This document shows positions 1-60,062 of a stretch of DNA of 60,062 bases, one piece after another. Source of the DNA: a virus (lineage: Duplodnaviria; Caudoviricetes); the IMG/VR virus record IMGVR_UViG_3300034420_000030, positions 1-60,062 of that record; one strand, given 5' to 3'. The notes under the pieces were generated by a model. It saw only the letters and a program-made list of their open reading frames with translations, did not search any database and was not told the DNA's origin. Numbering within the stretch: position 1 is the stretch's first letter; every line of letters starts with the position of its first letter. The position numbers were made by a program, and so were the translations under genes.

Positions 1-127
1 CGTGTAGCCGGCATTATTTGGCCGCCACCATGCACGATGTTCATTTGACCAGATCAGATAGCTCATTTCTCCCCTCCTGGTGAAAGAGGAGAGGCGAGAC
101 GATAGGATCGCGTTTTCGCATCCCATC
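1..127. repeat. Terminal 127-bp direct repeat (copy 1); circular-assembly overlap
   Basis: Identical to 59936-60062; an ORF reads through the junction. Confidence 0.95.
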
Positions 128-326
128 CGCATGTTGCGCAATAACCGTTCTCATCCAGGGGTTTACTACAATTATTTTGCAATTTGTCCAGAAGAGTGAC
201 TGTGTATCCAGCCACCTCTATAGCGGCGAGCGCGGCGGCCGCGTAAGACTCCGGACAGGGGCAGCCTTCAGCACCTTCCTTTTCGATGGCTTCCGCCATC
301 TTCTCAATCAGTTCGTCACGCGTCAT
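63..326 (-). CDS. Hypothetical phage protein with C-terminal Cys motif
   Basis: ATGA overlaps with both neighbours. Confidence 0.7.
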   Translation of the reverse strand: MTRDELIEKMAEAIEKEGAEGCPCPESYAAAALAAIEVAGYTVTLLDKLQNNCSKPLDENGYCATCGWDAKTRSYRLASPLSPGGEK

Positions 327-760
327 GATGGCGTTCCATTTGTGTCAGGCGAATTTTCCCCGAGCTGCGAAGCCTCATCGCTCGCTGGCGCTCGCTCTTC
401 AAGCTGGCTCAGAGGTGGAGCCGGGGGCGGAAGCCAGTGCGTCGCATTGTGAACTTTCGACCGACAATCATCACCCCCAAATGATGAATCGTCATAGCGC
501 CACCAACGGCCAGACGAAAACCAACATTCAGGCACACGCGCCGGCCCCGCGCTTAATCCAGGCGCTCGACACCATAGATCAACTTTTGTTCCATCCTTCG
601 GCGCGCTTTCGATTGGCCTCCATTCTCTCTCTGAGAGAAGTTGAAGGAGAGCGGCGGAAGATTTTGAAAGAATTACTCGCTGTTCCGGCAACCATTGCTG
701 GGGAGAATGCGCCCAACTATAAAGATCGCGCATCAGCGCCTCTATTTCATCCCTGGTCAT
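323..760 (-). CDS. DUF551-like (Ea22-type) phage protein
   Basis: WRPIESAPKDGT...THWLPPPAPP motif; start moved to MTRDEIEAL. Confidence 0.8.
   Translation of the reverse strand: MTRDEIEALMRDLYSWAHSPQQWLPEQRVILSKSSAALLQLLSEREWRPIESAPKDGTKVDLWCRAPGLSAGPARVPECWFSSGRWWRYDDSSFGGDDCRSKVHNATHWLPPPAPPLSQLEERAPASDEASQLGENSPDTNGTPS
342..407 (-). repeat. Dispersed structured element, full copy
   Basis: CCAGCTTGAAGA-GCGAGCGCCAGCGAGC-GATGAGG-N22-GCCTGACAC. Confidence 0.85.
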
Positions 761-1064
761 TGCTCTTGTCCTTGAGGGCGCGGATGTCTTGGGCGATTTC
801 GCGAGCTTCCGCATTCATGGTTTCAAGACGTCTGAAGTCGTCGGGATAGTTGCGTTGAAAATCTAGGGTGAGGTCCCGAACTCTGTCCTGCGCTACCTTC
901 GCGCACTCCTCTATAGTTTTAAGGCGCACGGCTTGAGCGGCGGCTTCCCATGCGTTCATTTCCTCGACCGCGCAACCTTTCGCTAAGGGCCAATCGACAG
1001 CATGCCCCTTAAACGTGTTGAAGCCTCCATAGGCGATCTCGCCCAGCGTCTTTGTCTCAGCCAT
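747..1064 (-). CDS. Hypothetical phage protein
   Basis: Coupled ORF; EECAKVA...EIAQDIRALK-type C-terminus common in phage accessory genes. Confidence 0.7.
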   Translation of the reverse strand: MAETKTLGEIAYGGFNTFKGHAVDWPLAKGCAVEEMNAWEAAAQAVRLKTIEECAKVAQDRVRDLTLDFQRNYPDDFRRLETMNAEAREIAQDIRALKDKSNDQG

Positions 1065-1323
1065 TGCTCTTGTCCTCAGCGATAGCGCGGATAATAGCAC
1101 GGAAAGCCACATCCATGAATTCATCCGCTCGACAGTTTTCGACGGCAGTCTCAGCAGCGTCTAAGGCCGAAAGCGGCGTCTCGCATTCAGCTAGAGCCAG
1201 AAGCGCGGCGCGCATATATTCGCAGAACTTTTGTTTGTGCCCCTGGCTAACTCGTGTTTCCCAAATCCGCGAGCCGTGCTGCTTTTCCCATGCAGCTTTC
1301 GCCATTGCTTCGATTATCGTCAT
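1057..1323 (-). CDS. Hypothetical phage protein
   Basis: Coupled ORF in leftward operon. Confidence 0.7.
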   Translation of the reverse strand: MTIIEAMAKAAWEKQHGSRIWETRVSQGHKQKFCEYMRAALLALAECETPLSALDAAETAVENCRADEFMDVAFRAIIRAIAEDKSNG

Positions 1324-1748
1324 TAGCCGATATCCATCTTTTCAATGAACGCGCGGGCGTCAGTTAATAGTTGCGGAAGCTCATTTTTGGTTGGCTTGTA
1401 TGCAGGATCGAAGTGGAGGAGAAAGCCAGACATGATCTCCACTGCCTCATTGAGATGGGAGCGGAGGATTTCTGTGTCAGGCAAGCTCCGCAATTGTTGC
1501 GAGGCATCATCGGCGAGTTCTTCACTCGCCTCTTCAAGCTGGCGCTGAGATAGCGGCATTTCTTCGCCATTCTGAGTGCGTTTCATCCCGCAGAAAGTGC
1601 ATTCCCAATACCAATATGCAGTTGCCACAGCACGCTTGACAACCCAGGCATGGTCTCCGGGTTCGCAGACCTTAGCTTGAAGAGGCGTAGCCGATGATGA
1701 GAACGCCCCGGTATCGGCGTCTGCCTGACATTTATCTGTGGTCGTCAT
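1323..1748 (-). CDS. Mosaic hypothetical protein containing two repeat elements and a C/H Zn-finger-like insert
   Basis: ORF reads through elements at 1674-1731 and 1474-1542. Confidence 0.65.
   Translation of the reverse strand: MTTTDKCQADADTGAFSSSATPLQAKVCEPGDHAWVVKRAVATAYWYWECTFCGMKRTQNGEEMPLSQRQLEEASEELADDASQQLRSLPDTEILRSHLNEAVEIMSGFLLHFDPAYKPTKNELPQLLTDARAFIEKMDIG
1474..1542 (-). repeat. Dispersed structured element, full copy
   Basis: CCAGCTTGAAGA-GGCGAGT(GAAGA)ACTCGCC-GATGATG-N22-GCCTGACAC. Confidence 0.9.
1674..1731 (+). repeat. Dispersed structured element, full copy (antisense to local genes)
   Basis: AGCTTGAAGA-GGC(GTA)GCC-GATGATG-N23-GCCTGACAT. Confidence 0.9.
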
Positions 1749-1765
1749 CTTCAATCTCCATTCCA

Positions 1766-1960
1766 TCAGCGATTATCGTATTCTTCTTCATTTGGATAAG
1801 TGAACCATTCCACTGTGGTCACAGTTGCAATCCAGAAGGTCTTGCGACAAAGATTGCAGGTCGTCTTTCTGTCGTCACCATCTTCCCATGGCAGATCACA
1901 TAGATCTGCTTTTGTCTTGTAGTTATCATGTTTACAATGTGGACAAATGACGCCGCTCAT
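1766..1960 (-). CDS. Small zinc-ribbon protein
   Basis: CPHC...CNLC. Confidence 0.75.
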   Translation of the reverse strand: MSGVICPHCKHDNYKTKADLCDLPWEDGDDRKTTCNLCRKTFWIATVTTVEWFTYPNEEEYDNR

Positions 1961-2235
1961 TTATATTTCCTTCCGAAGATATACAGAATTCCTATTCCCC
2001 ATATACATAGCACAAGACCGACGATAATAGGAATAATGAAAGGTTGTAATCCATAAAAAATCTTGTGTGACGCAAGTGTATCAAGTGCAATTCTAACTGG
2101 ACCTGCGACGACGATCTGGTAAACTACAAGCCAGATGACACCTTTTCTGTAGCTCATGCGATCTTCATTGCGGATACGCTTCAAATCGGCGTCCGTATAT
2201 CTGGCGACTAGAAACGATGGTAGCTGATTGCTCAT
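1957..2235 (-). CDS. Small 2-TM membrane protein (AT-rich)
   Basis: Two hydrophobic segments; overlaps both neighbours. Confidence 0.7.
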   Translation of the reverse strand: MSNQLPSFLVARYTDADLKRIRNEDRMSYRKGVIWLVVYQIVVAGPVRIALDTLASHKIFYGLQPFIIPIIVGLVLCIWGIGILYIFGRKYK

Positions 2236-2597
2236 CCGCGTCTCACAACCTTGCCGGACATTTTCTGCTTCATCGGCCCGTCTCTGTTGGTTTGAAAGCC
2301 AGCCGATCTGATCTTGGCTTTTGGCTTTTGGCTTTTCTTCGTCTCGCGGCGGATGGCGCGGCCTTTCTTGGCGGCTTTGGCGTCCATGGTCGTTTTAATC
2401 GTATGGCATAAGCTGCAAAGAGGTCTGCAGTTGGCCAGAGAGTTATCTGACTTGATCTCGCAGCGCATTATGTGGTCATAGACTTCGATCGGTCGCGTAC
2501 AAATCAGCTTGACCTCGATCAGCCCGGCACAAATGCCACCGCGAAGCTCGTAGGCCTTTTTCTTGGTCGCATGGCTGAATTCAAGACGATCGCTCAT
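2232..2597 (-). CDS. HNH endonuclease
   Basis: C...DHI...N..ANCRPLCSLCH..KT motif. Confidence 0.85.
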   Translation of the reverse strand: MSDRLEFSHATKKKAYELRGGICAGLIEVKLICTRPIEVYDHIMRCEIKSDNSLANCRPLCSLCHTIKTTMDAKAAKKGRAIRRETKKSQKPKAKIRSAGFQTNRDGPMKQKMSGKVVRRG

Positions 2598-2845
2598 TCT
2601 GCGTTCTCCGTCTTAGAGGAGCGGATGGCAACAAGGACTCTGCGGAAAACTGTATCAACAATATCAACTGGCCGCGCCGCATTAAGATCAAGTTCGGAAA
2701 GCGCATCCATTCCGGCCTGAAGTTGCATGCCGGATAGATTGGTCCGAAGAATTCGATCTATCTCCGCTTCTTTCGCTTCTTTTAAAGCGGTGTCGCCCTC
2801 TACAATTCCAGGAGGACAAATCGGAAGGTTCTTAAAATCAATCAT
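2594..2845 (-). CDS. Hypothetical protein
   Basis: Coupled ORF; ends in boundary repeat IRSSKTE. Confidence 0.65.
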   Translation of the reverse strand: MIDFKNLPICPPGIVEGDTALKEAKEAEIDRILRTNLSGMQLQAGMDALSELDLNAARPVDIVDTVFRRVLVAIRSSKTENAE

Positions 2846-3087
2846 TACTCGCTCTCCGTCTTAGAGGAGCGGATGTTCGAAAATTCTTCGTCAGTAGTAA
2901 AGCATTCTGTTGGAAGCCCGGCGCAGTGACATCGATTTCGATGCAAGCAATAGCCTTTGTCATTATGATAGCCTTCGTGATGCCCACATGGGCACATCTT
3001 TGGCTTGCCGTTCGGATAGCTCCAACTCGGGACGTATGGAGCATCGTCTGACGGCCCTTTGTGGCTGTCGCTAATCGGCCCTGGCAT
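2845..3087 (-). CDS. Cys/His-rich hypothetical protein
   Basis: CPCGHHEGYH...C...CHC; ends in IRSSKTE repeat. Confidence 0.6.
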   Translation of the reverse strand: MPGPISDSHKGPSDDAPYVPSWSYPNGKPKMCPCGHHEGYHNDKGYCLHRNRCHCAGLPTECFTTDEEFSNIRSSKTESE

Positions 3088-3337
3088 TGTCTCTCTCCGG
3101 CATCTCATTGTGCTCGCGGGCGTCGCGTCGTTTTGCGCGACGATCTTTCGCAAAAGCATCAAGTGCGCGCTTGAATGCGGCGGCTGGTGTTAATCCCTCC
3201 GCATACATTGGATGCCAGTCGTCGGAATAGACCGTGAACTCGCCATCTTCATAGCCATATTCACCTTGGATCACGTCTTCATCCAATGCTCTGATCCACT
3301 CGCGAAACTTCTCGTCATCGTCGAAATGCTTAGCCAT
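3071..3337 (-). CDS. Hypothetical acidic protein
   Basis: ORF with RBS in operon. Confidence 0.65.
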   Translation of the reverse strand: MAKHFDDDEKFREWIRALDEDVIQGEYGYEDGEFTVYSDDWHPMYAEGLTPAAAFKRALDAFAKDRRAKRRDAREHNEMPERDNARAD

Positions 3338-3340
3338 TAT

Positions 3341-3619
3341 CTATCCCTCAGCTCCTTGCTTTGATATGGTGGTGTCTGACGGCTCGACAGATTCAACCAA
3401 TGCGGCGAGTACCATCATTGCGGCCATGCCGTTATATTGGTCTGTGTACATCTTGGCGCTGCGTATCGCTGCTTGCTCGATCGTGATATGATGCTCTTCG
3501 GCAAGAGCTTTCAGGATGCTGATACCCTGCGCCATGCGCTCTTTGAACTTGTCGCCCAATAGAACCCTAGCGGTATCGCGAGCGTCGTACATCTTGGCGG
3601 CCATCTGGATTTTGTTCAT
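3341..3619 (-). CDS. Hypothetical protein
   Basis: ATGA-coupled ORF (MNKIQ...). Confidence 0.65.
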   Translation of the reverse strand: MNKIQMAAKMYDARDTARVLLGDKFKERMAQGISILKALAEEHHITIEQAAIRSAKMYTDQYNGMAAMMVLAALVESVEPSDTTISKQGAEG

Positions 3620-3951
3620 CCGATCCTCGAAGTTTGCCGCAGATTGCTCTGTTCGGTACGCCACGCATCGATGATAGCCATGGCCTTGCCTTTCTGATGT
3701 GAGTGCCAGGCATCCATTCTGACGGCCTCAGCTTCGTCCTGGCAGGCCTTCCAGTAGTCATGGTCAGCTTCAGCCTTGGCCCGGCGAAGATCGACCGTGC
3801 CGCCTTCCTGCTCTATCAGGAGCTCTGCCAGAACTTTTTTGCGGCGATGTTCGGCCAAGATACGATCGCCTCGTGCCTTCGCGGCAGCATCCGCTGCATC
3901 GTTCAGATAGTCGAAAGCGGCCTGAACCATCTTTTCGGTGATCAATGTCAT
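3616..3951 (-). CDS. Helical recombination-associated protein
   Basis: Directly after Bet; AKAEA...Y...IDAWRTEQSN pattern. Confidence 0.6.
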   Translation of the reverse strand: MTLITEKMVQAAFDYLNDAADAAAKARGDRILAEHRRKKVLAELLIEQEGGTVDLRRAKAEADHDYWKACQDEAEAVRMDAWHSHQKGKAMAIIDAWRTEQSNLRQTSRIG

Positions 3952-4940
3952 GCCATTACCTTCAAACTTTCCGGTATGTCTGATGGATCGCTGGCGGCCG
4001 GCGCTTGCGCCTTCTCCAGTTCCTTTTTAAGCTCCAAACAATCGCCCGGATGCGTGCCCCAGAACATTCTGAGCGCAACGCGATTACGTTCCTCGAAGGC
4101 GCGGACGGTGTTCGGCTCGCCATTGCAGCCGAGAAGGAACTCCATCGTTTTGTCGAAGAACTGGCCGGCGGGAACAGAGGCTAGAGGCTTTCCATCCATC
4201 CAATCGACGATGATCATATTCGGGCCGCCGATCTTGGTGATACGGTCGTCCTGTTCGGCGATGTCGGCAATCTCTGAGGCCGTCAGATCGAGTGTGTGGA
4301 GGCGATCAACTTCCTCCTGCACATAGACCCCGGCGAAGTCGTTGGGCCAACCCTTGCGATGCGCTTGCGCTTCGGCGCACTTGGCGATCTGGTTGCGTGG
4401 TCCCTTTGACCATCCCGTTTTCTTTGGATCTATGATGAGCTTGGTGCTCTCGCTGACGATCTTGCGGCGCTTCGGCTTGCCATCCTTGTGGAATTGCCCT
4501 GGAATGTCTTCCCACGTCACGCCATCCTCTACCAAAGGGACGTATTCATCCCAAAATGCTTCGCCGACAACCGGATGCCAGGCGCCGTGCGACCACTTGT
4601 AAAGCGTAACGATGGCGCGGATGATGCCGTGAGGATTTGTCGGCGACTTTAGGTCCGGGTCGGTTTCGTATTGCGTCGGCTGATCTGCTGGCCGGTAATC
4701 GCCAGAGCGAGCCGAGATCGCACGGTAGCCGTCGATGGCGGTGACAACCGTTAGATTGCGGGCTTCATCGTCCTTGCCCTTGCCGAACACGAACGCATAA
4801 ATTTGGCGGCGCAAGGGATCAAGGCCGACCGCTTTGGCGATGTGAATGAATTGGTCGAACTCGTGCGGAAGGCAATCCTTCGCTACGGTCTTGCGAATTA
4901 GCGCCAAATCGGATTTGTTGAAAACAGCGATTTCGTTCAT
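3948..4940 (-). CDS. bet: Red-beta/RecT-family ssDNA annealing recombinase
   Basis: GLDPLRRQIY, IDGYRAIS..SG.Y, AKCAEAQAHRKGWP motifs. Confidence 0.9.
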   Translation of the reverse strand: MNEIAVFNKSDLALIRKTVAKDCLPHEFDQFIHIAKAVGLDPLRRQIYAFVFGKGKDDEARNLTVVTAIDGYRAISARSGDYRPADQPTQYETDPDLKSPTNPHGIIRAIVTLYKWSHGAWHPVVGEAFWDEYVPLVEDGVTWEDIPGQFHKDGKPKRRKIVSESTKLIIDPKKTGWSKGPRNQIAKCAEAQAHRKGWPNDFAGVYVQEEVDRLHTLDLTASEIADIAEQDDRITKIGGPNMIIVDWMDGKPLASVPAGQFFDKTMEFLLGCNGEPNTVRAFEERNRVALRMFWGTHPGDCLELKKELEKAQAPAASDPSDIPESLKVMA

Positions 4941-4942
4941 GG

Positions 4943-5452
4943 TCAGTCCCAACGTAGGGTGAGAGAAAATCCAGGATTATTCAGACATGCGCCGGGGACC
5001 GTCTCACGATCCTTCAGCGCAGCCAGGAGAGCCCGCTTGTTCAGGCGCGGCGCAGATGCCTCCCAGAACTTCGACGGCACTGCAGCCTCATCTGTGACCC
5101 GTACAGCGGGGGGCGATGGGCGTAGCGACAGCGTAACGGCGGGGTGCTCGACATTCTTCCGGCCGGCCTGCTCCATCGCAGTCGCGAGAGCAGTGCGGTA
5201 ATGCCCGATGCGGCCCTCGATGCGATCCTTGCGGGCGACGAGCAAATCGATCATCTCATTGAGGCCATTCATGGCGGCGAGATCATCGATGAGCATCCTA
5301 ACGGCGGCGTCGATTGCCTCGTTGAGGTCGGTTTCCGCCTCGATCATATCCGCAGCGCATTGCTCATCATTTCCGATGATGTCAGCCAGATTGGCGCGAA
5401 GCGCTTTTGCCGCCTCCGTCTCACGGTGAAGCTGGTGACTGACTTCGCTCAT
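4943..5452 (-). CDS. Siphovirus Gp157-family protein
   Basis: LSLRPSPPAVRVTDEAAVP..F...P.LNK..L..ALK....VPGA.L motif. Confidence 0.85.
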   Translation of the reverse strand: MSEVSHQLHRETEAAKALRANLADIIGNDEQCAADMIEAETDLNEAIDAAVRMLIDDLAAMNGLNEMIDLLVARKDRIEGRIGHYRTALATAMEQAGRKNVEHPAVTLSLRPSPPAVRVTDEAAVPSKFWEASAPRLNKRALLAALKDRETVPGACLNNPGFSLTLRWD

Positions 5453-5652
5453 GGCATCATATCCCGGACCCAATCAAGCGACGGGTCATCATTCCAGCTT
5501 GCCTCGATGAATAGATCGGCCATGCTTGGCTCAGCGTCATTTTGAGGCTTGACAGCTTTCGCGGCTTTCGTGCCGTGCTTGGCCTTGGTGTGCTGCCAGC
5601 GGGCGTTATCGTCGGAGAACGTTCTTTCGCAGTGCTCGCATTTGACGCTCAT
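5449..5652 (-). CDS. C2H2 zinc-finger protein
   Basis: CEHCERTF......QH...KH. Confidence 0.8.
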   Translation of the reverse strand: MSVKCEHCERTFSDDNARWQHTKAKHGTKAAKAVKPQNDAEPSMADLFIEASWNDDPSLDWVRDMMP

Positions 5653-5843
5653 CTCGTCCCCCTCCTTGCAACCTTATGGACGGCGTTGCAGAGCTTGCGG
5701 CGCATCTGGGCGATTTCAAAGGCTCGCCAGCCGCTTTGCGCCCTGAATTGAGTGCGCTCCGCCTCCAAGCGCCGGATGATCTCATCTTGGGAGGCGATGA
5801 TCTCCTTGAGGCAAACGATTTCCCGGTCGCGGTCGTCACTCAT
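5649..5843 (-). CDS. Hypothetical coiled-coil protein
   Basis: Coupled ORF. Confidence 0.6.
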   Translation of the reverse strand: MSDDRDREIVCLKEIIASQDEIIRRLEAERTQFRAQSGWRAFEIAQMRRKLCNAVHKVARRGTR

Positions 5844-6036
5844 GGCTGGCCTCCATCTGTCGCTCGAATTCCTGATAGCTCATCAAGCCAGCAACATATT
5901 TAAACCGTAAATCAAGCTTAGCATTCCAAGTTCTAGCCCAGCGGATCTTGAGGTGATCGGCGAAGTTGAGCTTGTCGTCGAGCAACCCAAGATCATACGG
6001 CTTGTAGAAGCCTTGGCGGAAGTTGGCGTCAGTCAT
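5836..6036 (-). CDS. Hypothetical protein
   Basis: Coupled ORF (MTDANF...). Confidence 0.55.
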   Translation of the reverse strand: MTDANFRQGFYKPYDLGLLDDKLNFADHLKIRWARTWNAKLDLRFKYVAGLMSYQEFERQMEASHE

Positions 6037-6373
6037 GGTTTTCCCCTCTCGCCTTAGCGAGGGCATCTCCCGCTGCAATCGTTTCAGGTTCTTTTGCCGG
6101 GTCCCAGAAACCACAGTCTCCACTGCTAACTAGGTCCATGTAGCGTTTCATGAGCTTGTCAAGCGCCTCATAAAGCTCTGGACATGCGGCTATGAGATTG
6201 GCATTGGCTTCTGATTTGCCGTCCATCTTCCCGCCACAGACGGTGGCAACATCTGTTTCGGCATTGCCTGACATCTTCGCAACCGTGCCAGTGATCCACC
6301 AGACATCAGCGCCTTCGTTCGGGTCGGATCTTGTCGCGGTCCAGGGTCCAGGTGTGAACTTTTCCTTGCTCAT
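6029..6373 (-). CDS. Conserved phage protein (TPGPW family)
   Basis: FTPGPW...EANANLIAACPEL...ALAKARGE. Confidence 0.85.
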   Translation of the reverse strand: MSKEKFTPGPWTATRSDPNEGADVWWITGTVAKMSGNAETDVATVCGGKMDGKSEANANLIAACPELYEALDKLMKRYMDLVSSGDCGFWDPAKEPETIAAGDALAKARGENHD

Positions 6374-6377
6374 AGCG

Positions 6378-6605
6378 TCACCGGCCTTTCATATCGTCTA
6401 TGACGATGCGGACAGCATTGAGATATATTTCAACATCGCTGCGCTCATCCTGAAAACCTGCACAGCCTGAAAGGCGGCGCTCGTTCTCGGCTTCATAGGC
6501 AAGCTTCAGCAGGCGAGAAACATATTCCATGGAACCTTCCCGCTCGGCTTCGTAAAGAATGCCCTGGCGCATTAATTCTGCTTCATTCGTCATTTGCGAT
6601 GTCAT
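6378..6605 (-). CDS. Hypothetical protein
   Basis: Coupled ORF. Confidence 0.55.
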   Translation of the reverse strand: MTSQMTNEAELMRQGILYEAEREGSMEYVSRLLKLAYEAENERRLSGCAGFQDERSDVEIYLNAVRIVIDDMKGR

Positions 6606-6793
6606 AGCGGTTTCTCCCCTTGTGCAAGTATCTTGTTTTCAAAGCTTACCTGCCATTTGATTTTCTTGCCATCCGGATGTATCCTAATGAGATATTGTGC
6701 GAATACGAGGTCTTTCTTCAGCGGCGAGATCTTCGCCATGATGATGGCTGCATTTAGGGCGTGCTGAACATCTTGCGGCAATGCGGACATCAA
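6602..6793 (-). CDS. Hypothetical protein
   Basis: GGAGG RBS, coupled ORF. Confidence 0.55.
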   Translation of the reverse strand: MMSALPQDVQHALNAAIIMAKISPLKKDLVFAQYLIRIHPDGKKIKWQVSFENKILAQGEKPL

Positions 6794-6811
6794 TATTTCC
6801 TCCGTATCTTG

Positions 6812-7285
6812 TTATTCTATAGGCAGCGTGCCTTTGCGAGAGATTACGATTCGGCCTTTGATGACTTTTCGGTTCAGTGGAGGAGTAATCATCACGACAT
6901 TGGCGGTCGGGACATGGCCCCCAGTATCCCGACCGCCGTCCCCCGCTACTCTGCCGGAACGATAAACCGTTAGCCGACTAAGGGTGTTCTGTAAGTCCCT
7001 GACTTCGCCCATCAGCTCGCGAGCACAGTTGACCGCGCCGCGCAGCATAAAGAAAGCCGGCGACCACATCATAATGGCGAGAATGGTCCCAACCGCCATA
7101 TTATCGTCGAGAAAGCCGCGAATAATCAGATGGAAACCGACGAGAACGAGCGTCACGCATCCGGCGATCCAGACCCAGCTTTCCTTGAGGATGTCGTTGA
7201 CTTTCTGGGCATAGTCGCGGTCCCCCCGATAATCTGGGGTCGGGGAGACCGCTTTGCCTCCCGGTGGCAAGGGTTTGTTGGTCAT
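6812..7285 (-). CDS. 2-TM membrane protein
   Basis: AAAGGA RBS before MTNKPL; two TM segments. Confidence 0.65.
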   Translation of the reverse strand: MTNKPLPPGGKAVSPTPDYRGDRDYAQKVNDILKESWVWIAGCVTLVLVGFHLIIRGFLDDNMAVGTILAIMMWSPAFFMLRGAVNCARELMGEVRDLQNTLSRLTVYRSGRVAGDGGRDTGGHVPTANVVMITPPLNRKVIKGRIVISRKGTLPIE

Positions 7286-7346
7286 GATGGCGTTCCTTTT
7301 TCTGATCCTTTGAAGAAGCTCGCCATAGACGCGCCTCAACGAAAGA

Positions 7347-7487
7347 TCACTCTCCGCCGCTTCCCCCGCATGGTCCGCCGCCATTATGCCAGATCTCGCA
7401 GTTTGAAGACCGTCCGCCTCCACATGCTGCCAGACCAACGCAGACAGTGAGCAACGCCACCGTCAAAAATCCGCCAATAAGTTTCAT
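7347..7487 (-). CDS. 46-aa lipoprotein (not in ORF track)
   Basis: MKLIGGFLTVALLTVCVGLAA-CGGGRSSNCEIWHNGGGPCGGSGGE; LAAC lipobox. Confidence 0.7.
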   Translation of the reverse strand: MKLIGGFLTVALLTVCVGLAACGGGRSSNCEIWHNGGGPCGGSGGE

Positions 7488-7506
7488 TGATATTCCCTCT
7501 AGTAAG

Positions 7507-7755
7507 TTAGTTTCCGTATCCGTCTCCGTTTCCGTATCCGTTTCCGTATCCGTCTCCGTCTCCGTATCCGTCTCCGTATCCGTCTCCGTTTCCGTCTCCG
7601 TATCCGTATCCGTATCCGTCTCCGTCTCCGTATCCGTCTCCGTCTCCGTTTCCGTATCCGTATCCGTATCCGTCTCCGTCTCCGTCTCCGTATCCGTATC
7701 CGTCTCCGTATCCGTATCCGTCTCCGTCTCCGTCCAGCGTTATTATTTGATCCAT
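7507..7755 (-). CDS. Gly-(Asp/Tyr/Asn) dipeptide-repeat protein
   Basis: Tandem GGA-NAC hexamers; start overlaps upstream gene. Confidence 0.7.
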   Translation of the reverse strand: MDQIITLDGDGDGYGYGDGYGYGDGDGDGYGYGYGNGDGDGYGDGDGYGYGYGDGNGDGYGDGYGDGDGYGNGYGNGDGYGN

Positions 7756-8012
7756 GCTTCTTCCTTACAAGGAATGATGTTAATCATGGCTCTCCGGTTC
7801 AGTTTGACCAATGCCGGATCGTCGAGTTGTGTGTTTGGCAATGGACCTTCATTCGCCAATTGGTTGAGGCCGCGTTGCGTGCCCCAACGGCGTACAATGC
7901 GCGCCCCGGCAATAATGACGAGGTCATCGACTGTTACGGTCTCGCCTACCCAGACATGGCCGCGATCGGCGATGACCAGGCACAAGCCGTGATTTTGATT
8001 TTTGTCCGACAT
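7743..8012 (-). CDS. Conserved phage protein usually paired with GDGYG-repeat ORFs (DUF6948-like)
   Basis: VIADRGHVWVG...ARIVRRWGT..GL.QLA.EGP. Confidence 0.75.
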   Translation of the reverse strand: MSDKNQNHGLCLVIADRGHVWVGETVTVDDLVIIAGARIVRRWGTQRGLNQLANEGPLPNTQLDDPALVKLNRRAMINIIPCKEEAWIK

Positions 8013-8123
8013 AGATGTTCCTTGCTTTGGTTTCAGATCTTGCCGGGACGACGAGCCTGAGGCGTTGAGAAGATTGAATTGAAGGGTTGAAGATATGCCC
8101 GTCGCCCCGCGAAAATCTGCAAC

Positions 8124-8360
8124 TTATTTGATGAACTCATCAGTTTCACCGCATAGGTATGAAAACATGCTAGACAATTCATTAGTTTCAGGCGTTTTTA
8201 GACGCAGACCTTCTAGTGTCAACAATAAGCGATGCAACTCATACCAGTTATTGAACTGGATTGTTGACGTGATTTTTCCGTCTCGTTTGCTTTGTTTAAA
8301 TGATATTATTTTCATGATGCTTTGCCCGTGGCCCCGCGAAAATCTGACGGTCAAGCTCAA
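8124..8360 (-). CDS. Hypothetical protein (AT-rich)
   Basis: Coupled ORF; start uncertain. Confidence 0.45.
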   Translation of the reverse strand: MSLTVRFSRGHGQSIMKIISFKQSKRDGKITSTIQFNNWYELHRLLLTLEGLRLKTPETNELSSMFSYLCGETDEFIK

Positions 8361-8578
8361 AGTTCTTTATCGCCTTGGAGATAGCGGCGCCCTTTTTCCG
8401 TCAATCGCATCCGATCAACATCCACTTCGATAAAGCCGCGCTCAATGGCATAGCTGATCTCAGTTTTGCCATGCTCTGGATCGAAACTATCGAAAGTAAA
8501 CCACCGCTCTTCTGGAGGCGGGTTCTCATAGGCAAGATCGGCCAGAAGCTCTTTAGTTTTTTGCGCTACGCTTCGCAT
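8357..8578 (-). CDS. Small winged-helix-like protein; first gene of leftward operon
   Basis: ERGFIEV....MRLTEKGRRYL wing motif; GAGG RBS. Confidence 0.7.
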   Translation of the reverse strand: MRSVAQKTKELLADLAYENPPPEERWFTFDSFDPEHGKTEISYAIERGFIEVDVDRMRLTEKGRRYLQGDKEL

Positions 8579-8718
8579 GTCTGCCTCTAAAAAGTGCCCT
8601 GGCTATTGGTTTATAGCCGCCAGCCAGGGCGAGTTTCCCACTTAGCCGTCAGACGCTTGCCGATGGGGATGCGCCTCGTAGGGGAGGAGTGAGGCAGCTA
8701 GCTTGCGTCTGACAAGAA

Positions 8719-8855
8719 CGGTTCTATCCGCATTTCGCGGAAGCCGCAAGCACTATTTTACGCTTTTTGCGGAAATTCAGACAAGATCCCTACATGTTGC
8801 GGATTTGCCACCGCTAGGCTATTGACGCCTTGCGCATTTCGCGTATGATGCGCGC
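8719..8855. promoter_or_regulatory. Divergent promoters with three 15-bp operators
   Basis: Rightward TTGACG-N-TATGAT; leftward TTGCGG-N17-TAGAAC; operators TCCGCATTTCGCGGA (8727), TACGCTTTTTGCGGA (8759), TGCGCATTTCGCGTA (8831). Confidence 0.8.
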
Positions 8856-9062
8856 ATGTCAAGCATTCGAGATCTCATCACAGAGCTAGGCGGCGTTTCA
8901 GAAGTCGCCAGACGTATCAATTCAAAGCCATCAACCGTGCATTCATGGATCGTCAGGGACAGCATACCGATCAATAATTGGTACAAACTTGAACGGTTAT
9001 GCGGTGTCGAATGGAACCGATTGAGCGCAATAAGAAAGCAAAGCGCAATCAGCACAAGGTAG
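8856..9062 (+). CDS. Cro-like HTH regulator, leaderless
   Basis: LITELGGVSEVARRI...STVHSW...IP; ATG 6 nt after the -10 box. Confidence 0.85.
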   Translation: MSSIRDLITELGGVSEVARRINSKPSTVHSWIVRDSIPINNWYKLERLCGVEWNRLSAIRKQSAISTR

Positions 9063-9069
9063 CAGCAGA

Positions 9070-9291
9070 ATGAGAAAATCCATACAAGAACTCGCTGAAG
9101 ATCTGGCGAAGGCCAAGACCCAAATGGCGCAAATGGGTATGATGAACACGCCAACTGATCTTTTCCTCAAGATCAAAAGCGATGCGCGTTATCAGCTTGC
9201 TGTAAATGGCTACATGAAAGCATCGCAGGATTACAGCCAAGCCATCAAAAATCTAAGCTCGGAAGAGCTGCTGAAGCTGTCCGTCGCCTAA
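9070..9291 (+). CDS. Hypothetical protein
   Basis: ORF following cro. Confidence 0.6.
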   Translation: MRKSIQELAEDLAKAKTQMAQMGMMNTPTDLFLKIKSDARYQLAVNGYMKASQDYSQAIKNLSSEELLKLSVA

Positions 9292-9372
9292 ATCTCCCTG
9301 TCGGAAGGGTTAGTAAGAGTAGCGTGCGTTGCGGCGTTGCGTACAGCGTCCCCGCTTGCATGGATGGATAAA

Positions 9373-9957
9373 ATGGGCTGGACTGAGGAAAGAATTGAGA
9401 GACTGAAAACCCTCTGGGCACGCGGCGAGAGCGCTACGTTCATCGCCGAGACATTTGGCGACGTAACGCGCAATGGGGTTATCGGCAAGGTGCATCGCTT
9501 AGGCTTGCCATACCGCAAGACGCAGGTTCGCACACGCTGCAGTCAAGTCGCATGGGCAAGGCCACTTGAACTCGTTCGCTCCGCCAAATGGAAGAGCGAT
9601 CGTGCAAAAGCCACGGCCGACATTAAGCCAAAGCAAGCGAATAAGCCGGGTCCAGCGCCAACGCCACAAGTCTCGCGTTCCACAGAAACGCCAGCCATAG
9701 AGAAGCTTAAAGCCATGGCTTCGATCATGCGCGAGACGGATAAGCCAACAGGACGCCTCGGTTTGCTTGACTTGGAACCACATCACTGCCGGTGGCCGAT
9801 CGGCATGCCTGAGGACGAAGATTTTCATTTCTGCGGCGAGCGAAAGATGCGTGGCATCTCCTATTGCGAAGCGCATGCGCTGATCGCTTTCCAGCCGGCG
9901 CCGCGCCGTAAGCCTAGAACTGATCCTATTCCAATGCCGAAAGGAATAGCGGCGTGA
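9373..9957 (+). CDS. gcrA: GcrA cell-cycle regulator homolog
   Basis: WTEERIERLKTLW..G.SA..IA...G.VTRNGVIGKVHRLGL and LLDL...CRWPIG.P....FHFCG......YC..H. Confidence 0.93.
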   Translation: MGWTEERIERLKTLWARGESATFIAETFGDVTRNGVIGKVHRLGLPYRKTQVRTRCSQVAWARPLELVRSAKWKSDRAKATADIKPKQANKPGPAPTPQVSRSTETPAIEKLKAMASIMRETDKPTGRLGLLDLEPHHCRWPIGMPEDEDFHFCGERKMRGISYCEAHALIAFQPAPRRKPRTDPIPMPKGIAA

Positions 9958-10238
9958 AACACGCAGCAAACTTCAAAGATATCACCGGCCAGACATTCGG
10001 ATGGCTTAAGGTTATGGCGTTTGCTGGCGTGACCAACCGAGGCTTCGCGCTTTGGAAATGTAGGTGCGGATGCGGCCGAGAGATCACTGCCAATGGTAAG
10101 CATTTGCGGCGCGGGGTAGTAAAAAGCTGCGGCTGCAAAAGGGCTCTGAAATACCAAAAGCTCGTTTCACGTCGAATGCATGGCCGCCAATCTTACTCAT
10201 ATGGATCAATCGAGGATTTGGACGACATCCCATGGTAA
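9954..10238 (+). CDS. N-terminal Zn-binding half of HNH/AP2-type endonuclease
   Basis: DITGQTFGWLKV...WKCRCGCG...LRRG..KSCGC; no nuclease domain. Confidence 0.75.
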   Translation: MKHAANFKDITGQTFGWLKVMAFAGVTNRGFALWKCRCGCGREITANGKHLRRGVVKSCGCKRALKYQKLVSRRMHGRQSYSYGSIEDLDDIPW

Positions 10239-10420
10239 AACAACTCCGTCTTTCCAATCCCTCCTCTTATTACGAAACTTGGCGCGATCAGCCTGTTAAA
10301 CTGATCCAAAGGTTACAGGGAGATGATGGCGAATATGTGGATGTGCAGCTAATCGGCGACAAGGACAAGGGCTTACGCCTAAGAGTAAGCGCTTCGGCGA
10401 TAGGGGAGCAGAAATCATGA
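10232..10420 (+). CDS. Hypothetical protein
   Basis: Coupled ORF. Confidence 0.55.
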   Translation: MVKQLRLSNPSSYYETWRDQPVKLIQRLQGDDGEYVDVQLIGDKDKGLRLRVSASAIGEQKS

Positions 10421-10530
10421 CGCGAAAACGTGGCCGTCCCTATGTCGGTATGACCGGTCAGCGCTTTGGCCGTTGGCTGGTAGTGTCAAAAGCTGCAAGC
10501 GCCAATTACAGAACAGCAGCAGGAGCCTGA
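10417..10530 (+). pseudogene. Truncated HNH N-terminal fragment ending in GCCTGACAC
   Basis: MTRKRGRPYVGMTGQRFGRWLVVSK...; stop is the TGA of GCCTGACAC (10525-10533). Confidence 0.6.
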
Positions 10531-10536
10531 CACAAA

Positions 10537-10773
10537 ATGCGACCAGAAGAACTTGCAAAGAAATGCGTAGACGCAATAAATTTCTGGAAAGACAATCCAG
10601 ACCAAGCCATCATTACGATTGTCCTGCAGAAAGGCTGGAAGGCGCCTCCGAAATTCCCACGCCGAACCCTGCTTTGTGAGAATTCAAAAACCGAGCGTGT
10701 CTATAGCGTGTCGGCCATGAATGTTCTTGCGTGGTTGGCGGCGAACGGCTTTGTGAAAGTAGCCAAAAAATGA
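10537..10773 (+). CDS. Hypothetical protein
   Basis: Starts right after GCCTGACAC; AGGAG upstream. Confidence 0.6.
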   Translation: MRPEELAKKCVDAINFWKDNPDQAIITIVLQKGWKAPPKFPRRTLLCENSKTERVYSVSAMNVLAWLAANGFVKVAKK

Positions 10774-10952
10774 TCCCGATCAAACTCAAAGCTTCTGATT
10801 TAAAGCTCTCTCAACGTGGCGACGGTAAAACCGTCTTAAGCATCGATCATAAAGCCAAGATGGCGAAAAAGCCGGTGTGCTCGCGCTTCGTTAACGCCAA
10901 GAAAATCCGCTACGGCAAGAGAGCTGCTAGCTCTGTCAATAGGCCGGTGTAA
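10770..10952 (+). CDS. Small basic protein
   Basis: ATGA-coupled (MIPIKLK...). Confidence 0.55.
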   Translation: MIPIKLKASDLKLSQRGDGKTVLSIDHKAKMAKKPVCSRFVNAKKIRYGKRAASSVNRPV

Positions 10953-11422
10953 TGCTTTATCTCGAAGTCGCTTGTAACGATCCAGATAATGGTATTTTCG
11001 CTGGTCGGGCATTCGGGCTCCAGATCGGAGAAGCCGAGTTCGAATCGACTGATTGGCGAAACGGCCATGCATTTGCCGAGCTGGATGGAGCCGTTCGACT
11101 GTCTGGCAAGATTTGGAAAATCTGCGGATCGAAAGAGTGGTTCGGTAATTGGTGCTGGAATCGATACGAGCTTTATGATCGCCAGAAGACAACGCGCTGG
11201 TATCTCGTCGATTTCGTGACGTGGTTGCGTAGTCGAAGGATTTTCAACTGCACGACAGCGCCGAGTGAATTCTTCGATTGGTTCAATGGCGATAAAAGTC
11301 TTGCGCCGAAAAATATCCATCGCCTTGTCTGCGACTTGGAGACGGAAAGAGGCTTGTCAAGCCTAAACTCGACAAGCCTTTGTGGCTTTCCTGCCATATC
11401 ATCGGGGCTCGAAGCCAAGTAA
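10952..11422 (+). CDS. Trp-rich hypothetical protein
   Basis: TAATG-coupled ORF. Confidence 0.65.
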   Translation: MLYLEVACNDPDNGIFAGRAFGLQIGEAEFESTDWRNGHAFAELDGAVRLSGKIWKICGSKEWFGNWCWNRYELYDRQKTTRWYLVDFVTWLRSRRIFNCTTAPSEFFDWFNGDKSLAPKNIHRLVCDLETERGLSSLNSTSLCGFPAISSGLEAK

Positions 11423-11456
11423 GATGCGCCTATCAACAACGAAAGGACTGTACATT

Positions 11457-12533
11457 ATGAAACGAATTTCGACAAGCGCCATTGCCCTAGCTGCGGCGTT
11501 TTTGGCTTCACCGGCTAGCGCGGCAGATATCGGACGTGGCGGCATGAAGGATGCGCCGGTCATTCAATATTCCGAAGAGCGTAATTCCAACCACTCTGGC
11601 TTCTATATCAAGGGCGATCTGGGTATCTCCAGCATTGACCGCGACGTCAGCCGCACCGTCAATCGCGGCATCGACCTTGACGTTAGCGATCCGGCTTATA
11701 CCGCATTGCTTGACGGCGCCGATGGAAGTGCTCCGGATGGCGTTGTCTCCGAGGCGGAAAAGGACGCTGCGTCTGCTCAGCTTGACACTGTCAAAATCCC
11801 CCACAGCTTCGGGGACGACAATCTTACAATTCCTCTGATCGGCGACAAGCTTAATTTTGGCGACAACGCAGACATCGATAGCTTTGTGTTCGGTGGCGAG
11901 GCCAGCTATCTGTATCAGATACCCAATAGCCGGTTTGGCTTTGAAATCGGCATTGGCGTTACGGCCTATAGTGATGCGGACAGCACTCACGGCTATGTCG
12001 GTGCAAACGGCAAATTCGTCAGCAGCACGGCTTTGGCTGATGCGGATTTCGGCGGCGGTCCCATCTGCACGGGCCTTGGCACTTGCGCGGGCGATACGTC
12101 ACCTTTTTCACAGTCCGGCATCATCAAGTTCGACCGCGATCTCGATATTGATCTGGTCGGGCGCTTTTATTACTTCGCCACGCCGAACCTAGCTCTCAAT
12201 GTGGGCGGCGGCCTGTCATGGGCGCGCGCAAACATCACGGCCGCAAATGTCGATGACACCGGCTTCGTCTCTGGTCTTGACACCAAGATCGACAAAGACG
12301 TTTCCTCGCTTGGCTACGTTCTGACGGCTGGTGCCACCTATTGGGCAACGGACCGCATCACTATCGGCGTTGCCTATGACTACAAGCACCACACCTTCGA
12401 CGCCAAAGGCTCGGCAACAGACAGCCTTGATCTTGGCGGCGGCGTGAGCCTTGAGGGCCATGCTAGTGACCGCATCGAGATCGAGGATGATGTCCACACC
12501 ATCAAGGCCCGCATCGGCATCAAGTTGAACTAA
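11457..12533 (+). CDS. Outer-membrane beta-barrel protein (Omp25/RopB-like, with large loop insertions)
   Basis: Signal peptide ...ASPASA|ADIGRGGMKDAP, SGFYIKGDLG first strand, alternating strands, C-terminal HTIKARIGIKLN; GAAAGGA RBS. Confidence 0.88.
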   Translation: MKRISTSAIALAAAFLASPASAADIGRGGMKDAPVIQYSEERNSNHSGFYIKGDLGISSIDRDVSRTVNRGIDLDVSDPAYTALLDGADGSAPDGVVSEAEKDAASAQLDTVKIPHSFGDDNLTIPLIGDKLNFGDNADIDSFVFGGEASYLYQIPNSRFGFEIGIGVTAYSDADSTHGYVGANGKFVSSTALADADFGGGPICTGLGTCAGDTSPFSQSGIIKFDRDLDIDLVGRFYYFATPNLALNVGGGLSWARANITAANVDDTGFVSGLDTKIDKDVSSLGYVLTAGATYWATDRITIGVAYDYKHHTFDAKGSATDSLDLGGGVSLEGHASDRIEIEDDVHTIKARIGIKLN

Positions 12534-12655
12534 TCCCATTGGACGGGCGTGGTGCCAGGCTGCGATTCCCTCCAGCCATTCCATTGCGCGCCCGTCTATA
12601 GCCCGGAGATTGACCTCATGCAGTCTCCGGGCGTCCCTTACAACGGAGAATACAT

Positions 12656-12871
12656 ATGAACTTAGAAGCAAAAGGCGCAATTGGTCAGGGGCAAGGTCTC
12701 CTCAACTATCCTGGCTATAGGCCTCCTACTCAAGAAGACGAAGCAAGAGCGCTTCGCTATCGTGCATTGGATATGGCGATTACTGCATCACACAGATCCG
12801 GCCTAACGCCTAACGCTGAGGATCTCGTCAAGAGCGCTAAAGCCTTCGAGACTTATCTGAAAGGCGAATAG
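12656..12871 (+). CDS. Conserved small phage protein
   Basis: LRYRALDMA...LVKSAKAFETYL. Confidence 0.7.
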   Translation: MNLEAKGAIGQGQGLLNYPGYRPPTQEDEARALRYRALDMAITASHRSGLTPNAEDLVKSAKAFETYLKGE

Positions 12872-12873
12872 CC

Positions 12874-13086
12874 ATGGCCTACAACATTCATGTTCAGATC
12901 AGCATCGAACGAACTGGGATCAATGAAAGCGACGAGCAAGTTGCCTCTCTCGACCGCTATTATGATCGTCAGTCTCTCGACAAGATCGCCGACTGCATTG
13001 CCCATTTCGGTAAATCTACGGTGGTTTTGCTAGAAGGCGCAGAGCTTGGCGTCGATGGCAACAATATCACTGACCGCGTTACCTGA
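12874..13086 (+). CDS. Hypothetical protein
   Basis: ORF in operon. Confidence 0.55.
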   Translation: MAYNIHVQISIERTGINESDEQVASLDRYYDRQSLDKIADCIAHFGKSTVVLLEGAELGVDGNNITDRVT

Positions 13087-13097
13087 CGGAGGAAGCC

Positions 13098-13325
13098 ATG
13101 AGTAAACCGGATATTCTTGATGCCCTTGACGATCTGCATATCCAGGCGACGAGGGAAAAATCACATCACTATGTCGGCAGCGTATGTCAAATGGCAGCGG
13201 CGGAAATCATCAACCTTCGCGCCGATAATGCAAAAATGAGGTTTGATCTTAGAAACCTTAAACGCCAGCTTGAAGAGCCGCATAGCGGCGATAATGAGGT
13301 AACTCCGAAGACAGAGGCGGCCTGA
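13098..13325 (+). CDS. Hypothetical protein whose C-terminus and stop derive from a repeat element
   Basis: GGAGG RBS; ends RQLEEPHSGDNEVTPKTEAA. Confidence 0.7.
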   Translation: MSKPDILDALDDLHIQATREKSHHYVGSVCQMAAAEIINLRADNAKMRFDLRNLKRQLEEPHSGDNEVTPKTEAA

Positions 13326-13328
13326 CAC
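13265..13328 (+). repeat. Dispersed structured element, full copy
   Basis: CCAGCTTGAAGA-GCCGC(ATA)GCGGC-GATAATG-N23-GCCTGACAC. Confidence 0.9.
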
Positions 13329-13421
13329 ATGTCACGATTTACGACAAACCAATGGATCTTACTTGGCGTCATCGGCGCTGTAGCGCTGGCGCTTCTGCTG
13401 ATCAATATGAAGGTGCTCTGA
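13329..13421 (+). CDS. 30-aa single-TM peptide (not in ORF track)
   Basis: MSRFTTNQWILLGVIGAVALALLLINMKVL; TGATG-coupled to next gene. Confidence 0.55.
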   Translation: MSRFTTNQWILLGVIGAVALALLLINMKVL

Positions 13422-13777
13422 TGAGAATTTTACACGGACATAAAGTCAATCCTGCCAATGACGTTCTTGAAGTCAAGGCGCTCGACGGCCCTGGTCCGGG
13501 TGGCGCAAGCCATGATTATCAAATCAAGCTTCCTGACGGAAGCGGCGTTCGCCTTGGCTTCCAGAATGGCCCGATCAATGAAGTTGGCGTCAACGGCATT
13601 ACCCATGAAGCGCTTCTAGCCATCCTAATTGACCGTATGGAAGGCTTTCAGTCCGGTCCATTCGCCAACGATTATAACGCAGCGGCGCTTTGCGATCTAC
13701 AATCAGCCCAGAAGCATTTGCTTGATCGCACGCGTGATCGCATGGCGCGCAATGTCGAAGGAACGATGAAGCCATAA
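13421..13777 (+). CDS. tad1: Tad1-like anti-defence nucleotide-signal sponge
   Basis: GPGGASHDY...FQNGP..EVGVNG...LL.I.IDR...FQSGPF...NA.AL...DR..RNVEGT matches the Tad1 pattern. Confidence 0.8.
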   Translation: MRILHGHKVNPANDVLEVKALDGPGPGGASHDYQIKLPDGSGVRLGFQNGPINEVGVNGITHEALLAILIDRMEGFQSGPFANDYNAAALCDLQSAQKHLLDRTRDRMARNVEGTMKP

Positions 13778-13868
13778 AGCAAAAGGCCGGAGCCGCCCGC
13801 CAGCGTCCCGACCTCAAAAGTCCCCGACTATAATGTATGCAAGATAACTTATCGGGGGTCATAAAGCA

Positions 13869-15485
13869 ATGCGATTTTTCAACCTGCTATGGGCGCTACC
13901 GGCGACGCTGGCTATTGGCGCCATCTGGTGTGTGTCGGCATACGCCAATTATTCGTTTGGCCTGTCTCTCGGCAGTGACCTGTTTGGCTATGCTTCGCTG
14001 GCCGTCGATGTGGCCAAGGCCGTCATTCTGTTTGGCGCTTTCGCGGCCATCGCGCACCGGCATTATCTGGCGTCTGCGACGCTGATGGCCATATGGGTGT
14101 GCTGCTCACTCTGGGGCATTGCCAGCGCCATCGGCTTTGTCTCAACGCATTACGCCACCATGACCGACAATCGTGGCAAGACTGCGGAAGAATGGACGCA
14201 GCTTGAAAGCCAGATCGCCAGTTTGAAGGAGCGCCGCAAATCTGTGTCGGCGGCCCGGCCAGAAGGCGTCGTGCAATCCGAGATCGATGGCTTGATGCGC
14301 GAAGTCGAGAGCTGCGCCGTGATCAATGGTCCGGTGACGCGCTCGCTTTGCCCGAAAGTCGATAGGCTGAAAGCCGAGCTGGCAAACGCCAAATCAGCCT
14401 CTTGGCTTGACGGCAGGCTTGACGAGCTGCGTAAGGAGATGAAGATAACCGCGCATGTGTCCTCCGTCGATCCGCGCGCTGATGCCCTGGCCGGTATTCT
14501 CGGCTTGGCGTCGCCGATGCTGGCTAAAGGCCTGGCTGGATTCTTCGCCCTGATGATGGAGTTGATCACCGCGACTGGCCTATGGGCCGTCTGGAAGGCG
14601 TTTGGGGCCACTATACAGGCTAAGCGGGCCAGTGGGCCGGAGGCTTTAGATTTTACGGCGTCCGCGGCCGCCGAATTCGCGGCCAGCGTTGGAAATAAAG
14701 AGCGGCCGGTAAAGTTTCGCGGCCGCTCGGCCGGGGAAATAGAAATTCCGGTTGTGACGCGCCCGGACGTGACCACGGGACCAAACGAAAAGCTTACGGC
14801 TATGTACGGGCGCTATCGTGCGGTCGAAGACGCAAAAGCCAACGCGAAGCTTGAGCGTCTTGGCGAAGATGTGCGAGCAGCCGTTGCGGCGCTGAGTAAG
14901 CCAGCGTCAGATCCAACTGTCAAACCGGATTTGACAGTTGCGCCATCCGATAAACCATTTTCGCGGGATCACGAAAATGGTGTTTTAAAACCACCATTTT
15001 ACGCACCTCCGGAAAATGGTCCTGACCCCGATGGCGGCAAATCCGCGCCAGTGCCGCAAGAGCCAACGGAAGCCAAACCGGAAAACGTTGTCACGCTTGA
15101 CGGAGAACCCTATACGCCAACGCGGGCCGAGCGGCGCAAGGGAAAGAAAGCTCGTAAAGCCAAGGCGCATCGTTTGGCGAAGTCGGTACAGGATTGGATC
15201 GAGATGGCGACAGCTCCATCGCAAGACGTCGGCAGCGTGCGTTTGGCGTCAAAGACCCAGTGCTATCCGCACTATCTTAAATTCATGAAAGCCATAGGCC
15301 AAGAACACATTCCGCCACGGCACTTTACGACAGAGCTTAAGGATATCTTCGGCATCGACGAGCGCCAGCATACTGGCGGCAAGGGCGGCACATGGATCTA
15401 TGATCTAATCCTGCTTCCACAAGAGAAATGGGCGCTTCCCGCCAAGGCCGGCCGGTGGCCGGAGAAAAGACGAGCGGTCGCATGA
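13869..15485 (+). CDS. Multi-TM, coiled-coil protein with Pro-rich linker and possible C-terminal DNA-binding domain
   Basis: 3-4 N-terminal TMs, coiled coil with Cys pair, further TM, low-complexity linker. Confidence 0.8.
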   Translation: MRFFNLLWALPATLAIGAIWCVSAYANYSFGLSLGSDLFGYASLAVDVAKAVILFGAFAAIAHRHYLASATLMAIWVCCSLWGIASAIGFVSTHYATMTDNRGKTAEEWTQLESQIASLKERRKSVSAARPEGVVQSEIDGLMREVESCAVINGPVTRSLCPKVDRLKAELANAKSASWLDGRLDELRKEMKITAHVSSVDPRADALAGILGLASPMLAKGLAGFFALMMELITATGLWAVWKAFGATIQAKRASGPEALDFTASAAAEFAASVGNKERPVKFRGRSAGEIEIPVVTRPDVTTGPNEKLTAMYGRYRAVEDAKANAKLERLGEDVRAAVAALSKPASDPTVKPDLTVAPSDKPFSRDHENGVLKPPFYAPPENGPDPDGGKSAPVPQEPTEAKPENVVTLDGEPYTPTRAERRKGKKARKAKAHRLAKSVQDWIEMATAPSQDVGSVRLASKTQCYPHYLKFMKAIGQEHIPPRHFTTELKDIFGIDERQHTGGKGGTWIYDLILLPQEKWALPAKAGRWPEKRRAVA

Positions 15486-15634
15486 CCCCCGCCGAGATCC
15501 AAGAACGGATAGATGACATCAAGCAGCAAGTCTATGATGGTCTGTTGCGTCCACCGGAAGGCCGTCGCAAGATCGTCGAGCTAAAGTGGATATTGCGGAG
15601 CTTGCTTGAAGAGCAGCGAAGCCGCGATGAGTGA
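15482..15634 (+). CDS. Small hypothetical protein ending in an element half-site
   Basis: MTPAEIQERI...LLEEQRSRDE. Confidence 0.55.
   Translation: MTPAEIQERIDDIKQQVYDGLLRPPEGRRKIVELKWILRSLLEEQRSRDE
15604..15630 (+). repeat. Dispersed element, 5' half only
   Basis: GCTTGAAGA-GCAGC(GAA)GCCGC-GATGA; supplies the ATG of the next gene. Confidence 0.75.
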
Positions 15635-15827
15635 TCCGGTTGAAATTCGAGATCTCACGCATGCTATGGAGATCATGACCAAGCTTGATGAGAAAATCAT
15701 TGAGCTTCGTAATGAGCTTAAGGTGTTTACGAAGTTTCGGCGTGATATTCAGTTTACAATTCGTCAAATGCGTCGAATTGAAGAGCGAAGCGATGATGAG
15801 GCGGCTCCGAAGTCTGGGTCTGCCTGA
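15627..15827 (+). CDS. Small coiled-coil protein bracketed by elements
   Basis: MSDPVEIRDL...IEERSDDEAAPKSGSA. Confidence 0.65.
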   Translation: MSDPVEIRDLTHAMEIMTKLDEKIIELRNELKVFTKFRRDIQFTIRQMRRIEERSDDEAAPKSGSA

Positions 15828-15830
15828 CAC
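15778..15830 (+). repeat. Dispersed structured element, full copy
   Basis: TTGAAGA-GC(GAA)GC-GATGATG-N23-GCCTGACAC. Confidence 0.9.
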
Positions 15831-15847
15831 ACAAAAAGGAAAATCAC

Positions 15848-16117
15848 ATGACCGAAGTCCATCCAAACCATGTTCATCCGCGCAGCAAGCGTACGTCGAA
15901 GGCGGAGCCATATCGAGCGTTATTCAAGCCATTGGTGCCAGTTAAGGCCGGAAAAAGCCAGCGCCGCAAAGCCGAAACCTATCGTGGCGCACGTCGCAAG
16001 GCAGAGCGAGGACCTCGCAAAAGCCTCCAGCTCTTGGCTATACGGACAGTTTTGGGAATTTCCCGTCAAGAACATGATCGCCGACGTGAAGAGGCGCGGA
16101 AATTGCTTTTGGCCTGA
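15848..16117 (+). CDS. Very basic small protein; stop lies within GCCTGACAC (16112-16120)
   Basis: AAAGGA RBS; R/K-rich. Confidence 0.65.
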   Translation: MTEVHPNHVHPRSKRTSKAEPYRALFKPLVPVKAGKSQRRKAETYRGARRKAERGPRKSLQLLAIRTVLGISRQEHDRRREEARKLLLA

Positions 16118-16174
16118 CACAAAAATAGACGGCCGGTGTTCGTTGCTATGTTCCCGGCCGCCTAATGATCAGAA

Positions 16175-16518
16175 CTAGGATTTCGAGAGTTTTGTTTTCA
16201 GGAGATAGCCTTCCAAAGCCCAGATTTTGTTGCGGGCGTTGTCTTTGGCGATCTTGCGGCCGATTTCTTCGTCGTAGTTCTTGGGCTAGCACATGCGCTT
16301 TCGCCTGTCAGAATATAACCATTCTGGAGAACCAGGACACAAAGCGTGAGCACTTTCAGTGCCTCGGTCGCCGGCATTCCTTGCGCCTCAACGGCATTGT
16401 AGGCGTTGAAATAGTATTCAGCGCTGATCTGCTCATCGATATGCTGTGGAGTTAAACGCGGAGCCGTTTTGCCCTTGGCTTGGATTTCCGCTTCGATGGC
16501 TGCTTCGTCTCGTGACAT
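16175..16518 (-). pseudogene. Frameshifted Phage_gp49_66-family protein (Acb4-like sponge)
   Basis: APRLTP.HI...LTLCVLVLQNGY..TGESACASP, then NYDEEIGRKIA..NA.NKIWALEGYLLK in another frame from ~16283. Confidence 0.8.
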
Positions 16519-16709
16519 TGAGAGTTTCCTTGCGATTGTTGGTTCAACAATTCAACATTCGCAGGACTGGAACAGTTCATCGTGCAAACGCCATCGCAAC
16601 AATCGGTGCAATTTTGTCTGCCTTTGCCAAAATAATAAACGAACATTGCTCTTCTTCTGCGGGGATGTTGATGTAGCTATTTACACAGATTTGACTTGGA
16701 AATACAATA

Positions 16710-16752
16710 AGAAAGTGCCCCGGTTCGTTGCGCTTGGCTCGGGGCACTTTCT
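16710..16752. terminator. Hairpin, possible bidirectional terminator
   Basis: AGAAAGTGCCCCG...CGGGGCACTTTCT, 13-bp stem. Confidence 0.6.
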
Positions 16753-16800
16753 GTGATCAGAAACGCCAAACTGAGATATTAGAAACAGGAGACCATTCCC

Positions 16801-17106
16801 ATGTCAGCTAGCAATACCGAGGTTGGGTTAATGCCCTCCTGCTCAGCTTTCGTTTTACCGATGGAATGTGGCAATGATGAGACAGTCGAGACGCTACCAT
16901 TGGAAAACGAGGTTGCCTCCAGGAACTCCGCCAGCGCCTTCCTGACGGCTGTAAGCCTTCGAAGCGCCCAAGAGCCGTTCGAGCACGACTTCGCCTCTGT
17001 GGAGGCTTGTGAGCTGATCCTAGAGGCTCGCCGCGCCATTGGCTCTGAAGGCATCCGCGCCTATCTCGATTATCTCGATGAGTTCAATGAGCGCATCCAC
17101 GACTGA
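16801..17106 (+). CDS. Hypothetical acidic protein
   Basis: AGGAG upstream; start uncertain. Confidence 0.45.
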   Translation: MSASNTEVGLMPSCSAFVLPMECGNDETVETLPLENEVASRNSASAFLTAVSLRSAQEPFEHDFASVEACELILEARRAIGSEGIRAYLDYLDEFNERIHD

Positions 17107-17334
17107 AACACTCGCCTGGTTATCATAACGAAACGTAATGGACTAAGTAAGTGTAATAAGAAAATGTAATTTGACTTCCGATTAAGTGGCGCCGCAAATG
17201 ACGAGGCCCGGCAGATGCTGCTTCAAACAGCGCCGGGCCTCAAAACTTCCGAACGAGGTCGATAATGCGCGTTTCCGCGCTACTGTCAAGCCAAAAATCA
17301 TCAACTTTTTCAACAGCCCGGCTTTTGTACGCCG

Positions 17335-17665
17335 ATTGAGCTGTGTAAACGCGTATGCGTACAGTTTCCGGTTCTGATAGCCGGTCCGTATCGGGGGTCT
17401 TCTTACCCGCAAGGGTCTTCCGCCCCGCCCGAAAGCTTTGAGCGGCCTAGGGCATATACAGAAAACTTGTTCCGCGTATCTATCTCGTTGCAACGAGATA
17501 GGCTAAATCTTACCCCTCCAGACGGCTTTGCAGGCTTTTGCCTGGGGAGGCGAGCGGCACTCGTTAAAATGTGCCTGGTAAACGATACGTAAACAGCTCA
17601 CCCTCAAGCTTGTTGCTCCGTCAACGAGCGTTCCTCTTGATTTTTCGGGAGGGAGGGATACGGAA
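17335..17665 (-). ncRNA. Candidate large structured ncRNA
   Basis: TTGACA promoter at ~17694(-), many hairpins, long-range pairings, no credible ORF. Confidence 0.5.
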
Positions 17666-17793
17666 GATAAATCACACCAAATCGATAATGTCAACAATGC
17701 TGACCTAATTTAGATCTCAAAACAGAAAGGATGCATCTTGCCAAACGCGGTTCAACTCTGTTAGCCTAAGTTTCGCCTTCCTTCGTTTTGCGT

Positions 17794-17979
17794 GATCCAG
17801 TGAAATCCTGCGTAGCTTACAGGAGCCCAATCACATTCACCGAACCGTTATGCTTCTGCAATGTGGACGGATGCCGGCCGAGGTCGGAAAACGGTGGCGC
17901 TAAGATTGCTGTAGGGGCCGCGACTGCCTGATGTGAGCTGTTGGTCGCCATAGCCGGGATAAGCTCCGGTCACTGGATT
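17794..17979 (+). ncRNA. Candidate multibranch ncRNA with tRNA-like 3' elbow
   Basis: Closing stem GATCCAGTG/CACTGGATT stacked on hairpin GCCGG-GATAAGCT-CCGGT; promoter-like TTGCCA-N17-TTAGCC upstream. Confidence 0.55.
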
Positions 17980-18161
17980 GAGTTTCTGAGAGGACCCCCT
18001 GCAAGGGGTCTCTCTCCAGAAATGTTCGGTGGGAAGTTTTGTTTCGACGATCTGATCAGCCGGCCATGGTGAATTCAGATCGGAATTTAAGCCTGCGGAG
18101 ATCCGAGCTACTCAATCTCGGTCGCCGTTCTCATGTGCCCTTAACAGCTTAAGGAACAACA

Positions 18162-18374
18162 ATGCAGTCCGAATATAGCCTCCCTTCTTCAGACAATCAA
18201 GCCTTTTCTGCAAGCCCTGCCGATCGCGCCAGATCGATAGCGCAAGATCTAGTGCATTACCGCAATGCATTCCACAATTTCGGGCCTCAATGGAACGCGC
18301 TGACGGCTGACTTCGAGCGCCTGCGCCGGGAAGCCGAGAGCCTGGCTGCATCGCTGAGCGAGAGGGCAGGATGA
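18162..18374 (+). CDS. Hypothetical protein
   Basis: TAAGGA RBS. Confidence 0.55.
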   Translation: MQSEYSLPSSDNQAFSASPADRARSIAQDLVHYRNAFHNFGPQWNALTADFERLRREAESLAASLSERAG

Positions 18375-18545
18375 TGGCGACAGGAAAGCACTTGAAGCCC
18401 CCGAGGGGGCTGTGCTATCGTCGTGTCGGAGTTTTGCGTTTGAAGCGGCTCAACCATGCCTGCCAGGGTGAAGGTTGAAGCCTGATCCGAGCGCCGAAAT
18501 TATCGTTTCGGTGAACGCCCTTCTTACGTCCGGAGCCTGCCGAAC

Positions 18546-18728
18546 ATGACCAATTATAATGCCTCACCCGCAGCAACGCAACAAGAAAATTTAATATCCT
18601 TGTTGGAGGAAACGTTTCATTGGATTCAGCGGGCTGTAAGTTCTCTTGAGCCAATATCAGATCGGGATGCTTGCGAAGGGCTTGCCCTCATGGTTCGCCT
18701 TAAGGAGGCACATCATGCTCGGGCATAA
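18546..18728 (+). CDS. Hypothetical protein
   Basis: GGAG upstream; overlaps initiator start. Confidence 0.5.
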   Translation: MTNYNASPAATQQENLISLLEETFHWIQRAVSSLEPISDRDACEGLALMVRLKEAHHARA

Positions 18729-19746
18729 TTCCTTCCAAAGCATCATCCGCGCCAATCCTGAAACCGGATACACCAAGATCAGTAATGCTCTCCTTCAAGA
18801 CAGCCGCATTAGCTATGAAACTAGGGGGCTGATTGTCGAACTACTGAGCCGTCCCGACGATTGGGAAATCACTGTTACGAACATTATAAAGTCCAGTCCG
18901 GCCGGCCGGGACAAGGTCTATCGTATGCTGCAAGAGGCTGAAAAATTCGGCCATCTTGCAGGAAGACAAGCGCGCGGTTTTGATGGAAAAATGCAAAAGC
19001 AGCGCTATGCCGTCTCCGATGACCCGCGTCTACTCGCCGCCGCCACGGAACTATGGCTATTGGAAAGCGAAGCACAGCCGTTTCCTGAAAATCCGGACAC
19101 GGTGATACCGTTTCCTGAAAAACCGGAAGCGGTAAAATTAAAGAAAGCCGTTGCAGCGCAATCAACTTCCGGAAAAACCGTAAGCGGCGAACCGCTTCCT
19201 GAAAAACCGCTTCCGGCTGAACCGCTTCCGGCAAATCCGACACATACAAATAAAAGATATATACAAACTACCCAAGAGACAAAGGGGGGCGACGGTTCGA
19301 TTGTGAAGGTCGCTGCTGCGGTCGCCTCGACTTTCACCACCATCCTACCTCTGGCCGCTATTGCGCATCCTATCGAGCAAGTTATCGACGCACCGGCCGA
19401 ATGTTGGCAAACCCCGAAAGCCAGAATGGCTGCTGGCATGAACCCGATGGAGGCCAAGCTACAGCGACAGGTTTGGGTAACGTCAAATGGGCGTATCGAG
19501 GTGGCTGGAGATTTCAAAGCCGAATTGGAGCGCGAGTTTCCCCTGGTTGACCTAAAATGCGGCCTATCGACCAGCGGTCCCAATGTTCACACCGATCGCG
19601 GTGCGATCCAATGCGCTCAGACCATACGCCGTGAGTTTGGCTTTATGCAGCAGCGAGAGAAGAAAACCGCCGAACGTGCTGAACAATGGGAGAAACCTGA
19701 TACTTCGAAGCCAAAAATTTACCGCAAGCCAAACCCATGGGACTGA
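18715..19746 (+). CDS. Replication initiator (N-terminal winged helix, O-like architecture)
   Basis: YTKISNALLQDSRISYETRGL...LLSRPDDW...GRD.V...L.E...GHL; internal iterons; TAAGGAGG RBS. Confidence 0.85.
   Translation: MLGHNSFQSIIRANPETGYTKISNALLQDSRISYETRGLIVELLSRPDDWEITVTNIIKSSPAGRDKVYRMLQEAEKFGHLAGRQARGFDGKMQKQRYAVSDDPRLLAAATELWLLESEAQPFPENPDTVIPFPEKPEAVKLKKAVAAQSTSGKTVSGEPLPEKPLPAEPLPANPTHTNKRYIQTTQETKGGDGSIVKVAAAVASTFTTILPLAAIAHPIEQVIDAPAECWQTPKARMAAGMNPMEAKLQRQVWVTSNGRIEVAGDFKAELEREFPLVDLKCGLSTSGPNVHTDRGAIQCAQTIRREFGFMQQREKKTAERAEQWEKPDTSKPKIYRKPNPWD
19078..19240. repeat. Iterons; probable replication origin inside the initiator gene
   Basis: Repeated CCGYTTCCKGAAAAWCCG-type units (PFPENP, PFPEKP, PLPEKP, PLPAEP, PLPANP). 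Confidence 0.75.
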
Positions 19747-20219
19747 TCCTTCCCGATGTCGATCTTGAGCTATCTCGGCGAGGCATCAAGGTTGATCCGA
19801 ACAAGGCCAATCAGTACGTTAACTGTCCGACTTGCCTGGCGAATAGCCACAATAAGAAGGGCAAGAAAAAGATAAGCGTTACGGTCAAGGACGGCATGGT
19901 TTTCTGGCGCTGCTTTCGATGCGCCGAGCGGGGCGGACTGAAAAATGCTGACAAGCCAATTGAGTACAAAACACCGAGACGAAATCACAGCCAGGGGGCT
20001 GGATCTGGCCCTGTGCCAGCGCTACGGCGTGAGGAGCAGCGGCGAAGCGATAGCCTTCGATTATCTGGTAAACGGGAAGATCCACAACACCAAGAACCGT
20101 CTCGGCAAAGGCAATATGCCCTGGGCCAAAACGGGTGTGCCGCTCGTACTCTGGAATGTGGACGCCCTGAGAGGCGATCCGCAGGAACGCGAACTGATCA
20201 TAACCGAAGGCGAATTTGA
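19737..20219 (+). CDS. Primase zinc-binding domain (first ~70 aa), out of frame with the primase core
   Basis: CPTC...H..K....ISV......WRCFRC..RGG. Confidence 0.75.
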   Translation: MGLILPDVDLELSRRGIKVDPNKANQYVNCPTCLANSHNKKGKKKISVTVKDGMVFWRCFRCAERGGLKNADKPIEYKTPRRNHSQGAGSGPVPALRREEQRRSDSLRLSGKREDPQHQEPSRQRQYALGQNGCAARTLECGRPERRSAGTRTDHNRRRI

Positions 20220-21420
20220 CGCGCTCGCCTGTATTCAGGCCGGATTTCTAGATGCTGTGAGCGTTCCGAATGGAGCACCTACCAGCGCGCAGGAAGATGG
20301 CGAAGCACGGTTCAAATATCTGTTCAAAGGCGAAAAACTCCATCCAGATATCGACAAATTCAACCGCATCATTCTGGCCGTCGATGGCGATGAGAAAGGA
20401 TTGTTTCTGCGCGATGCGTTGGCCGTTAGGCTCGGCGAAGCCCGTTGTCTATGGATCGATTGGCCAGATGGCTGCAAGGACGCAAACGATGTTTTGCGCC
20501 ATCATGGCCCGGAGCATCTAGCCGAAGTTCTGATGAACCCGCGTCGTATGTTCATCGACGAGGTATGCACGCTAGACGACATCCCAGATCCGCCGGAAGA
20601 GCGCGCCTATCATCTCGGCTTCGTCGGGCTGGAAAACCATTTGAAGTTCCCAAAAAAGGGTTTCGTGACCATTCTTGGCCCCTACGGCTCAGGCAAATCA
20701 ACGCTGGTCCGGCAGATCGCCTACAACATGCAGTCCATCCACGGCTGGAAAACCGGGATTACCTGTTTCGAGGAAAGTGCCAAATGGCGCACGGTCAATG
20801 CCTTCCGCAAGATGATCATTGGCAAGCCTCGCGCCTATTGGGCTGGATCAGAAGTCGAGATGGCCGATAACTGGATCAGACGCAACATTGTATTTTTCCA
20901 GAAGAAAAAGCGCGAACTGATGACCGGTGCTCGCTATTTAGATCGGATTGAATATGCCGTGAAGGTCTACGGCTTAAACATGGTAATAACCGATCCGATG
21001 AATGAGCTTGATCATCAATGGCCGAATGGAAAAAGCAAAACCGACTATATGGCGGATCTGATCATGGCTATGAAGGATCTCGCCGATAGCTACTCGTTTT
21101 TGAAGGTCTGCTGCACGCATCCGCCGTCAATGTCGATGCGAGTGCAGAATAACAAGAAGAAGAAAATATTCACGCTCGCCGACAATGCAGACACGGCTCA
21201 CTTCGGCAATAAAAGCGACATCGGTCTTGCTGTCTGGCAAGGAAACGGCAGTGGGTACACGCTTGTAAACATTGACAAAATCAAGAATAGGGAGCTTTAT
21301 GGAGAACCAACAGGTGTTGAATTGAAATTTTTGAAAGAGCAAGAGAAATATATTGTTTCCCGCACAGGATGGGATGTGCTTTTCGATAATGAAGAGGCAA
21401 TCGATAATGAAGATCGGTAA
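19945..21420 (+). CDS. Twinkle/T7 gp4-like TOPRIM primase-SF4 helicase
   Basis: IITEGEFDALA, SVPNGA, LAVDGDEKG, CKDANDVL, Walker A GPYGSGKS, ITDP.N. Confidence 0.92.
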   Translation: MLTSQLSTKHRDEITARGLDLALCQRYGVRSSGEAIAFDYLVNGKIHNTKNRLGKGNMPWAKTGVPLVLWNVDALRGDPQERELIITEGEFDALACIQAGFLDAVSVPNGAPTSAQEDGEARFKYLFKGEKLHPDIDKFNRIILAVDGDEKGLFLRDALAVRLGEARCLWIDWPDGCKDANDVLRHHGPEHLAEVLMNPRRMFIDEVCTLDDIPDPPEERAYHLGFVGLENHLKFPKKGFVTILGPYGSGKSTLVRQIAYNMQSIHGWKTGITCFEESAKWRTVNAFRKMIIGKPRAYWAGSEVEMADNWIRRNIVFFQKKKRELMTGARYLDRIEYAVKVYGLNMVITDPMNELDHQWPNGKSKTDYMADLIMAMKDLADSYSFLKVCCTHPPSMSMRVQNNKKKKIFTLADNADTAHFGNKSDIGLAVWQGNGSGYTLVNIDKIKNRELYGEPTGVELKFLKEQEKYIVSRTGWDVLFDNEEAIDNEDR

Positions 21421-21766
21421 TGTGAAAATTCTCTATCGTAACCATCAATGGATGGTGCAAGAGGAGCCAAGGGGAAAATTTATTGTTGAGGTGAATGAAC
21501 GAAATCCAGACGATACCGGAAGTGGGTACTGGATGCATATGCAAGATCTCATGCATTTACGCGGCAATGGAACACACAGCATGATCCAGCATGTCTGTGA
21601 AAAGACATGGGTCGATATCGACGCTTTCGAGCAAGCGGTTCTTTATGCTTTTCTGGCTTTCGACATGAAACCGGATTACGACGTGTCCGAGCAATTCGCG
21701 ATATCTCGTCGGCAGAAAAACGAAGAATTCAGCTATCCATGGACGGCTCTCAATGACTATGCATAG
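21407..21766 (+). CDS. Hypothetical protein
   Basis: HVCEKTWVDIDAF motif; coupled ORF. Confidence 0.65.
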   Translation: MKIGNVKILYRNHQWMVQEEPRGKFIVEVNERNPDDTGSGYWMHMQDLMHLRGNGTHSMIQHVCEKTWVDIDAFEQAVLYAFLAFDMKPDYDVSEQFAISRRQKNEEFSYPWTALNDYA

Positions 21767-22268
21767 CTTTCAATCCATCGGCTCGCTAGCGGAGCGCATT
21801 ATGTCCACACAGCCTCGATCCGTCATCAGCCAAGTGCATAAGGATTTGCGCATTCCCGACGGCTATTACCGCACGCCGGTCAGCACCAACAGTCAATGGC
21901 TTCCTCCCATGGAAATCAAGACGCCGCCGATCACGGAAGAGCAGCGCCATGTTGCGGCGGCTAAACTGGTCGCCGCCAAAGTCATCTCCGCGTCATCGGT
22001 CGATGCGGTGCTGGCGCGGCTGTGTGAGCGCTTGGAAAAGCTCCCCGGCTATTTGAATGCGGACGGTACCCGACCAATAGTGCCTAAAGACGATTGTCCG
22101 CCCATTCCTCGCGATAAATTCAAGTCGCCAAGAACCATCCGCATGAAGGCAATCCTTTTGGAAAATCCCGGTTTGACGATTGGAAAATACTGCGAATTAG
22201 GAGACTGTTCAAAGACGATTGTCTATGCTGCGAAGCAGGCATTGCGCCAAGAGGGGAAGCTGCCGTGA
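21753..22268 (+). CDS. Hypothetical protein with C-terminal HTH
   Basis: ILLENPGLT......LGDCSKTIVY.AK..L. Confidence 0.65.
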   Translation: MTMHSFQSIGSLAERIMSTQPRSVISQVHKDLRIPDGYYRTPVSTNSQWLPPMEIKTPPITEEQRHVAAAKLVAAKVISASSVDAVLARLCERLEKLPGYLNADGTRPIVPKDDCPPIPRDKFKSPRTIRMKAILLENPGLTIGKYCELGDCSKTIVYAAKQALRQEGKLP

Positions 22269-22492
22269 GCCGCCGTAAGCCTTATACGCAGATCGGCATT
22301 CGGAGGCTCTCTTGCGAGCGATGTGGACAGCCGGGGCGCACTCAATGGCAGATCTGCGCCGACGACCGAGTGTACAGGATTTTATGCGCCGGTTGTGATG
22401 TGGAATTGAACGAGCTTGTCGTCCGATGGGTATGGGGCAGGCGGCGTGAGAGAGACCTTAAACGCTATCGTCAGAAAATGGAAGCCGCATGA
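22265..22492 (+). CDS. Zinc-finger protein
   Basis: CERC...QWQICAD...LCAGC. Confidence 0.7.
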   Translation: MSRRKPYTQIGIRRLSCERCGQPGRTQWQICADDRVYRILCAGCDVELNELVVRWVWGRRRERDLKRYRQKMEAA

Positions 22493-22710
22493 GCGCCTAT
22501 CCCTGCCACAAGTGCCGCCACTGGCACGGCTCGCCAATCCCGCCCATGCAATGGGGACAATGTCGGCGGCGGTCGCCAGTCCTGATGCTCTGCACAGGAG
22601 CGACGGAATGGCCTCAAGTGCATCGAAATGACCATTGCGGTGAATTCGAGCCGCGTTCAATGAGCCAGGCGCTGGCAATAGCGGATGCAGGAGATCATGA
22701 TGGACTTTGA
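22489..22710 (+). CDS. Cys-rich (HiPIP-like motif) small protein
   Basis: CHKCRHW...GQCRRRSP...WPQV...DHCGEF. Confidence 0.7.
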   Translation: MSAYPCHKCRHWHGSPIPPMQWGQCRRRSPVLMLCTGATEWPQVHRNDHCGEFEPRSMSQALAIADAGDHDGL

Positions 22711-23203
22711 AGCAAAAGCACGCGAGATCGCGCACCGATATCTGACGATGCCAAACGAAAACCATCATTGCGATGAGCCTATTACGCCATATGGCCATAT
22801 CTTTGTCTGCAATGCCCTTACTGCCGCAATCGCCGCTGCTCTTTCCCTAGCAGCAAAAGAGGAAAGAGAAGCTTGCGCTAAGATCGTCGATAATTTTTCA
22901 GCGAACCGCCAAATGCTCACCGGCGTCATCGTTGCCGTCATCCGCGCAAGAGGCCCCAGCGCAAGCGGAGAGGACTCATCGCCTTCGGCTCTTCAATCTA
23001 GTTCAGAGCTTGAAGCTGAAAAAGCTCATTCAGAACGCCTAGGATTGGCCCTGTCGATGATTGCCTTAGGCTGTGAGCACCCAAAAGTTGTTGCGATGAA
23101 GGCATTGAAATGGTCGGAAATCTCGGAGAGCCAGATTGAAGAGCAATGTGCGGAAAACGCACATTGCGATGATGCGACCGCTCCACAAACAAAGCCAGCC
23201 TGA
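22697..23203 (+). CDS. Mosaic hypothetical protein reading through two inverted elements
   Basis: EREACAKIVD...IRARG domain, then element-derived sequence and passenger. Confidence 0.65.
   Translation: MMDFEAKAREIAHRYLTMPNENHHCDEPITPYGHIFVCNALTAAIAAALSLAAKEEREACAKIVDNFSANRQMLTGVIVAVIRARGPSASGEDSSPSALQSSSELEAEKAHSERLGLALSMIALGCEHPKVVAMKALKWSEISESQIEEQCAENAHCDDATAPQTKPA
22951..23001 (-). repeat. Dispersed element (antisense), outer GACAC end lost
   Basis: CTAGATTGAAGA-GCC(GAA)GGC-GATGAGT...GCCT. Confidence 0.75.
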
Positions 23204-23206
23204 CAC
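23131..23206 (+). repeat. Dispersed structured element, full copy
   Basis: CCAGATTGAAGA-GCAATGTGCG(GAAAA)CGCACATTGC-GATGATG-N23-GCCTGACAC. Confidence 0.9.
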
Positions 23207-23218
23207 CAAGGAAACCCC

Positions 23219-23623
23219 ATGAAACTGACCAATATCACGCCTGAGCAATATCGCTGTCCATATGCGGATTGCCCTGCGATCTACACGGCTTGCGGCATCG
23301 CCCAGTGCCCAACGGTCATTGCCATAGGCGACACGTATGCTATCATCGGCAGACGTGTTGCATGTGGTCCAAACGACTATAGCGCGTCCGATTACCTCGA
23401 AATCGTCAATCGTATCGGCGATGACGAGACTGCTGTTACAATCCCTGCTGTCATCGTCAACGAAGCCGTTAATGCGGAGTTGTGCCGGCGCATAGCTGAG
23501 CTTGAGGCAGCGCTGGTGGCAATGATGAACGAACATGGCGCTTTGGATGGAAACCCAGATACTGACAGCCCCGCAGAACGAATGGCTCGCGCCGCCCTAT
23601 CACCTGATAAGGCTACACCATGA
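23219..23623 (+). CDS. Hypothetical Cys-motif protein
   Basis: AAGGA RBS; duplicated C...CP.(I/V) motif. Confidence 0.65.
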   Translation: MKLTNITPEQYRCPYADCPAIYTACGIAQCPTVIAIGDTYAIIGRRVACGPNDYSASDYLEIVNRIGDDETAVTIPAVIVNEAVNAELCRRIAELEAALVAMMNEHGALDGNPDTDSPAERMARAALSPDKATP

Positions 23624-23838
23624 GCAACTACATTCGCGTAGCGTGGCATCCGGTCGAGCGCGTCGCTCGCGCGGATGCCTTTCTTGACAATCACTTCGGC
23701 CATTACGAATATGGCGTTGCTTTTAACGGCGATCCGAATGTCTATCGGCCCGAAGAAGTCGAAATACCGATCGATCTGGTTCTGGCGCCGATTATGCAGA
23801 TCCTTTTGCCCTGTTCGCCTGAGAAGGCTACATCATGA
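23620..23838 (+). CDS. Hypothetical protein
   Basis: LDNHFGHYEYGV.F motif; bracketed by boundary repeats. Confidence 0.65.
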   Translation: MSNYIRVAWHPVERVARADAFLDNHFGHYEYGVAFNGDPNVYRPEEVEIPIDLVLAPIMQILLPCSPEKATS

Positions 23839-24056
23839 CCGACTATCGCTGCAAGAAATGCGATACGATTGTTCCTCGTGGCCACCGCATGCAATACTGC
23901 CAGTGTGGCAAGATATGGGCAGATTGGGGTGCGGACGGCAAAGGTTCGACCGTTCGCGTCGGATGGCCAGATGGCGATCCCCAAGATTGGATTGAGGTGA
24001 TTGGCGCAGAAGCCTCAGAGAAGCCCGTAGGGCCGCCTTTGCATGATGAGGCGTAA
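23835..24056 (+). CDS. Zinc-ribbon protein
   Basis: CKKC...YCQCG. Confidence 0.65.
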   Translation: MTDYRCKKCDTIVPRGHRMQYCQCGKIWADWGADGKGSTVRVGWPDGDPQDWIEVIGAEASEKPVGPPLHDEA

Positions 24057-24110
24057 AAGATAGCTCATAAGTCAGCTTCGGCCGTCAGCGCCGCTAAATA
24101 GGTTATAGTC

Positions 24111-24485
24111 ATGCTAAAAAAAGTGCGAGAACATCATGGGTTATCATCCGAGAAAGAATTTAACCGATGGAAAGCCATGATTAGTCGTTGTCATAATCAG
24201 CAGAATTCCAATTATTTTTATTACGGAGCACGCGGTATTTTCGTATGTGAACGGTGGAGATATGGTGATGGCACAAAAAATGGATTGGAATGTTTTAGGG
24301 ATGATATGGGAGAATGTCCCGATAAACATACCTTGGATCGCCGAAATAACAATGGCCCCTATTCTCCTGAAAATTGCCGATGGGCTACCAGAAAGCAGCA
24401 GACGAATAATAGAAGACCGATAATAACTAACAGAATTAAATTTAGGAATTTGAAAATGTTGTGTCAAAAAAGTATATCAAGATGA
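24111..24485 (+). CDS. HNH endonuclease catalytic half (AT-rich)
   Basis: WKAMISRC...YGARGI.VCERW...F.DMG..P...[24 protein letters not shown]. Confidence 0.88.
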
Positions 24486-24510
24486 TCTAACGCAGCATTT
24501 AGGGGGATGA

Positions 24511-24741
24511 ATGAATAAAGCCGGAGAACGCTTATTTAAAACACAGGCGGCTGCACTTATGGACGCGCTTGAGGAAATGATTTTCGAAGGCGGCGGAACG
24601 GTTGTAGTTTGCGTCGGTGAAGAATGCCCGTTTCGAGGTGATGACGCTGTAGCCAATCAGGAATCTGGTTGCCCAATCTGTAGGCGCATTGAAGTCTCTG
24701 CCGATGGCTCGACACGTGAATTCCGAAGGCTTGCGAACTGA
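24511..24741 (+). CDS. Small Cys-containing protein
   Basis: ORF in operon. Confidence 0.55.
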   Translation: MNKAGERLFKTQAAALMDALEEMIFEGGGTVVVCVGEECPFRGDDAVANQESGCPICRRIEVSADGSTREFRRLAN

Positions 24742-24966
24742 ATGACCAAACCAGAAACCTCTGTTCTCGTCCTGCAGAAACAGCTTGACGCCGCCAACAA
24801 AGAGATTGCCACCTTGCGCACAGTGGTTGATCATACCGTTGCGATTGTTGCCGGCGCGGGCGGCCGTGTCGAAGTTCCTGTTGCGAAATACGAAGAGTAT
24901 TCTCAGCGTCGCTGGCGTCACGAGAATGATGGTATCACCCATATTTTTACCACGGAAGCCGAATGA
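24742..24966 (+). CDS. Hypothetical protein
   Basis: Abutting ORF. Confidence 0.6.
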   Translation: MTKPETSVLVLQKQLDAANKEIATLRTVVDHTVAIVAGAGGRVEVPVAKYEEYSQRRWRHENDGITHIFTTEAE

Positions 24967-25241
24967 GCACCGATCAAGAGCTTTCGTTGGTGGATTGCCG
25001 CAATCGCGGTCTAGGCGATCTAGCTACGGTTATTGAGGCAATCTGGGGGCCGCGCTGCAACATCCATGACGGACATTGCTTCGTGTGCAATGCATGGCTT
25101 ATGTTTGACACATTGAGCCGGCTTACCGATACGAGCACGCTGGATTTTTATGATGAGAACCCCGAAAAGCTCAAAGCCAGATTGAAGAGCAAGTCAAAGA
25201 CTTGCGATGATGAGACGGCGTGGAAACAGGAATTGGCCTGA
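24963..25241 (+). CDS. Hypothetical protein ending in a repeat element
   Basis: WGPRC.....C.VC.AW motif. Confidence 0.65.
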   Translation: MSTDQELSLVDCRNRGLGDLATVIEAIWGPRCNIHDGHCFVCNAWLMFDTLSRLTDTSTLDFYDENPEKLKARLKSKSKTCDDETAWKQELA

Positions 25242-25244
25242 CAC
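25177..25244 (+). repeat. Dispersed structured element, full copy
   Basis: CCAGATTGAAGA-GCAAGTC(AAA)GACTTGC-GATGATG-N23-GCCTGACAC. Confidence 0.9.
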
Positions 25245-25246
25245 AA

Positions 25247-25459
25247 ATGAGTAACCGCCAAGGCAAGATGCTGAAGGAAGCAGACTGCTACGTTCAATGT
25301 CCATACTGTCGCAAGGTTTTGAAAAACCGCAGATGGCTTGGGACGTGGCATTTGTGTTTGTTGCCCGAAGAGCGGGAAGCTATTGACAATTATCGCCGTA
25401 TGGCTGAAGCACAAAGGCGAGCTTCTTGTCCACAATTGCTCCGGAAAAACCGCCTATGA
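25247..25459 (+). CDS. Small zinc-finger protein
   Basis: CPYC...H.C; starts just after the element. Confidence 0.55.
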   Translation: MSNRQGKMLKEADCYVQCPYCRKVLKNRRWLGTWHLCLLPEEREAIDNYRRMAEAQRRASCPQLLRKNRL

Positions 25460-26007
25460 GCAACCGCCAGCGCACATTGAAGGACTTCTCCGAACTCAAG
25501 ATCGAGGAGCGCATCAACGTTACGGCCTTGGGGATCTTTCAGCTTGTCTTCAAAGGTGAAGCCAACGCGAAATTTGAGCCCGCCCAATCGAAAAGCCAGG
25601 TTCATCGTGTTTGGTCGATGAAGAAGCTGAATGAACGCCAGCAGATTGCCTGGGTAGAATTCATCGATACGATCAAGGCAGCACATGGCGAAAGCGGCAA
25701 AGTCTGCGGATCTTATGGTGAATATATTTCGAACGGTTCGGGAGATGGTTTTCGCCACCGGGACCCGGTGGCGAAAACCAATCACCATCACCGCAAGATC
25801 GAAGGATTAAAGGATTTTCTCACGCGCCATGAGAAAGCCTTGCTGCTTGATCTGCTGCAGGACACGTTAAAATCCGGAAGCGGTTTGCAGCTTGAAACCA
25901 TCGGCCTGGTGCGTAGCGGTTATTCAGACAAGGTTAGCGCCCGCGCTGCTGGCGTCGTGCATATCCAAGTGTTGCTTGACAGGTTGGCGGAATATTTTCG
26001 CGTTTAA
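25456..26007 (+). CDS. Putative late-transcription regulator (Q position)
   Basis: Last gene before the late promoter region; C-terminal HTH-like ...LLDRLAEYF. Confidence 0.6.
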   Translation: MSNRQRTLKDFSELKIEERINVTALGIFQLVFKGEANAKFEPAQSKSQVHRVWSMKKLNERQQIAWVEFIDTIKAAHGESGKVCGSYGEYISNGSGDGFRHRDPVAKTNHHHRKIEGLKDFLTRHEKALLLDLLQDTLKSGSGLQLETIGLVRSGYSDKVSARAAGVVHIQVLLDRLAEYFRV

Positions 26008-26011
26008 TGAG

Positions 26012-26090
26012 TTATCCACAGGAGATAAAAATATTTTCATATTCTCTTGACATTTGCTATTGACTTGAAAACACTTTCAAATTAATTTCA
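26012..26090 (+). promoter_or_regulatory. AT-rich late-promoter region with a perfect DnaA box
   Basis: TTATCCACA at 26012-26020; TTGACA and TTGACT hexamers follow. Confidence 0.55.
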
Positions 26091-26264
26091 GCTTCATCAG
26101 TCGCCCGTACTGCGTCTACTGTCCAGCAGGCAAGCCCCATCTTATCCCGAAAATCGTTGGAAATAAAGAGCTTTGGCCTTTGCTAGAGACTGTAGATAGT
26201 CGCGTCGATCGATCGATTTCGCTTGCGCAAAAGCTCAAATCATAGTTAGATGATTTCTCGAACT

Positions 26265-26357
26265 ACCTGAGTAGCTCAGTAGGAGAGCGGCGAGCGATAG
26301 GCGGTTAGTAGCCCCTTGAAACCCGTCAGGTCATCGGTGCAATTCCGATCTCAGGTT
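26265..26357 (+). tRNA. tRNA-like gene with ~20-nt insertion in the anticodon loop (pseudo or atypical)
   Basis: Acceptor ACCTGAG/CTCAGGT, D arm TAGCTCAGTAGGAGAGC, T arm ATCGG-TGCAATT-CCGAT. Confidence 0.7.
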
Positions 26358-26468
26358 CGAGGAGGCTATGCTAGTCACTGGCCTCCTCACCATTATGACC
26401 TGTCTCACCTGCCATGTGTAGGAGGAGCATTCGAGGCCGTCCTGGTTCGCCCTGGGCGGCTTCAGCCA

Positions 26469-26590
26469 TTTCTGGCGGGGCACCTGCCAAGTCGCAACTA
26501 GGTGTTGCCCGGATAAGCCCTTAAGGCCGGGCGAATTTAAGTCCACAGGGTCAGGACAGCGGCCGTAGCGCAGCCGCCCGCCAGAAACCA
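26469..26590 (+). ncRNA. Five-way-junction tRNA-like RNA ending in CCA
   Basis: TTTCTGGCGG/CCGCCAGAAA closing stem plus CCA; four internal hairpins. Confidence 0.6.
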
Positions 26591-26620
26591 CACTTTCCAA
26601 CATCGGAGAATGTCCGTCTA

Positions 26621-26770
26621 ATGTCTCTAGGTCTAGGCTTATGGCTGCAAGCCCAAGATGGCGAAGCAGGCGATGTAACGCCTCCACCTGAAGGTTTTGA
26701 AGGGTATTGGGACGACACTTCTGTCTTTTTCGATAATGAGACGATCTTTTTCGATCAAGAGGGCATTTGA
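26621..26770 (+). CDS. 49-aa putative fibre adaptor peptide (not in ORF track)
   Basis: MSLGLGLWLQ...YWDDTSVFFDNETIFFDQEGI; abuts next gene. Confidence 0.7.
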   Translation: MSLGLGLWLQAQDGEAGDVTPPPEGFEGYWDDTSVFFDNETIFFDQEGI

Positions 26771-28762
26771 TTGGCCTATGATCCTATTCTGCAAGGGCCT
26801 TTGCCAGCCCCGCGCGACAGCATCAAGGCTGGCGGCGAGAAACTCAATGCGATGCTGGCGGAGTTGTACAGCCTGCAAAACACGTTCGCGTTTGGCATTC
26901 CCGCAACGGCGGTTGGCATCAGCACGGCAAATACCGGAGCGCAGAACAAGGCGGCCTTCGAAGCGTTCATCGCCCTGGCGGATCTGGCGATTATTCGCGA
27001 TGAGTATCGTACCGGCCGCGCGCTGATTTTTCCTGTCGCGGATGTCCCTTATATTTTTGACGGCGAGACCGTCGTCCGCTGCACCATGGAAATTCGCGGC
27101 GGCGGTGTTCATCAGCGGTTCACGGGTAGCCCGGTCATCCAGTTTACGGATGGTTGGGAGTATGGCTGGCGGTTTCCTTACGTTGATGTCGGCGATCCTG
27201 TTGCCGGCGGATGGTGGTGTAGGGTCAAGGATCTGGAGTTCAAGCCGACGACGGCCGGCGGCGTCGATTACGGCATCATCAACAACTGCTCGATGTTTTT
27301 CGACAATGTGAGCTGCCTGAATTTCAAATATGGCGGTTTTCTGTCGGCTGGTCAGTCGAGCGGTACTCACGACGTTCCCGCGCCCTACGAAACAGGCGGC
27401 GCTACGACCATGCTCGGCAGCGTCAATATCACTCGGTTCCTGTGGTGTTCGGGGCGAGGATCGACGCAAGGGGATGGCTTTATCGCTAGCGGAAACATTG
27501 CTGCGATCATCCTTTACGACCAGTGTAACGGGCAGCTTAACAATGGCTGCGGCTTCCGCGATAATACGTCGATTGGCTGCTATTACGCATTCTGCCATAC
27601 AGCGCAAAACAGCGTAAAGACGACGCACCATGGCGGCACGACAGGCTCGACGACGGATGCAGCAGGCTATGCGATCAACGCGACGACGATAAACCTTGCG
27701 AGTGCAGGCGTTGGGGCGATCGATGTCAATGATCTGGTCAGCTTCGACAATGGTGACACCACGCGCTATCTTGTGACGGCGGGCGATGACGATGTATCGA
27801 ATGGCGGCAGTCTGACCATATCCACGCGCATCTCCGCATCAGGCACGATCGAATCCGGTACGGGCTTGAAAGTTGCCATTCCTACGAGCGCGACCGCGAT
27901 CACCGTCTACAAGTTTTACGCCTCCATCAAGGACCACACATCCGGCGCGACGACTGAGCCTGGCATTGGCGCGGATTGGAAAACATATTGGGTGCCTGTC
28001 ACCGGGCAGATTGCCGATAATGCTTGGACCACGTCGACATTTTTCCGCGCGACCGGCGGCATAAATTGCGTCTTTGATCCAACGTCGGCACCGTGCCATG
28101 TGAATATTGGCCAATATAGCGAGGGTGGCCAAGAGGTTGGATATGTCCCACGCGGGGCTGGGTACGCCTATGGCGGCAACATCTGGACGGGGCGCGCCTA
28201 TATCGGGCCTGATGCGAGCGGATTTCAGTTTCCGACGAACACGCCGACATGGAAATCTAGTGACGAGACGCATAGTTGGGGCGCCGGCTTAGGAACTGGC
28301 TATACGGCGGCCAATGTCTTCGCTTGCGGCGACACCAACGACACCGATGTTAACCCGTCTACGCCCAACAAGGGCGGATTGCAGCTATCCTACAATCCGT
28401 CGCGGAATTCCTGGGAATGGATCAAGGGGACATCGAACCGCGTTCATGCCGTTAGCGGCCCTGGATATTCGCGCAGCGGCTACACGCAGGACGGCTTGGC
28501 GATCGCCGAGAAAGGCATCGTGTACGGTGGCTGGAACGGTACATCCGCAACGCCGAACACCACCTTGGCGCGGCGTATGCCATATACGAGCCGTGCCGCA
28601 ATACCATCCGGCACAGTCCTGGTGAAAGGCGATTTCCTCGATTACACCGACGCGGCAGCGGTCGGCGATGTCGCCGTCGAGAAGGTTACCGTAGCCGGCA
28701 CGACGACCGCCATTGGCGGCGTTGGCGTCACTTTCGCCATCGTTTCGCGCATTGTGGCCTGA
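26771..28762 (+). CDS. Fibre/spike protein with beta-helix-like body
   Basis: N-terminal DSIKAGGEKLNAMLAELY anchor; G/T/N-rich pectate-lyase-like region. Confidence 0.8.
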   Translation: MAYDPILQGPLPAPRDSIKAGGEKLNAMLAELYSLQNTFAFGIPATAVGISTANTGAQNKAAFEAFIALADLAIIRDEYRTGRALIFPVADVPYIFDGETVVRCTMEIRGGGVHQRFTGSPVIQFTDGWEYGWRFPYVDVGDPVAGGWWCRVKDLEFKPTTAGGVDYGIINNCSMFFDNVSCLNFKYGGFLSAGQSSGTHDVPAPYETGGATTMLGSVNITRFLWCSGRGSTQGDGFIASGNIAAIILYDQCNGQLNNGCGFRDNTSIGCYYAFCHTAQNSVKTTHHGGTTGSTTDAAGYAINATTINLASAGVGAIDVNDLVSFDNGDTTRYLVTAGDDDVSNGGSLTISTRISASGTIESGTGLKVAIPTSATAITVYKFYASIKDHTSGATTEPGIGADWKTYWVPVTGQIADNAWTTSTFFRATGGINCVFDPTSAPCHVNIGQYSEGGQEVGYVPRGAGYAYGGNIWTGRAYIGPDASGFQFPTNTPTWKSSDETHSWGAGLGTGYTAANVFACGDTNDTDVNPSTPNKGGLQLSYNPSRNSWEWIKGTSNRVHAVSGPGYSRSGYTQDGLAIAEKGIVYGGWNGTSATPNTTLARRMPYTSRAAIPSGTVLVKGDFLDYTDAAAVGDVAVEKVTVAGTTTAIGGVGVTFAIVSRIVA

Positions 28763-28782
28763 AACCAAAGAAAGTCATACAG

Positions 28783-29184
28783 ATGGCTGAATATTCCGCC
28801 GCCGCCGCCAATGCCATGTTGGATCCTTTCGAAGCCACGGTTGGCGCCAACGCCGTGCTTAAAATCCGCACCGGAGCGCGCCCTGCCCATGTCGCCGATG
28901 CCGATACGGGCACGGTTCTGGCGACCCTGTCACTGCCGGCCGTCTGGATGGCGACAGCGTCTGGAGGCTCCAAAGCCAAAGCCGGAACTTGGGAAGACCT
29001 CAGTGCCGACAACACCGGCACGGCCGAGCATTACCGCCTCTATGAATCTGACGGCACCACATGTCATCATCAGGGCAGCGTTACGATAACTGGAGGCGGA
29101 GGTGACATGACCCTCGATAGCATATCGTTCACAGCCGGCCAAAGTTTCAGCGTTACCGGCTTTACTCTGACGATCAATATTTGA
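28783..29184 (+). CDS. Conserved virion fibre-associated beta-sandwich protein
   Basis: LKIRTGARPA..AD..TGTVLATL...GTA.HYR...QGSVT..GGGGD. Confidence 0.8.
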   Translation: MAEYSAAAANAMLDPFEATVGANAVLKIRTGARPAHVADADTGTVLATLSLPAVWMATASGGSKAKAGTWEDLSADNTGTAEHYRLYESDGTTCHHQGSVTITGGGGDMTLDSISFTAGQSFSVTGFTLTINI

Positions 29185-29188
29185 CACC

Positions 29189-29542
29189 ATGACCATCACC
29201 ATTGCCGGGTTTGAAGGCTCTGAGACCGTCTCGACGACGGAATGGTCTCTGACGACCGATACGGCTGGTCCGGACAGCTCAACGACGGATGGAATTTTTC
29301 AGGTCTTCCTTGACCTCAATGCCTTGGCGGCAGGCGATACGTTTACCTTTACCGTTTATGAGACGGTGGCGACATCGGCCGGAACGCAGCGAAAGTTTTA
29401 TATGGCGGTTTTTTCTGGTGTGCAAGGAACGCCGATCTGGGTATCTCCAACGCTAGTTCTCGGCGTCGGTTGGGACGCCACGATCATCAAGAATGCTGGC
29501 ACGGATCGCAGCATTGTTTGGCGAATTGCGCAGGTGGCTTGA
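29189..29542 (+). CDS. Virion fibre-associated protein
   Basis: Thr-rich beta protein in fibre block. Confidence 0.75.
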   Translation: MTITIAGFEGSETVSTTEWSLTTDTAGPDSSTTDGIFQVFLDLNALAAGDTFTFTVYETVATSAGTQRKFYMAVFSGVQGTPIWVSPTLVLGVGWDATIIKNAGTDRSIVWRIAQVA

Positions 29543-30393
29543 TGGGCTTGATCATTCCGGCCCGTCCGATCTGGGCATTTAGCTCCAGCTCTTACCCGGC
29601 GACGCCGACAACCCTACAGAGTGGTGTCGCCGTAACCGCTGGAGCTAATAACGCCGATGGGACTGCTGTCGCAGTCGTTCCGACACTGACACATGATTGC
29701 GAATTCCTTGAGATCGGGATAAGCGGGTTTAACGCCACCGGAACAGCGCAGCAAGTTTTGATGGATATCCTTGTCGATCCGGCCGGCGGCACGACCTGGA
29801 GCACGCTCATAGCGGATTTGCTATGCGGCTATACCGGCATTCGCGGGCAGACGACGGGGTTCTCGTCCTGCATGTATTTTTTCCCACTGTGGATACCAGT
29901 GGGAAGCTCATTAGGCGCGCAAGCCAGGACCTCGCATACGGCAACCGAGGCTGGCGATATTTCAATCGTCGCTCGTGGCGGCAATGCAAATCCTGGCTCT
30001 TGGTGGTGCGGCCAATCCGTTGAAACGATCGGCGTTGATCCTTCGACAAGCCAAGGGACATTGATTACGCCCGGCAATACGGGAGCGTATTCGAGCTGGG
30101 TTGATCTCGGCGCGCCAACGACTGTGGCCAGGCATGGCGGGGCTGTGCAGTTTGGAGTGCAGGCCAATGGCGCCGCAACGAATAGCCGTGGGTTTTATGT
30201 TGAATTTGGCATAGGTGGCCAGAGCATAGGATCTCCTGTCCGCATGTGCATCAGCACCGGGGAAAGCGGTTGCACATATCCCATGGGCGTGACTTTTGCC
30301 GACATTGCAGCGGGCGCTCAGCTCCAAGCCAGAGGGACTGCGAATGGCGTCAACACCGATCAGGTTGGCTGCGCCGCCTATATTGTGAGCTAG
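29542..30393 (+). CDS. Virion fibre-associated protein (two jelly-roll-like repeats)
   Basis: TGATG-coupled; two IP.G..L.A-type endings. Confidence 0.75.
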   Translation: MGLIIPARPIWAFSSSSYPATPTTLQSGVAVTAGANNADGTAVAVVPTLTHDCEFLEIGISGFNATGTAQQVLMDILVDPAGGTTWSTLIADLLCGYTGIRGQTTGFSSCMYFFPLWIPVGSSLGAQARTSHTATEAGDISIVARGGNANPGSWWCGQSVETIGVDPSTSQGTLITPGNTGAYSSWVDLGAPTTVARHGGAVQFGVQANGAATNSRGFYVEFGIGGQSIGSPVRMCISTGESGCTYPMGVTFADIAAGAQLQARGTANGVNTDQVGCAAYIVS

Positions 30394-30394
30394 C

Positions 30395-30640
30395 ATGGCC
30401 TGGCTCTATCAACCTCTCCTGCCAGGAGGCGCGCAGCAGCAAAGTTCGAACGCACTATCTGGAACTGCCAGCCAGAATATTACGCCGTCACAAACGGTCA
30501 CGGGGACCCTGGAGATTGCAGGGGTTGCCAGTCAGAATGTCACGCCAGCCCTGATAGCGGCCGGAGTTGGAAATGGGACGCCTGCAACGCCTGGATACAG
30601 AGGCAACGGCCTAAGTCTTGGCTTGGGCCTCCATCTTTGA
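30395..30640 (+). CDS. 81-aa linker/adaptor with C-terminal GLSLGLGLHL
   Basis: Two G.ASQN.TP repeats; docking motif at C-terminus. Confidence 0.75.
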   Translation: MAWLYQPLLPGGAQQQSSNALSGTASQNITPSQTVTGTLEIAGVASQNVTPALIAAGVGNGTPATPGYRGNGLSLGLGLHL

Positions 30641-30655
30641 AAGTCAAAGCAACCA

Positions 30656-32578
30656 ATGACTAACTTTTATCCTCCGAGCAGTCCGCTCGGCGCCTTGAAC
30701 AGCGTTGACGATCTCAACCAGATCCTGCGCCGGCCTCCCAAGATCTACACAACGGACGTGACCGCCTCGATTGGCGACATCGGTTCGACCGTGTTCATGA
30801 ATTCGGCTCTGTCCAATAGCTATACCATTCCCCGCGCTTCAAGTCTGGTGACGCCATTCCCGCTTTATGCCGAGCCTCTCGTGATCGTGCAGATGGGTGC
30901 TGGCGCGACGTTGGTCCAGTTCGGCGCTGGGACGACGGTCAATGGTGTGGCTAGTGGTTCCATATCACTTGCTGCGCCCGGAGACATGGCCAGGCTTTGG
31001 CAATATGCCCCAGACACCTGGATCGCTTCAACGCAGGCCAGTGGCACCTCGGGCGCCTCTCAGGCCGGCGGTTTGGAGTTCCGTGGCGTCTCGATCGGCT
31101 CCTCTTACGCCATTCAAGGTTTTAACAATGGCGCCGGGTTGATGTCACGCTGCACGCGCGCGCGCAAGCTTTGCCTAGCGCCGTTTCGCTATTATCGCGT
31201 GGTCATTCCCGTCATCTATCCGTTCGGGTCTCCAGTCATCGACACGTTCCTGTCAGGCACCTGGCGTTTTCAGCATGGCATGCTCAACGCCCATGTTGAC
31301 GCCTCGACCGGGCTGCCCGCTAGGCGTGCCACAACCTTTTCTGGCGCTACGCAATTCGAATATGTCTCATCGACATGGGACACAGCAGTAGGGTGGTTCA
31401 TTTCGGATCTGATGGATGCCGGCTCCACCATCGAGGCCGGTAACTTTTTTGAAGAATATCTGACGATCGAAACGACGGCTCCAGGCACAAACATCTTGCC
31501 TTATGTCCGCAATGGCACCAATATTCTGCAGCGTCGGATCTGCGTCAATGACACCGCCACCAGCCAGATCGCGGCCTATGGCGGCGCGTCCGATGTGGCG
31601 TTGACCGCCACCTCCATGACGCAACTGGGAACGGGGGCCGGCGGCGCATCAAACTATTATATGCCGACGTTCATTATTGGCGGCATCGATCCAACGATAC
31701 CTGTCTATGGACTTTTAGGCGACAGTATCGCATACGGCGTCGGAGAGGGCGCTACGGCATCGCAAAACGCCATCGGCGATCCGCTTGGCGCTCAAAATGG
31801 AGCCGCCGGTTGTTATGAGCGTTGGTTAGCTTCTTATGGTCGCGCATTCTGCAGTTTGTCTCGCGGTTCCGATCGCGTTGAATATGTCAACTCCGATACC
31901 GGACGGGCGCTCACACGCAAATTGATGGCGCAGGTGCTTAATCCCGACAGCTTGATCATTCAGCTTGGCTTCAACGATCTGTCGAATTCGGCGGCGACGA
32001 CATGGGGCGCGACAACGGCATACACTAAATATCAGTGTCTCTCGACTGGCACGCGAGCCTATATGGTTACGGTAGCCGGTACCTCGGGTGCCTCCGCCCC
32101 AACGATTGAGCAGCCTGATGTTGTTGACGGCACTTGCCATTTGCGCTTTCTCGGCACGATATCGACAGTCGAGCAGGGAGCAGCCTGGGGCTTGCTTTGC
32201 CGCCAAAAGAAGCTAATCGATCAGATGTTGGCGTTAAAGCCAGGCATTACGTTCAAGGCCGCCAAGCTAACGCCAAACGCAACATCGACGGATGCATTTG
32301 CCACTACCGTCAATCAGACCACATCGGTCATTGGCTGGGACGCAGGCGAGCGCCGGGATTATTATAATGATCTTCTCGACAATGGCATCGTTCAAGCCTG
32401 GCTCCCGATCAATCAGGTGCTTGACGCCAATGCTGGCATAGAAAGCACGCCCCATGAAGGCAAATGGGCGGTTGATGGCAGCGCCAATTACAATACATTC
32501 GACGGCACGCATCCCAATAGCGGCGGTGCATTGCGAGGTTCGCAATCTACTGGCCTGCCGGCAACGCTTGCCCCATGA
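30656..32578 (+). CDS. Fibre with SGNH/GDSL esterase domain
   Basis: LLGDSIAYG, QLGFND, DGTHPN. Confidence 0.85.
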   Translation: MTNFYPPSSPLGALNSVDDLNQILRRPPKIYTTDVTASIGDIGSTVFMNSALSNSYTIPRASSLVTPFPLYAEPLVIVQMGAGATLVQFGAGTTVNGVASGSISLAAPGDMARLWQYAPDTWIASTQASGTSGASQAGGLEFRGVSIGSSYAIQGFNNGAGLMSRCTRARKLCLAPFRYYRVVIPVIYPFGSPVIDTFLSGTWRFQHGMLNAHVDASTGLPARRATTFSGATQFEYVSSTWDTAVGWFISDLMDAGSTIEAGNFFEEYLTIETTAPGTNILPYVRNGTNILQRRICVNDTATSQIAAYGGASDVALTATSMTQLGTGAGGASNYYMPTFIIGGIDPTIPVYGLLGDSIAYGVGEGATASQNAIGDPLGAQNGAAGCYERWLASYGRAFCSLSRGSDRVEYVNSDTGRALTRKLMAQVLNPDSLIIQLGFNDLSNSAATTWGATTAYTKYQCLSTGTRAYMVTVAGTSGASAPTIEQPDVVDGTCHLRFLGTISTVEQGAAWGLLCRQKKLIDQMLALKPGITFKAAKLTPNATSTDAFATTVNQTTSVIGWDAGERRDYYNDLLDNGIVQAWLPINQVLDANAGIESTPHEGKWAVDGSANYNTFDGTHPNSGGALRGSQSTGLPATLAP

Positions 32579-32901
32579 GTTATTCGCTCACCGATAAGAT
32601 CGTCATCTACCTGCAAAGCCAGGGCATCGACGGCGCTCGCGTGGAAAAGTCGATGATCATCATCCCTCTGCCGGGCGGCGAGACATTTGAGCGGCCTATT
32701 CAGGCCGTCGTAACCACCGAGAAGCTCGATCAACTCATCAAGGATTATAAGGAGCACATCAATGGCCAAGAAAACAGCGCCGGCTTAGACGGCGCCCGCA
32801 CCGAAGCCGGTCTCCAAGCCAACGTCAGGCAAAGGCATGGGTGGGAAAAGAGGCTGTTGAAGACAAACCGTGCGTCACGTGATTTTCCTCTTGTAACGTG
32901 A
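32575..32901 (+). CDS. Hypothetical protein
   Basis: ATGA-coupled. Confidence 0.55.
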   Translation: MSYSLTDKIVIYLQSQGIDGARVEKSMIIIPLPGGETFERPIQAVVTTEKLDQLIKDYKEHINGQENSAGLDGARTEAGLQANVRQRHGWEKRLLKTNRASRDFPLVT

Positions 32902-32926
32902 CGCGAAGCCGTCTATGTAACGTGAC

Positions 32927-33205
32927 ATGAGCAACGAAACGTTACAGACCATAAGCCGTGTACGACGCGCAATGCCTCGCAACCTAGATGTGATGACGGT
33001 ATGCGACGAGCTTGAGCATCATCTTACCGGCGTCATCATCACTCCGGTCATTGACATGGGACGGACAATCAAGGCAAATGAAACCATCGATATGACTATT
33101 ACGATTGATGGGAAGTGCTCCGTTTGTGAAGCGCGAAGAGCTGCTGATAGAGCAAGGACAATGAAATTTCGCAAGCGTCGTCAGAAAGCCAAAGCCAATG
33201 ACTGA
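32927..33205 (+). CDS. Hypothetical protein with CxxC and basic tail
   Basis: ORF before terminase. Confidence 0.6.
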   Translation: MSNETLQTISRVRRAMPRNLDVMTVCDELEHHLTGVIITPVIDMGRTIKANETIDMTITIDGKCSVCEARRAADRARTMKFRKRRQKAKAND

Positions 33206-33425
33206 ATTCAAAACCGGCGATATCGTCAGGCGTAAGCTCTCCATGTTCAATTATCATCCCCCAGCTTTCGAGCATATTGCCAACTATTGGTTTAATCTAC
33301 ATGTGCAGGCAGTGCAAGGCGACGATCCGTTAAAAGTCTTACTGACGCAGCGGCGCGTCGAAAAGTATCGCCACAATGATCCATGCGGACGAGATGTCGT
33401 AATTGTTCAAGACATGAGGCGTTAG
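33198..33425 (+). CDS. Hypothetical protein
   Basis: FKTGDIVR start motif. Confidence 0.55.
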   Translation: MTEFKTGDIVRRKLSMFNYHPPAFEHIANYWFNLHVQAVQGDDPLKVLLTQRRVEKYRHNDPCGRDVVIVQDMRR

Positions 33426-33460
33426 ACTGAAATGGCATCCGGTAAACTCGTCAGATCAAT

Positions 33461-33973
33461 ATGACCGAACTACCGTTATCGAATGCGCGTCATGAAGCCT
33501 ATGCACAAGGTCTATCCTCTGGTAAGACGTCTGATCAAGCATATGCCGATGCTGGGTATAAGCGCAATCGCAAGAATGCCACACGCCTAAAGACAAACAA
33601 AGACGTTGTAAGTCGAGTGGCCTATCTGCAAGCGCAAAAGGCTTCAATACAACAAGACGCTTTGAAAGCCATCGCACAGAAAGAAGTTCTCACACGGCAA
33701 TGGGTGTTGGACAACTTAGTCAAGAATGCTCGCATGTGCATGGGGCTTGATCCGGCGCCAAGTGGACATCAGCCCGCTGGCGCTAACAAGGCACTTGAGC
33801 TTCTGGGTAAAGAGCTTGGCATGTTTATCGAGCGCAAGGAAGAAGGCAAGCCTGGCGAGTTTGCGGAACTAGATGAGCTTACAGACGCGGACCTCGTCGA
33901 TATCGCCAGAAGAAGCGGCAGCCGAGCTATTGAGGCGGCGTTTGGCTCGTCGGGGTCTACTGGCGTTCACTAG
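33461..33973 (+). CDS. terS: Terminase small subunit
   Basis: RHEAYAQ...AY..AGY.....ATRL...ANKALELLGKELGMF. Confidence 0.9.
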   Translation: MTELPLSNARHEAYAQGLSSGKTSDQAYADAGYKRNRKNATRLKTNKDVVSRVAYLQAQKASIQQDALKAIAQKEVLTRQWVLDNLVKNARMCMGLDPAPSGHQPAGANKALELLGKELGMFIERKEEGKPGEFAELDELTDADLVDIARRSGSRAIEAAFGSSGSTGVH

Positions 33974-35429
33974 ATACTCGTTCCCTGGCTATCGTCCAGC
34001 GCCTCACCATGAACTGATTGCTGACACACTTGATGCCGTCGCTCGCGGAGAGAAAAAGCGCGTCATGATCTTCATGCCGCCGCGAGCTGGTAAGAGTGAA
34101 TTGGCTTCAAAGCGGTTCCCGGCTTTTTTCCTGGGGGCCAATCCGACCAAGAACATCATAGCTGCGAGCTACAATAGCGATCTGGCGGCAGACTTTGGCC
34201 GGGAAGTGCGCGGTATCGTTGATACTTCTCGCTACAAGACGCTGTTCGATGTCACGCTCTCTGCTGATAGCAAGGCGGCCAATCGATGGCATACGTCGAA
34301 ACGCGGAATGTATGTGGCGGCCGGCGTCGGAACGGCGGTCACTGGGCGCGGAGCCCACGTTCTGTTGATAGATGATCCTCTGAAGGATCGGGCAGAAGCT
34401 GACAGCGAAGTCATTCGCGAGAAAGTTTGGCGTTGGTACACCTCAACGGCTTACACGCGGCTTGAGAGTGATATCGATCAGCAAGAAATTCTTGAGGACG
34501 ATTGGCTTTGGCGTGAGTTTCAAGCCGATATACATGCCGGCAAGGTCGATCGGTTCGAGGGCGCCATCGTTTTGGTAATGACACGATGGCATGAAGCTGA
34601 CCTGGGCGGGCGTCTCCTGAAGCAACAGGACGAAGGCGGGGAGCAGTGGGAGCTTCTAGAGCTTCCAGCCATCAGCATCGACGCTGAAGGCAATGAGAAG
34701 GCATTGTGGCCTCAGAAATACCCGCTCTCTCGCTTGTACGCAATCAGATCCGTCATTGGCTCACGTGACTGGTCAGCGCTCTATCAGCAAAAGCCAGCAC
34801 CAGACGAGGGGCTCTACTTCAAACGCGAAATGATGCGCTTCTATGTTGAGAAGCCAAAGCATCTGCGCGTCTATGGGGCATCGGACTATGCCGTCAAGGC
34901 CGATGATGGCGATTATACGGTGCACGCGGTCGTCGGCATCGATCCCGATGACAATCTTTATATCCTGGATATTTGGCGCAAGCAAACGGAGTCTAACATC
35001 TGGGTCGATGCGTTCTGCGATCTTGTCGCCAAGCACAAGCCATTGATGTGGGCTGAGGAGGATGGCCAGATCAAGAAGTCGATCGGCCCATTCCTGGAAA
35101 AGCGTATGCGCGAGCTAAAGACCTATTGCGCCAGGGAGCAGTTCGTCAGCGTCGCCGATAAGCCAACTCGGGCCAGAAGCTTTCAAGCCAGGATGGCCAT
35201 GGGCAAAGTTTACTTCCCGACACAGTCGCCTTGGCTTGCAGAGCTTGAGAGCGAGATGTTCACCTTCCCCGCTGGCGTTCACGACGATCAGGTCGATGCA
35301 CTTGGCTTGATCGGACGCCTTCTCGATACCATGGTCGCGGCGCATGTTCCCGTGGCCGAAGTCCCGAACAACCTTAAGGATTATGGGTCGCATGACCAAG
35401 ACGAGTTTGACGGCTCACGAGTGGCCTAG
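33873..35429 (+). CDS. terL: Terminase large subunit
   Basis: MPPRAGKS, TGRGAHVLLIDDP, TRWH..DL, FP.G.HDDQVDA. Confidence 0.96.
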   Translation: MSLQTRTSSISPEEAAAELLRRRLARRGLLAFTRYSFPGYRPAPHHELIADTLDAVARGEKKRVMIFMPPRAGKSELASKRFPAFFLGANPTKNIIAASYNSDLAADFGREVRGIVDTSRYKTLFDVTLSADSKAANRWHTSKRGMYVAAGVGTAVTGRGAHVLLIDDPLKDRAEADSEVIREKVWRWYTSTAYTRLESDIDQQEILEDDWLWREFQADIHAGKVDRFEGAIVLVMTRWHEADLGGRLLKQQDEGGEQWELLELPAISIDAEGNEKALWPQKYPLSRLYAIRSVIGSRDWSALYQQKPAPDEGLYFKREMMRFYVEKPKHLRVYGASDYAVKADDGDYTVHAVVGIDPDDNLYILDIWRKQTESNIWVDAFCDLVAKHKPLMWAEEDGQIKKSIGPFLEKRMRELKTYCAREQFVSVADKPTRARSFQARMAMGKVYFPTQSPWLAELESEMFTFPAGVHDDQVDALGLIGRLLDTMVAAHVPVAEVPNNLKDYGSHDQDEFDGSRVA

Positions 35430-37580
35430 ATGATGCAGGCCCAAGGCTATTCTCAGCCGATGGCGCCGAGTTATGGCGGCGACAAGTCCCCGGAAGATCT
35501 GATGATGGCGCAACAGACGGCGCTACAATCAGGAACCGTGCCTATCGAGGCGATCCCTCAGCAAAGCCAACAGCTCGCCAAACGCCAAAGCTCTGAGATC
35601 CTGGACCGCTATTATCAGGCATGGGAAAGCGCCAAGTTCGACGAGAACGAGGAAGCCTACAAGGCGTCACGCTACTATCACAACAAGCAGTGGACTGACG
35701 CCGAGATTAAGGAGCTTCGCCGCCGCCGTCAACCGATTACCACCAAGAACCGCATCAAGCGCAAGGTTGACTTCCTGGTCGGCATCGAGCAGCGGTTAAG
35801 GCGCGATCCCAAATGCTATCCTCGCACGCCAGCGGCAGAAAAGGCAGCGGAGATTTCGACGGCGTGCCTACGCTCGGTTGAAGATGAGACAAAATGGCAG
35901 GCGATCGCATCGGCAGCGACCAAAGACGCGCTCATTCGTGGTGTTGGAGTGATCTGGTCTGGCGCTCAGCTTGTTCGCGGCAAGGCCGAAGTTAAGAAGC
36001 ATCACGTTCCCTCCGACCGTTTCTTCTATGATCCATGTTCGGAAGCCTGGGACTTCCGCGATACTCGCTATCTTGGCGAATGGCAATGGGTGGACATGGA
36101 TGAAGCCATCGAGATCTTGCCCTTTTCCGCCGAGACCATCGAGACGTTCGGCGCATCCGCTCATGATGGCGCGCTTTCGACGCTGCCGCAAGAGTTCGCC
36201 AAGTCGCAGAACTGGCAGAACTGGGTTGACATTAAAAGGCGGATGCTCCGCATCACCTATATATGGTACAAATACTGCGGCAATTGGATGTTCGACTATC
36301 TGGTCGGCCCGATTTCGCTGTGTCCGCAAGACTACGACTGCCTGTCGCCCTATCACGATGAAGACGGCATCACCGAGCATCCATATCTAGCTTGGTCGCC
36401 CTATATCGACGAGAGCGGCAACCGCTACGGCGTCGTCCGCGACATGATCCCGATCCAGGACGAGATCAACAAGCGCACCAGCAAAATGCTGTATATGCTC
36501 TCGGTTCGTCAGACCATGGGCATGGCCGGCGCGGTCGCCGATATCGAGAAGATGAAGCTGGAGCTGGCCAAGCCTGACGGCCATGTCGAGCTGACGGGAA
36601 CGCCAGATCAAAATGGCTTTTCGATCATCGACCAGTCTCAGCAGACGCAAGGCCAATTCGAGCTGCTGCAGGAAGCCAAGGCCGAAATCGAGAACCTTGG
36701 CCCAAACCCTGGCCTGATCGGTCGCGGCGTCGAAGGACAATCCGGCCGGGCCATTCTTGCCCAGCAGAACAGCGGCATGACCGAACTGTCGCCGGTGTTC
36801 GAGAACCTGCGCGAGTGGAAGCTGTCAACCTATCATAGGGATTGGCGCTTGCTGCGTCAATTCTGGACGGGCGAACGCTACATTCGCGTCACATCCGATC
36901 CGAAGGCTGTTGAGTTTCTGCACATCAACCGGATTGTCGAAGACCCGATTACCGGGCAAGTGCGGATAGAGAACGCTCTTGCCGAGATGGATGTCGATGT
37001 TATCCTCGATGAAGGCCCCGACACCGTCACTATGCGCGAGGAGCTGATGGAGCAGCTTGCGCAGCTTGGTCCGGGCGTCGTGCCGCCGGAACTGTTGATC
37101 GAGATGTCGAACATCTCTGAGAAAGACATGCTGCTGAAGCGGCTGCAAGAAGCCAAGGCCCCGCCGCCGGAGCTTCTTGATTTGCAAGACAAGATGGCCA
37201 AGCTTGAGATGGCTTTGAACGCCTCGAAGATCGATGAGAGCGTTTCCAAGGTTGAGAATACGCGCGCCCAGACCATGAAGGTGCTTGGTGAGGCTGGTAT
37301 GGTTGGCGTTCCGCCGGCATTGATGCCTCGGATTTTCCCGGTAAGCTATCGTGAGCCGACGTTCCTGGATCAAATTCAAGCGGCGGCAACCGAGATCGAC
37401 GCGCAGATGGGGCAACCACAGGGCGAAGACAATCCTCTGATGGCTGGCCCTGATGGCTCGCCTGAAGCCGCGCCTAACGCTCTGATGGGTCAGCAGGGGC
37501 CAATGGCGCTTCCTGGCCAGGAGCCACAATTGAACCAACTCGGAGGGCTTCCGCTTGGCCCTGGTGTTGGGCCTCAATAA
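35430..37580 (+). CDS. Portal protein (P22-like)
   Basis: YY..KQW......L..R.QP....N.I, YGVVR.M...QDEINKR.SK, SGRAI..QQ..G. Confidence 0.93.
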   Translation: MMQAQGYSQPMAPSYGGDKSPEDLMMAQQTALQSGTVPIEAIPQQSQQLAKRQSSEILDRYYQAWESAKFDENEEAYKASRYYHNKQWTDAEIKELRRRRQPITTKNRIKRKVDFLVGIEQRLRRDPKCYPRTPAAEKAAEISTACLRSVEDETKWQAIASAATKDALIRGVGVIWSGAQLVRGKAEVKKHHVPSDRFFYDPCSEAWDFRDTRYLGEWQWVDMDEAIEILPFSAETIETFGASAHDGALSTLPQEFAKSQNWQNWVDIKRRMLRITYIWYKYCGNWMFDYLVGPISLCPQDYDCLSPYHDEDGITEHPYLAWSPYIDESGNRYGVVRDMIPIQDEINKRTSKMLYMLSVRQTMGMAGAVADIEKMKLELAKPDGHVELTGTPDQNGFSIIDQSQQTQGQFELLQEAKAEIENLGPNPGLIGRGVEGQSGRAILAQQNSGMTELSPVFENLREWKLSTYHRDWRLLRQFWTGERYIRVTSDPKAVEFLHINRIVEDPITGQVRIENALAEMDVDVILDEGPDTVTMREELMEQLAQLGPGVVPPELLIEMSNISEKDMLLKRLQEAKAPPPELLDLQDKMAKLEMALNASKIDESVSKVENTRAQTMKVLGEAGMVGVPPALMPRIFPVSYREPTFLDQIQAAATEIDAQMGQPQGEDNPLMAGPDGSPEAAPNALMGQQGPMALPGQEPQLNQLGGLPLGPGVGPQ

Positions 37581-37705
37581 GTTATGGAATTTAGTAATTC
37601 TCGCTTAAGAGCTGCTGACAGATTTGTAGATCTAGCACCAAAACGCATCCTTTTTCGTATGTCGTCCCAGTAATCACTGCTTTCTTTGTAGCCAGGATAG
37701 CTCAT
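37574..37705 (-). CDS. Possible 43-aa antisense moron peptide
   Basis: MSYPGYKESSDYWDDIRKRM... in AT-rich gap. Confidence 0.3.
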   Translation of the reverse strand: MSYPGYKESSDYWDDIRKRMRFGARSTNLSAALKRELLNSITY

Positions 37706-37739
37706 CTTTTTGAGCCTAGTTGAGTTTGCGTCTTAAGCC

Positions 37740-37772
37740 AAGCCAATCCTTCGCCAGGGATTGGCTTTTTTG
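37740..37772 (+). terminator. Intrinsic terminator
   Basis: AAGCCAATCC...GGATTGGCTT plus T-run. Confidence 0.75.
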
Positions 37773-37906
37773 TTGGCGTTATGGCGTTTCGGTTCGCTCA
37801 CGATACGGGCGGTTCGGCGTGATAGCCACGATACGGCATTCGGTTTGCGCAAGGTCCGGTAATCCTGCGGTTCGTCCCCATCCATACGATAATTGGAGAA
37901 TAGCTA

Positions 37907-38710
37907 ATGGTCACCAACGGTGAGCAGACAACGACTATGGACAATCTGATGGCGAATGCGTTCGGCCATGAAGCGGAACCTGCCGCAGCGCCAGCAATGG
38001 CCACTGAGCAGCCCCTTCCGCCAGATGTCGATGGTTTGGTTCAACCGCAACCCGCAGATGCAGCCCCGGCTGCGCTCACGCAGGCCCCGGAACCTGCCGC
38101 AGCGCCGCCTCAGCCGCACATGGTACCCCTTAGCGAGCTGCTAGAGACCCGCAAGCGTGCGCAGTTTGCCGAAGATGCAGCCCAGCGCGAAGCCGAGCGG
38201 GTTCGGCAATATGAGGAACAGCTACGCCGGCTTACCCAGCCTCAGCGTCCGCAACCCCAGCCTATCGACCCTGAGATCGATCCGGTTGGCGCCTATCACG
38301 CGCTCCGGAACGAGATGCAGGAGACCTTTCAGACACACGCCATTTCCCTGTCGAGGTCAAAAGCCATCGATAAATATGGCGAGGCCGAAGTCATGGCCGC
38401 AGCCAATGCGGCGCATGCGGTTGGCTTGGCGAATGTTTTTGCCACGCGCGCCGATCCATTCGCCGAGGTCATGAGATGGCATCAGGCTGAAAAACTCAGA
38501 ACGACCATCGGTTCAGATCCGACCGCCTATCGCGCTCAGATCGAAGCCGAAGTTCGGGCCAAGATTATTGCGGAAATGAAGCAGGGCACGCCGCCGCCGG
38601 CAAACCTCACCACCCCCTTGTCGGCTGCGACCCGCGTTAATAACGGCGCTCCGGTCATCCAGTCCGATGAGGATTTCTTCAAAAACATGATGAACCGAAA
38701 AAGGGCCTAA
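37907..38710 (+). CDS. Scaffolding protein
   Basis: Position; MVPLSEL.E.RKR, coiled coil, IG.DP.AY. Confidence 0.85.
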   Translation: MVTNGEQTTTMDNLMANAFGHEAEPAAAPAMATEQPLPPDVDGLVQPQPADAAPAALTQAPEPAAAPPQPHMVPLSELLETRKRAQFAEDAAQREAERVRQYEEQLRRLTQPQRPQPQPIDPEIDPVGAYHALRNEMQETFQTHAISLSRSKAIDKYGEAEVMAAANAAHAVGLANVFATRADPFAEVMRWHQAEKLRTTIGSDPTAYRAQIEAEVRAKIIAEMKQGTPPPANLTTPLSAATRVNNGAPVIQSDEDFFKNMMNRKRA

Positions 38711-38713
38711 TCT

Positions 38714-39892
38714 ATGGCTACGACTACAACTCCTTCCGATCGGATTGAGATCCAGTATCGGCGAAAGGTGTGGAGCGAATATGTCCGCACCTCTGGTTTT
38801 AAGCCTTACATGGGTGCGGGCGACGAGGGCATGACCTCGATCATCCACACTGCAATGGAACCGACCAAGGGCGGCAAGACGCTGACCATTCCGCTGGTGT
38901 CCTCACTCAAAAACGGCGGCGTGCGCGGCAATACCCGTCTCTCCGGCGCAGAAGAGAAGATCGGCAAGCACACATTCAGCATCGGCGTGCAGATCGCCCG
39001 CTCTGGTGTTGAGCTTTCCGAGCAGGACGAGCATTATGACTTCGCCAAGTCGGTTGACCTGTCTCGGCCACTGTTGCAGGAATGGGGCCGCAGCTTGACC
39101 CGCGACCGCGTCGTTGATTCGCTTGGAGCAGTCGCTTACTCGACCTCCAATGCGCCACAGGTCTCGACGTTCTTCACGCCGCGCAACGATGTCGAAAACG
39201 TCATCTCCAATGCGACCCAGAACAATGCCTGGGTTGTGGCAAACTCTGACCGCGTGCTGTTTGGCAAACTGCTGAGCAACTATTCGGCGACCTTCGCAAC
39301 GGCTTTGGCCAATGTGGACGCAACCGACGACAAGCTGACCTGTGCGGTCATTTCGTTGCTGAAAGAGCGAGCGCTCGACACGGCAACCAACGCCAAGGTA
39401 ACCGGCGCACCGGCCATTCGCCCGGTGATCGACCAATACAGCGAATCCGGCCGTGAGTATTTCGTCCTGTTCGCCGGTCAGCGTGCCTTCCGCGATCTGA
39501 AGAACGATCCGGTTATGATGCAGGCCAACCGCGACGGTCGTGCTCGCGAAGGCAGTGGCATGGATAAGAACCCGATCTTCCAGGACGGCGATCTCATATG
39601 GGACGGAATCATAATTCGTCAGATCCCGGAAATTCCGGTTCTGCCTGGTGTCGGCAATGGCGGCATCGACGTTGCTCCGGTGTTTCTGGTTGGCTGCCAG
39701 GCGGTCTGTCTTGCCTGGGGATCAATGCCTGACTTCCGCAAGAAGGGCGAGGACGATTACGGGCACTTCACCGGCATTGCTATCACCGAAATGGCTGGAG
39801 CAAGTAAAATCGTCCGCAAGGATGGTGAGAGCGGCGCTCTGATTGACAATGCTATTGTAACTGGATTCGTGGCCGGGGTAGCTTCCGCGTAA
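38714..39892 (+). CDS. Major capsid protein (DUF4043/N4-gp56-like)
   Basis: F.PYMG...G.TLTIPLV..L...GV.G...L.G.EE; NPIF..G...WDGIII. Confidence 0.9.
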   Translation: MATTTTPSDRIEIQYRRKVWSEYVRTSGFKPYMGAGDEGMTSIIHTAMEPTKGGKTLTIPLVSSLKNGGVRGNTRLSGAEEKIGKHTFSIGVQIARSGVELSEQDEHYDFAKSVDLSRPLLQEWGRSLTRDRVVDSLGAVAYSTSNAPQVSTFFTPRNDVENVISNATQNNAWVVANSDRVLFGKLLSNYSATFATALANVDATDDKLTCAVISLLKERALDTATNAKVTGAPAIRPVIDQYSESGREYFVLFAGQRAFRDLKNDPVMMQANRDGRAREGSGMDKNPIFQDGDLIWDGIIIRQIPEIPVLPGVGNGGIDVAPVFLVGCQAVCLAWGSMPDFRKKGEDDYGHFTGIAITEMAGASKIVRKDGESGALIDNAIVTGFVAGVASA

Positions 39893-39916
39893 TTGGGCTA
39901 GGAAAGGAATAGAACT

Positions 39917-40369
39917 ATGGCTACTTATGAGACTTCCAAGTCCAAGAACAAAAGCGGCGTCGGCCACGGCTGGAACCGCCAAGTTATTGAGGACTTTGTT
40001 TGCGTCGCAATGACGACGGCAATGCTCGATAATGCCAATGACGATGTTGGACTGCTTTGGCTTCCGGCGGGGGCGATCGTCCTCGGCGCGTCGGTCAAAG
40101 CCACCGACATGGACAGTGGCGCGGCTCTGCTCATCGACATCGGCGATAGCGCTGACGAGGACCGTATTTTTGCGGCGGTGAACGCTCAGGCGGCCGTCTT
40201 CTCGAATACGATCGCCTCGACAGGCTATCAATGGAAAACCACGGCTGCAACGCAGATCCGGGCTTACATCAACACGGCGGCGGGTACGGCGGTAGCAGGA
40301 ACGCTGTGCTTCTCAATTCGCTATGTAATCGATCCTGACTATGTGACCACTGCGCTGGTTGCGGCGTAA
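39917..40369 (+). CDS. Capsid cement/decoration protein
   Basis: Follows MCP; LPAGAIV......D.DSG.....DIGD..D.DR. Confidence 0.75.
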   Translation: MATYETSKSKNKSGVGHGWNRQVIEDFVCVAMTTAMLDNANDDVGLLWLPAGAIVLGASVKATDMDSGAALLIDIGDSADEDRIFAAVNAQAAVFSNTIASTGYQWKTTAATQIRAYINTAAGTAVAGTLCFSIRYVIDPDYVTTALVAA

Positions 40370-40419
40370 GGATAAGAGGCCGTCCTCGTGGCGGCCTCAC
40401 CCAAACAGGTGAGAAACTT

Positions 40420-40734
40420 ATGAAGTTCCGATACATTGGCGATTACCCTGCCGGGGCCGATTATCTCGATGTCTATGGCGTTCGGTTCACGCAAGGGGCA
40501 GTTCTCGACGTCCCGGCTCAATTTGAGCGCAAGTTTCTCGGCAACCGCTTCTTTGTCCGCGAGGATGAGGATTGCGTGCCCGAAATCCAGCCCGACACGA
40601 CTGAAGATGGACAAACTCTCGACAAGGCGGCCCTGCTCGCCCGAGCCGAAGAGCTTGGCGTCGAGGTTGACAAGCGCTGGGGGGCGAAGCGCCTGACCGA
40701 GGAAATCGAAAAAGCTTCTGACGATAAGGGTTAA
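40420..40734 (+). CDS. Small protein with C-terminal HeH-type domain
   Basis: L.ARAEELGVEVDKRWG...L..EI. Confidence 0.75.
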   Translation: MKFRYIGDYPAGADYLDVYGVRFTQGAVLDVPAQFERKFLGNRFFVREDEDCVPEIQPDTTEDGQTLDKAALLARAEELGVEVDKRWGAKRLTEEIEKASDDKG

Positions 40735-40736
40735 CG

Positions 40737-40985
40737 ATGGCCAATCTCTCCTACCAGGTCAACAAGAATATCAACTCGGCGATCAAAGGCGTTGCCATCG
40801 TTGCCGATACGCCATTTTCGCCGTGCATAGCGGTGAATTGCGCCACGGCTGGAGCGAGCACTGTTACATGGCTCGACGATACGACCTCAAGCCTGTATTT
40901 CATCCAGGGCTATAACCCCGTCCAGATCAAGAATGTGGCCGGAGGCGGCGCTGCTGCAGGCCTTATCGCGCTATACAACACCTAA
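40737..40985 (+). CDS. Head-spike base protein (RcGTA Rcc01079-like)
   Basis: 82 aa; AV....AG...V...D......F..G..PVQIK.V.......LIALY pattern. Confidence 0.7.
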   Translation: MANLSYQVNKNINSAIKGVAIVADTPFSPCIAVNCATAGASTVTWLDDTTSSLYFIQGYNPVQIKNVAGGGAAAGLIALYNT

Positions 40986-40988
40986 CCA

Positions 40989-41732
40989 ATGGCATCCATT
41001 GCCAAGACCGATGAGCGAACCAGTAACAGCTCTCTTGGCTCTTATCCGTTCGCAGGATGCGCCATCGGGACCGGCAATGGCAATCGCACGATTTTCGCCT
41101 GTTCATTTGTACGCAATACCGCCAATGGCGTGACGATCCCCGGCATTACAGCGGATGGTCAGGCCATGACGGTTGTGGGGACGATCACCGCCAATAGTAC
41201 CGCAAACGGCTCGTCTTGCATTGCGTTTTACCGGATCAAAGCGTCAGCCTTTGGCAATCCCAATGCCAGCGCCGTCGATATGACGGTGACGCCGTCATCA
41301 ACGTGTCTGCGGTGTGCGCTGGTGGTTAGAATGACCAGCGATGATATCGAAACGGCGGCATTTGATCTTGCCAGCGACAAGAACGATGTCACAGGGGGAT
41401 CGCCGCAGACATTGACCTTGGATCTGGATGTTCCAGCCGGCGGGATTGTGCTTGGCTTGGCCGAGGGAACGCAATTGACGGGCTCTGGCGGCACGATTGC
41501 CTGGTCTGGTCTGACCGGTGATACGGGCGGCACGGTCGGCACAACGGTCTACAAGGGCGCGGATGCTTCGAATGTGCTGTCGGCAACGCCGCGCGCGGTA
41601 TCGGCAACACTAACGTTTCCGGCCAATATCGTGGCTCCGGCTGGCTTGGTTGTGGCGTTTGCGCCCATCATTGCGCCAATTGTCGGCGGTTATGGCTCTG
41701 GCCTTTCTCTTTCCATGGGACTTCATCTCTAA
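40989..41732 (+). CDS. Head-fibre-like protein with C-terminal GLSLSMGLHL
   Basis: Directly after spike base; small-residue-rich beta protein. Confidence 0.75.
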   Translation: MASIAKTDERTSNSSLGSYPFAGCAIGTGNGNRTIFACSFVRNTANGVTIPGITADGQAMTVVGTITANSTANGSSCIAFYRIKASAFGNPNASAVDMTVTPSSTCLRCALVVRMTSDDIETAAFDLASDKNDVTGGSPQTLTLDLDVPAGGIVLGLAEGTQLTGSGGTIAWSGLTGDTGGTVGTTVYKGADASNVLSATPRAVSATLTFPANIVAPAGLVVAFAPIIAPIVGGYGSGLSLSMGLHL

Positions 41733-41890
41733 TGCTTGGCTTTGCCCCCATCGCAGCGCTGCCCCTGGCGACATCTGGCAGTGCATCTAGCGTTTCAACG
41801 GTCACTGGCGTAACGCGCATCATCGCGCGCGGTGGCAAGCGCATCGCGGTCAAGGCTTCGAGCGTCACCATCATTTCGTTCGGAAAATAG
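41732..41890 (+). CDS. 52-aa putative adaptor peptide (not in ORF track)
   Basis: MLGFAPIAALPLATSG...; TAATG-coupled. Confidence 0.7.
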   Translation: MLGFAPIAALPLATSGSASSVSTVTGVTRIIARGGKRIAVKASSVTIISFGK

Positions 41891-41899
41891 AGGACATCA

Positions 41900-42241
41900 A
41901 TGATCGCCCCTGGCTTGATCTATATTGGCGCTCAGCTACGCTTTACGGTACAATTCACCGATAGCGACGGAAACGCGGTAGACCCGGCGAGCGTGGTGTT
42001 TCGGGTGATGTCGCCGTGGGGATCTGAGACCACGCTGACCTATGGCGTCGATGCCGATCTGCAAAGGCTGTCCACCGGTTCTTATACCGCAGATTTCAGC
42101 CCAGGGGAAGCGGGACGCCACGCCTATCGCTGGCAATCGACTGGAACCGGCACAATTGCCGCCAATGAAGGGACATTCTCGGTGCAGTCCTCGCCGTTCT
42201 TCGACCAATCCAATTGGGATTATGGGTGGTGCAGATGGTAA
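41900..42241 (+). CDS. Ig-like virion protein
   Basis: FTD.DGNAVDP..V.F....P.G...TG.Y......AG.H.YRW. Confidence 0.75.
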   Translation: MIAPGLIYIGAQLRFTVQFTDSDGNAVDPASVVFRVMSPWGSETTLTYGVDADLQRLSTGSYTADFSPGEAGRHAYRWQSTGTGTIAANEGTFSVQSSPFFDQSNWDYGWCRW

Positions 42242-42603
42242 CGCACACACGCACCGAACTGGCGCAGCAGGTCATGTTGATCGCGGGTTGGCTTGAAGCT
42301 CAAGAGCAGCCCGACGCCGCCGACGCCGCTTATATCCTAGGCCATTATGACGACCATTTCGACGACTGGACCGTGCGCGAGATCGCCTATTGGGACCGTG
42401 ACGCCATCCCCGGCGAAGCTTTCCGCCATATCGTTCGCATCATAGCCGACGCCGTGGCGCCAGCCTTTGGCGACGAGGCGCTAACCGAAGTCGATGGCGA
42501 AAGCGGCCAGCCCGTCTCCATGGGTAAGAAGGGCTGGAATGGCCTGCGCCGCTTGATCGAGCGCAAGCCGACCGGTCTCCCGACGATGGCCGAGTTTTTC
42601 TGA
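42235..42603 (+). CDS. Head-tail adaptor (P22 gp4-like)
   Basis: Position and helical pattern. Confidence 0.7.
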   Translation: MVTHTRTELAQQVMLIAGWLEAQEQPDAADAAYILGHYDDHFDDWTVREIAYWDRDAIPGEAFRHIVRIIADAVAPAFGDEALTEVDGESGQPVSMGKKGWNGLRRLIERKPTGLPTMAEFF

Positions 42604-42604
42604 A

Positions 42605-44038
42605 ATGGGCGAGCCAGTTCAGATTTCACTTGGCTACCGCACTAACCCCGGTCGTCATCCGCATGTCAGTTCGGCGCAACTGATCAACTGTTTTGCCGAG
42701 CAAGTTGGTGAGGATGCCAAGACGTCGATCGTCATCTATAACACCGAGGGGTTCATAAACTTCGGAGCGGCGCTTGATGGCGGAGGCGAGCGATCCCGCA
42801 TTGTCGTCAACGGTACGCTCTATGTCGTCGTGGGCCGTAATGTCTACGCTGTAACCTCAGCCGGCGCATCAACGCTGATCGGTTCTGTCCCAACCGATGG
42901 GCCTGTCTATATGGCGTCCAATCGCAAGTCGCCGCCGCAAATCGGCATCGTCAGCGATGGCCTCTACTTCGTCATCGACACGACCGCCAATTCGATGACG
43001 GAGATCTTAGACCCGGATTTGCCATCGCCGATCTCGATCTCGTCGCTCGACGGCTACGGCATCATCCCGACCGTCAATGCAACATACATGTTGACCGGTA
43101 TCGATCAATTCGAAGTCATAGACGGCCTGGACGAAGGAACGGTTGAAGCCTACCCGGATGGCATTGTCCGGTCAATGGTGTTGGAGCGCGAGCTTATTCT
43201 GTTCGGCGACGAAAGTATTGAGTGGCATCAGGATACCGGTAACGCCGATTTTCCGTTCGAGCGCGTTCACTCTATTGAGATTGGGTGTTTGTCCGGCCCA
43301 TCGGCAGCCCTTGTTGATACGCCATCCCGAAAGACGATTATCTGGGTGGCGCCGGATCACACGGTAAAACTGATGTCCGGCTATTCGGCGCAAGTGATCT
43401 CGACGCCGGAAATCGAAACTCTGATCAAGGATTTGCACGTTGCCGGCGATATTGGCCAGCTTAAGGGGTTTGGATGGGCCTATGAGGGCCGGTTCTTCTA
43501 TGTGCTGACTTGCGATAGCTGGACGCGCCAATATGACAGCAAGACCAACAATTGGGCAACGCGCAAGAGCTATGGGATTTCCCGCTGGCGTGTCAATGAC
43601 GTGGTGCGGTTTGGCGAAAAGCTCATCGGCTTCGATTACGCCAATGGCCAGATGTATCAGATGGACATGGCCTTTTTCGATGAGGCAGGTTCGCCAAAAG
43701 TGTGCGATGTGATCACGCCTCCAGTACATGCTTTCCCCTATCCGATCAAGGGGCGCGCGCTCTACATCGATGCGGCGACGGGCGTAGGAAAGAATACTGG
43801 ATCAGACTATATCGACGATCCAAAGCTCCTGGTCTCATGGAGCCGGGACGGCGGCATCAGCTACCTCGCGGAACGCGAGCGCTCCCTTGGCCGCACCGCG
43901 CAATATCGTCGCGTCCAGCCAATCTATCGTCTCGGCAGGGCGAGCGATAAAGGTTTCACTTTCCGTTTTCGGCTGTCCGCGCCCGTCGAGCAAGTCATGA
44001 TGCAGGCCGCTCTCGATTTCACCAGACTAAAGCCATAG
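42605..44038 (+). CDS. Tail hub/DNA stabilisation protein (P22 gp10-like)
   Basis: LDGY, E..PD.IV, FG..SIE, SWSRDGG, LG...Y.......RLG. Confidence 0.88.
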   Translation: MGEPVQISLGYRTNPGRHPHVSSAQLINCFAEQVGEDAKTSIVIYNTEGFINFGAALDGGGERSRIVVNGTLYVVVGRNVYAVTSAGASTLIGSVPTDGPVYMASNRKSPPQIGIVSDGLYFVIDTTANSMTEILDPDLPSPISISSLDGYGIIPTVNATYMLTGIDQFEVIDGLDEGTVEAYPDGIVRSMVLERELILFGDESIEWHQDTGNADFPFERVHSIEIGCLSGPSAALVDTPSRKTIIWVAPDHTVKLMSGYSAQVISTPEIETLIKDLHVAGDIGQLKGFGWAYEGRFFYVLTCDSWTRQYDSKTNNWATRKSYGISRWRVNDVVRFGEKLIGFDYANGQMYQMDMAFFDEAGSPKVCDVITPPVHAFPYPIKGRALYIDAATGVGKNTGSDYIDDPKLLVSWSRDGGISYLAERERSLGRTAQYRRVQPIYRLGRASDKGFTFRFRLSAPVEQVMMQAALDFTRLKP

Positions 44039-44051
44039 CGAAGGCAGCTCA

Positions 44052-44198
44052 ATGGCGAATATCACCCTGCCTCAGCCGAATATCCCCATCGGCAAGGCAA
44101 CCTGTCCGAATTGCAAAGCCGAGATCGAAGTCAAACTTGAGCCGACTTGGTATCAGCAGCTTCTCAAGCTCTTGAAGCTTGTGAACGATAACCTTTAG
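44052..44198 (+). CDS. 48-aa protein at tail-needle position (not in ORF track)
   Basis: MANITLPQPNIPIG..CPNC...PTWYQQLLKL. Confidence 0.6.
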   Translation: MANITLPQPNIPIGKATCPNCKAEIEVKLEPTWYQQLLKLLKLVNDNL

Positions 44199-44210
44199 AG
44201 GATCACGCCG

Positions 44211-45011
44211 GTGGGATTTTTCGGAAGCTTCTTTGGATCGGACCAGAAAAAAGACCTAAAGAAGGGAAAGAAGGCGTCAGACGCAGCCCTAAAATCTGGT
44301 TACGAGGAAGGCAATCAGTACTTTGGTCAGGCTGCTGATCTCTATAATCCTTACGTCAGCCAGGGAACGCAGGCCAACACGCTCTATGGGCAGGCGCTTG
44401 GCCTTGGGACGCCGGAAGAGCAGACCGCAGCCTCGCAGCGTTATTTCCAAGATCCGGCGATGCAAGCCGTGCTTGGCCAGCAAAGCAACGCCTTGCTGAG
44501 GAAATTCAACGCGGGCGGCTCTGGGACAGGCGGCGGCAGGCTTGGCTTGGCTGGCGCTCGCGTTGGCATTGAGCAATACGGCAACTGGCTCAACCGTTTG
44601 CAGGGGCAGGGGACGCAAGGATTGCAGGCGACAGGCGCGCAAGCCGGCGTGCGGCAGGATCAGGGAAATCTCAGGTACGGCTACGGCGCAAGCCTTGCGG
44701 GCCAGGAAACCAATTTCGCGAACGCGATGGCGGCCAACCGCTCAACTGGAATTAACAATCTACTCAACACAATTGGAACGGTGGGCAAGGCGGCAGGTGG
44801 TTTGGCGATGCTCTCTGATATCAGGTTGAAGCGCGATATTGAGCGCGTCGGAGAATTGCCGTCCGGCCTGCCGGTTTATGACTTCGCCTTCGTTTGGGGA
44901 CCGGAGCGTTATCGCGGCGTCATGGCACAGGATGCGCAAGTGCTGTTCCCCGATGCTGTCTCCAGGCACCCATCTGGCTATCTCCAGGTCGATTACAGCA
45001 GGATCTCCTAA
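44211..45011 (+). CDS. DNA ejection protein (gp7-like) with C-terminal S74-type domain
   Basis: G/Q/A-rich; SDIRLKRDI...G..VY.F...GVMAQ...P.AV...GYL.VDY. Confidence 0.8.
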   Translation: MGFFGSFFGSDQKKDLKKGKKASDAALKSGYEEGNQYFGQAADLYNPYVSQGTQANTLYGQALGLGTPEEQTAASQRYFQDPAMQAVLGQQSNALLRKFNAGGSGTGGGRLGLAGARVGIEQYGNWLNRLQGQGTQGLQATGAQAGVRQDQGNLRYGYGASLAGQETNFANAMAANRSTGINNLLNTIGTVGKAAGGLAMLSDIRLKRDIERVGELPSGLPVYDFAFVWGPERYRGVMAQDAQVLFPDAVSRHPSGYLQVDYSRIS

Positions 45012-46795
45012 TGGTATCCTATTACGTCCCGTTGCCGGCATTCAGAACGCCTCCGCCGCTTGACTTCAGCGGCATCAACGAGGGCCTGGACTCTCTGACC
45101 AAATCGCTGAAGGAGCGAGAAGAGAAGAACCGTCTTCTCGAAGTCGGCAAGGCGCTCAGCCCCTACGATACGTCTGAGCCGTCGCCATCAACCGACAACC
45201 GCTTACTTTCTAACGCCCCGCCACAGACGCAACCGGCTTCGCCTTCTTCGCCGGCTCGTGGTGCTGCGGCGGCTGCCGGGCGCGATTATCCCACCCCGAG
45301 ATCGTCGCCCGGCGGTAACAACATGGCCTCATACGCCAACGCCATTTCTAACAATGAAAGTGGCGGTAATTATGGCGAATTGGGACCAGTCACCCGAACA
45401 GGTGATCGAGCCTATGGAAAATATCAGGTGATGGGCGCCAATGTTGGACCATGGACGCGGGAAGTGCTCGGCCGCGAGATGACTCCACAGGAGTTTGTCG
45501 CCAATCCGCAGGCGCAAGACGCAGTGTTCAACGCCAAGTTTGGCCAATACACGCAGAAATACGGGCCAGAAGGCGCGGCGCGGGCTTGGTTTGCCGGCGA
45601 AGGCGGCATGAACGACCCCAATCGCCGCGATCAACTTGGAACGACCGTATCGGCTTACGCCAACAAATTCAACACCGGATTACGGGGAACGCCAGCGCAA
45701 GCGGCACCCAACGCGCTCTTGCAGCCAGCGGGCGCAAGCCAGTCCGGACAGCCCAATTACGCCGCAGCCGCTGCTGTCGCCTTCCGCCAGGGCAATGTCG
45801 CGCTCGGAACGCAGCTTCTGGCGCAAGCCAGGCAAACCGAAGCCGACAGCAGAGAAAAGCAGCTCTTCCCCTATCAGCTCCAGCAGGCACAGGCAACCGG
45901 CGTCAAGACACAAGCCGAGCTTGAAAATCTCGCCGCACTGCAAATGGGCAAAATCGCCAACACCATTCAGAATGCCCCAGCCGAAGCGCGGGGAGCCATG
46001 TGGCAGCGCGTCTTGCAATCACATCCGGAAATGGCAAATAACCTTTCCGCCCATGGTGTCGATCCCAATGATATTGCGGCCGGAACCGGCTTCTTCATCA
46101 ATATGGCGCGCGGCATCCAGCCTCCAGCACTTACGGAGGTCTCGCCTGGTGCTACATTGGTCGATAAGAATGATCCAACCAGGGCTGTTTTCACTGCGCC
46201 GCGTCCGGCTCAGAACTTGAGTGTTGCCGAGCGTAAGGAAGTGTTCGACAGTGACGCCGCCGCGCAAGCGGGAGAAGGCGCTATCATGACTTTGCGCAAG
46301 GCGCTGGAGCTAAACGACAAAGCCTATTCAGGACTTGTGGCCGGGACAAGAGGCTATTTGACCAGCCTTTACGGCGCTGAGGGCGGCCAGGCGACCGAGG
46401 AACTCAACAATCTAGTGACGGCGCAAGCGCTCGATCAACTCAAGGCGACCTTTGGCGCGGCACCGACCGAAGGCGAGCGCAAGATCCTCTTGGATATCCA
46501 GGGTTCGACGAGCCAGGCATCGAAAGTACGCAAGAAGATCTGGGAGCGCGCGATCGAAATGGCACAGCGCCGCGTCAACTTCAATAAGGCGCAAAGCGAA
46601 GCTATTCGTTCAGGCCAGTATTTCAAGTCTGGCTATTCGCCGGTTGGAGCGGGACCTGCGGGGCAACCGGCGCAAACATCGCCTGCAACAACGCTAGCTC
46701 CCACGGCTAGCCCGCAACCTGGTCAGGTCGAAGATGGCTACCGCTTCAAAGGCGGCGATCCGTCTGACCCGAATGCATGGGAGAAAGTACAGTAA
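45011..46795 (+). CDS. Ejection protein with lysozyme-like/transglycosylase domain
   Basis: AI...ESGGNY...AYGKYQVM...F..NP.AQD...AWFAG. Confidence 0.8.
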   Translation: MVSYYVPLPAFRTPPPLDFSGINEGLDSLTKSLKEREEKNRLLEVGKALSPYDTSEPSPSTDNRLLSNAPPQTQPASPSSPARGAAAAAGRDYPTPRSSPGGNNMASYANAISNNESGGNYGELGPVTRTGDRAYGKYQVMGANVGPWTREVLGREMTPQEFVANPQAQDAVFNAKFGQYTQKYGPEGAARAWFAGEGGMNDPNRRDQLGTTVSAYANKFNTGLRGTPAQAAPNALLQPAGASQSGQPNYAAAAAVAFRQGNVALGTQLLAQARQTEADSREKQLFPYQLQQAQATGVKTQAELENLAALQMGKIANTIQNAPAEARGAMWQRVLQSHPEMANNLSAHGVDPNDIAAGTGFFINMARGIQPPALTEVSPGATLVDKNDPTRAVFTAPRPAQNLSVAERKEVFDSDAAAQAGEGAIMTLRKALELNDKAYSGLVAGTRGYLTSLYGAEGGQATEELNNLVTAQALDQLKATFGAAPTEGERKILLDIQGSTSQASKVRKKIWERAIEMAQRRVNFNKAQSEAIRSGQYFKSGYSPVGAGPAGQPAQTSPATTLAPTASPQPGQVEDGYRFKGGDPSDPNAWEKVQ

Positions 46796-49017
46796 TGCCG
46801 GGTCCGTGGGACAAGTATGCTTCGCCTGCCGCCGAAGGGCCTTGGGCAAAATACGCACAACCGTCTGAAGCAGCGCCGGCAAAGCCTGAAGGCTGGTATG
46901 ATTATATCGAAGGCTTGGCTGAAAAAGCTGCACAAGGCGCAACGGCAAACTTCGCCGAGGAGATCGCGGCCGGTGCCGGATCACTTGGTAACAAAGCTAT
47001 GCGCGCTGTCGGCGTTGATGTTCCGGAAAAGTCCTATGGGCAGATCCTAGATGAAATCCGGGGCCGTCAGCAAGAATTTGAGACGCGTCATCCCTATCAG
47101 GCGATGGCGGCCGAAATCGCCGGCGGCGTCGCACCGTTTGCCGCTGCAGGGCCCGCCGCTCTAACATCCGCACCGACATGGACGGGGCGCGTAGCCAATA
47201 GCATGAAGGTTGGCGGCACATATGGCGGCTTGTCTGGCTTTGGCGCTAGCGAGGGTGGCGCGGAAAATCGATTACTCGGAGGAGCCAAAGGGGCGGCCGT
47301 TGGCGCCGTCACCACGCCATTGATTGCCGATGTGGCTTTGCCGGCTGTTTCCCGCCTTGCCACAACCGTGCCGCAAGCGGTGAAATACGCTGAGCGGTCG
47401 CTACTGGCGGCGCGCGATCCTGAGACTGCAGCTTATCGCAATATTGCCGACAAGGCCGTGACTTCCGGGCTTGATTTCAACAAGATGCGCGCCGCGATTT
47501 CTCCGTCTGGCAGCGCCCAATTGTCAGCGCGCGGTTTTACTGATGATGATATCGCCAATATCATCTCACGCCAAATGCAAGGCGAAACGGCGGCGGCTGT
47601 CGCCAAGGATCTAACGGCCCAAGGAAAGAACATTACCACATCAACGGCGCAATCCTATCTGAAGAAGTACCTTGACGCCAATCCGACGCCGCTCAATGTG
47701 CTGGATGTGGCACGGGAGACCGCAGGCGAAGGCGGCGCTGCCCCGCTCTCGCGCTATGGCCGCGCGGCGGAGACGATCGGCGGGGCAGATGACAGCACCT
47801 CCAGACAGGCGCTGATCGGGCGCCAGGAGTTGCAGCCAGGCCGCGTTTCCAGCATTATCGAGAAACGCATGGGGGCAGGTGACTTTGAGGCTCAGAAAGC
47901 CGCTAACGCCAAGCAATTGGCCACGGAAAGCCAAAAGGCTTACAAGGCGTTTTATAGCGAGCCGGAACTGGCAACCAATCAGCTCGACGATCTTTTGGAA
48001 GAGCCGTTATTCCGCCGGGCCGTCGAAAACGCGCAGCGCCAAGAGCGCATCGATATCATAGCCGAAAACCAAAAGCTGCTGAAAGCCGGCAAGCCAACGC
48101 TGCCGGTTCCCAACATCAAGGAAGACACGGAGGTGTTTTCGCCTCAGCTTCTTGATCTGGTCCAGCGCGATCTTCGCTTGACGGCTCAGGGCTTTTCTAA
48201 TCCCAATGAAGCCAATTACGCCAGGAATTTGCGCGAGGTTTTTCTTGATCGCATCGAGCAGCATTATCCTAGCTTCAAGGGCATTCGCCAGAACTATGCC
48301 AGCGGTAAACTTGAGCAGGATGCCTTCGATTATGGCGTTAAGCTGAGTTCGCAGCTTGGCGCCAACACGCGGCAAACCTTGGCGCTCTATGACGATATGA
48401 CGCCGGCACAACAAGCCATCGTGCGTCAATCCTATGGCGCATCCTTGCGGGACAAAGCTGCCAATACCGTCCAGGGCGCACAGGCCGCCAATCGTTTTAC
48501 ATCGGACGCCTTCAAGCAAATCATCGAAAAGCTCTATCCGAAATCGAATAAGAAGCTCCATGCCGAAGGCCAGGCCTTGCTGAAAGAGCTTCGTACTGAA
48601 GCCATCACCACGCGGACCAAGAATTTCCAGCTCTCAGGCTCGATCACGGCGGAGAAGCTGCATGACCAGGAACTGGCCGGAACCGCAGCAGAGGCCGCGG
48701 CAAATGCCGTAAGAGGCAATTGGCTTGGCGTTCTGAGCACGCTCGGTAAGCGCTTGTCTCAACAGATCGGCTCCGAAGGCGCCAAGCAAAGCTTGAAGAT
48801 CCTCACCGAGACCGATCCGGCAAAACTGCTACCGATCCTGACGCGGCTAGCCAAGGAAGCCAAGACATCAGGCGAGCGTCAGGCTTATGTGGCCTCGATC
48901 CGGCAGTTGCGAGCGGGGACGTTCGCAGGAGCTACGCCGGCCATTGGCGCGCAAGCCGGGCAGTCTCAAGCCAATACGCAGCCACGCAATCGGCTGTTAG
49001 ATGCGACATCGCCTTAG
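46795..49017 (+). CDS. Large DNA ejection protein
   Basis: GPWDKY repeats; Ala/Gly-rich membrane-active N-terminus. Confidence 0.8.
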   Translation: MPGPWDKYASPAAEGPWAKYAQPSEAAPAKPEGWYDYIEGLAEKAAQGATANFAEEIAAGAGSLGNKAMRAVGVDVPEKSYGQILDEIRGRQQEFETRHPYQAMAAEIAGGVAPFAAAGPAALTSAPTWTGRVANSMKVGGTYGGLSGFGASEGGAENRLLGGAKGAAVGAVTTPLIADVALPAVSRLATTVPQAVKYAERSLLAARDPETAAYRNIADKAVTSGLDFNKMRAAISPSGSAQLSARGFTDDDIANIISRQMQGETAAAVAKDLTAQGKNITTSTAQSYLKKYLDANPTPLNVLDVARETAGEGGAAPLSRYGRAAETIGGADDSTSRQALIGRQELQPGRVSSIIEKRMGAGDFEAQKAANAKQLATESQKAYKAFYSEPELATNQLDDLLEEPLFRRAVENAQRQERIDIIAENQKLLKAGKPTLPVPNIKEDTEVFSPQLLDLVQRDLRLTAQGFSNPNEANYARNLREVFLDRIEQHYPSFKGIRQNYASGKLEQDAFDYGVKLSSQLGANTRQTLALYDDMTPAQQAIVRQSYGASLRDKAANTVQGAQAANRFTSDAFKQIIEKLYPKSNKKLHAEGQALLKELRTEAITTRTKNFQLSGSITAEKLHDQELAGTAAEAAANAVRGNWLGVLSTLGKRLSQQIGSEGAKQSLKILTETDPAKLLPILTRLAKEAKTSGERQAYVASIRQLRAGTFAGATPAIGAQAGQSQANTQPRNRLLDATSP

Positions 49018-49099
49018 ACGAGCTTTTCCAGAAACAGATGCAGGCCATAAAGCGCGACGCCAAGGCAAAACAGATATAGCGTAGCATTCGCAAGCTCAG

Positions 49100-49348
49100 T
49101 CATTGGCCTTGACCTCGCGCGGCGCCCTTCAATCGGATCTCGCCCCATAAGATCAGGGCGAATAAGGTCAGAAACACGACAAGGCCGATATAGGCAATGG
49201 GTTGCAAGACGCCCGTGAAAGTATGCCCTTCGATCAGAAGGCCGAACAGGCTGACAGACAAAATCAGACAAACATTTGAAGCCCACTCGAACGGGCGCAC
49301 GAGCCAATCAAGTCTGGCTTCTCTTTCTTGGTAGGTAATGGACATCAT
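49100..49348 (-). CDS. Small 2-TM moron protein (followed by a 1-TM peptide at 49014-49103)
   Basis: Antisense island; hydrophobic. Confidence 0.6.
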   Translation of the reverse strand: MMSITYQEREARLDWLVRPFEWASNVCLILSVSLFGLLIEGHTFTGVLQPIAYIGLVVFLTLFALILWGEIRLKGAARGQGQ

Positions 49349-49358
49349 AGGCCCCTAA

Positions 49359-51002
49359 ATGCAAGAATCCGACTATCTAAAATTGCCAACGGCTCAGCGT
49401 AAACAATTGCAGAAGCAATTGCAAGAGCAGGGCTTGTATTTTGGGCCGATCGATGGCTTGAGCGGTGAAGGAATGCGAACGGCTTTCAAGCAGCAGAAGG
49501 ATAAAGCCGCCGCAGAAGCCGAGCGCAAGGAAGCCAGCCGCCTGAAAGAAAAAGAGCTTGAAATCGAGGCCACCAAGGCGACAGGTCAGAAAGCCACGAG
49601 TGAAGCCGAAGCTGAAAGGACACGCCAGGAGACCGAAGCGAGCAAGGCAAAGGAAGCTCGCAGGGCTAAATATAACGAGGACGCCAATTCCGCACTTGGC
49701 ATGACGGCGCAATCGGCCGCAACGCTTGCCGCGCCGGCTTTGGGAACGGCTGGCGGCTTGCGGTTCGGCAAATTCGTCAATGAACGCCAGGATCTTGGCC
49801 AAGAACGCCGCAACGCAACTTTGAGAGGCGCGGCCGAAGATCGCGTCAAAGGTTTGACCACGCGCGAGGGCGCGATCAAGGGAACGTCGCTTGCCGGGGC
49901 CATGCCCTATGAAAACCGCTTGCTACGCGTCGGCTCACGCATGGGTGCGCATCTTGGGCTTGGTGCTCTGTCAGCAGGCAAGGGCGCGGAAGTTCTCAGC
50001 CAATATGATGAAGATCAGCCCTTCTATCCGCGCATGGCGGACCGCGCCGCCGGGCTTGGCTATATCGGCTTTGGCTCCGGTCTCATCAAGCGCGGTATCG
50101 AGCAGGCGGCTCAGCCAGGCGTTTCGCCAGATGCGCAAGCGCTTTCTATTATCAATAGCACCCAGCTTCGCCGCAATGGTTTGCAAGGGCCATCGCGAGA
50201 GCTTACAGCCACGACCATAGAGCCAGACGCCACGGGAGCGCCAAAAGCCCTTCCCGCGCCAGAGGCCAAGGAAACCGCGTCCGTAGCATCCCGTCCAGGC
50301 ACCAAGGCCTATCTGTTGCAGCAAGCAAAGGATCTTGGCATTAAGGGTGCGACGCGGATGGCGAAAGCCGATCTGGCCGATAAGGTCGCCAATAAGTTGC
50401 TTGAGCATGGCGGACGGCGCACCGTAGGGCCGCGCGGCGGTGGCGGAACAGCGGCGGCAATCGGAGCCGCGCTTGGCTATATGGCTTCACCCAGCGATGC
50501 GCAAGCCTCGCCGGATGGCGCCAGCATTACGGGCAACGATCAGGCTTTGACCAACGCCGGCGTGGTTGGCGGGATTGGCTATGGCACCAATCGCCTACTT
50601 CAAGCCATCCCTGGCGCATTGCAAGGCTTTAACGTCGCCATGATCCCGTCCACGGTTGACGCCATGACCGATTACAGCCCGGAAGAACTCAATCAGGGCC
50701 GCAATTGGATGGCGCGCAATCTGCCTTCGGCGCTGCATTTTGGCGGCGTGCGCGAAGCTGCGGAGATGAGCCAAGTCCCATCACAGCGCCCGAATACCAC
50801 CACGGTTGCCAAGACGCCAGCGCCGCCAGCCGATGATTTCGACACGCAAATGGCCGAACTCGAAGCCCTGCTGTCGCAAATGGGCGGCCAAGCCGATCAA
50901 GCTCCGTCTCCCGTTCAAAATGCTGTCGCCAGTCAGTACGCTGCCACGTTGCCCGCGCCTAATCCCGCATTCCCGCCCAATCGCCTCTTGGCGTCCCGGT
51001 AA
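49359..51002 (+). CDS. Virion/ejection protein with PG-binding and Rho-N-like domains
   Basis: LQKQL...G.Y.GPIDG..G...R.A; TK..L...AKDLGIKG..RM.KADL. Confidence 0.75.
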   Translation: MQESDYLKLPTAQRKQLQKQLQEQGLYFGPIDGLSGEGMRTAFKQQKDKAAAEAERKEASRLKEKELEIEATKATGQKATSEAEAERTRQETEASKAKEARRAKYNEDANSALGMTAQSAATLAAPALGTAGGLRFGKFVNERQDLGQERRNATLRGAAEDRVKGLTTREGAIKGTSLAGAMPYENRLLRVGSRMGAHLGLGALSAGKGAEVLSQYDEDQPFYPRMADRAAGLGYIGFGSGLIKRGIEQAAQPGVSPDAQALSIINSTQLRRNGLQGPSRELTATTIEPDATGAPKALPAPEAKETASVASRPGTKAYLLQQAKDLGIKGATRMAKADLADKVANKLLEHGGRRTVGPRGGGGTAAAIGAALGYMASPSDAQASPDGASITGNDQALTNAGVVGGIGYGTNRLLQAIPGALQGFNVAMIPSTVDAMTDYSPEELNQGRNWMARNLPSALHFGGVREAAEMSQVPSQRPNTTTVAKTPAPPADDFDTQMAELEALLSQMGGQADQAPSPVQNAVASQYAATLPAPNPAFPPNRLLASR

Positions 51003-51017
51003 TTTTAAGAGAAAAAA

Positions 51018-52517
51018 ATGGTCGATAGTACGCAAATCCTTGACGCCGGATGGCGCGCGCCTGATCCTAGAGATGGCGGCGTGCTTCCCGATGGTATTCT
51101 TAAATTCTTTGAGGCAACTACATCAACACCGCTCGAAGTTTTTGCCGATGCGGATTTGACCGAAACGCTGGGAACGGAAGTCTCATGTGATGACGCCGGT
51201 TTCCCAGTCACCAGCGGCAATGCCAAAACCTTAATTTATACTGGTGTAGACGCCTATAAAATCCGCCTGACCTCCGTTGATTACGGGGGAACGGTGTTTG
51301 AGTTCGACGAGGTAAAAGGGGCGCTCGATACTTCCAACTTTCTGACCACTGAAGCGGTGGCGTCAGAGCCGATCGTCAACACTTCATCGAACCGCACCAT
51401 AACGCCTGCTGATCAGGGTAAACTGATCAATGTCAACTGCACCGCCAGCACCTTGACGATGACCCTTAACGCCGCATCGGTTCTTGGGGCAGACTTCAAG
51501 GTCGGCATTCGCCATGATGGCACCGCAAATCAGGTTCGTATCACCGGAAACGGCACCGATCAATTCGGCTTGCCGGGGCAGATTACCACGGCGTTCTCTC
51601 TGGTCGCAAGAGGGCAGGTGATCTGGATCGGCACCGATGGATCGAGTTTCAAAGTCAGCAATGAAGTCCCCGCGCTGCTCGGGGCACTCTCCGGTATTAT
51701 TACTTGCGCTGACCGGCTTTCGACGCCGCCCGGCTCGCCAACGGCGGGCGCCCGTTATATCGTCACGGCAGCCCCAACTGGGGCTTGGTCCACCTTCGCC
51801 GAGCACGACATTGCCGAGGCAACTGGCTTTGGGACATGGTTCAAGTTCACGCCGCCAGCCGACAGTGGCTGGCTCTCCTATGTGCAGGACGAAGATCTCT
51901 TCTACGCCTTCTCTGGATCGAACTGGGTCGGCACGACCATCCATATCAATAGTTTGTCCGAAGACACAACGCCTGATAAAGATGCGGACTTTATCGGAAC
52001 ATTCGATGTCAGCGCCGGTCAACCTAAGAAAGTCAAAATCAATACAATTGTCGAGCTTTCGAAACCAGTATTAGAGACGGCGCAACAGACAACCAGTGGA
52101 ACCGCGTTTGACTTTACAGCTATACCGTCATGGGCAAAGCGCATACACGTTCTATTTGATAAAGTTTCTCTTTCTGGTACCGATCATTGGTTGGTACAAA
52201 TTGGCGACAGTGGAGGTATCGAGACATCCGTATATGACTCAATAAGCGGAGATAGAAATGCTGAAACAGCGTCAACTGCTGGCTTTGTCATAAGAAACGT
52301 CGCCTCTACAACATCAATGTCTGGCATTATGACAATAATACTTATTGACCAAAGCAATACTTGGGTTTCAAGCCATAGCGTTAATGAAAATTCAGCTAAT
52401 ATACCACGATTCGGTGGCGGAACAAAAACGCTGTCGGCTCAGCTCGACAGATTGAGAGTGACAGTTACAGGGGCCAATACATTCGATGCAGGCCAAGTCA
52501 ACATCATGTATGACTAG
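51018..52517 (+). CDS. Tail fibre/spike with head-binding-like N-terminus and DUF2793-like domain
   Basis: G.L.F..A.TSTP..V..D; PPGSP.AG.RYIV...PTGAW; AT-rich C-terminal module. Confidence 0.8.
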   Translation: MVDSTQILDAGWRAPDPRDGGVLPDGILKFFEATTSTPLEVFADADLTETLGTEVSCDDAGFPVTSGNAKTLIYTGVDAYKIRLTSVDYGGTVFEFDEVKGALDTSNFLTTEAVASEPIVNTSSNRTITPADQGKLINVNCTASTLTMTLNAASVLGADFKVGIRHDGTANQVRITGNGTDQFGLPGQITTAFSLVARGQVIWIGTDGSSFKVSNEVPALLGALSGIITCADRLSTPPGSPTAGARYIVTAAPTGAWSTFAEHDIAEATGFGTWFKFTPPADSGWLSYVQDEDLFYAFSGSNWVGTTIHINSLSEDTTPDKDADFIGTFDVSAGQPKKVKINTIVELSKPVLETAQQTTSGTAFDFTAIPSWAKRIHVLFDKVSLSGTDHWLVQIGDSGGIETSVYDSISGDRNAETASTAGFVIRNVASTTSMSGIMTIILIDQSNTWVSSHSVNENSANIPRFGGGTKTLSAQLDRLRVTVTGANTFDAGQVNIMYD

Positions 52518-52528
52518 GAGATTTTTAT

Positions 52529-53641
52529 TTGACCACTTTCGCCAATCGCGCCAAGGTCCGCACATCGACCATTGGGACCGGGACTATTACCCTTGGCCAG
52601 TCTGTTACCGGCTTCAATACCTTTGCTGAAGCCGGCATCACGAACGGCGCCAGCGTCTCCTATACCATTGAGGACGGCAACAATTTCGAGGTCGGCGAAG
52701 GTTCCTATTCCTCAGAAGGGCCAACGCTGTTCCGGACAAAGGTTCTATCCGCTAAAGTCCACGGCCAGACGGCCAGCGCCTTGCCGATTAGCCTATCCGG
52801 CAACGCCGTGGTGTTCCTGACCGCGACAGCTGAAGATTTGACATCGATTGCCACGGGCGAGAGCACCGACCTTGCATCTCTAACCGCCACATCTGCCTAT
52901 GTCTTCCATGGATTTGCCGGAAGTCAGGGACTTGGCGATACCAAATTTTATGACATTTCTGGGATCGGCGCCCATGGCGTGTTCGGAGAGGATCTTTCCA
53001 CCGCCAATGCTTGGGCGAATGTTAGCTATGTTTCGACGGTGAACCCAGCTGGCGGAACCGAAGATAGCGTCATCCGCATGCCTGGCCTCAATCTTGACTA
53101 TGCCGGCGGCGAAAAAATGATCCTATGGTGGCTGGGAAAAGTCACGGCAGAAGGTTCGAACGTTTCCTTTGTTGGTGATGGCATAGCTAGCGGATACCCT
53201 GGCGTTCGGGTCAGGGTGCGATCGGATCAGAAATTCGATGTTGTCGTCACCAACGGCTCGCAGCAAGAGTTTTCCATCCCGACTAGCTCCGTTGTAGCTG
53301 ATGGCAGTCTGCATTCCTTCGCCTGGGTGCTCGACGGCTCTACTTTCAAATACAGCATGTGGGTCGATGAGTTGCAAGAGCCTTTACATTTCGATCAATG
53401 GGCTATCATGGGATCTGGCGTGTCCCGCGACACCAGAAATTCCAATACCTTCAACATCGGCTCGGCAGCACCGAAAATCGCGGCCTCAACCGATGGCATC
53501 GCCTCTCAGACACGCGCTTTTGTCCTGTTGCGTCTCGCCAGCGATGTGAACCTGCCGTCGCTGGGCAAATTCACCAAAATATTTGACTATTTGCGCGCTA
53601 CGCCAAATCAGTTTGTCAAAACCGGAGCGCTTGCCCCATGA
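52529..53641 (+). CDS. Fibre with NRAK...T.GTGT.TL anchor and LamG-like domain
   Basis: Recognisable N-terminal anchor; DG..H.F..V.DG motif. Confidence 0.8.
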   Translation: MTTFANRAKVRTSTIGTGTITLGQSVTGFNTFAEAGITNGASVSYTIEDGNNFEVGEGSYSSEGPTLFRTKVLSAKVHGQTASALPISLSGNAVVFLTATAEDLTSIATGESTDLASLTATSAYVFHGFAGSQGLGDTKFYDISGIGAHGVFGEDLSTANAWANVSYVSTVNPAGGTEDSVIRMPGLNLDYAGGEKMILWWLGKVTAEGSNVSFVGDGIASGYPGVRVRVRSDQKFDVVVTNGSQQEFSIPTSSVVADGSLHSFAWVLDGSTFKYSMWVDELQEPLHFDQWAIMGSGVSRDTRNSNTFNIGSAAPKIAASTDGIASQTRAFVLLRLASDVNLPSLGKFTKIFDYLRATPNQFVKTGALAP

Positions 53642-55926
53642 CGCTGGTGTACGAGAATGCTTTCAACAGCGATTTCTCCACTGTCCGCAATCTTCAGGCG
53701 CTCGGTGCTTTTCCGAACGGCGTTGATAGTCCGGAGGGTATAGACGGCCGCATTGAGATTGTTGATGGCGTTTATCGTGCCCATATCGACGAAACTGACC
53801 CGCCTACAGTCGGCGGAATTCGCGCCGAATGCGCTTTTGAGGTCAATGCACTCGGCGAAGAATTATGGGCAAGCTTCGAGATTCTGGTCAAGCGGTCAGA
53901 ATTCGCTGATGATGAATTCATTGGTATTTTTCAGTTCCACCCTGGCGACACCAGCCCTGGACCCGTCGATTATCATGCGATCCTGCGCTATGGATCGCTG
54001 CGATTTCAGCTCTCGCCAGAGCATGCCGGCGTTAACGATAAGCTTCTGCCCTGGGAATTCGACCGCTGGGTGCATGTGTGTATGCATTATTTGCCGGCCG
54101 ATGACGCCAGTGGCGTGTTCGAGCTTTATCTCGATCGTGTCCGCGTCTACACACTTTTGGCCACTGATACGGCACACTCGACTGACACGCCCTATCTCAA
54201 GCTCGGGCTTTACGACACTCAGCACGGCGCAGCCTTCGGAACACGAACCGCTTACTATCGTAATTTGAAGCTATATAAGGGCGCTGAGAGCTTTCCAACG
54301 GTCTTAGGCGGCTATCCGGCAATCAAGGGCATCGTCACCGATCTGGGCACCACACCGCCACCCGGCAAGGTCTGGCGCGGCATGGGACAGGCCATGCGTA
54401 CCGTACAAGGCAATTGGGGGACCACCAACCGCTCGGCCGTCTACCGCATGCCTGTCTATTCCCCGGTGCCGTTCCGGCGCTATCGCCTGATCTATCCGAC
54501 ATTCTTCACCACTACGACGGGAAGCCCAAACCTGACCGACGGCCTCTTGTCCGGTATCCAGTCCTTCATTCGCTACACGGCCGGCTTCGAGTATCCTTTT
54601 ACGCAGGCCTTCACCGGGCTTGCAGCGCGGCAAGTGGTGCGCTTCAATGGCGGCTCCGATCATGCCGACTACAGCAAATCCACATGGGACGCCAATTTCG
54701 GCTACATCATATCCGATATCATGGACGCCGGCCAGACCATCCCGGCTCGTACCGCTTTCGGCATCTGGACTGGCTGCGAGCTTGGCGCCGGGCCTTATTC
54801 CGACAGTCTGCCCTACTCGAAAAGCTTTTTTGACCTAACCTCGGAGCGCTATATTGGCGCCGATGTCTCGACGGGTCAGATCACCATCGCAGGCGGACAG
54901 GCCACCAATTGGGCGCACAGCAATACCACGATCACCGGCAACCCCGGCAAGCTAATGACACCATTGGCCATGCTGATCGAGGTGGATGACACCACAGAGT
55001 GCGCCATCATCATCGGTGACAGCCAGGGTTATGGCCTCAACGAGGGCAATATGACGACCCCGGAAGTCGAAGGCGACCGCTATGGCGATCCGTTCGGCAA
55101 TATGGGCACCTATGATCGCGGCATGTGGGCCAACTATCCCTTGCGCCTCTTCGTCAATCTCTCGCAACCCGGGGACGGCGCCAAATACCACGTCACCGAC
55201 GATCATCTGAAATATCGCTTGCAGATCGCGGCGCTGTGCAATCCGACGCATTTCATCGATGGACTTGGCTTCAACGAGTTCTCCGATTTCACCCAAGTTG
55301 GCCTATGGGCCGCCAGCACCGCCTATATTAAGGGCGATACGGTGTTGACGCCCTTGACCGGGTTCCCGAACGCCACGACGGGCGGCGCCATCTATGTTTG
55401 CCAGCAGGCCGGCAACAGCGCCTCGTCCGGCATTGGGCCGCGCGGCGGCGGCCGTGGTATTGCCGATAATACCTGTGTATGGGATTTCGTCTCCCGCGAT
55501 CAAACGCCGGAATCCTTGCGGGTCTGGAAGCAGCTTGGCCGCAAGATCGAAATCCACAACAAGATACGGGCACAAGTCCTTGGCGCTAAACGCTATGTGA
55601 TCTGCGTCGGGCCAGGTGCGACCCTGGGCGCCAGTGGCGGAGCAGATCCGGCAACCCAGCAAACGCCCTTGCAGGGCTGGGGCGAGGTCGGTTGCCGACG
55701 CAGCATTTACAATCACTATGTCAGGACCGGATTGCCGGTGGTCGAGCCTAACGGCTTTTTCGATTGGACGCAGCGCGTCGAGTATTTGCCTGATCCGCTC
55801 TATGAAACCGGCTGCTGGGATCACAACGGCGTTTCTTACCGCTATGTCGGCCTTGATAATATCCATCCCAATAGCCACGGCTACGCCACCATGGCCAAGG
55901 ATGTGATCTTCAAGGATGAGACGTAG
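53638..55926 (+). CDS. Polysaccharide-lyase-like plus SGNH esterase protein
   Basis: RAE, QFH, YLKLGLY; GDSQGYG, GFNE, DNIHPN. Confidence 0.82.
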   Translation: MTLVYENAFNSDFSTVRNLQALGAFPNGVDSPEGIDGRIEIVDGVYRAHIDETDPPTVGGIRAECAFEVNALGEELWASFEILVKRSEFADDEFIGIFQFHPGDTSPGPVDYHAILRYGSLRFQLSPEHAGVNDKLLPWEFDRWVHVCMHYLPADDASGVFELYLDRVRVYTLLATDTAHSTDTPYLKLGLYDTQHGAAFGTRTAYYRNLKLYKGAESFPTVLGGYPAIKGIVTDLGTTPPPGKVWRGMGQAMRTVQGNWGTTNRSAVYRMPVYSPVPFRRYRLIYPTFFTTTTGSPNLTDGLLSGIQSFIRYTAGFEYPFTQAFTGLAARQVVRFNGGSDHADYSKSTWDANFGYIISDIMDAGQTIPARTAFGIWTGCELGAGPYSDSLPYSKSFFDLTSERYIGADVSTGQITIAGGQATNWAHSNTTITGNPGKLMTPLAMLIEVDDTTECAIIIGDSQGYGLNEGNMTTPEVEGDRYGDPFGNMGTYDRGMWANYPLRLFVNLSQPGDGAKYHVTDDHLKYRLQIAALCNPTHFIDGLGFNEFSDFTQVGLWAASTAYIKGDTVLTPLTGFPNATTGGAIYVCQQAGNSASSGIGPRGGGRGIADNTCVWDFVSRDQTPESLRVWKQLGRKIEIHNKIRAQVLGAKRYVICVGPGATLGASGGADPATQQTPLQGWGEVGCRRSIYNHYVRTGLPVVEPNGFFDWTQRVEYLPDPLYETGCWDHNGVSYRYVGLDNIHPNSHGYATMAKDVIFKDET

Positions 55927-56155
55927 GCGAGGCTTCAGACATTGGCTTGCAAAGGATCAACAGATTTGCGGCCTCGATCAAAACGTCGGCGGTTTCTCCC
56001 CACCCACACGCTTCAATGTGAGCAATGATCGCCCGCTCTAGCGCATGCAGCACGTTTAAGGTTTCAAGTCCTTCTATTTTTATCGCCGTTGAAACAATGG
56101 CACAGATTTCCGTTGGATGACAGTCTTTTTTGAATGGAATGATATCGGCGGACAT
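55910..56155 (-). CDS. Hypothetical protein (antisense island)
   Basis: MSADIIPF start; RBS. Confidence 0.55.
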   Translation of the reverse strand: MSADIIPFKKDCHPTEICAIVSTAIKIEGLETLNVLHALERAIIAHIEACGWGETADVLIEAANLLILCKPMSEASPTSHP

Positions 56156-56164
56156 GATAGTTCC

Positions 56165-56440
56165 CTAGTTGAAAAAATTCAGTAATCTGTGGCTGGCCTG
56201 CACTTTACACGAAGACCAAAGTGCCTCCATCATAAAGTCTGGGCTGACTGGGATCGTCATCAGTTTCCACAGCAGCACCAAGCCAAGTATCAGCGCCGCG
56301 TTCAGTCGCGTTCCCAGTTTCCCGATCATCTGAGAAAGTCGTGAATGAGGCCGATGACAAGCGGCTCCCGTTCACTGAACAGGCTTGCGATGACAAGGCA
56401 GAAGACGAGGAAGAAAAAGGCGCCGTCCAGATAACGCATG
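56165..56440 (-). other. Two coupled small TM peptides (37 and 54 aa), not in ORF track
   Basis: MRYLDGAFFFLVFCLVIASLF... (GGAG RBS) and MIGKLGTRLNAALILGLVLLW... Confidence 0.45.
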
Positions 56441-56500
56441 ACTAACTCCATCAGTTGATGGAGAATAGACTACGGGGAAAACCTTTAGAAAGAATTACCG

Positions 56501-57343
56501 ATGGACGCATCGCCGAGATGCATTGATCTCATCCATGGAAGTGAGGGGTTCTATACCAAACTTCCGAATGGCAGCTACAAATCCTATCTCGATAAACTCG
56601 CCAATCCACCCGTCTGGACGATCTATTGTGGGCTGACTAAGGGGGTAACTGGAGAGACCGTCTGGACTGTAGATCAGTGCGAGAAAGCCTTTTCCAAGGA
56701 AATGAGCTTTTACGAGGACTCGATCGAGCGGATGGTGACGGTTCCGCTCAACCAGAACCAATTCGATGCTCTCGTATCGCTTGTCTATAATATCGGCCCT
56801 GGCAATCCCGCCGCGAAACGCGCCAAGGATAAGAAAGGCTTTTACTGGTCTACCCTACGCAAACTGATCAATGAAGTCAAGTTTGATAAATGCCCCGAAC
56901 AATTTAAGCGTTACATTCATTCTGGCGGCAAAGTTCGCGCCGGCTTGGTGACGAGACGCGCCAAAGAGGCGGCCTTGTTCATGACGCCAATGGAGGACGT
57001 GCATCATCTTTCTCCGGAAGCCGTACCCGACGAAACCAATCCGCCCATGCCGCAACAGGTTGATGTTGCCCCGCCTCAAGCTGTCTCAACCACACTCGCC
57101 ACCAGCAAAACCGTCCGCTACTCTGGCGGCGGCATTATCGCCACGCTGGTGAGCGCTTGGTCTTGGCTGTTCGGTGTGGCCAAGGATGCCGGCACACAGG
57201 CCGTAAGCGAACAGCAGACCCTTACCCCCTTCTCAGCGCTCTTCAAGGCTCTCGGGGCAAATATGGAGCTTATAGCGCTAATCGTCGTGCTCGGCTGTCT
57301 TGCTGGCGTCATTTTCGAGCGGTTAGCGAAGGAGCGCGCATGA
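56501..57343 (+). CDS. GH24 lysozyme endolysin with two C-terminal TM helices
   Basis: EG...YLD...WTI..G.T, NQFDALVS..YNIG, GLV.RR.KE..LF. Confidence 0.92.
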   Translation: MDASPRCIDLIHGSEGFYTKLPNGSYKSYLDKLANPPVWTIYCGLTKGVTGETVWTVDQCEKAFSKEMSFYEDSIERMVTVPLNQNQFDALVSLVYNIGPGNPAAKRAKDKKGFYWSTLRKLINEVKFDKCPEQFKRYIHSGGKVRAGLVTRRAKEAALFMTPMEDVHHLSPEAVPDETNPPMPQQVDVAPPQAVSTTLATSKTVRYSGGGIIATLVSAWSWLFGVAKDAGTQAVSEQQTLTPFSALFKALGANMELIALIVVLGCLAGVIFERLAKERA

Positions 57344-57693
57344 TCTCCCTGCTTTGGAGCTTGCTTGGCAACAAGTATGTCGGCGGCTTCGCTGTCTTCC
57401 TAGGCATCTTCATTGCCGCTTGGACCATGGCTTTCTACAAAGGCCGCGCTTCGGTTGATGTTCCCGCGATCGAGCGCGCGGCCTATGAGCAAGGATTCGC
57501 CGCTGGTCAATATAGCCGCGATAAGGAATGGCAAGCCAAGCTTGATGAAGCCAATAACCAACACCAACGGGACCTTCAAGATGCGATCACCGAACGCGAT
57601 ACGACGCCTGCTATTGCTGATGTTCCCGCTTGGGCTGATGAGCTGTGCAAGCAATCCTCCACCTGCCGAGATAAAGGTCCAAAACACAATTAG
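57340..57693 (+). CDS. Rz-like inner-membrane spanin
   Basis: N-terminal TM plus coiled coil and Cys pair. Confidence 0.75.
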   Translation: MISLLWSLLGNKYVGGFAVFLGIFIAAWTMAFYKGRASVDVPAIERAAYEQGFAAGQYSRDKEWQAKLDEANNQHQRDLQDAITERDTTPAIADVPAWADELCKQSSTCRDKGPKHN

Positions 57694-57799
57694 CGGATGC
57701 AAGGCGTTTCGGCAGATCACTTGGAGCAAATCCGACACCAAGCCTAGTGTACAACAGATATTATCACATAATCGAGCCTACGCAAGACTATGCCGATAA
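57581..57799 (+). CDS. Rz1-like outer-membrane lipoprotein spanin
   Basis: MRSPNAIRRLLLLMFPLGLMS-C lipobox; overlaps Rz. Confidence 0.75.
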   Translation: MRSPNAIRRLLLLMFPLGLMSCASNPPPAEIKVQNTISGCKAFRQITWSKSDTKPSVQQILSHNRAYARLCR

Positions 57800-57943
57800 A
57801 ACACTGTTTTTCACACGAAACCACTGTTTTTCATGGATTTACCCAAGTTTGAGCGTAAAAATTTCGCCAAACTGGTAAAACATTAGAAGTCAATGCTTTA
57901 ACGGGATCAAGCCGGACCCCAGTCCGGCCTGAATAAAAGTCGA

Positions 57944-58393
57944 TTGGGTAAATCTCAAGACAAACCGGCTCTAATGAACGGGGCTGTAGATCCTTCCGGA
58001 GACGGTGATCACATGCCACCTGGACGCCGACGTAGGCCTCAACCTCATACGCCAGCACATTTCGATTGGCGTTTATTGATGTCTGGCAATCAGTTGGGCT
58101 TTTTCGCTATCGTCATTTCCGTCATCTCGGCGCTATACTCCGCTGGATGGATACCCGGCATCGCCAAACAAACAGATGTGACAGATCTATCGAAACAGAT
58201 TGTGGAAATCAAATCCGGCATCGCTGCGCTTAGCAACGAATTCAGTCAAACTCGCGTTGAGATTGTCAAGGCGTCAACGTCACTCGCCCGCATGGAAGGC
58301 CGTCTCGAAGCCGATGCCCAGATCAGAGCACGGACAACACGCCAGCCAACGCAGCCAAAGCCAGTTCAGAAGGCCAAAGGGCTGTTTGACTGA
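57944..58393 (+). CDS. Single-TM coiled-coil protein (holin-like); start uncertain
   Basis: TM then coiled coil ...LARMEGRLE. Confidence 0.6.
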   Translation: MGKSQDKPALMNGAVDPSGDGDHMPPGRRRRPQPHTPAHFDWRLLMSGNQLGFFAIVISVISALYSAGWIPGIAKQTDVTDLSKQIVEIKSGIAALSNEFSQTRVEIVKASTSLARMEGRLEADAQIRARTTRQPTQPKPVQKAKGLFD

Positions 58394-58660
58394 TCATTCT
58401 CCCTCCTCCAAATCCTTCCCCGTTAAAACTCCAGAAGCAAAGCCTATAGCGACAGCATGCACCATATTGCGAGCCATCATTTTACTTATGATGCGTGCGA
58501 TATGGTTTTCAACGGTTCGTGTACTGATTGCAAATCTGTGCGCGCAGTGCTTCGCTTGCAATCCATTCGCTATTAGCCGTAATATCTGATCTTCCCGCTC
58601 CGTCAGGCCAAACGGATGCACGATCGCGAAGTCAGACTTTTGCAACAGATTGCGCCTCAC
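58394..58660 (-). CDS. LuxR-type HTH regulator
   Basis: LTEREDQILRLIANG......A..F.IS.RTVENH...I..KM.ARN. Confidence 0.88.
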   Translation of the reverse strand: MRRNLLQKSDFAIVHPFGLTEREDQILRLIANGLQAKHCAHRFAISTRTVENHIARIISKMMARNMVHAVAIGFASGVLTGKDLEEGE

Positions 58661-59004
58661 TTGGAAGTGGTTTTCTCCAGCACCTTGCGTGTTTGGATGG
58701 CGATTTCCAAGCCTTCTGACGTTAGTTCGATGAGTTTGCAACGCTTGTCTTTTGCCGGACGATCTGTGATCAAGCCAAGGCGCTCCAGTGTCTTTAGCGC
58801 ATACGTGCAATTGGTGCCGATATAATATCCGCGTCGCAAAAGCTCCGATGGGGAAATCAGTTCGGTGCCGACGAAAGCCAGGATTAAGGCCATATGCGGG
58901 GTGATTGATCTGGGAACAGCACATTGAACCACCTGGATCAAATCAGCATATTCCAGCAAGATCTTTTGAACATGGTCTGGCATTGGCGCCATCGTCTCGT
59001 TCAT
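58657..59004 (-). CDS. MarR-family regulator, LdtR-like
   Basis: AL.L..VG..L....EL..RGYY.G.N..Y.LK.L..LG.I......D.R.....LT..G. Confidence 0.8.
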   Translation of the reverse strand: MNETMAPMPDHVQKILLEYADLIQVVQCAVPRSITPHMALILAFVGTELISPSELLRRGYYIGTNCTYALKTLERLGLITDRPAKDKRCKLIELTSEGLEIAIQTRKVLEKTTSK

Positions 59005-59118
59005 ATCCTCACCTGTGAAACATCCATTTTGGTTCCGAGGGCGTTCCGCAATCGCGACGATCCTCAAAAACTCCAAGCCACATATAGCCATACCCTCAGT
59101 CTACCAATCTGAGAGTAT

Positions 59119-59496
59119 TCATTCGATCGCAAATCGAAGCTGTTCGATTTCAGTCCATATCGACGGCGCGTTCTTTTCCAATTGCGCTAGGCCAGTACCG
59201 ATGCCATCAAGTGGCCATATAATTGTGCGACCGTTTTTGGATGCCTCCATCAATCGTCGAAGTGTTGCCTTCTCGGCTTCGAACCAGTCGTCATGGTCAT
59301 TATCCATAAAGAAAGCGTCTGGCGACATCGATGGCTTTCTTTTTGTGGCAATACCGATTGCGTTCGGCTCTCCGCGTGCTTCAGCAGCCTGTCCGCCCAA
59401 GCCTTCGCGTTCCAGATTATCGCCAAAGACGAAAAGCCACTCCGGATGCGCCTTGATATAAGCTCGGGTGTATTTCTTGATGTAGAGCAGCGTCAT
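59119..59496 (-). CDS. Conserved phage protein, putative macrodomain-like fold
   Basis: FVFGDN....G.GGQA...R..PNAIGI.TK; P.DGIGTGLA. Confidence 0.75.
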   Translation of the reverse strand: MTLLYIKKYTRAYIKAHPEWLFVFGDNLEREGLGGQAAEARGEPNAIGIATKRKPSMSPDAFFMDNDHDDWFEAEKATLRRLMEASKNGRTIIWPLDGIGTGLAQLEKNAPSIWTEIEQLRFAIE

Positions 59497-59508
59497 GGCG
59501 TCTCTTCC

Positions 59509-59709
59509 CTAACTATCAGAACGTGACAAAGCATATGAAACACTGCGAACTGATTTCCAGCCAAGAAAGTCTTGGATTTGCCGCATGCTATAGCCAGCAT
59601 CTCGAAGCGTTTTTGCCATAGACCTACGCTCCTCCTGGCGATCTCGCACAACTTTGCGAGGCTTCGGAAGTTTGCCAGTTCCTTTGCAAATCGGGCACCG
59701 TTCGCTCAT
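59509..59709 (-). CDS. Zn-knuckle plus HTH protein
   Basis: CPICKGTG; LRDAGYSMRQI...LGW.S..SV. Confidence 0.75.
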   Translation of the reverse strand: MSERCPICKGTGKLPKPRKVVRDRQEERRSMAKTLRDAGYSMRQIQDFLGWKSVRSVSYALSRSDS

Positions 59710-59758
59710 GTCTCTTTCCCTAGCTATCAGAATGAACCCTTAGCGACAGATGCGGCGA

Positions 59759-60001
59759 TCAGCGTGTGTTTAGACTGGCAACCGCAGCGTTATAAGCTTC
59801 CACGCATGAAAGTGCGTCGGCTTCGAGAACGGGGATCTCGGATGGCGTTTCGTTTCTTCCCCATCCATCGCGCCCGAGCGCGCAGGTTCGCAGCGCGTCT
59901 TCTCGGCTATAGCGTCCGGTCGCTTCAAACTTTGTCGTGTAGCCGGCATTATTTGGCCGCCACCATGCACGATGTTCATTTGACCAGATCAGATAGCTCA
60001 T
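59759..60001 (-). CDS. Conserved phage protein spanning the assembly junction
   Basis: YLIWSNEH.AWWRP...GYT.....GRYSREDA. Confidence 0.75.
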   Translation of the reverse strand: MSYLIWSNEHRAWWRPNNAGYTTKFEATGRYSREDALRTCALGRDGWGRNETPSEIPVLEADALSCVEAYNAAVASLNTR

Positions 60002-60062
60002 TTCTCCCCTCCTGGTGAAAGAGGAGAGGCGAGACGATAGGATCGCGTTTTCGCATCCCATC
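59936..60062. repeat. Terminal 127-bp direct repeat (copy 2)
   Basis: Identical to 1-127. Confidence 0.95.

Follow-up and report, generated by a model that had tools for sequence, protein, structure and literature searches.

The window, a complete phage record of 60,062 nt (60 kb), carries a family of structured elements with seven full and four partial copies, all confined to the early region. The consensus is box 1 (TTGAAGAG), a hairpin, box 2 (GATGATG), a spacer of 22 or 23 nt, and box 3 (GCCTGACAC) (Table 1). We give a probability of about 0.45 to the reading that the element is a strand-specific recombination site at cassette boundaries, which would act as folded single-stranded DNA, with the help of an unrecognised enzyme or by short homology of the RecT type. 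Such a site would work in the manner of PeSL and integron attC sites without belonging to either family, and the element appears to be a module-boundary site of a new kind. The terminal repeat of the record is 127 bp. Assemblers commonly use a k-mer of this length, so the record may represent a circular assembly and not a genome with true direct terminal repeats.

Anatomy and distribution of the element family

A sequence-only reading had proposed this family, and a regular expression (box 1-N5..32-box 2-N20..25-box 3) returned precisely its seven full copies at the same places. The four partial copies were also refound, those at 15604, 16087-16120, and 10525 by a covariance model (E 0.014-0.043) and the one at 22951-23001(-) by a scan for box 1, hairpin, and box 2. 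The excess claimed for exact box 3 was borne out, with eight occurrences against 0.35 expected and none of 100 shuffles getting to eight. When one mismatch was allowed, CCAGMTTGAAGA occurred six times against 0.55 expected. The spacer had been put at 22-23 nt, which is right for the window, but two copies in the related locus L077 have 24 nt.

The covariance model was trained on four copies and retrieved the other eight full copies at E<=0.0012 (six in the window, one in L077, and one in L164). L077 and L164 are the sole relatives found to carry full copies. The model gave no match in the 57 kb relative G005 or across 99 related loci (1.40 Mb). The structural region (a 33 kb half) was said to lack copies, and the top match of the model there was a 27-nt fragment at 35870-35896 (E 0.047), which is not a credible copy. 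No Rfam family matches the element. None of 48 box-pattern matches in the genomes of 185,579 bacterial and archaeal species (one genome per species) had the hairpin, nor did any of 75 box-pattern matches in IMG/VR. The element family is real and structured, and its distribution is narrow, within a small phage clade.

Table 1. Element copies and related features of the window.
Feature	Position	Strand	Structure and context	E value
Full copy	336..410 (342-407)	(-)	Box 2 GATGAGG; spacer 22 nt; imperfect hairpin GC/GA/GC-GCCA-GC/GA/GC, four Watson-Crick pairs and two tandem G.A mismatches	0.0012
Full copy	1468..1545	(-)	Hairpin GGCGAGT-GAAGA-ACTCGCC; spacer 22 nt; sense within ORF 1323..1766; right arm of inverted pair	2.6e-07
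Cargo of inverted pair 1669-1737(+)/1468-1545(-)	1543..1668	(-)	Cys/His-rich body, ~40 aa	
Full copy	1669..1737	(+)	Hairpin GGC-GTA-GCC; box 3 GCCTGACAT; antisense within ORF 1323..1766, directly past start codon; translated ..KCQADADTGAFSSSATPLQ..	1.1e-08
Partial copy, box 3 only	10499..10539	(+)	TGA ends 26-codon ORF; next gene begins 6 nt later	0.04
Full copy	13262..13334	(+)	Hairpin GCCGC-ATA-GCGGC; box 2 GATAATG; box 3 TGA closes ORF 13098..13325	
Partial copy	15598..15666	(+)	Box 1; hairpin GC-A-GC-GAA-GC-C-GC, one A.C mismatch; box 2 GATGAGT; upstream ORF 15428..15634 terminates inside box 2; box 2 ATG (15627) in frame with next ORF	0.014
Full copy	15770..15836	(+)	Mini-hairpin GC-GAA-GC; box 3 TGA closes ORF 15606..15827	1.9e-09
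Partial copy	16078..16126	(+)	Box 1-like GTGAAGAG fused straight to spacer and box 3, without hairpin and box 2; TGA closes ORF 15848..16117; 3' half 81% identical to copy 25177 (family D16)	0.043
Partial copy	22930..23009	(-)	Box 1, hairpin GCC-GAA-GGC, GATGAGT; without box 3; antisense within ORF 22685..23203; left arm of inverted pair; hairpin recurs in L077 7569-7637(-)	
Full copy	23128..23212	(+)	10-bp hairpin, GAAAA loop; box 3 TGA closes ORF 22685..23203	7.4e-10
Full copy	25174..25250	(+)	7-bp hairpin, AAA loop; box 1 in another frame (ARLKS..); TGA closes ORF 24963..25241, next ATG 5 nt on	1.9e-09
HNH match under cut-off	2235-2597	(-)		
RecT-like annealing protein	3951-4952			
Iteron origin	19078-19239			
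Toprim primase/helicase	19945-21417			

The hairpin is under structural selection

In the covariance check every one of the 49 stem cells is paired, and in 18 of them both partners have changed. None of 500 shuffles equals this, and slid controls pair in 24-51% of the cells. The sole helix found by RNAalifold is the element hairpin. The hairpin is thus under structural selection. The claim that it always pairs holds for nearly all copies, but copy 342-407 has two G.A mismatches.

A manual count of the printed stems gave about 63 Watson-Crick pairs and zero G-T pairs, and, when read on the element strand, ten of 13 loops have G as the first and A as the last base, antisense copies included. Nearest-neighbour models predict no fold for GCGAAGC, the shortest stem; it melts at 76.5 C as DNA compared with 39 C for r(GCGAAAGC) (PMC13037366). 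Antisense copies retain full model scores (43 bits) and are conserved in the proteins of other phages. Because G-T pairs are absent, the G..A loops are bound to one strand, GCGAAGC is stable only as DNA, and the antisense copies are intact, DNA is favoured over RNA as the acting level. A cis-acting RNA motif, the alternative offered by the sequence-only reading, is weakened by the intact and conserved antisense copies, the lack of G-T pairs, and a shortest stem that is stable only as DNA.

Reading frames, stop codons, and gene junctions

Box 1 is translated as Q-L/I-E-E or R-L-K, box 3 as A-stop, P-D-T, or S-L-T, and antisense copies as KCQAD... The flanking genes are unrelated, and the element-bearing ORFs show no paralogy among one another. 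With boxes that are translated in more than one frame and in either orientation, and with neighbouring genes that are unrelated, the element is conserved at the nucleic-acid level, as had been proposed. A C-terminal peptide tag (..QLEE-x-DDE..A) conserved by protein-level selection in several small proteins would account for a hairpin insert that is a multiple of 3 in five of the seven full window copies, where the ORF reads Q-L/I-E-E .. D-D/E, and for the ..AP-K/Q-T/S..A* common to three copies. However, two window copies and at least three copies in relatives use other frames, some copies are antisense, and third codon positions within the boxes are invariant. The perfect 10-bp palindrome has no protein-level explanation, and the three nucleotides past the box 3 stop codon are conserved too. 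The frame and orientation data largely refute the tag, to which we give next to no weight.

In six copies the TGA of box 3 had been described as the stop codon of a gene. Five of these close ORFs of 73-172 aa, with the next ATG 3-20 nt downstream, but the sixth (10525) closes just a very short one. Copy 342-407 has a 22-nt spacer, so that the DUF551-like ORF 323..814 reads through box 3 (..QLEERAPASDEASQLGENSPDTNGTPS*). In both this copy and copy 1474, which has the same spacer length, the ORF passes through box 3 as P-D-T.

The main rival, although an unlikely one, is a cis-regulatory element of gene junctions that acts on the transcript. Its hairpin and boxes might bind a phage or host factor or shield the 3' end of the upstream cistron, and box 3 might couple termination of the small gene to re-initiation at the next; breakpoints would then merely reflect the homology offered by a conserved functional sequence. 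Nine of 13 copies are sense and four antisense; this bias, like the stop and restart built into the element, would suit a role in gene expression as well as a cassette site. Copy orientation tracks transcription and not the origin, as it switches near 8 kb, where transcription diverges, and not at the iteron origin. The restriction of every copy to the early region, the in-frame box 2 ATG of copy 15604, and the likeness to the SAS/ESAS of Cluster K mycobacteriophages (PMC3203893, PMC12699233), point the same way, and purifying selection on each copy is more easily explained by a direct role in expression. On the other hand, antisense copies within ORFs keep their boxes and hairpins across phages, no G-U occurs in the stems, and the G..A loops follow the element strand and not the mRNA strand. 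Moreover, stems of 2 and 3 bp are marginal in RNA, the boxes do not resemble Shine-Dalgarno sequences and are ~45 nt away from the next start codon, and no sigma-70-like promoter or terminator-like site overlaps any copy.

Module breakpoints and inverted pairs

Alignments with about six relatives' proteins place module breakpoints at the element edges. ORF 1323..1766 and P0018 have in common the C-terminal domain and the peptides encoded by the antisense and the sense element, but their bodies between the two elements are unrelated. P0017 has a 42-aa insert immediately past the box 3 P-D-T. P0013 and P0014 have the same N-terminus and element tail as ORF 323..814 around a different middle part, and six further DUF551 homologues stop without the element tail. 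In P0002, an antisense-element/cargo/sense-element module downstream of a DUF551 body aligns with the module of P0018, though the two modules sit in different genes. Both P0017 and L077 7809, a non-orthologous copy, have the hairpin-coded peptide A-G-T. At the DNA level, an environmental variant contig (run X3) diverges from the window 10 nt past a box 3, whereas the blocks shared by the window and L077 end one gene off the nearest element (23620 vs element end 23206; 25426 vs 25244). The gene-cassette shuffling that the sequence-only reading had put forward is partly supported: structure, nucleic-acid conservation, and protein-level breakpoints speak for it, and the window/L077 breaks speak against it.

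The same phage also has junction repeats unrelated to the element (families D5 and D15), and conserved junctions may thus be a general consequence of shuffling and not its cause.

Inverted pairs with box 3 facing outward lie at 1468-1737 and 22930-23212 in the window and at 7569-7882 in L077. Such pairs around short cargos could be non-autonomous mobile elements, similar to MITEs or Rickettsia palindromic elements (RPEs). Their ends would be the outward box 3 (5'-TGTCAGGC..GCCTGACA-3'), the transposase would be encoded elsewhere, perhaps by the host, and solo copies would be single ends or have decayed partners. RPEs sit in frame within ORFs in either orientation, as some copies do here, and many DDE transposon ends start with TG and finish with CA, as do the outer ends of these pairs. 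The occurrence of one module type in two different genes (P0002 and P0018) also suits a mobile element. Nevertheless, the pair 1468-1737 shows no evident target-site duplication (flanks ..TTTCTG / TTATCTG..), and hairpins and spacers differ between copies, unlike the near-identical copies of active MITE families. No transposase was found in the scanned phage proteins, none of the 48 box-pattern matches in bacterial and archaeal genomes has the hairpin, and most copies are solo, sense, and at gene ends. We consider a mobile element quite improbable.

Candidate machinery and a possible mechanism

No integrase, transposase, RT, or HUH (RAYT) domain was found by a Pfam scan of 77 early-region ORFs (the non-structural part), and Pfam or PHROGs scans of 27 further proteins gave no recombinase, transposase, HUH nuclease, or RT domain either, in agreement with the sequence-only reading. 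The lone nuclease hint was the HNH match. The phage encodes a RecT-like annealing protein and a Toprim primase/helicase.

As a cassette-boundary site, the element, 55-85 nt long, would act at the DNA level and on one specific strand, bounding early-region cassettes (genes or domains) that can be exchanged. One strand would fold into the hairpin, whose stem is free in sequence and length. The purine-rich fixed flanks, box 1 (..TTGAAGA) and box 2 (GATGATG..), would clamp the stem base and could lengthen the stem via G.A, A.G, and A-T pairs. Box 3 follows at a fixed 22-24 nt and supplies the stop of the preceding gene, leaving 3-20 nt to the start codon of the next one. Cassettes would be joined, swapped, or inserted at these sites, with solo sense copies ending small genes and inverted pairs enclosing in-frame cargos of 40-70 aa. 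The crossover would take place on single-stranded DNA in its folded form, where an unrecognised enzyme of the phage or the host might act. Alternatively, the hairpin might stall replication and the RecT-like protein might anneal the conserved flanks of one copy to those of another, through template switching or recombination over short homology. Against this reading, the conserved boxes are just 7-15 nt, which is short for homologous recombination, no recombinase domain was found in the scanned proteins, and the DNA-level breaks with L077 are one gene off.

The folded strand could instead serve as a priming or transcription signal, namely an entry site for primase (ssi of G4 and RSF1010) or a promoter in hairpin form (as in the early promoters of phage N4). 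Such sites are known for their mini-hairpins with G-N-A loops (PMC13037366), the phage has its own primase/helicase, and the distance from the hairpin to the CTG of box 3 is fixed. However, the structural half is replicated too and has no copy, orientation is constant across the iteron origin, and the early-region Pfam scan gave no RNA polymerase domain (the largest ORF has 762 aa). The stop-codon and reading-frame relations and the module swaps would be left unexplained, and we regard such a signal as very unlikely.

Comparison with known systems

REP/RAYT, RIME, and MITE/RPE families are, like the element, dispersed short palindromic repeats, but the element has no HUH/RAYT gene, does not keep its stems between copies, is absent from the scanned bacterial genomes, and has no Rfam match. 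Integron attC sites lie at the 3' end of small, mostly uncharacterised ORFs, have short boxes round a free palindromic centre, fold in a strand-specific way, and mark cassette boundaries. The element is similar in its position 3' of ORFs, its boxes round a variable palindrome, its fit with strand-specific folding of single-stranded DNA, and its place at cassette boundaries. Unlike attC, it comes with neither an IntI-type tyrosine recombinase nor an attI site or a Pc promoter. Boxes 1 and 2 do not form inverse core sites with Watson-Crick complementarity, there is an additional box 3 at a set spacing, and the copies are translated and found in both orientations.

The short G-C stems and G-N-A loops of G4 oric, RSF1010 ssiA, and the N4 early promoters resemble those of the element, and these mini-hairpins are described as exceptionally stable DNA that acts single-stranded (PMC13037366). 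Such signals number one to three per replicon, at origins or early promoters with a known primase or virion RNA polymerase, whereas the element has ~11 copies scattered over gene ends, and no polymerase of this kind can be recognised.

The SAS/ESAS repeats belong to the non-structural half, where they precede start codons by 3-7 bp, for the most part share one orientation, and have no known function (PMC3203893, PMC12699233). They are similar to the element as clade-specific asymmetric repeats found only in that half and just before start codons, which sometimes hold the upstream stop and often have an inverted repeat as a partner upstream. However, the 17-bp inverted-repeat arms of ESAS are conserved around a variable spacer, and its authors found an RNA hairpin unsupported, whereas the arms of the element vary with full compensation and its flanks are conserved. 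SAS also carries a Shine-Dalgarno core, which box 3 does not have.

The PeSL (promoter-early stem-loop) of T4-like phages is a stem-loop that borders small variable ORFs of hyperplastic regions and is proposed to mediate modular shuffling via homologous or site-specific recombination (PMC4122927, PMC2839356). Both PeSL and the element combine a short conserved motif with a stem-loop of variable sequence, repeated at small-ORF borders. PeSL is an intergenic composite of a terminator and a sigma-70 promoter (TTGACA-N17-TATAAT), whereas the element overlaps no promoter-like site and its phage is not T4-like. Unlike PeSL, the element lies inside coding sequence, provides the stop codon, and also forms inverted pairs around in-frame cargos.

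Anatomy and copies of the element

The element consists of box 1 (ending in TTGAAGA), a hairpin, box 2 (GATGATG), a spacer, and box 3, whose TGA is a stop codon in several copies. The sequence-only reading had listed seven full copies in the window, and a relaxed three-box pattern returned exactly those seven (starting at 342, 1474, 1674, 13265, 15778, 23131, and 25177); four partial copies start at 10525, 15604, 16087, and 22951. GCCTGACAC occurs eight times in the window (0.35 expected), and CCAGMTTGAAGA, with at most one mismatch, occurs six times (0.55 expected). A covariance model trained on one window copy and three copies of one relative recovered all eight full copies outside the training set (E<=0.0012) and detected three of the four partial copies (E 0.014-0.043). 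The repeat family is real and well-delimited, has a covarying hairpin, and occurs in a rare phage clade, where it sits at the boundaries of modules.

Some details had to be corrected. The spacer had been described as fixed at 22-23 nt, but it can reach 24 nt in the relative L077; it is 22 nt in two minus-strand window copies, in which the ORF reads through box 3. The TGA of box 3 had been assigned as the stop codon of six genes, which is clear for five ORFs, while the sixth ORF has just 26 codons. This short ORF (MTGQRFGRWLVVSKAASANYRTAAGA, followed by the stop) terminates in box 3 and may be what is left of a longer gene that was cut off at an element. Three junctions in a row (15604, 15778, and 16087) have genes of 66-89 aa beside them, and the partial copy at 16087 resembles one that lost its hairpin between the repeats GAAGAG and GATGAG. 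Copy 25177 has 18 nt of its 5' part in common with copy 23131, and its 3' part is 81% common to copy 16087.

The hairpin is conserved as a structure

The stem is under selection for pairing. In an alignment of 12 copies, which was fitted to the structure and is thus biased in favor of this result, the five outer stem pairs showed standard pairing in 49 of 49 cells, with both sides changed in 18. None of 500 shuffles reached the observed pairing or covariation score, and slid partners paired in 24-51%. However, RNAalifold found this helix and no other, a plain outside-in palindrome test gave the same stems, and a search of the copies for a second conserved helix found none. Box matches in bacterial and archaeal genome contigs served as a natural control for chance matches, and a gap-filling hairpin was present in none of those 48 stretches, nor in any of 75 box matches in IMG/VR. 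The earlier statement that the hairpin always pairs is correct for most copies, but copy 342 has an imperfect stem with four Watson-Crick pairs and two G.A mismatches.

The 13 hairpins contain 11 distinct stem sequences; their pairs, about 63 in all, are Watson-Crick, and G-T pairs are absent. In ten of the 13 loops the first base is G and the last is A (GAA in four, GCA in two, and GTA, GAAAA, GAAGA, and GCCA in one each), and this rule follows the element strand, also in copies antisense to the gene. For the shortest stem, GCGAAGC, nearest-neighbor models predicted no fold as either DNA or RNA. According to passages of one paper, GCGAAGC is a classic DNA mini-hairpin with a Tm of 76.5 C, and the close RNA analog r(GCGAAAGC) melts at 39 C (PMC13037366). 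The stem is directly abutted by TTGAAGA of box 1 and GATGATG of box 2, and these boxes could extend it through A.G, G.A, A-T, A.G, and G.A pairs.

Conservation at the level of protein, RNA, or DNA

The element is independent of reading frame and of transcript strand. Most copies encode Q-L/I-E-E at box 1, but copy 25177 and L077 10652 encode R-L-K there; the readings at box 3 are A-stop, P-D-T, and S-L-T; and the four antisense copies are translated as ..KCQAD..SSS..PLQ... When the element-bearing ORFs were compared among themselves, no similarity was found. A peptide tag, for which the recurring Q-L/I-E-E reading might be taken, fits less well than a module-boundary site or a cis-regulatory element, and we regard it as extremely improbable.

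No Rfam family matched the element, either at the gathering score over the whole window (0 matches) or at E<=5 over 1-27000, where the search returned a tRNA and two sub-threshold chance hits, none of them on an element strand. A match to SNORD48 at 1696-1752(-) (E 0.11) was below threshold. Several other identities were considered on the sequence and dropped: C/D-box or K-turn, hammerhead, and lambda nut boxB motifs; sigma-32, sigma-54, and Caulobacter promoters; a three-frame stop cassette; and a 16S-complementary tether. They are at odds with the element in spacing or in key bases, and none had an Rfam hit. No sigma-70-like promoter or terminator-like site coincided with a copy, and a search for a trans-acting site complementary to box 2 found none.

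The main alternative is a cis-regulatory element of gene junctions, at which exchange would be passive only. The bias to the sense orientation, the stop/start arrangement at the junctions, and an element orientation that tracks transcription and not the iteron origin all favor it. Against it, the antisense copies are intact and conserved, and the stems show DNA-like features. We consider this alternative possible but doubtful.

Distribution among related phages

Only two contigs besides the window hold the element. The 12.6-kb contig L077, whose primase is 75% identical, has four copies (GGCGC-TTT-GCGCC, GGACC-GCA-GGTCC, GGCCG-GCA-CGGCC, and GCC-GAA-GGC), and the 5-kb contig L164, whose primase is 80% identical, has one (GCAC-GAA-GTGC). 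With the covariance model, no copy was found in G005, a 57-kb relative that has the structural module in common (TerL 74%) and a distant early region, or in 99 other related loci (1.40 Mb). Present in contigs with a related primase and absent from G005, the element therefore follows the early module, and it does so in a clade that is very small.

Exact-pattern scans of IMG/VR returned, besides L077, chance matches only (68 stretches for box 2-spacer-box 3, four for the three-box pattern, and 76 for box 1-box 2). Relatives were also searched for by gene, and few close ones emerged: the primase gave one in IMG/VR and two in metagenomes, one of which is the same contig; RecT gave none; TerL gave 80 loci including G005; the phrog_2428 gene gave 80 loci, with element copies in L077 only; and P0013, a database homolog of an element-bearing protein, gave two distant loci. 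Megablast and tblastn found no close relative among GenBank phages. All known members of the family come from three contigs plus a few database proteins. Judged by the searches of Rfam and of sequence collections, it is apparently undescribed; the literature searches were directed at analogs.

Swaps and insertions at element edges

By alignment, database homologs of the element-bearing window proteins are the strongest new evidence, and module swaps and inserts coincide with the elements. ORF 323..814 encodes a DUF551-like protein; six homologs stop a few residues past the domain, while the window protein adds an element-coded tail. Two further homologs (P0013 and P0014) have the N-terminus and the tail in common with it, but their middle part is different. 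In ORF 1323..1766, an antisense copy is followed by a Cys/His body of 40 aa, then by a sense copy and a C-terminal domain. Its homolog P0018 is alike in both element peptides and the C-terminal domain, whereas the 68-aa body between the elements is unrelated; another homolog, P0017, has the body of the window protein and a 42-aa insert immediately past the P-D-T of box 3. In P0002, a DUF551 body precedes an antisense-element/cargo/sense-element module, which aligns with the module that P0018 has in a different gene. The hairpin-coded peptide A-G-T is identical in P0017 and in the non-orthologous copy L077 7809.

The expectation that breakpoints fall at elements was thus borne out in protein alignments, but at the DNA level the blocks shared with L077 end one gene away from the nearest element. 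A variant contig of the sequencing run X3 leaves the window sequence at 17738, ten bases past its own box 3. In contigs of four DNA runs compared with 7500-27000, the single joint was an 80-nt skip at 23595-23676, off the elements; excision or inversion joints were not seen, which is uninformative either way since contigs lose rare forms.

Two other families of junction repeats (D5 and D15), unrelated to the element, consist of a stop, a Shine-Dalgarno-like stretch, and a start, and each pair flanks one small gene of 72-83 aa. Their presence makes repeated junctions a general trait of this phage, which counts against an element-specific reading.

The phage and the search for an enzyme

The record is the entire IMG/VR virus entry of 60,062 bases. 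Bases 1-127 and 59936-60062 are identical. Assemblers commonly use k-mers of exactly this length, 127 bp, so that the record may be circularly assembled and its label 'direct terminal repeat' may reflect that. The genes diverge at about 8 kb, pointing leftward on the side of position 1 and rightward on the other. The GcrA homolog points to an alphaproteobacterial host, and the iterons within the replication initiator gene are likely the origin of replication, as in lambda O.

Positions of genes and other features in the window
Feature	Position	Strand	Remark
HNH match	2235-2597	-	below cut-off
Junction repeats, family D5	2589-2627/2837-2875		
RecT-like annealing protein	3951-4952	-	
Mu Gam-like protein	4946-5473	-	
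Tandem array	7468-7782		6/12/18-nt periodicity, 16 overlapping copies; inside ORF 7447..7992(+) or 7507..7755(-)
Cro-like HTH protein	8856-9059		
GcrA cell-cycle regulator homolog	9337-9954		E 8e-40
26-codon ORF	10453-10530		
ORF-poor stretch	17107-18645		~1.5 kb, no convincing ORF, several hairpins; directly upstream of replication genes
Replication initiator	18646-19743		iterons inside
Iteron-like repeats, family D4	19078-19239		at least three, CCG(T/C)TTCCTGAAAAACCG
Toprim primase/helicase	19945-21417		
Junction repeats, family D15	23600-23630/23815-23845		
tRNA-like gene	26265-26357		
ORF adjoining tRNA-like gene	26642-27631	-	
663-aa ORF	26771-28762		
Terminase, portal, major head protein	from 33.9 kb onward		major head protein at 38714-39892
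LuxR/GerE-type regulator	58397-58924	-	E 3e-14

Pfam scans of the 77 non-structural ORFs and further proteins found no integrase, transposase, or RT, in agreement with the sequence-only reading, and no HUH nuclease or RNA polymerase either. The HNH match was the sole nuclease hint. No integrase domain was found in the ORF adjoining the tRNA-like gene. Two hypothetical proteins of 538 and 383 aa had no sequence match in PDB, and the former gave just weak D5-like atlas hints.

Contigs of other samples stop or diverge at the tandem array, and two variant contigs of run X3 break within or at the edge of the ORF-poor stretch, at 17106 and 17738. The tRNA-like gene exceeds the gathering score of Rfam (40 bits), while ARAGORN makes no call; a stretch of 17 nt in the model corresponds to 38 nt in the gene, which may therefore carry an insertion or intron. 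Near it, contigs of three runs match 26221-26266 only and then diverge on both sides. The 663-aa ORF has no family match, but its residues 296-383 resemble, at 47-57% identity, proteins that are annotated in several phages as major head or coat protein, although a separate major head protein is present.

A proposed site for module exchange

Our preferred reading, to which we give a probability of roughly 0.45, is that the element is a strand-specific, DNA-level module-boundary site. Crossover would take place on folded single-stranded DNA by one of two routes. A still unrecognized enzyme might act at the element; or the hairpin might stall replication and the conserved flanks re-anneal, for which the RecT-like protein would be a natural helper. 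With the fixed 23-nt spacer, GAT GAT stays in frame with GCC TGA, so that the upstream gene would presumably keep a proper end after an exchange within box 1, the hairpin, or box 2.

A more specific proposal is an undescribed gene and domain cassette system with attC-like recombination sites on folded single-stranded DNA, whose enzyme would differ from that of integrons and be a hypothetical phage protein or a host factor. Insertion in either orientation, also in frame within genes, could then yield fusion proteins. We regard this system as unlikely.

Phage genomes are mosaic, yet it is seldom possible to see at which sequences their modules change places, the clearest precedents being the PeSLs of T4-type phages and integron attC sites. 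The present element is small and well defined by its covarying hairpin and its fixed flanks and spacer, and it lies where related phages differ by whole genes or in-frame protein segments. If crossover at the element were demonstrated, it would be a tractable model for the shuffling of small accessory genes and protein domains in phages without a recognizable recombinase, and might bring to light a new enzyme or template switching driven by a hairpin.

Comparison with known systems

In integron attC sites, the inverse core and core (consensus RYYYAAC and GTTRRRY) are complementary and form the base of the stem. In contrast, TTGAAGA and GATGATG are not Watson-Crick complementary, and only G.A, A.G, and A-T pairing is possible. 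Integrons use the tyrosine recombinase IntI with attI and Pc, whereas no Phage_integrase or other recombinase domain was found here by Pfam in 77 early ORFs and 27 further proteins. Each promoterless cassette has one attC site at its 3' end, in one orientation; here nine copies are sense and at or near ORF 3' ends, and four are antisense inside ORFs.

REP/RAYT systems have an HUH (Y1) transposase and a conserved stem sequence, unlike the diverse stems of this phage, which encodes no detected HUH domain. A MITE-like mobile element would have terminal inverted repeats and a target-site duplication. Inverted pairs are indeed present, but no clear duplication was seen at the sole window pair with both ends intact; this reading fits less well than a module-boundary site or cis-regulatory element and is quite unlikely. 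The same ordering applies to a single-stranded DNA priming or promoter signal, which is very improbable. The hairpins recall N4-type promoters, but these are used by a virion or phage single-subunit RNA polymerase, and here the largest ORF is 762 aa and no such family was found by Pfam in the 77 early ORFs or by PHROGs in the ten largest ORFs in 26.8-56 kb.

In its placement, the element resembles the SAS and ESAS of Cluster K mycobacteriophages, as described in parts of two papers (PMC3203893, PMC12699233). SAS is a 13-bp sequence (GGGATAGGAGCCC) located 3-7 bp before start codons (PMC3203893, in part); our element differs in sequence, and its box 3 has no AGGAG core, but it is similarly placed, with 3-20 nt between it and the next ATG. 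The ESAS has conserved 17-bp inverted repeats and a variable spacer (same passages of PMC3203893), which is the opposite of our element, where the arms covary and the flanks are conserved.

The PeSLs of T4-like phages, according to passages of PMC4122927, join a sigma-70-type early promoter (-35/N17/-10) to a stem-loop, whereas the 16 promoter-like sites in 8000-27000 all lie outside the copies of our element; the distance between box 1 and box 2 varies with stem length. PeSLs border the variable ORFs that make up hyperplastic regions (PMC4122927). Likewise, the element copies sit in segments that the window does not have in common with L077 or G005, and module swaps occur at them. While it lacks the defining features of PeSL, attC, and SAS/ESAS, the element would by analogy be most like PeSL cassettes and integron attC in its working, and we class it with recombination linkers and cassette boundaries.

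Follow-up and report, generated by a model that had tools for sequence, protein, structure and literature searches.

Among the described systems that come closest to the element reported here are the promoter-early stem-loops (PeSLs) of T4-like phages, intergenic elements in which a consensus sigma-70 promoter is joined to a stem-loop acting as terminator, and which are described in direct orientation, giving mini-circles (PMC2839356, PMC4122927). Both systems consist of a short composite repeat with a variable stem-loop, lie at stop-to-start gene boundaries in variable, non-structural genome regions, and have breakpoints of insertion, deletion and replacement between relatives that coincide with the motif (PMC2839356, PMC4122927). 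The present element differs in that it has neither sigma-70 promoter nor T-run, and in that it lies inside ORFs, is translated both ways and typically forms outward-facing inverted pairs. A composite motif at gene boundaries and the coincidence of breakpoints with it were found here, but a sigma-70 promoter was not (the distance between boxes 1 and 2 varies from 8 to 26 nt), and the stem-loop, although present and covarying, has no T-run and was not picked by the terminator scan. By analogy, the element is like the PeSLs in effect rather than in anatomy. A second comparison is offered by the SAS/ESAS of Cluster K mycobacteriophages, where the SAS GGGATAGGAGCCC contains a Shine-Dalgarno-like core, the ESAS has conserved arms and a variable spacer, about half of the SAS are accompanied by an imperfect inverted repeat with variable spacer, and the function is given as unassigned (PMC3203893). 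Like the present element, these repeats are conserved and asymmetric, adjoin translation starts and are confined to the non-structural half of the genome, but they are not reported as inverted pairs around coding modules (PMC3203893). The sequence is also another one, and the arms of the present element vary and covary.

Integron attC sites have RYYYAAC/GTTRRRY cores, recombine with attI through the IntI integrase and build a cassette array of one orientation. Imperfect inverted boxes, a variable centre, a single-strand fold and exchangeable cassettes are common to attC and the units described here, whereas the ends of the latter are TGTCAGGC/GCCTGACA, no Phage_integrase match was obtained with Pfam, the copies occur in both orientations and the "loop" is a coding sequence of 122–1223 nt. 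In the mobile insertion cassette concept a passenger lies between terminal inverted repeats and no transposase is carried. Terminal inverted repeats, a passenger free of transposase and TG...CA ends are likewise points of similarity with these cassettes and with MITEs (PMC10969869). The unit had been called MITE-like in a sequence-only reading of the locus, a name that was not borne out. The terminal inverted repeats are there, but target-site duplication, related insertion sequence and transposase-bearing source were not found (no transposase in 69 ORFs searched with Pfam and 66 with PHROGs), the interiors are unrelated instead of shared, solo copies are common and the element is absent from reference bacterial genomes. 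The Rickettsia palindromic element is one self-contained insert of ~150 bp that is homologous over its whole length, and resembles the present element as a palindrome-containing repeat that sits in-frame within ORFs and adds peptide segments (PMC10969869). Here, two separate copies of ~70 nt surround unrelated coding DNA and no homology extends over the whole length.

The inverted pair and the phage that carries it

The window, that is the whole stretch of DNA analysed (60,062 bp), comprises a complete IMG/VR virus record that carries a direct terminal repeat of 127 bp. Up to ~7.4 kb the genes lie on the minus strand, and beyond that point on the plus strand; the GC skew minimum, at ~7.5–10.5 kb, falls in the same place, so that skew does not separate replication from transcription polarity. 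When 69 ORFs were scanned against Pfam and 66 against PHROGs, a replication initiator, a primase-helicase, terminase, portal, major head protein, tail proteins and lysis genes were identified, together with RecT, a Gp157/Gam-like protein and several HNH endonucleases (three or four genes), and many ORFs gave no known function. A GcrA-like regulator is also present (Pfam E 7.9e-40). GcrA is an alphaproteobacterial protein, which suggests that the phage probably infects alphaproteobacteria. No DNA-level relative among isolated phages was found by blastn of positions 1–8000, and the closest match of the terminase was 52% identical.

The inverted pair noticed in the sequence-only reading is present, with three collinear inverted matches at 1527–1540/1674–1687 (14/14), 1505–1514/1690–1699 (10/10) and 1475–1490/1715–1730 (13/16). 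The unit ends in TGTCAGGC at 1475–1482 and GCCTGACA at 1723–1730. The location given earlier, 1474 to 1731 (258 bp), includes one surplus base at each end, leaving 256 bp between the end words. The passenger of 131 nt (1543–1673) does encode the peptide VCEPGDHAW...WECTFCG, and the ORF is open through the whole unit, with ATG codons at 1766 and 1748. Both copies are translated, the sense copy as ..QRQLEEASEELADDASQQLRSLPDT, belonging to the class with a 23-nt spacer that reads on past box 3, and the antisense copy as ..KCQADADTGAFSSSATPLQAK, the N-terminal leader of the ORF. A zinc-finger-like nature of the passenger is a low-confidence assignment, made from a C-x4-H...C-x2-C pattern and three short strands in a low-confidence model; AlphaFold2 with an alignment of three sequences gave a mean pLDDT of 51, a value too low to support a search by fold, and the leader, at pLDDT below 30, is predicted to be disordered. 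The positions of these and the other features of the window are collected in Table 1.

Table 1. Positions of the ORF, the element copies and the RecT gene in the window
Feature	Position	Strand	Properties
Solo sense copy, 3' end of ORF 323–814(-)	338..411	-	E 2e-12; read-through class; next gene start 326
ORF with leader, passenger, tail and 50-aa C-terminal part	1323..1766	-	147 aa; 141 aa from ATG at 1748 (= P0001)
Element copy, sense for ORF 1323–1766	1469..1546	-	nhmmer E 2.4e-14; boxes; 7-bp hairpin GGCGAGT/ACTCGCC
Passenger between inner (box 1) ends	1547..1671	-	Cys/His-containing peptide, common only to window ORF and P0002
Element copy, antisense to ORF 1323–1766	1672..1735	+	nhmmer E 4.2e-11; hairpin GGC-GTA-GCC
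RecT-family single-strand annealing protein	3948..4952	-	Pfam RecT E 1e-19; PHROG 2780 E 1.4e-31
Box 3-only remnant at stop/start junction (GCCTGACACAAAATG)	10516..10538	+	E 1.1, weak
Solo sense copy	13263..13332	+	ORF 13098–13325 stops at TGA within box 3; ATG at 13329
Partial copy, box 1 and hairpin	15598..15630	+	E 0.0056
Solo sense copy, GCGAAGC mini-hairpin	15769..15835	+	Upstream ORF stops at box 3 TGA; next gene from 15848
Box 3-only remnant	16109..16125	+	E 0.21, weak; ORF 15848–16117 stops at its TGA
Degenerate antisense copy in ORF 22685–23203	22959..23005	-	Boxes 1, 2 and hairpin; box 3 unrecognisable; nhmmer E 3e-5
Sense copy, 10-bp hairpin	23128..23209	+	ORF stops at box 3 TGA
Solo sense copy	25175..25248	+	ORF 24963–25241 stops at box 3 TGA; next ATG 25246

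The 14-mer of the innermost match, allowing up to two mismatches, occurs five times in the window against 0.74 expected, a number reached in 0 of 100 shuffles. Folding of the 281-nt stretch gave -115.1 kcal/mol as RNA (z -5.6) and -58.1 kcal/mol as DNA (z -4.5), and in neither case was any of 200 shuffles as good. The four-way junction proposed for a single strand is possible, the predicted fold having all three boxes paired and both local hairpins extruded. Its long-range pairing is, however, not maintained beyond the family boxes. The mean similarity of the partners in eight opposite-orientation pairs was 0.68 compared to 0.70 (sd 0.05) for 587 other combinations, the partners of the pair under study having a similarity of 0.56, so that nothing but the shared boxes keeps the two copies complementary. 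The earlier statement that there is no clear target-site duplication also holds, since the flanks, read on the gene strand as ACAGATAAA / unit / CAGAAATCC, have no direct repeat abutting the ends; nor was a duplication found at the unit of contig L013.

Anatomy and distribution of the element family

The element is ~70 nt long and consists of box 1 (CCAGATTGAAGAG), a variable perfect hairpin, box 2 (CGATGATG), a spacer of 23 or 24 nt and box 3 (GCCTGACA(CAAA)), the family consensus being (G)CCAG(A/C)TTGAAGAG, variable hairpin, CGATGATG, 23 or 24 nt, GCCTGACA(CAAAAT). With the family profile seven full and four partial copies were found in the window, all of them in the early/replication third, from 338 to 25248, and none that was significant in the structural half. 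The two weakest matches were counted as copies because both are located at stop/start junctions. One degenerate and one full copy form a second cassette at 22959–23209, bracketing a passenger of 122 nt.

Outside the window, 23 of 72 loci retrieved from metagenome contigs with the box pattern were members of the family, as judged by a profile E value below 1e-8 and inspection by eye, although many of these come from few assemblies and do not represent independent samples. A second pattern retrieved 109 loci from IMG/VR, of which one (L135) was a member. The sole match of the first pattern scan of viral contigs, L001, has neither hairpin nor flanking conservation and looks like chance. Reference genomes, one for each of 185,579 prokaryotic species, gave 28 pattern matches and no member; the partial profile match among them (L098, E 1.2e-4) lacks the palindrome and was rejected. 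By this distribution, the element is one of an uncultured phage group and not of bacterial chromosomes. Several of the carrier contigs have early genes in common with the window, at 30–77% amino-acid identity.

The distinct copies available for analysis numbered 31, in which the invariance of the boxes is partly built in since the pattern used for retrieval demands them. Conserved columns that are independent of the pattern are CCAGA before box 1, C before box 2, G before box 3 and CACAAA after box 3. The segment between boxes 1 and 2 measures 6–24 nt and folds into a hairpin whose closing pair is exactly the last G of box 1 and the C that precedes box 2. Of the 31 copies, 23 have a perfect stem, and over all copies the stem pairs comprise 142 Watson-Crick, 14 G-A, 1 G-T and 3 A-C. 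The outer four pairs are paired at 82.8% compared to 54.8% in shuffles, and the covariation score is 0.519 compared to 0.122 (0 of 500 shuffles reached either value), while controls with slid positions gave at most 0.126. Fourteen copies have a GNA triloop and eight a T/C-rich tetraloop (CTTC, TCTT, ACTT, CCTT). Although the pattern permitted 16–28 nt between boxes 2 and 3, the spacer was 24 nt in 19 copies and 23 nt in 12. The G-A mismatches are on the element's own strand, in antisense copies as in sense copies, and their C-T mirror is missing. On a reading of E values the antisense copy outscores its sense partner in five of 12 pairs. GNA triloops are especially stable in DNA and more typical of DNA hairpins. 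Together with the near-absence of G-T pairs, the one-sided mismatches and the fixed spacing, they suggest that the signal would be read on DNA, on the element's own strand and in a fixed geometry once the hairpin is extruded.

No sigma-70 consensus promoter was found at the elements, a scan of positions 1–17000 giving 10 promoter-like sites against 12.1 expected. The terminator scan found no intrinsic terminator at any copy, the stem-loop having no T-run after it. No Rfam family matched the elements; a SNORD48 match at 1696–1752(-) (23.6 bits against a threshold of 36, E 0.25) was treated as chance. Readings of the boxes as C/D-box, kink-turn or hammerhead-like motifs were dropped by eye, as essential positions or partner stems appeared to be missing.

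In one of its frames each of the three boxes contains a TGA. The ORFs that lie upstream stop in box 1 (..PD-stop), box 2 (..R-stop) or box 3 (..A-stop), and those entering a copy with the 23-nt spacer read on as ..PDT... All four solo full copies of the window are sense-oriented at gene junctions, with the next start codon 3–19 nt past box 3. The element is not a universal three-frame stop, as all sense frames are closed in only nine of 30 copies, while in antisense orientation 18 of 30 have no stop in any frame (the remaining copy, at the end of a contig, was left unscored). Many genes begin at or just ahead of an antisense copy, for example with MSGKLGVTGEASS..PLQS or M..CQA..SSS..PLQS, and ORFs often read through both copies, acquiring a leader ..CQA..SSS..PLQS and a tail QIEE..DD..PDT. 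Among adjacent copies of opposite orientation less than 1.3 kb apart, 12 pairs had box 3 outward and two had it inward (one-sided binomial p = 0.0065). An ORF is open across both copies in seven of the 12 outward pairs. In others a complete gene lies between the copies, such as L053 225–614, which carries a Phage_VG64 domain (E 1.5e-51), and the RNA-ligase-like L044 154–717.

Alternative passengers in relatives

Exhaustive and word-based searches of 1.84 billion representative proteins gave four matches in all, and the only relatives of the ORF were P0002, P0003 and P0004. All three keep the leader and the tail of this locus (locus A), which enclose three unrelated passengers, one shared by the window and P0002, one in P0003 and one in P0004. 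P0002 additionally carries a 42-aa insertion directly after ..PDT. Further members were found with a profile made from nine leader-passenger-tail proteins, and two more loci behave in the same way. At locus B (leader MTREELGKEGILCQAS.., tail ..PDTPYSL) three different centres occur in L013, P0008 and P0009, and at locus C (leader MSG..GVTGEASS.., tail ..PDNSKFSINEMPERAS) there are two, one in L014 and P0006 and the other in P0010. Within the element, the leader of P0008 changes from the type of locus B to that of locus C. To judge from their peptides, the leaders and tails of P0002–P0010 would be element copies. DNA loci for the ORF, for RecT, for a 172-aa protein or for alignment A1 were not found in viral contigs, alignment A1 had no match in metagenome contigs and tblastn of P0001–P0003 against the family loci gave no match.

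At the DNA level, the sub-modules of the element were compared between copies. Seven pairs of copies have near-identical hairpins and unrelated spacers, seven have near-identical spacers and different hairpins, and none share both. Hairpin and spacer therefore assort as independent modules, indicating that the boxes act as crossover points. An indel between L021 and L027 is bounded by two copies of box 1. Some mosaic breakpoints, such as that between L016 and L058, lie inside passengers and away from the elements. The passengers include recognised domains, among them the Phage_VG64 and RNA-ligase-like proteins.

The cassette part of the sequence-only reading is upheld, as homologues of the ORF keep the element-encoded flanks and carry unrelated passengers. 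Exchanged alleles exist, so the cassette reading is not refuted. An empty site, with the flanks and without the unit, was not found among the homologues of the ORF. "Exchangeable cassette" is therefore supported as a description, and "MITE" and "invertible switch" are not, given that neither a target-site duplication nor a gene for a transposase, recombinase or integrase was found, that inversion in silico breaks the ORF and that the partners are no more alike than other copies. What has been observed is a family of elements with covarying hairpins, sub-modules that assort independently and alternative passengers at three loci. The outward-facing pairs around differing protein-coding pieces suggest built-in swapping of gene modules.

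Candidate mechanisms

The explanation we favour, to which we give slightly better than even chances, is that the element is a DNA-level signal at gene termini, a phage repeat specific to this lineage, whose conserved boxes mediate the recombinational exchange of modules. Each copy would act as a signal of three short boxes in fixed geometry, boxes 1 and 2 being brought side by side when the hairpin is extruded. A sense copy would close a gene, through the TGA in one frame of each box, with the next start codon 3–19 nt on, and an antisense copy, open in most frames, would supply ~22 codons at the start of a gene; a large number of small accessory genes would in this way come to be bracketed by copies with box 3 outward. 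As the boxes are common to many loci and to related phages, crossovers would fall inside them, and a double crossover, one in each flanking copy, would swap the enclosed coding module between co-infecting relatives, which would leave the same leader and tail around unrelated passengers. We infer that the exchange proceeds by homologous or microhomology recombination, plausibly through the RecT pathway of the phage, RecT being a candidate for the recombination at the boxes by inference only. The boxes, of 7–14 nt, are short for efficient homologous recombination, and crossovers there would be accounted for no less well by a dedicated enzyme.

Mosaic phage genomes rarely show the sequences at which modules are exchanged, whereas here the junctions are explicit. 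The junction is a structured repeat of fixed geometry at both ends of many small accessory genes, translated in either orientation and found around alternative passengers when one locus is compared among relatives. If the boxes are recombination signals, they would provide a tractable model for the swapping of coding pieces smaller than a gene without breakage of the frame, and the combination of hairpin and boxes could indicate an undescribed DNA-binding or DNA-cutting activity. If they are ordinary regulatory sites, the PeSL principle would be extended beyond T4-like phages to an unrelated group that probably infects alphaproteobacteria, and from intergenic to intragenic junctions.

The shortness of the boxes makes it attractive to consider, as the main rival, enzyme-driven cassettes, in which outward-facing copies would be single-stranded hairpin and box signals, similar to those of mobile insertion cassettes or attC, for a putative dedicated enzyme of phage or host that would cleave and rejoin DNA at the boxes. 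The TG...CA terminal inverted repeats of the unit, the 12 to 2 excess of box-3-outward pairs, the fixed geometry with strand-specific G-A mismatches in the hairpin and the crossovers exactly at the boxes would all suit such an enzyme, for which the many ORFs annotated without function and the three or four HNH genes leave room. Geometric reasoning adds to the attraction, as in a linear unit that is released or resected only the box-3-outward arrangement would put the strand that folds into the hairpin on the single-stranded 3' tail at either end. A linear fragment with correctly oriented Chi sites has the same geometry. We nevertheless regard enzyme-driven cassettes as unlikely, given that no target-site duplication accompanies the units, no transposase, integrase or serine/tyrosine recombinase family was detected in the 69 (Pfam) and 66 (PHROGs) ORFs, neither empty site nor excision joint was found among homologues or contigs, four of the seven full copies of the window are solo and the unit ends do not contain the attC core GTTRRRY. 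Equally tentative is the more specific proposal that outward-facing copies serve an undescribed phage cassette system as strand-specific recombination signals, the whole being a device for in-frame delivery of protein modules. RecT with a partner, or else one of the early proteins without assigned function or of the HNH nucleases, may then recognise the extruded hairpin and boxes, and a captured coding piece may be spliced in-frame between the start-bearing leader and the stop-bearing tail.

A role at the RNA level and an inversion switch are both less likely than the favoured explanation by exchange at the boxes and than enzyme-driven cassettes. In the RNA, pairing of the 5' antisense copy with the 3' sense copy could leave the passenger looped out and so control processing, stability or translation in a manner analogous to the rRNA-flanking stems cut by RNase III. 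A predicted fold that pairs all three boxes (z -5.6) and the sense orientation of every solo full copy of the window at gene junctions fit this idea, which we consider improbable because the complementarity of partners does not exceed that of any two members of the family, G-U occurs at one of 161 stem positions, the GNA triloops are more typical of DNA hairpins, in the mRNA of antisense copies the G-A mismatches would turn into C-U and cutting within the stem would remove the start codon. An invertible segment, as had also been suggested from sequence, would flip the passenger by site-specific or homologous inversion between the copies. Border inverted repeats with perfect cores of 14 and 10 nt, as would be expected of Gin/Hin or shufflon segments, are indeed found. 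Inversion in silico at any of the three boxes, however, creates two to three in-frame stops, and no site-specific recombinase is adjacent, Pfam and PHROGs detecting no resolvase, invertase or integrase family in the 60-kb record. We consider a switch very improbable. The contigs of four sequencing runs end at the elements or close to them, as repeats would lead one to expect, and contain no strand-changing joint and no inversion or excision joint at 1469–1735, although contigs, which do not show rare forms, say nothing against these.

The conserved peptides could finally be all that is maintained, the inverted similarity of the DNA being incidental to selection on leader and tail. All copies that are read through do use one reading frame, giving ..ASS..PLQS.. 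and QIEE..DD..PDT. This reading is largely refuted by the frame data and we give it hardly any weight. Synonymous positions are invariant within the boxes, whereas the codons that separate the boxes are free; the ORFs upstream terminate in several boxes and frames (PD-stop, R-stop, A-stop or read-through), disorder is predicted for the leader, and the hairpin segment has a length that is a multiple of three in only 14 of the 31 copies.

Variation beside the element copies

The contigs of sequencing run X5, one of four compared with the window, contained a joint of position 95 to position 338 in a single low-depth contig, with 242 nt skipped and 3 other letters in between, although this joint is weakly supported, with a depth of 2, a side of 36 and a likeness threshold of 80. 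Its right edge was the exact outer end of the element copy at 338-411(-). In L054, a locus from a related contig, approximately 60 nt (~200-250, minus strand) separated box 3 from the next start codon and included a G+C-rich hairpin followed by TTT, resembling a terminator. A second related locus, L041, lacked this stretch ahead of the homologous gene, which was 91% identical.

Strand switch, record ends and host

The hexanucleotide array (see table) was located where the minus- and plus-strand gene blocks part, and coincided with the minimum of the cumulative GC skew. Translation of the array within the nominal ORF 7447-7992 would give (SV)n. Either a replication-type role, as an origin or iteron-like region, or a simple-sequence coding repeat is possible. 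Close to the right-hand terminal repeat, the gene at 59509-59709(-) was a homologue of the gene that sits downstream of the element in the related locus L051, so the minus-strand early block probably runs on across the record ends. The phage-encoded GcrA-like gene suggests an alphaproteobacterial host, and its product could possibly serve in takeover of host transcription.

Additional features of the window.
Feature	Position	Strand	Details
Terminal direct repeat	1-127, 59936-60062		127 bp, two identical copies
Junction repeat	2589-2627, 2837-2875		39 nt, 2 copies, 85% alike
Hexanucleotide array	7513-7734		TCCGTC/TCCGTA, 37 copies, 89% matches
GcrA-like cell-cycle regulator	9337-9957	+	Pfam GcrA, E 7.9e-40

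tRNA-like match and junction repeat

The Rfam tRNA model matched 93 nt at 26265-26357(+), scoring 40 bits against a gathering score of 29 (E 5.2e-5), but ARAGORN returned zero tRNAs across the window. The 39-nt repeat is not related to the element and represents a second repeat type at gene junctions. Its copies overlapped the 3' ends of two adjacent minus-strand genes, both of which encoded the C-terminus ..SSKTE..E* immediately ahead of the next start.
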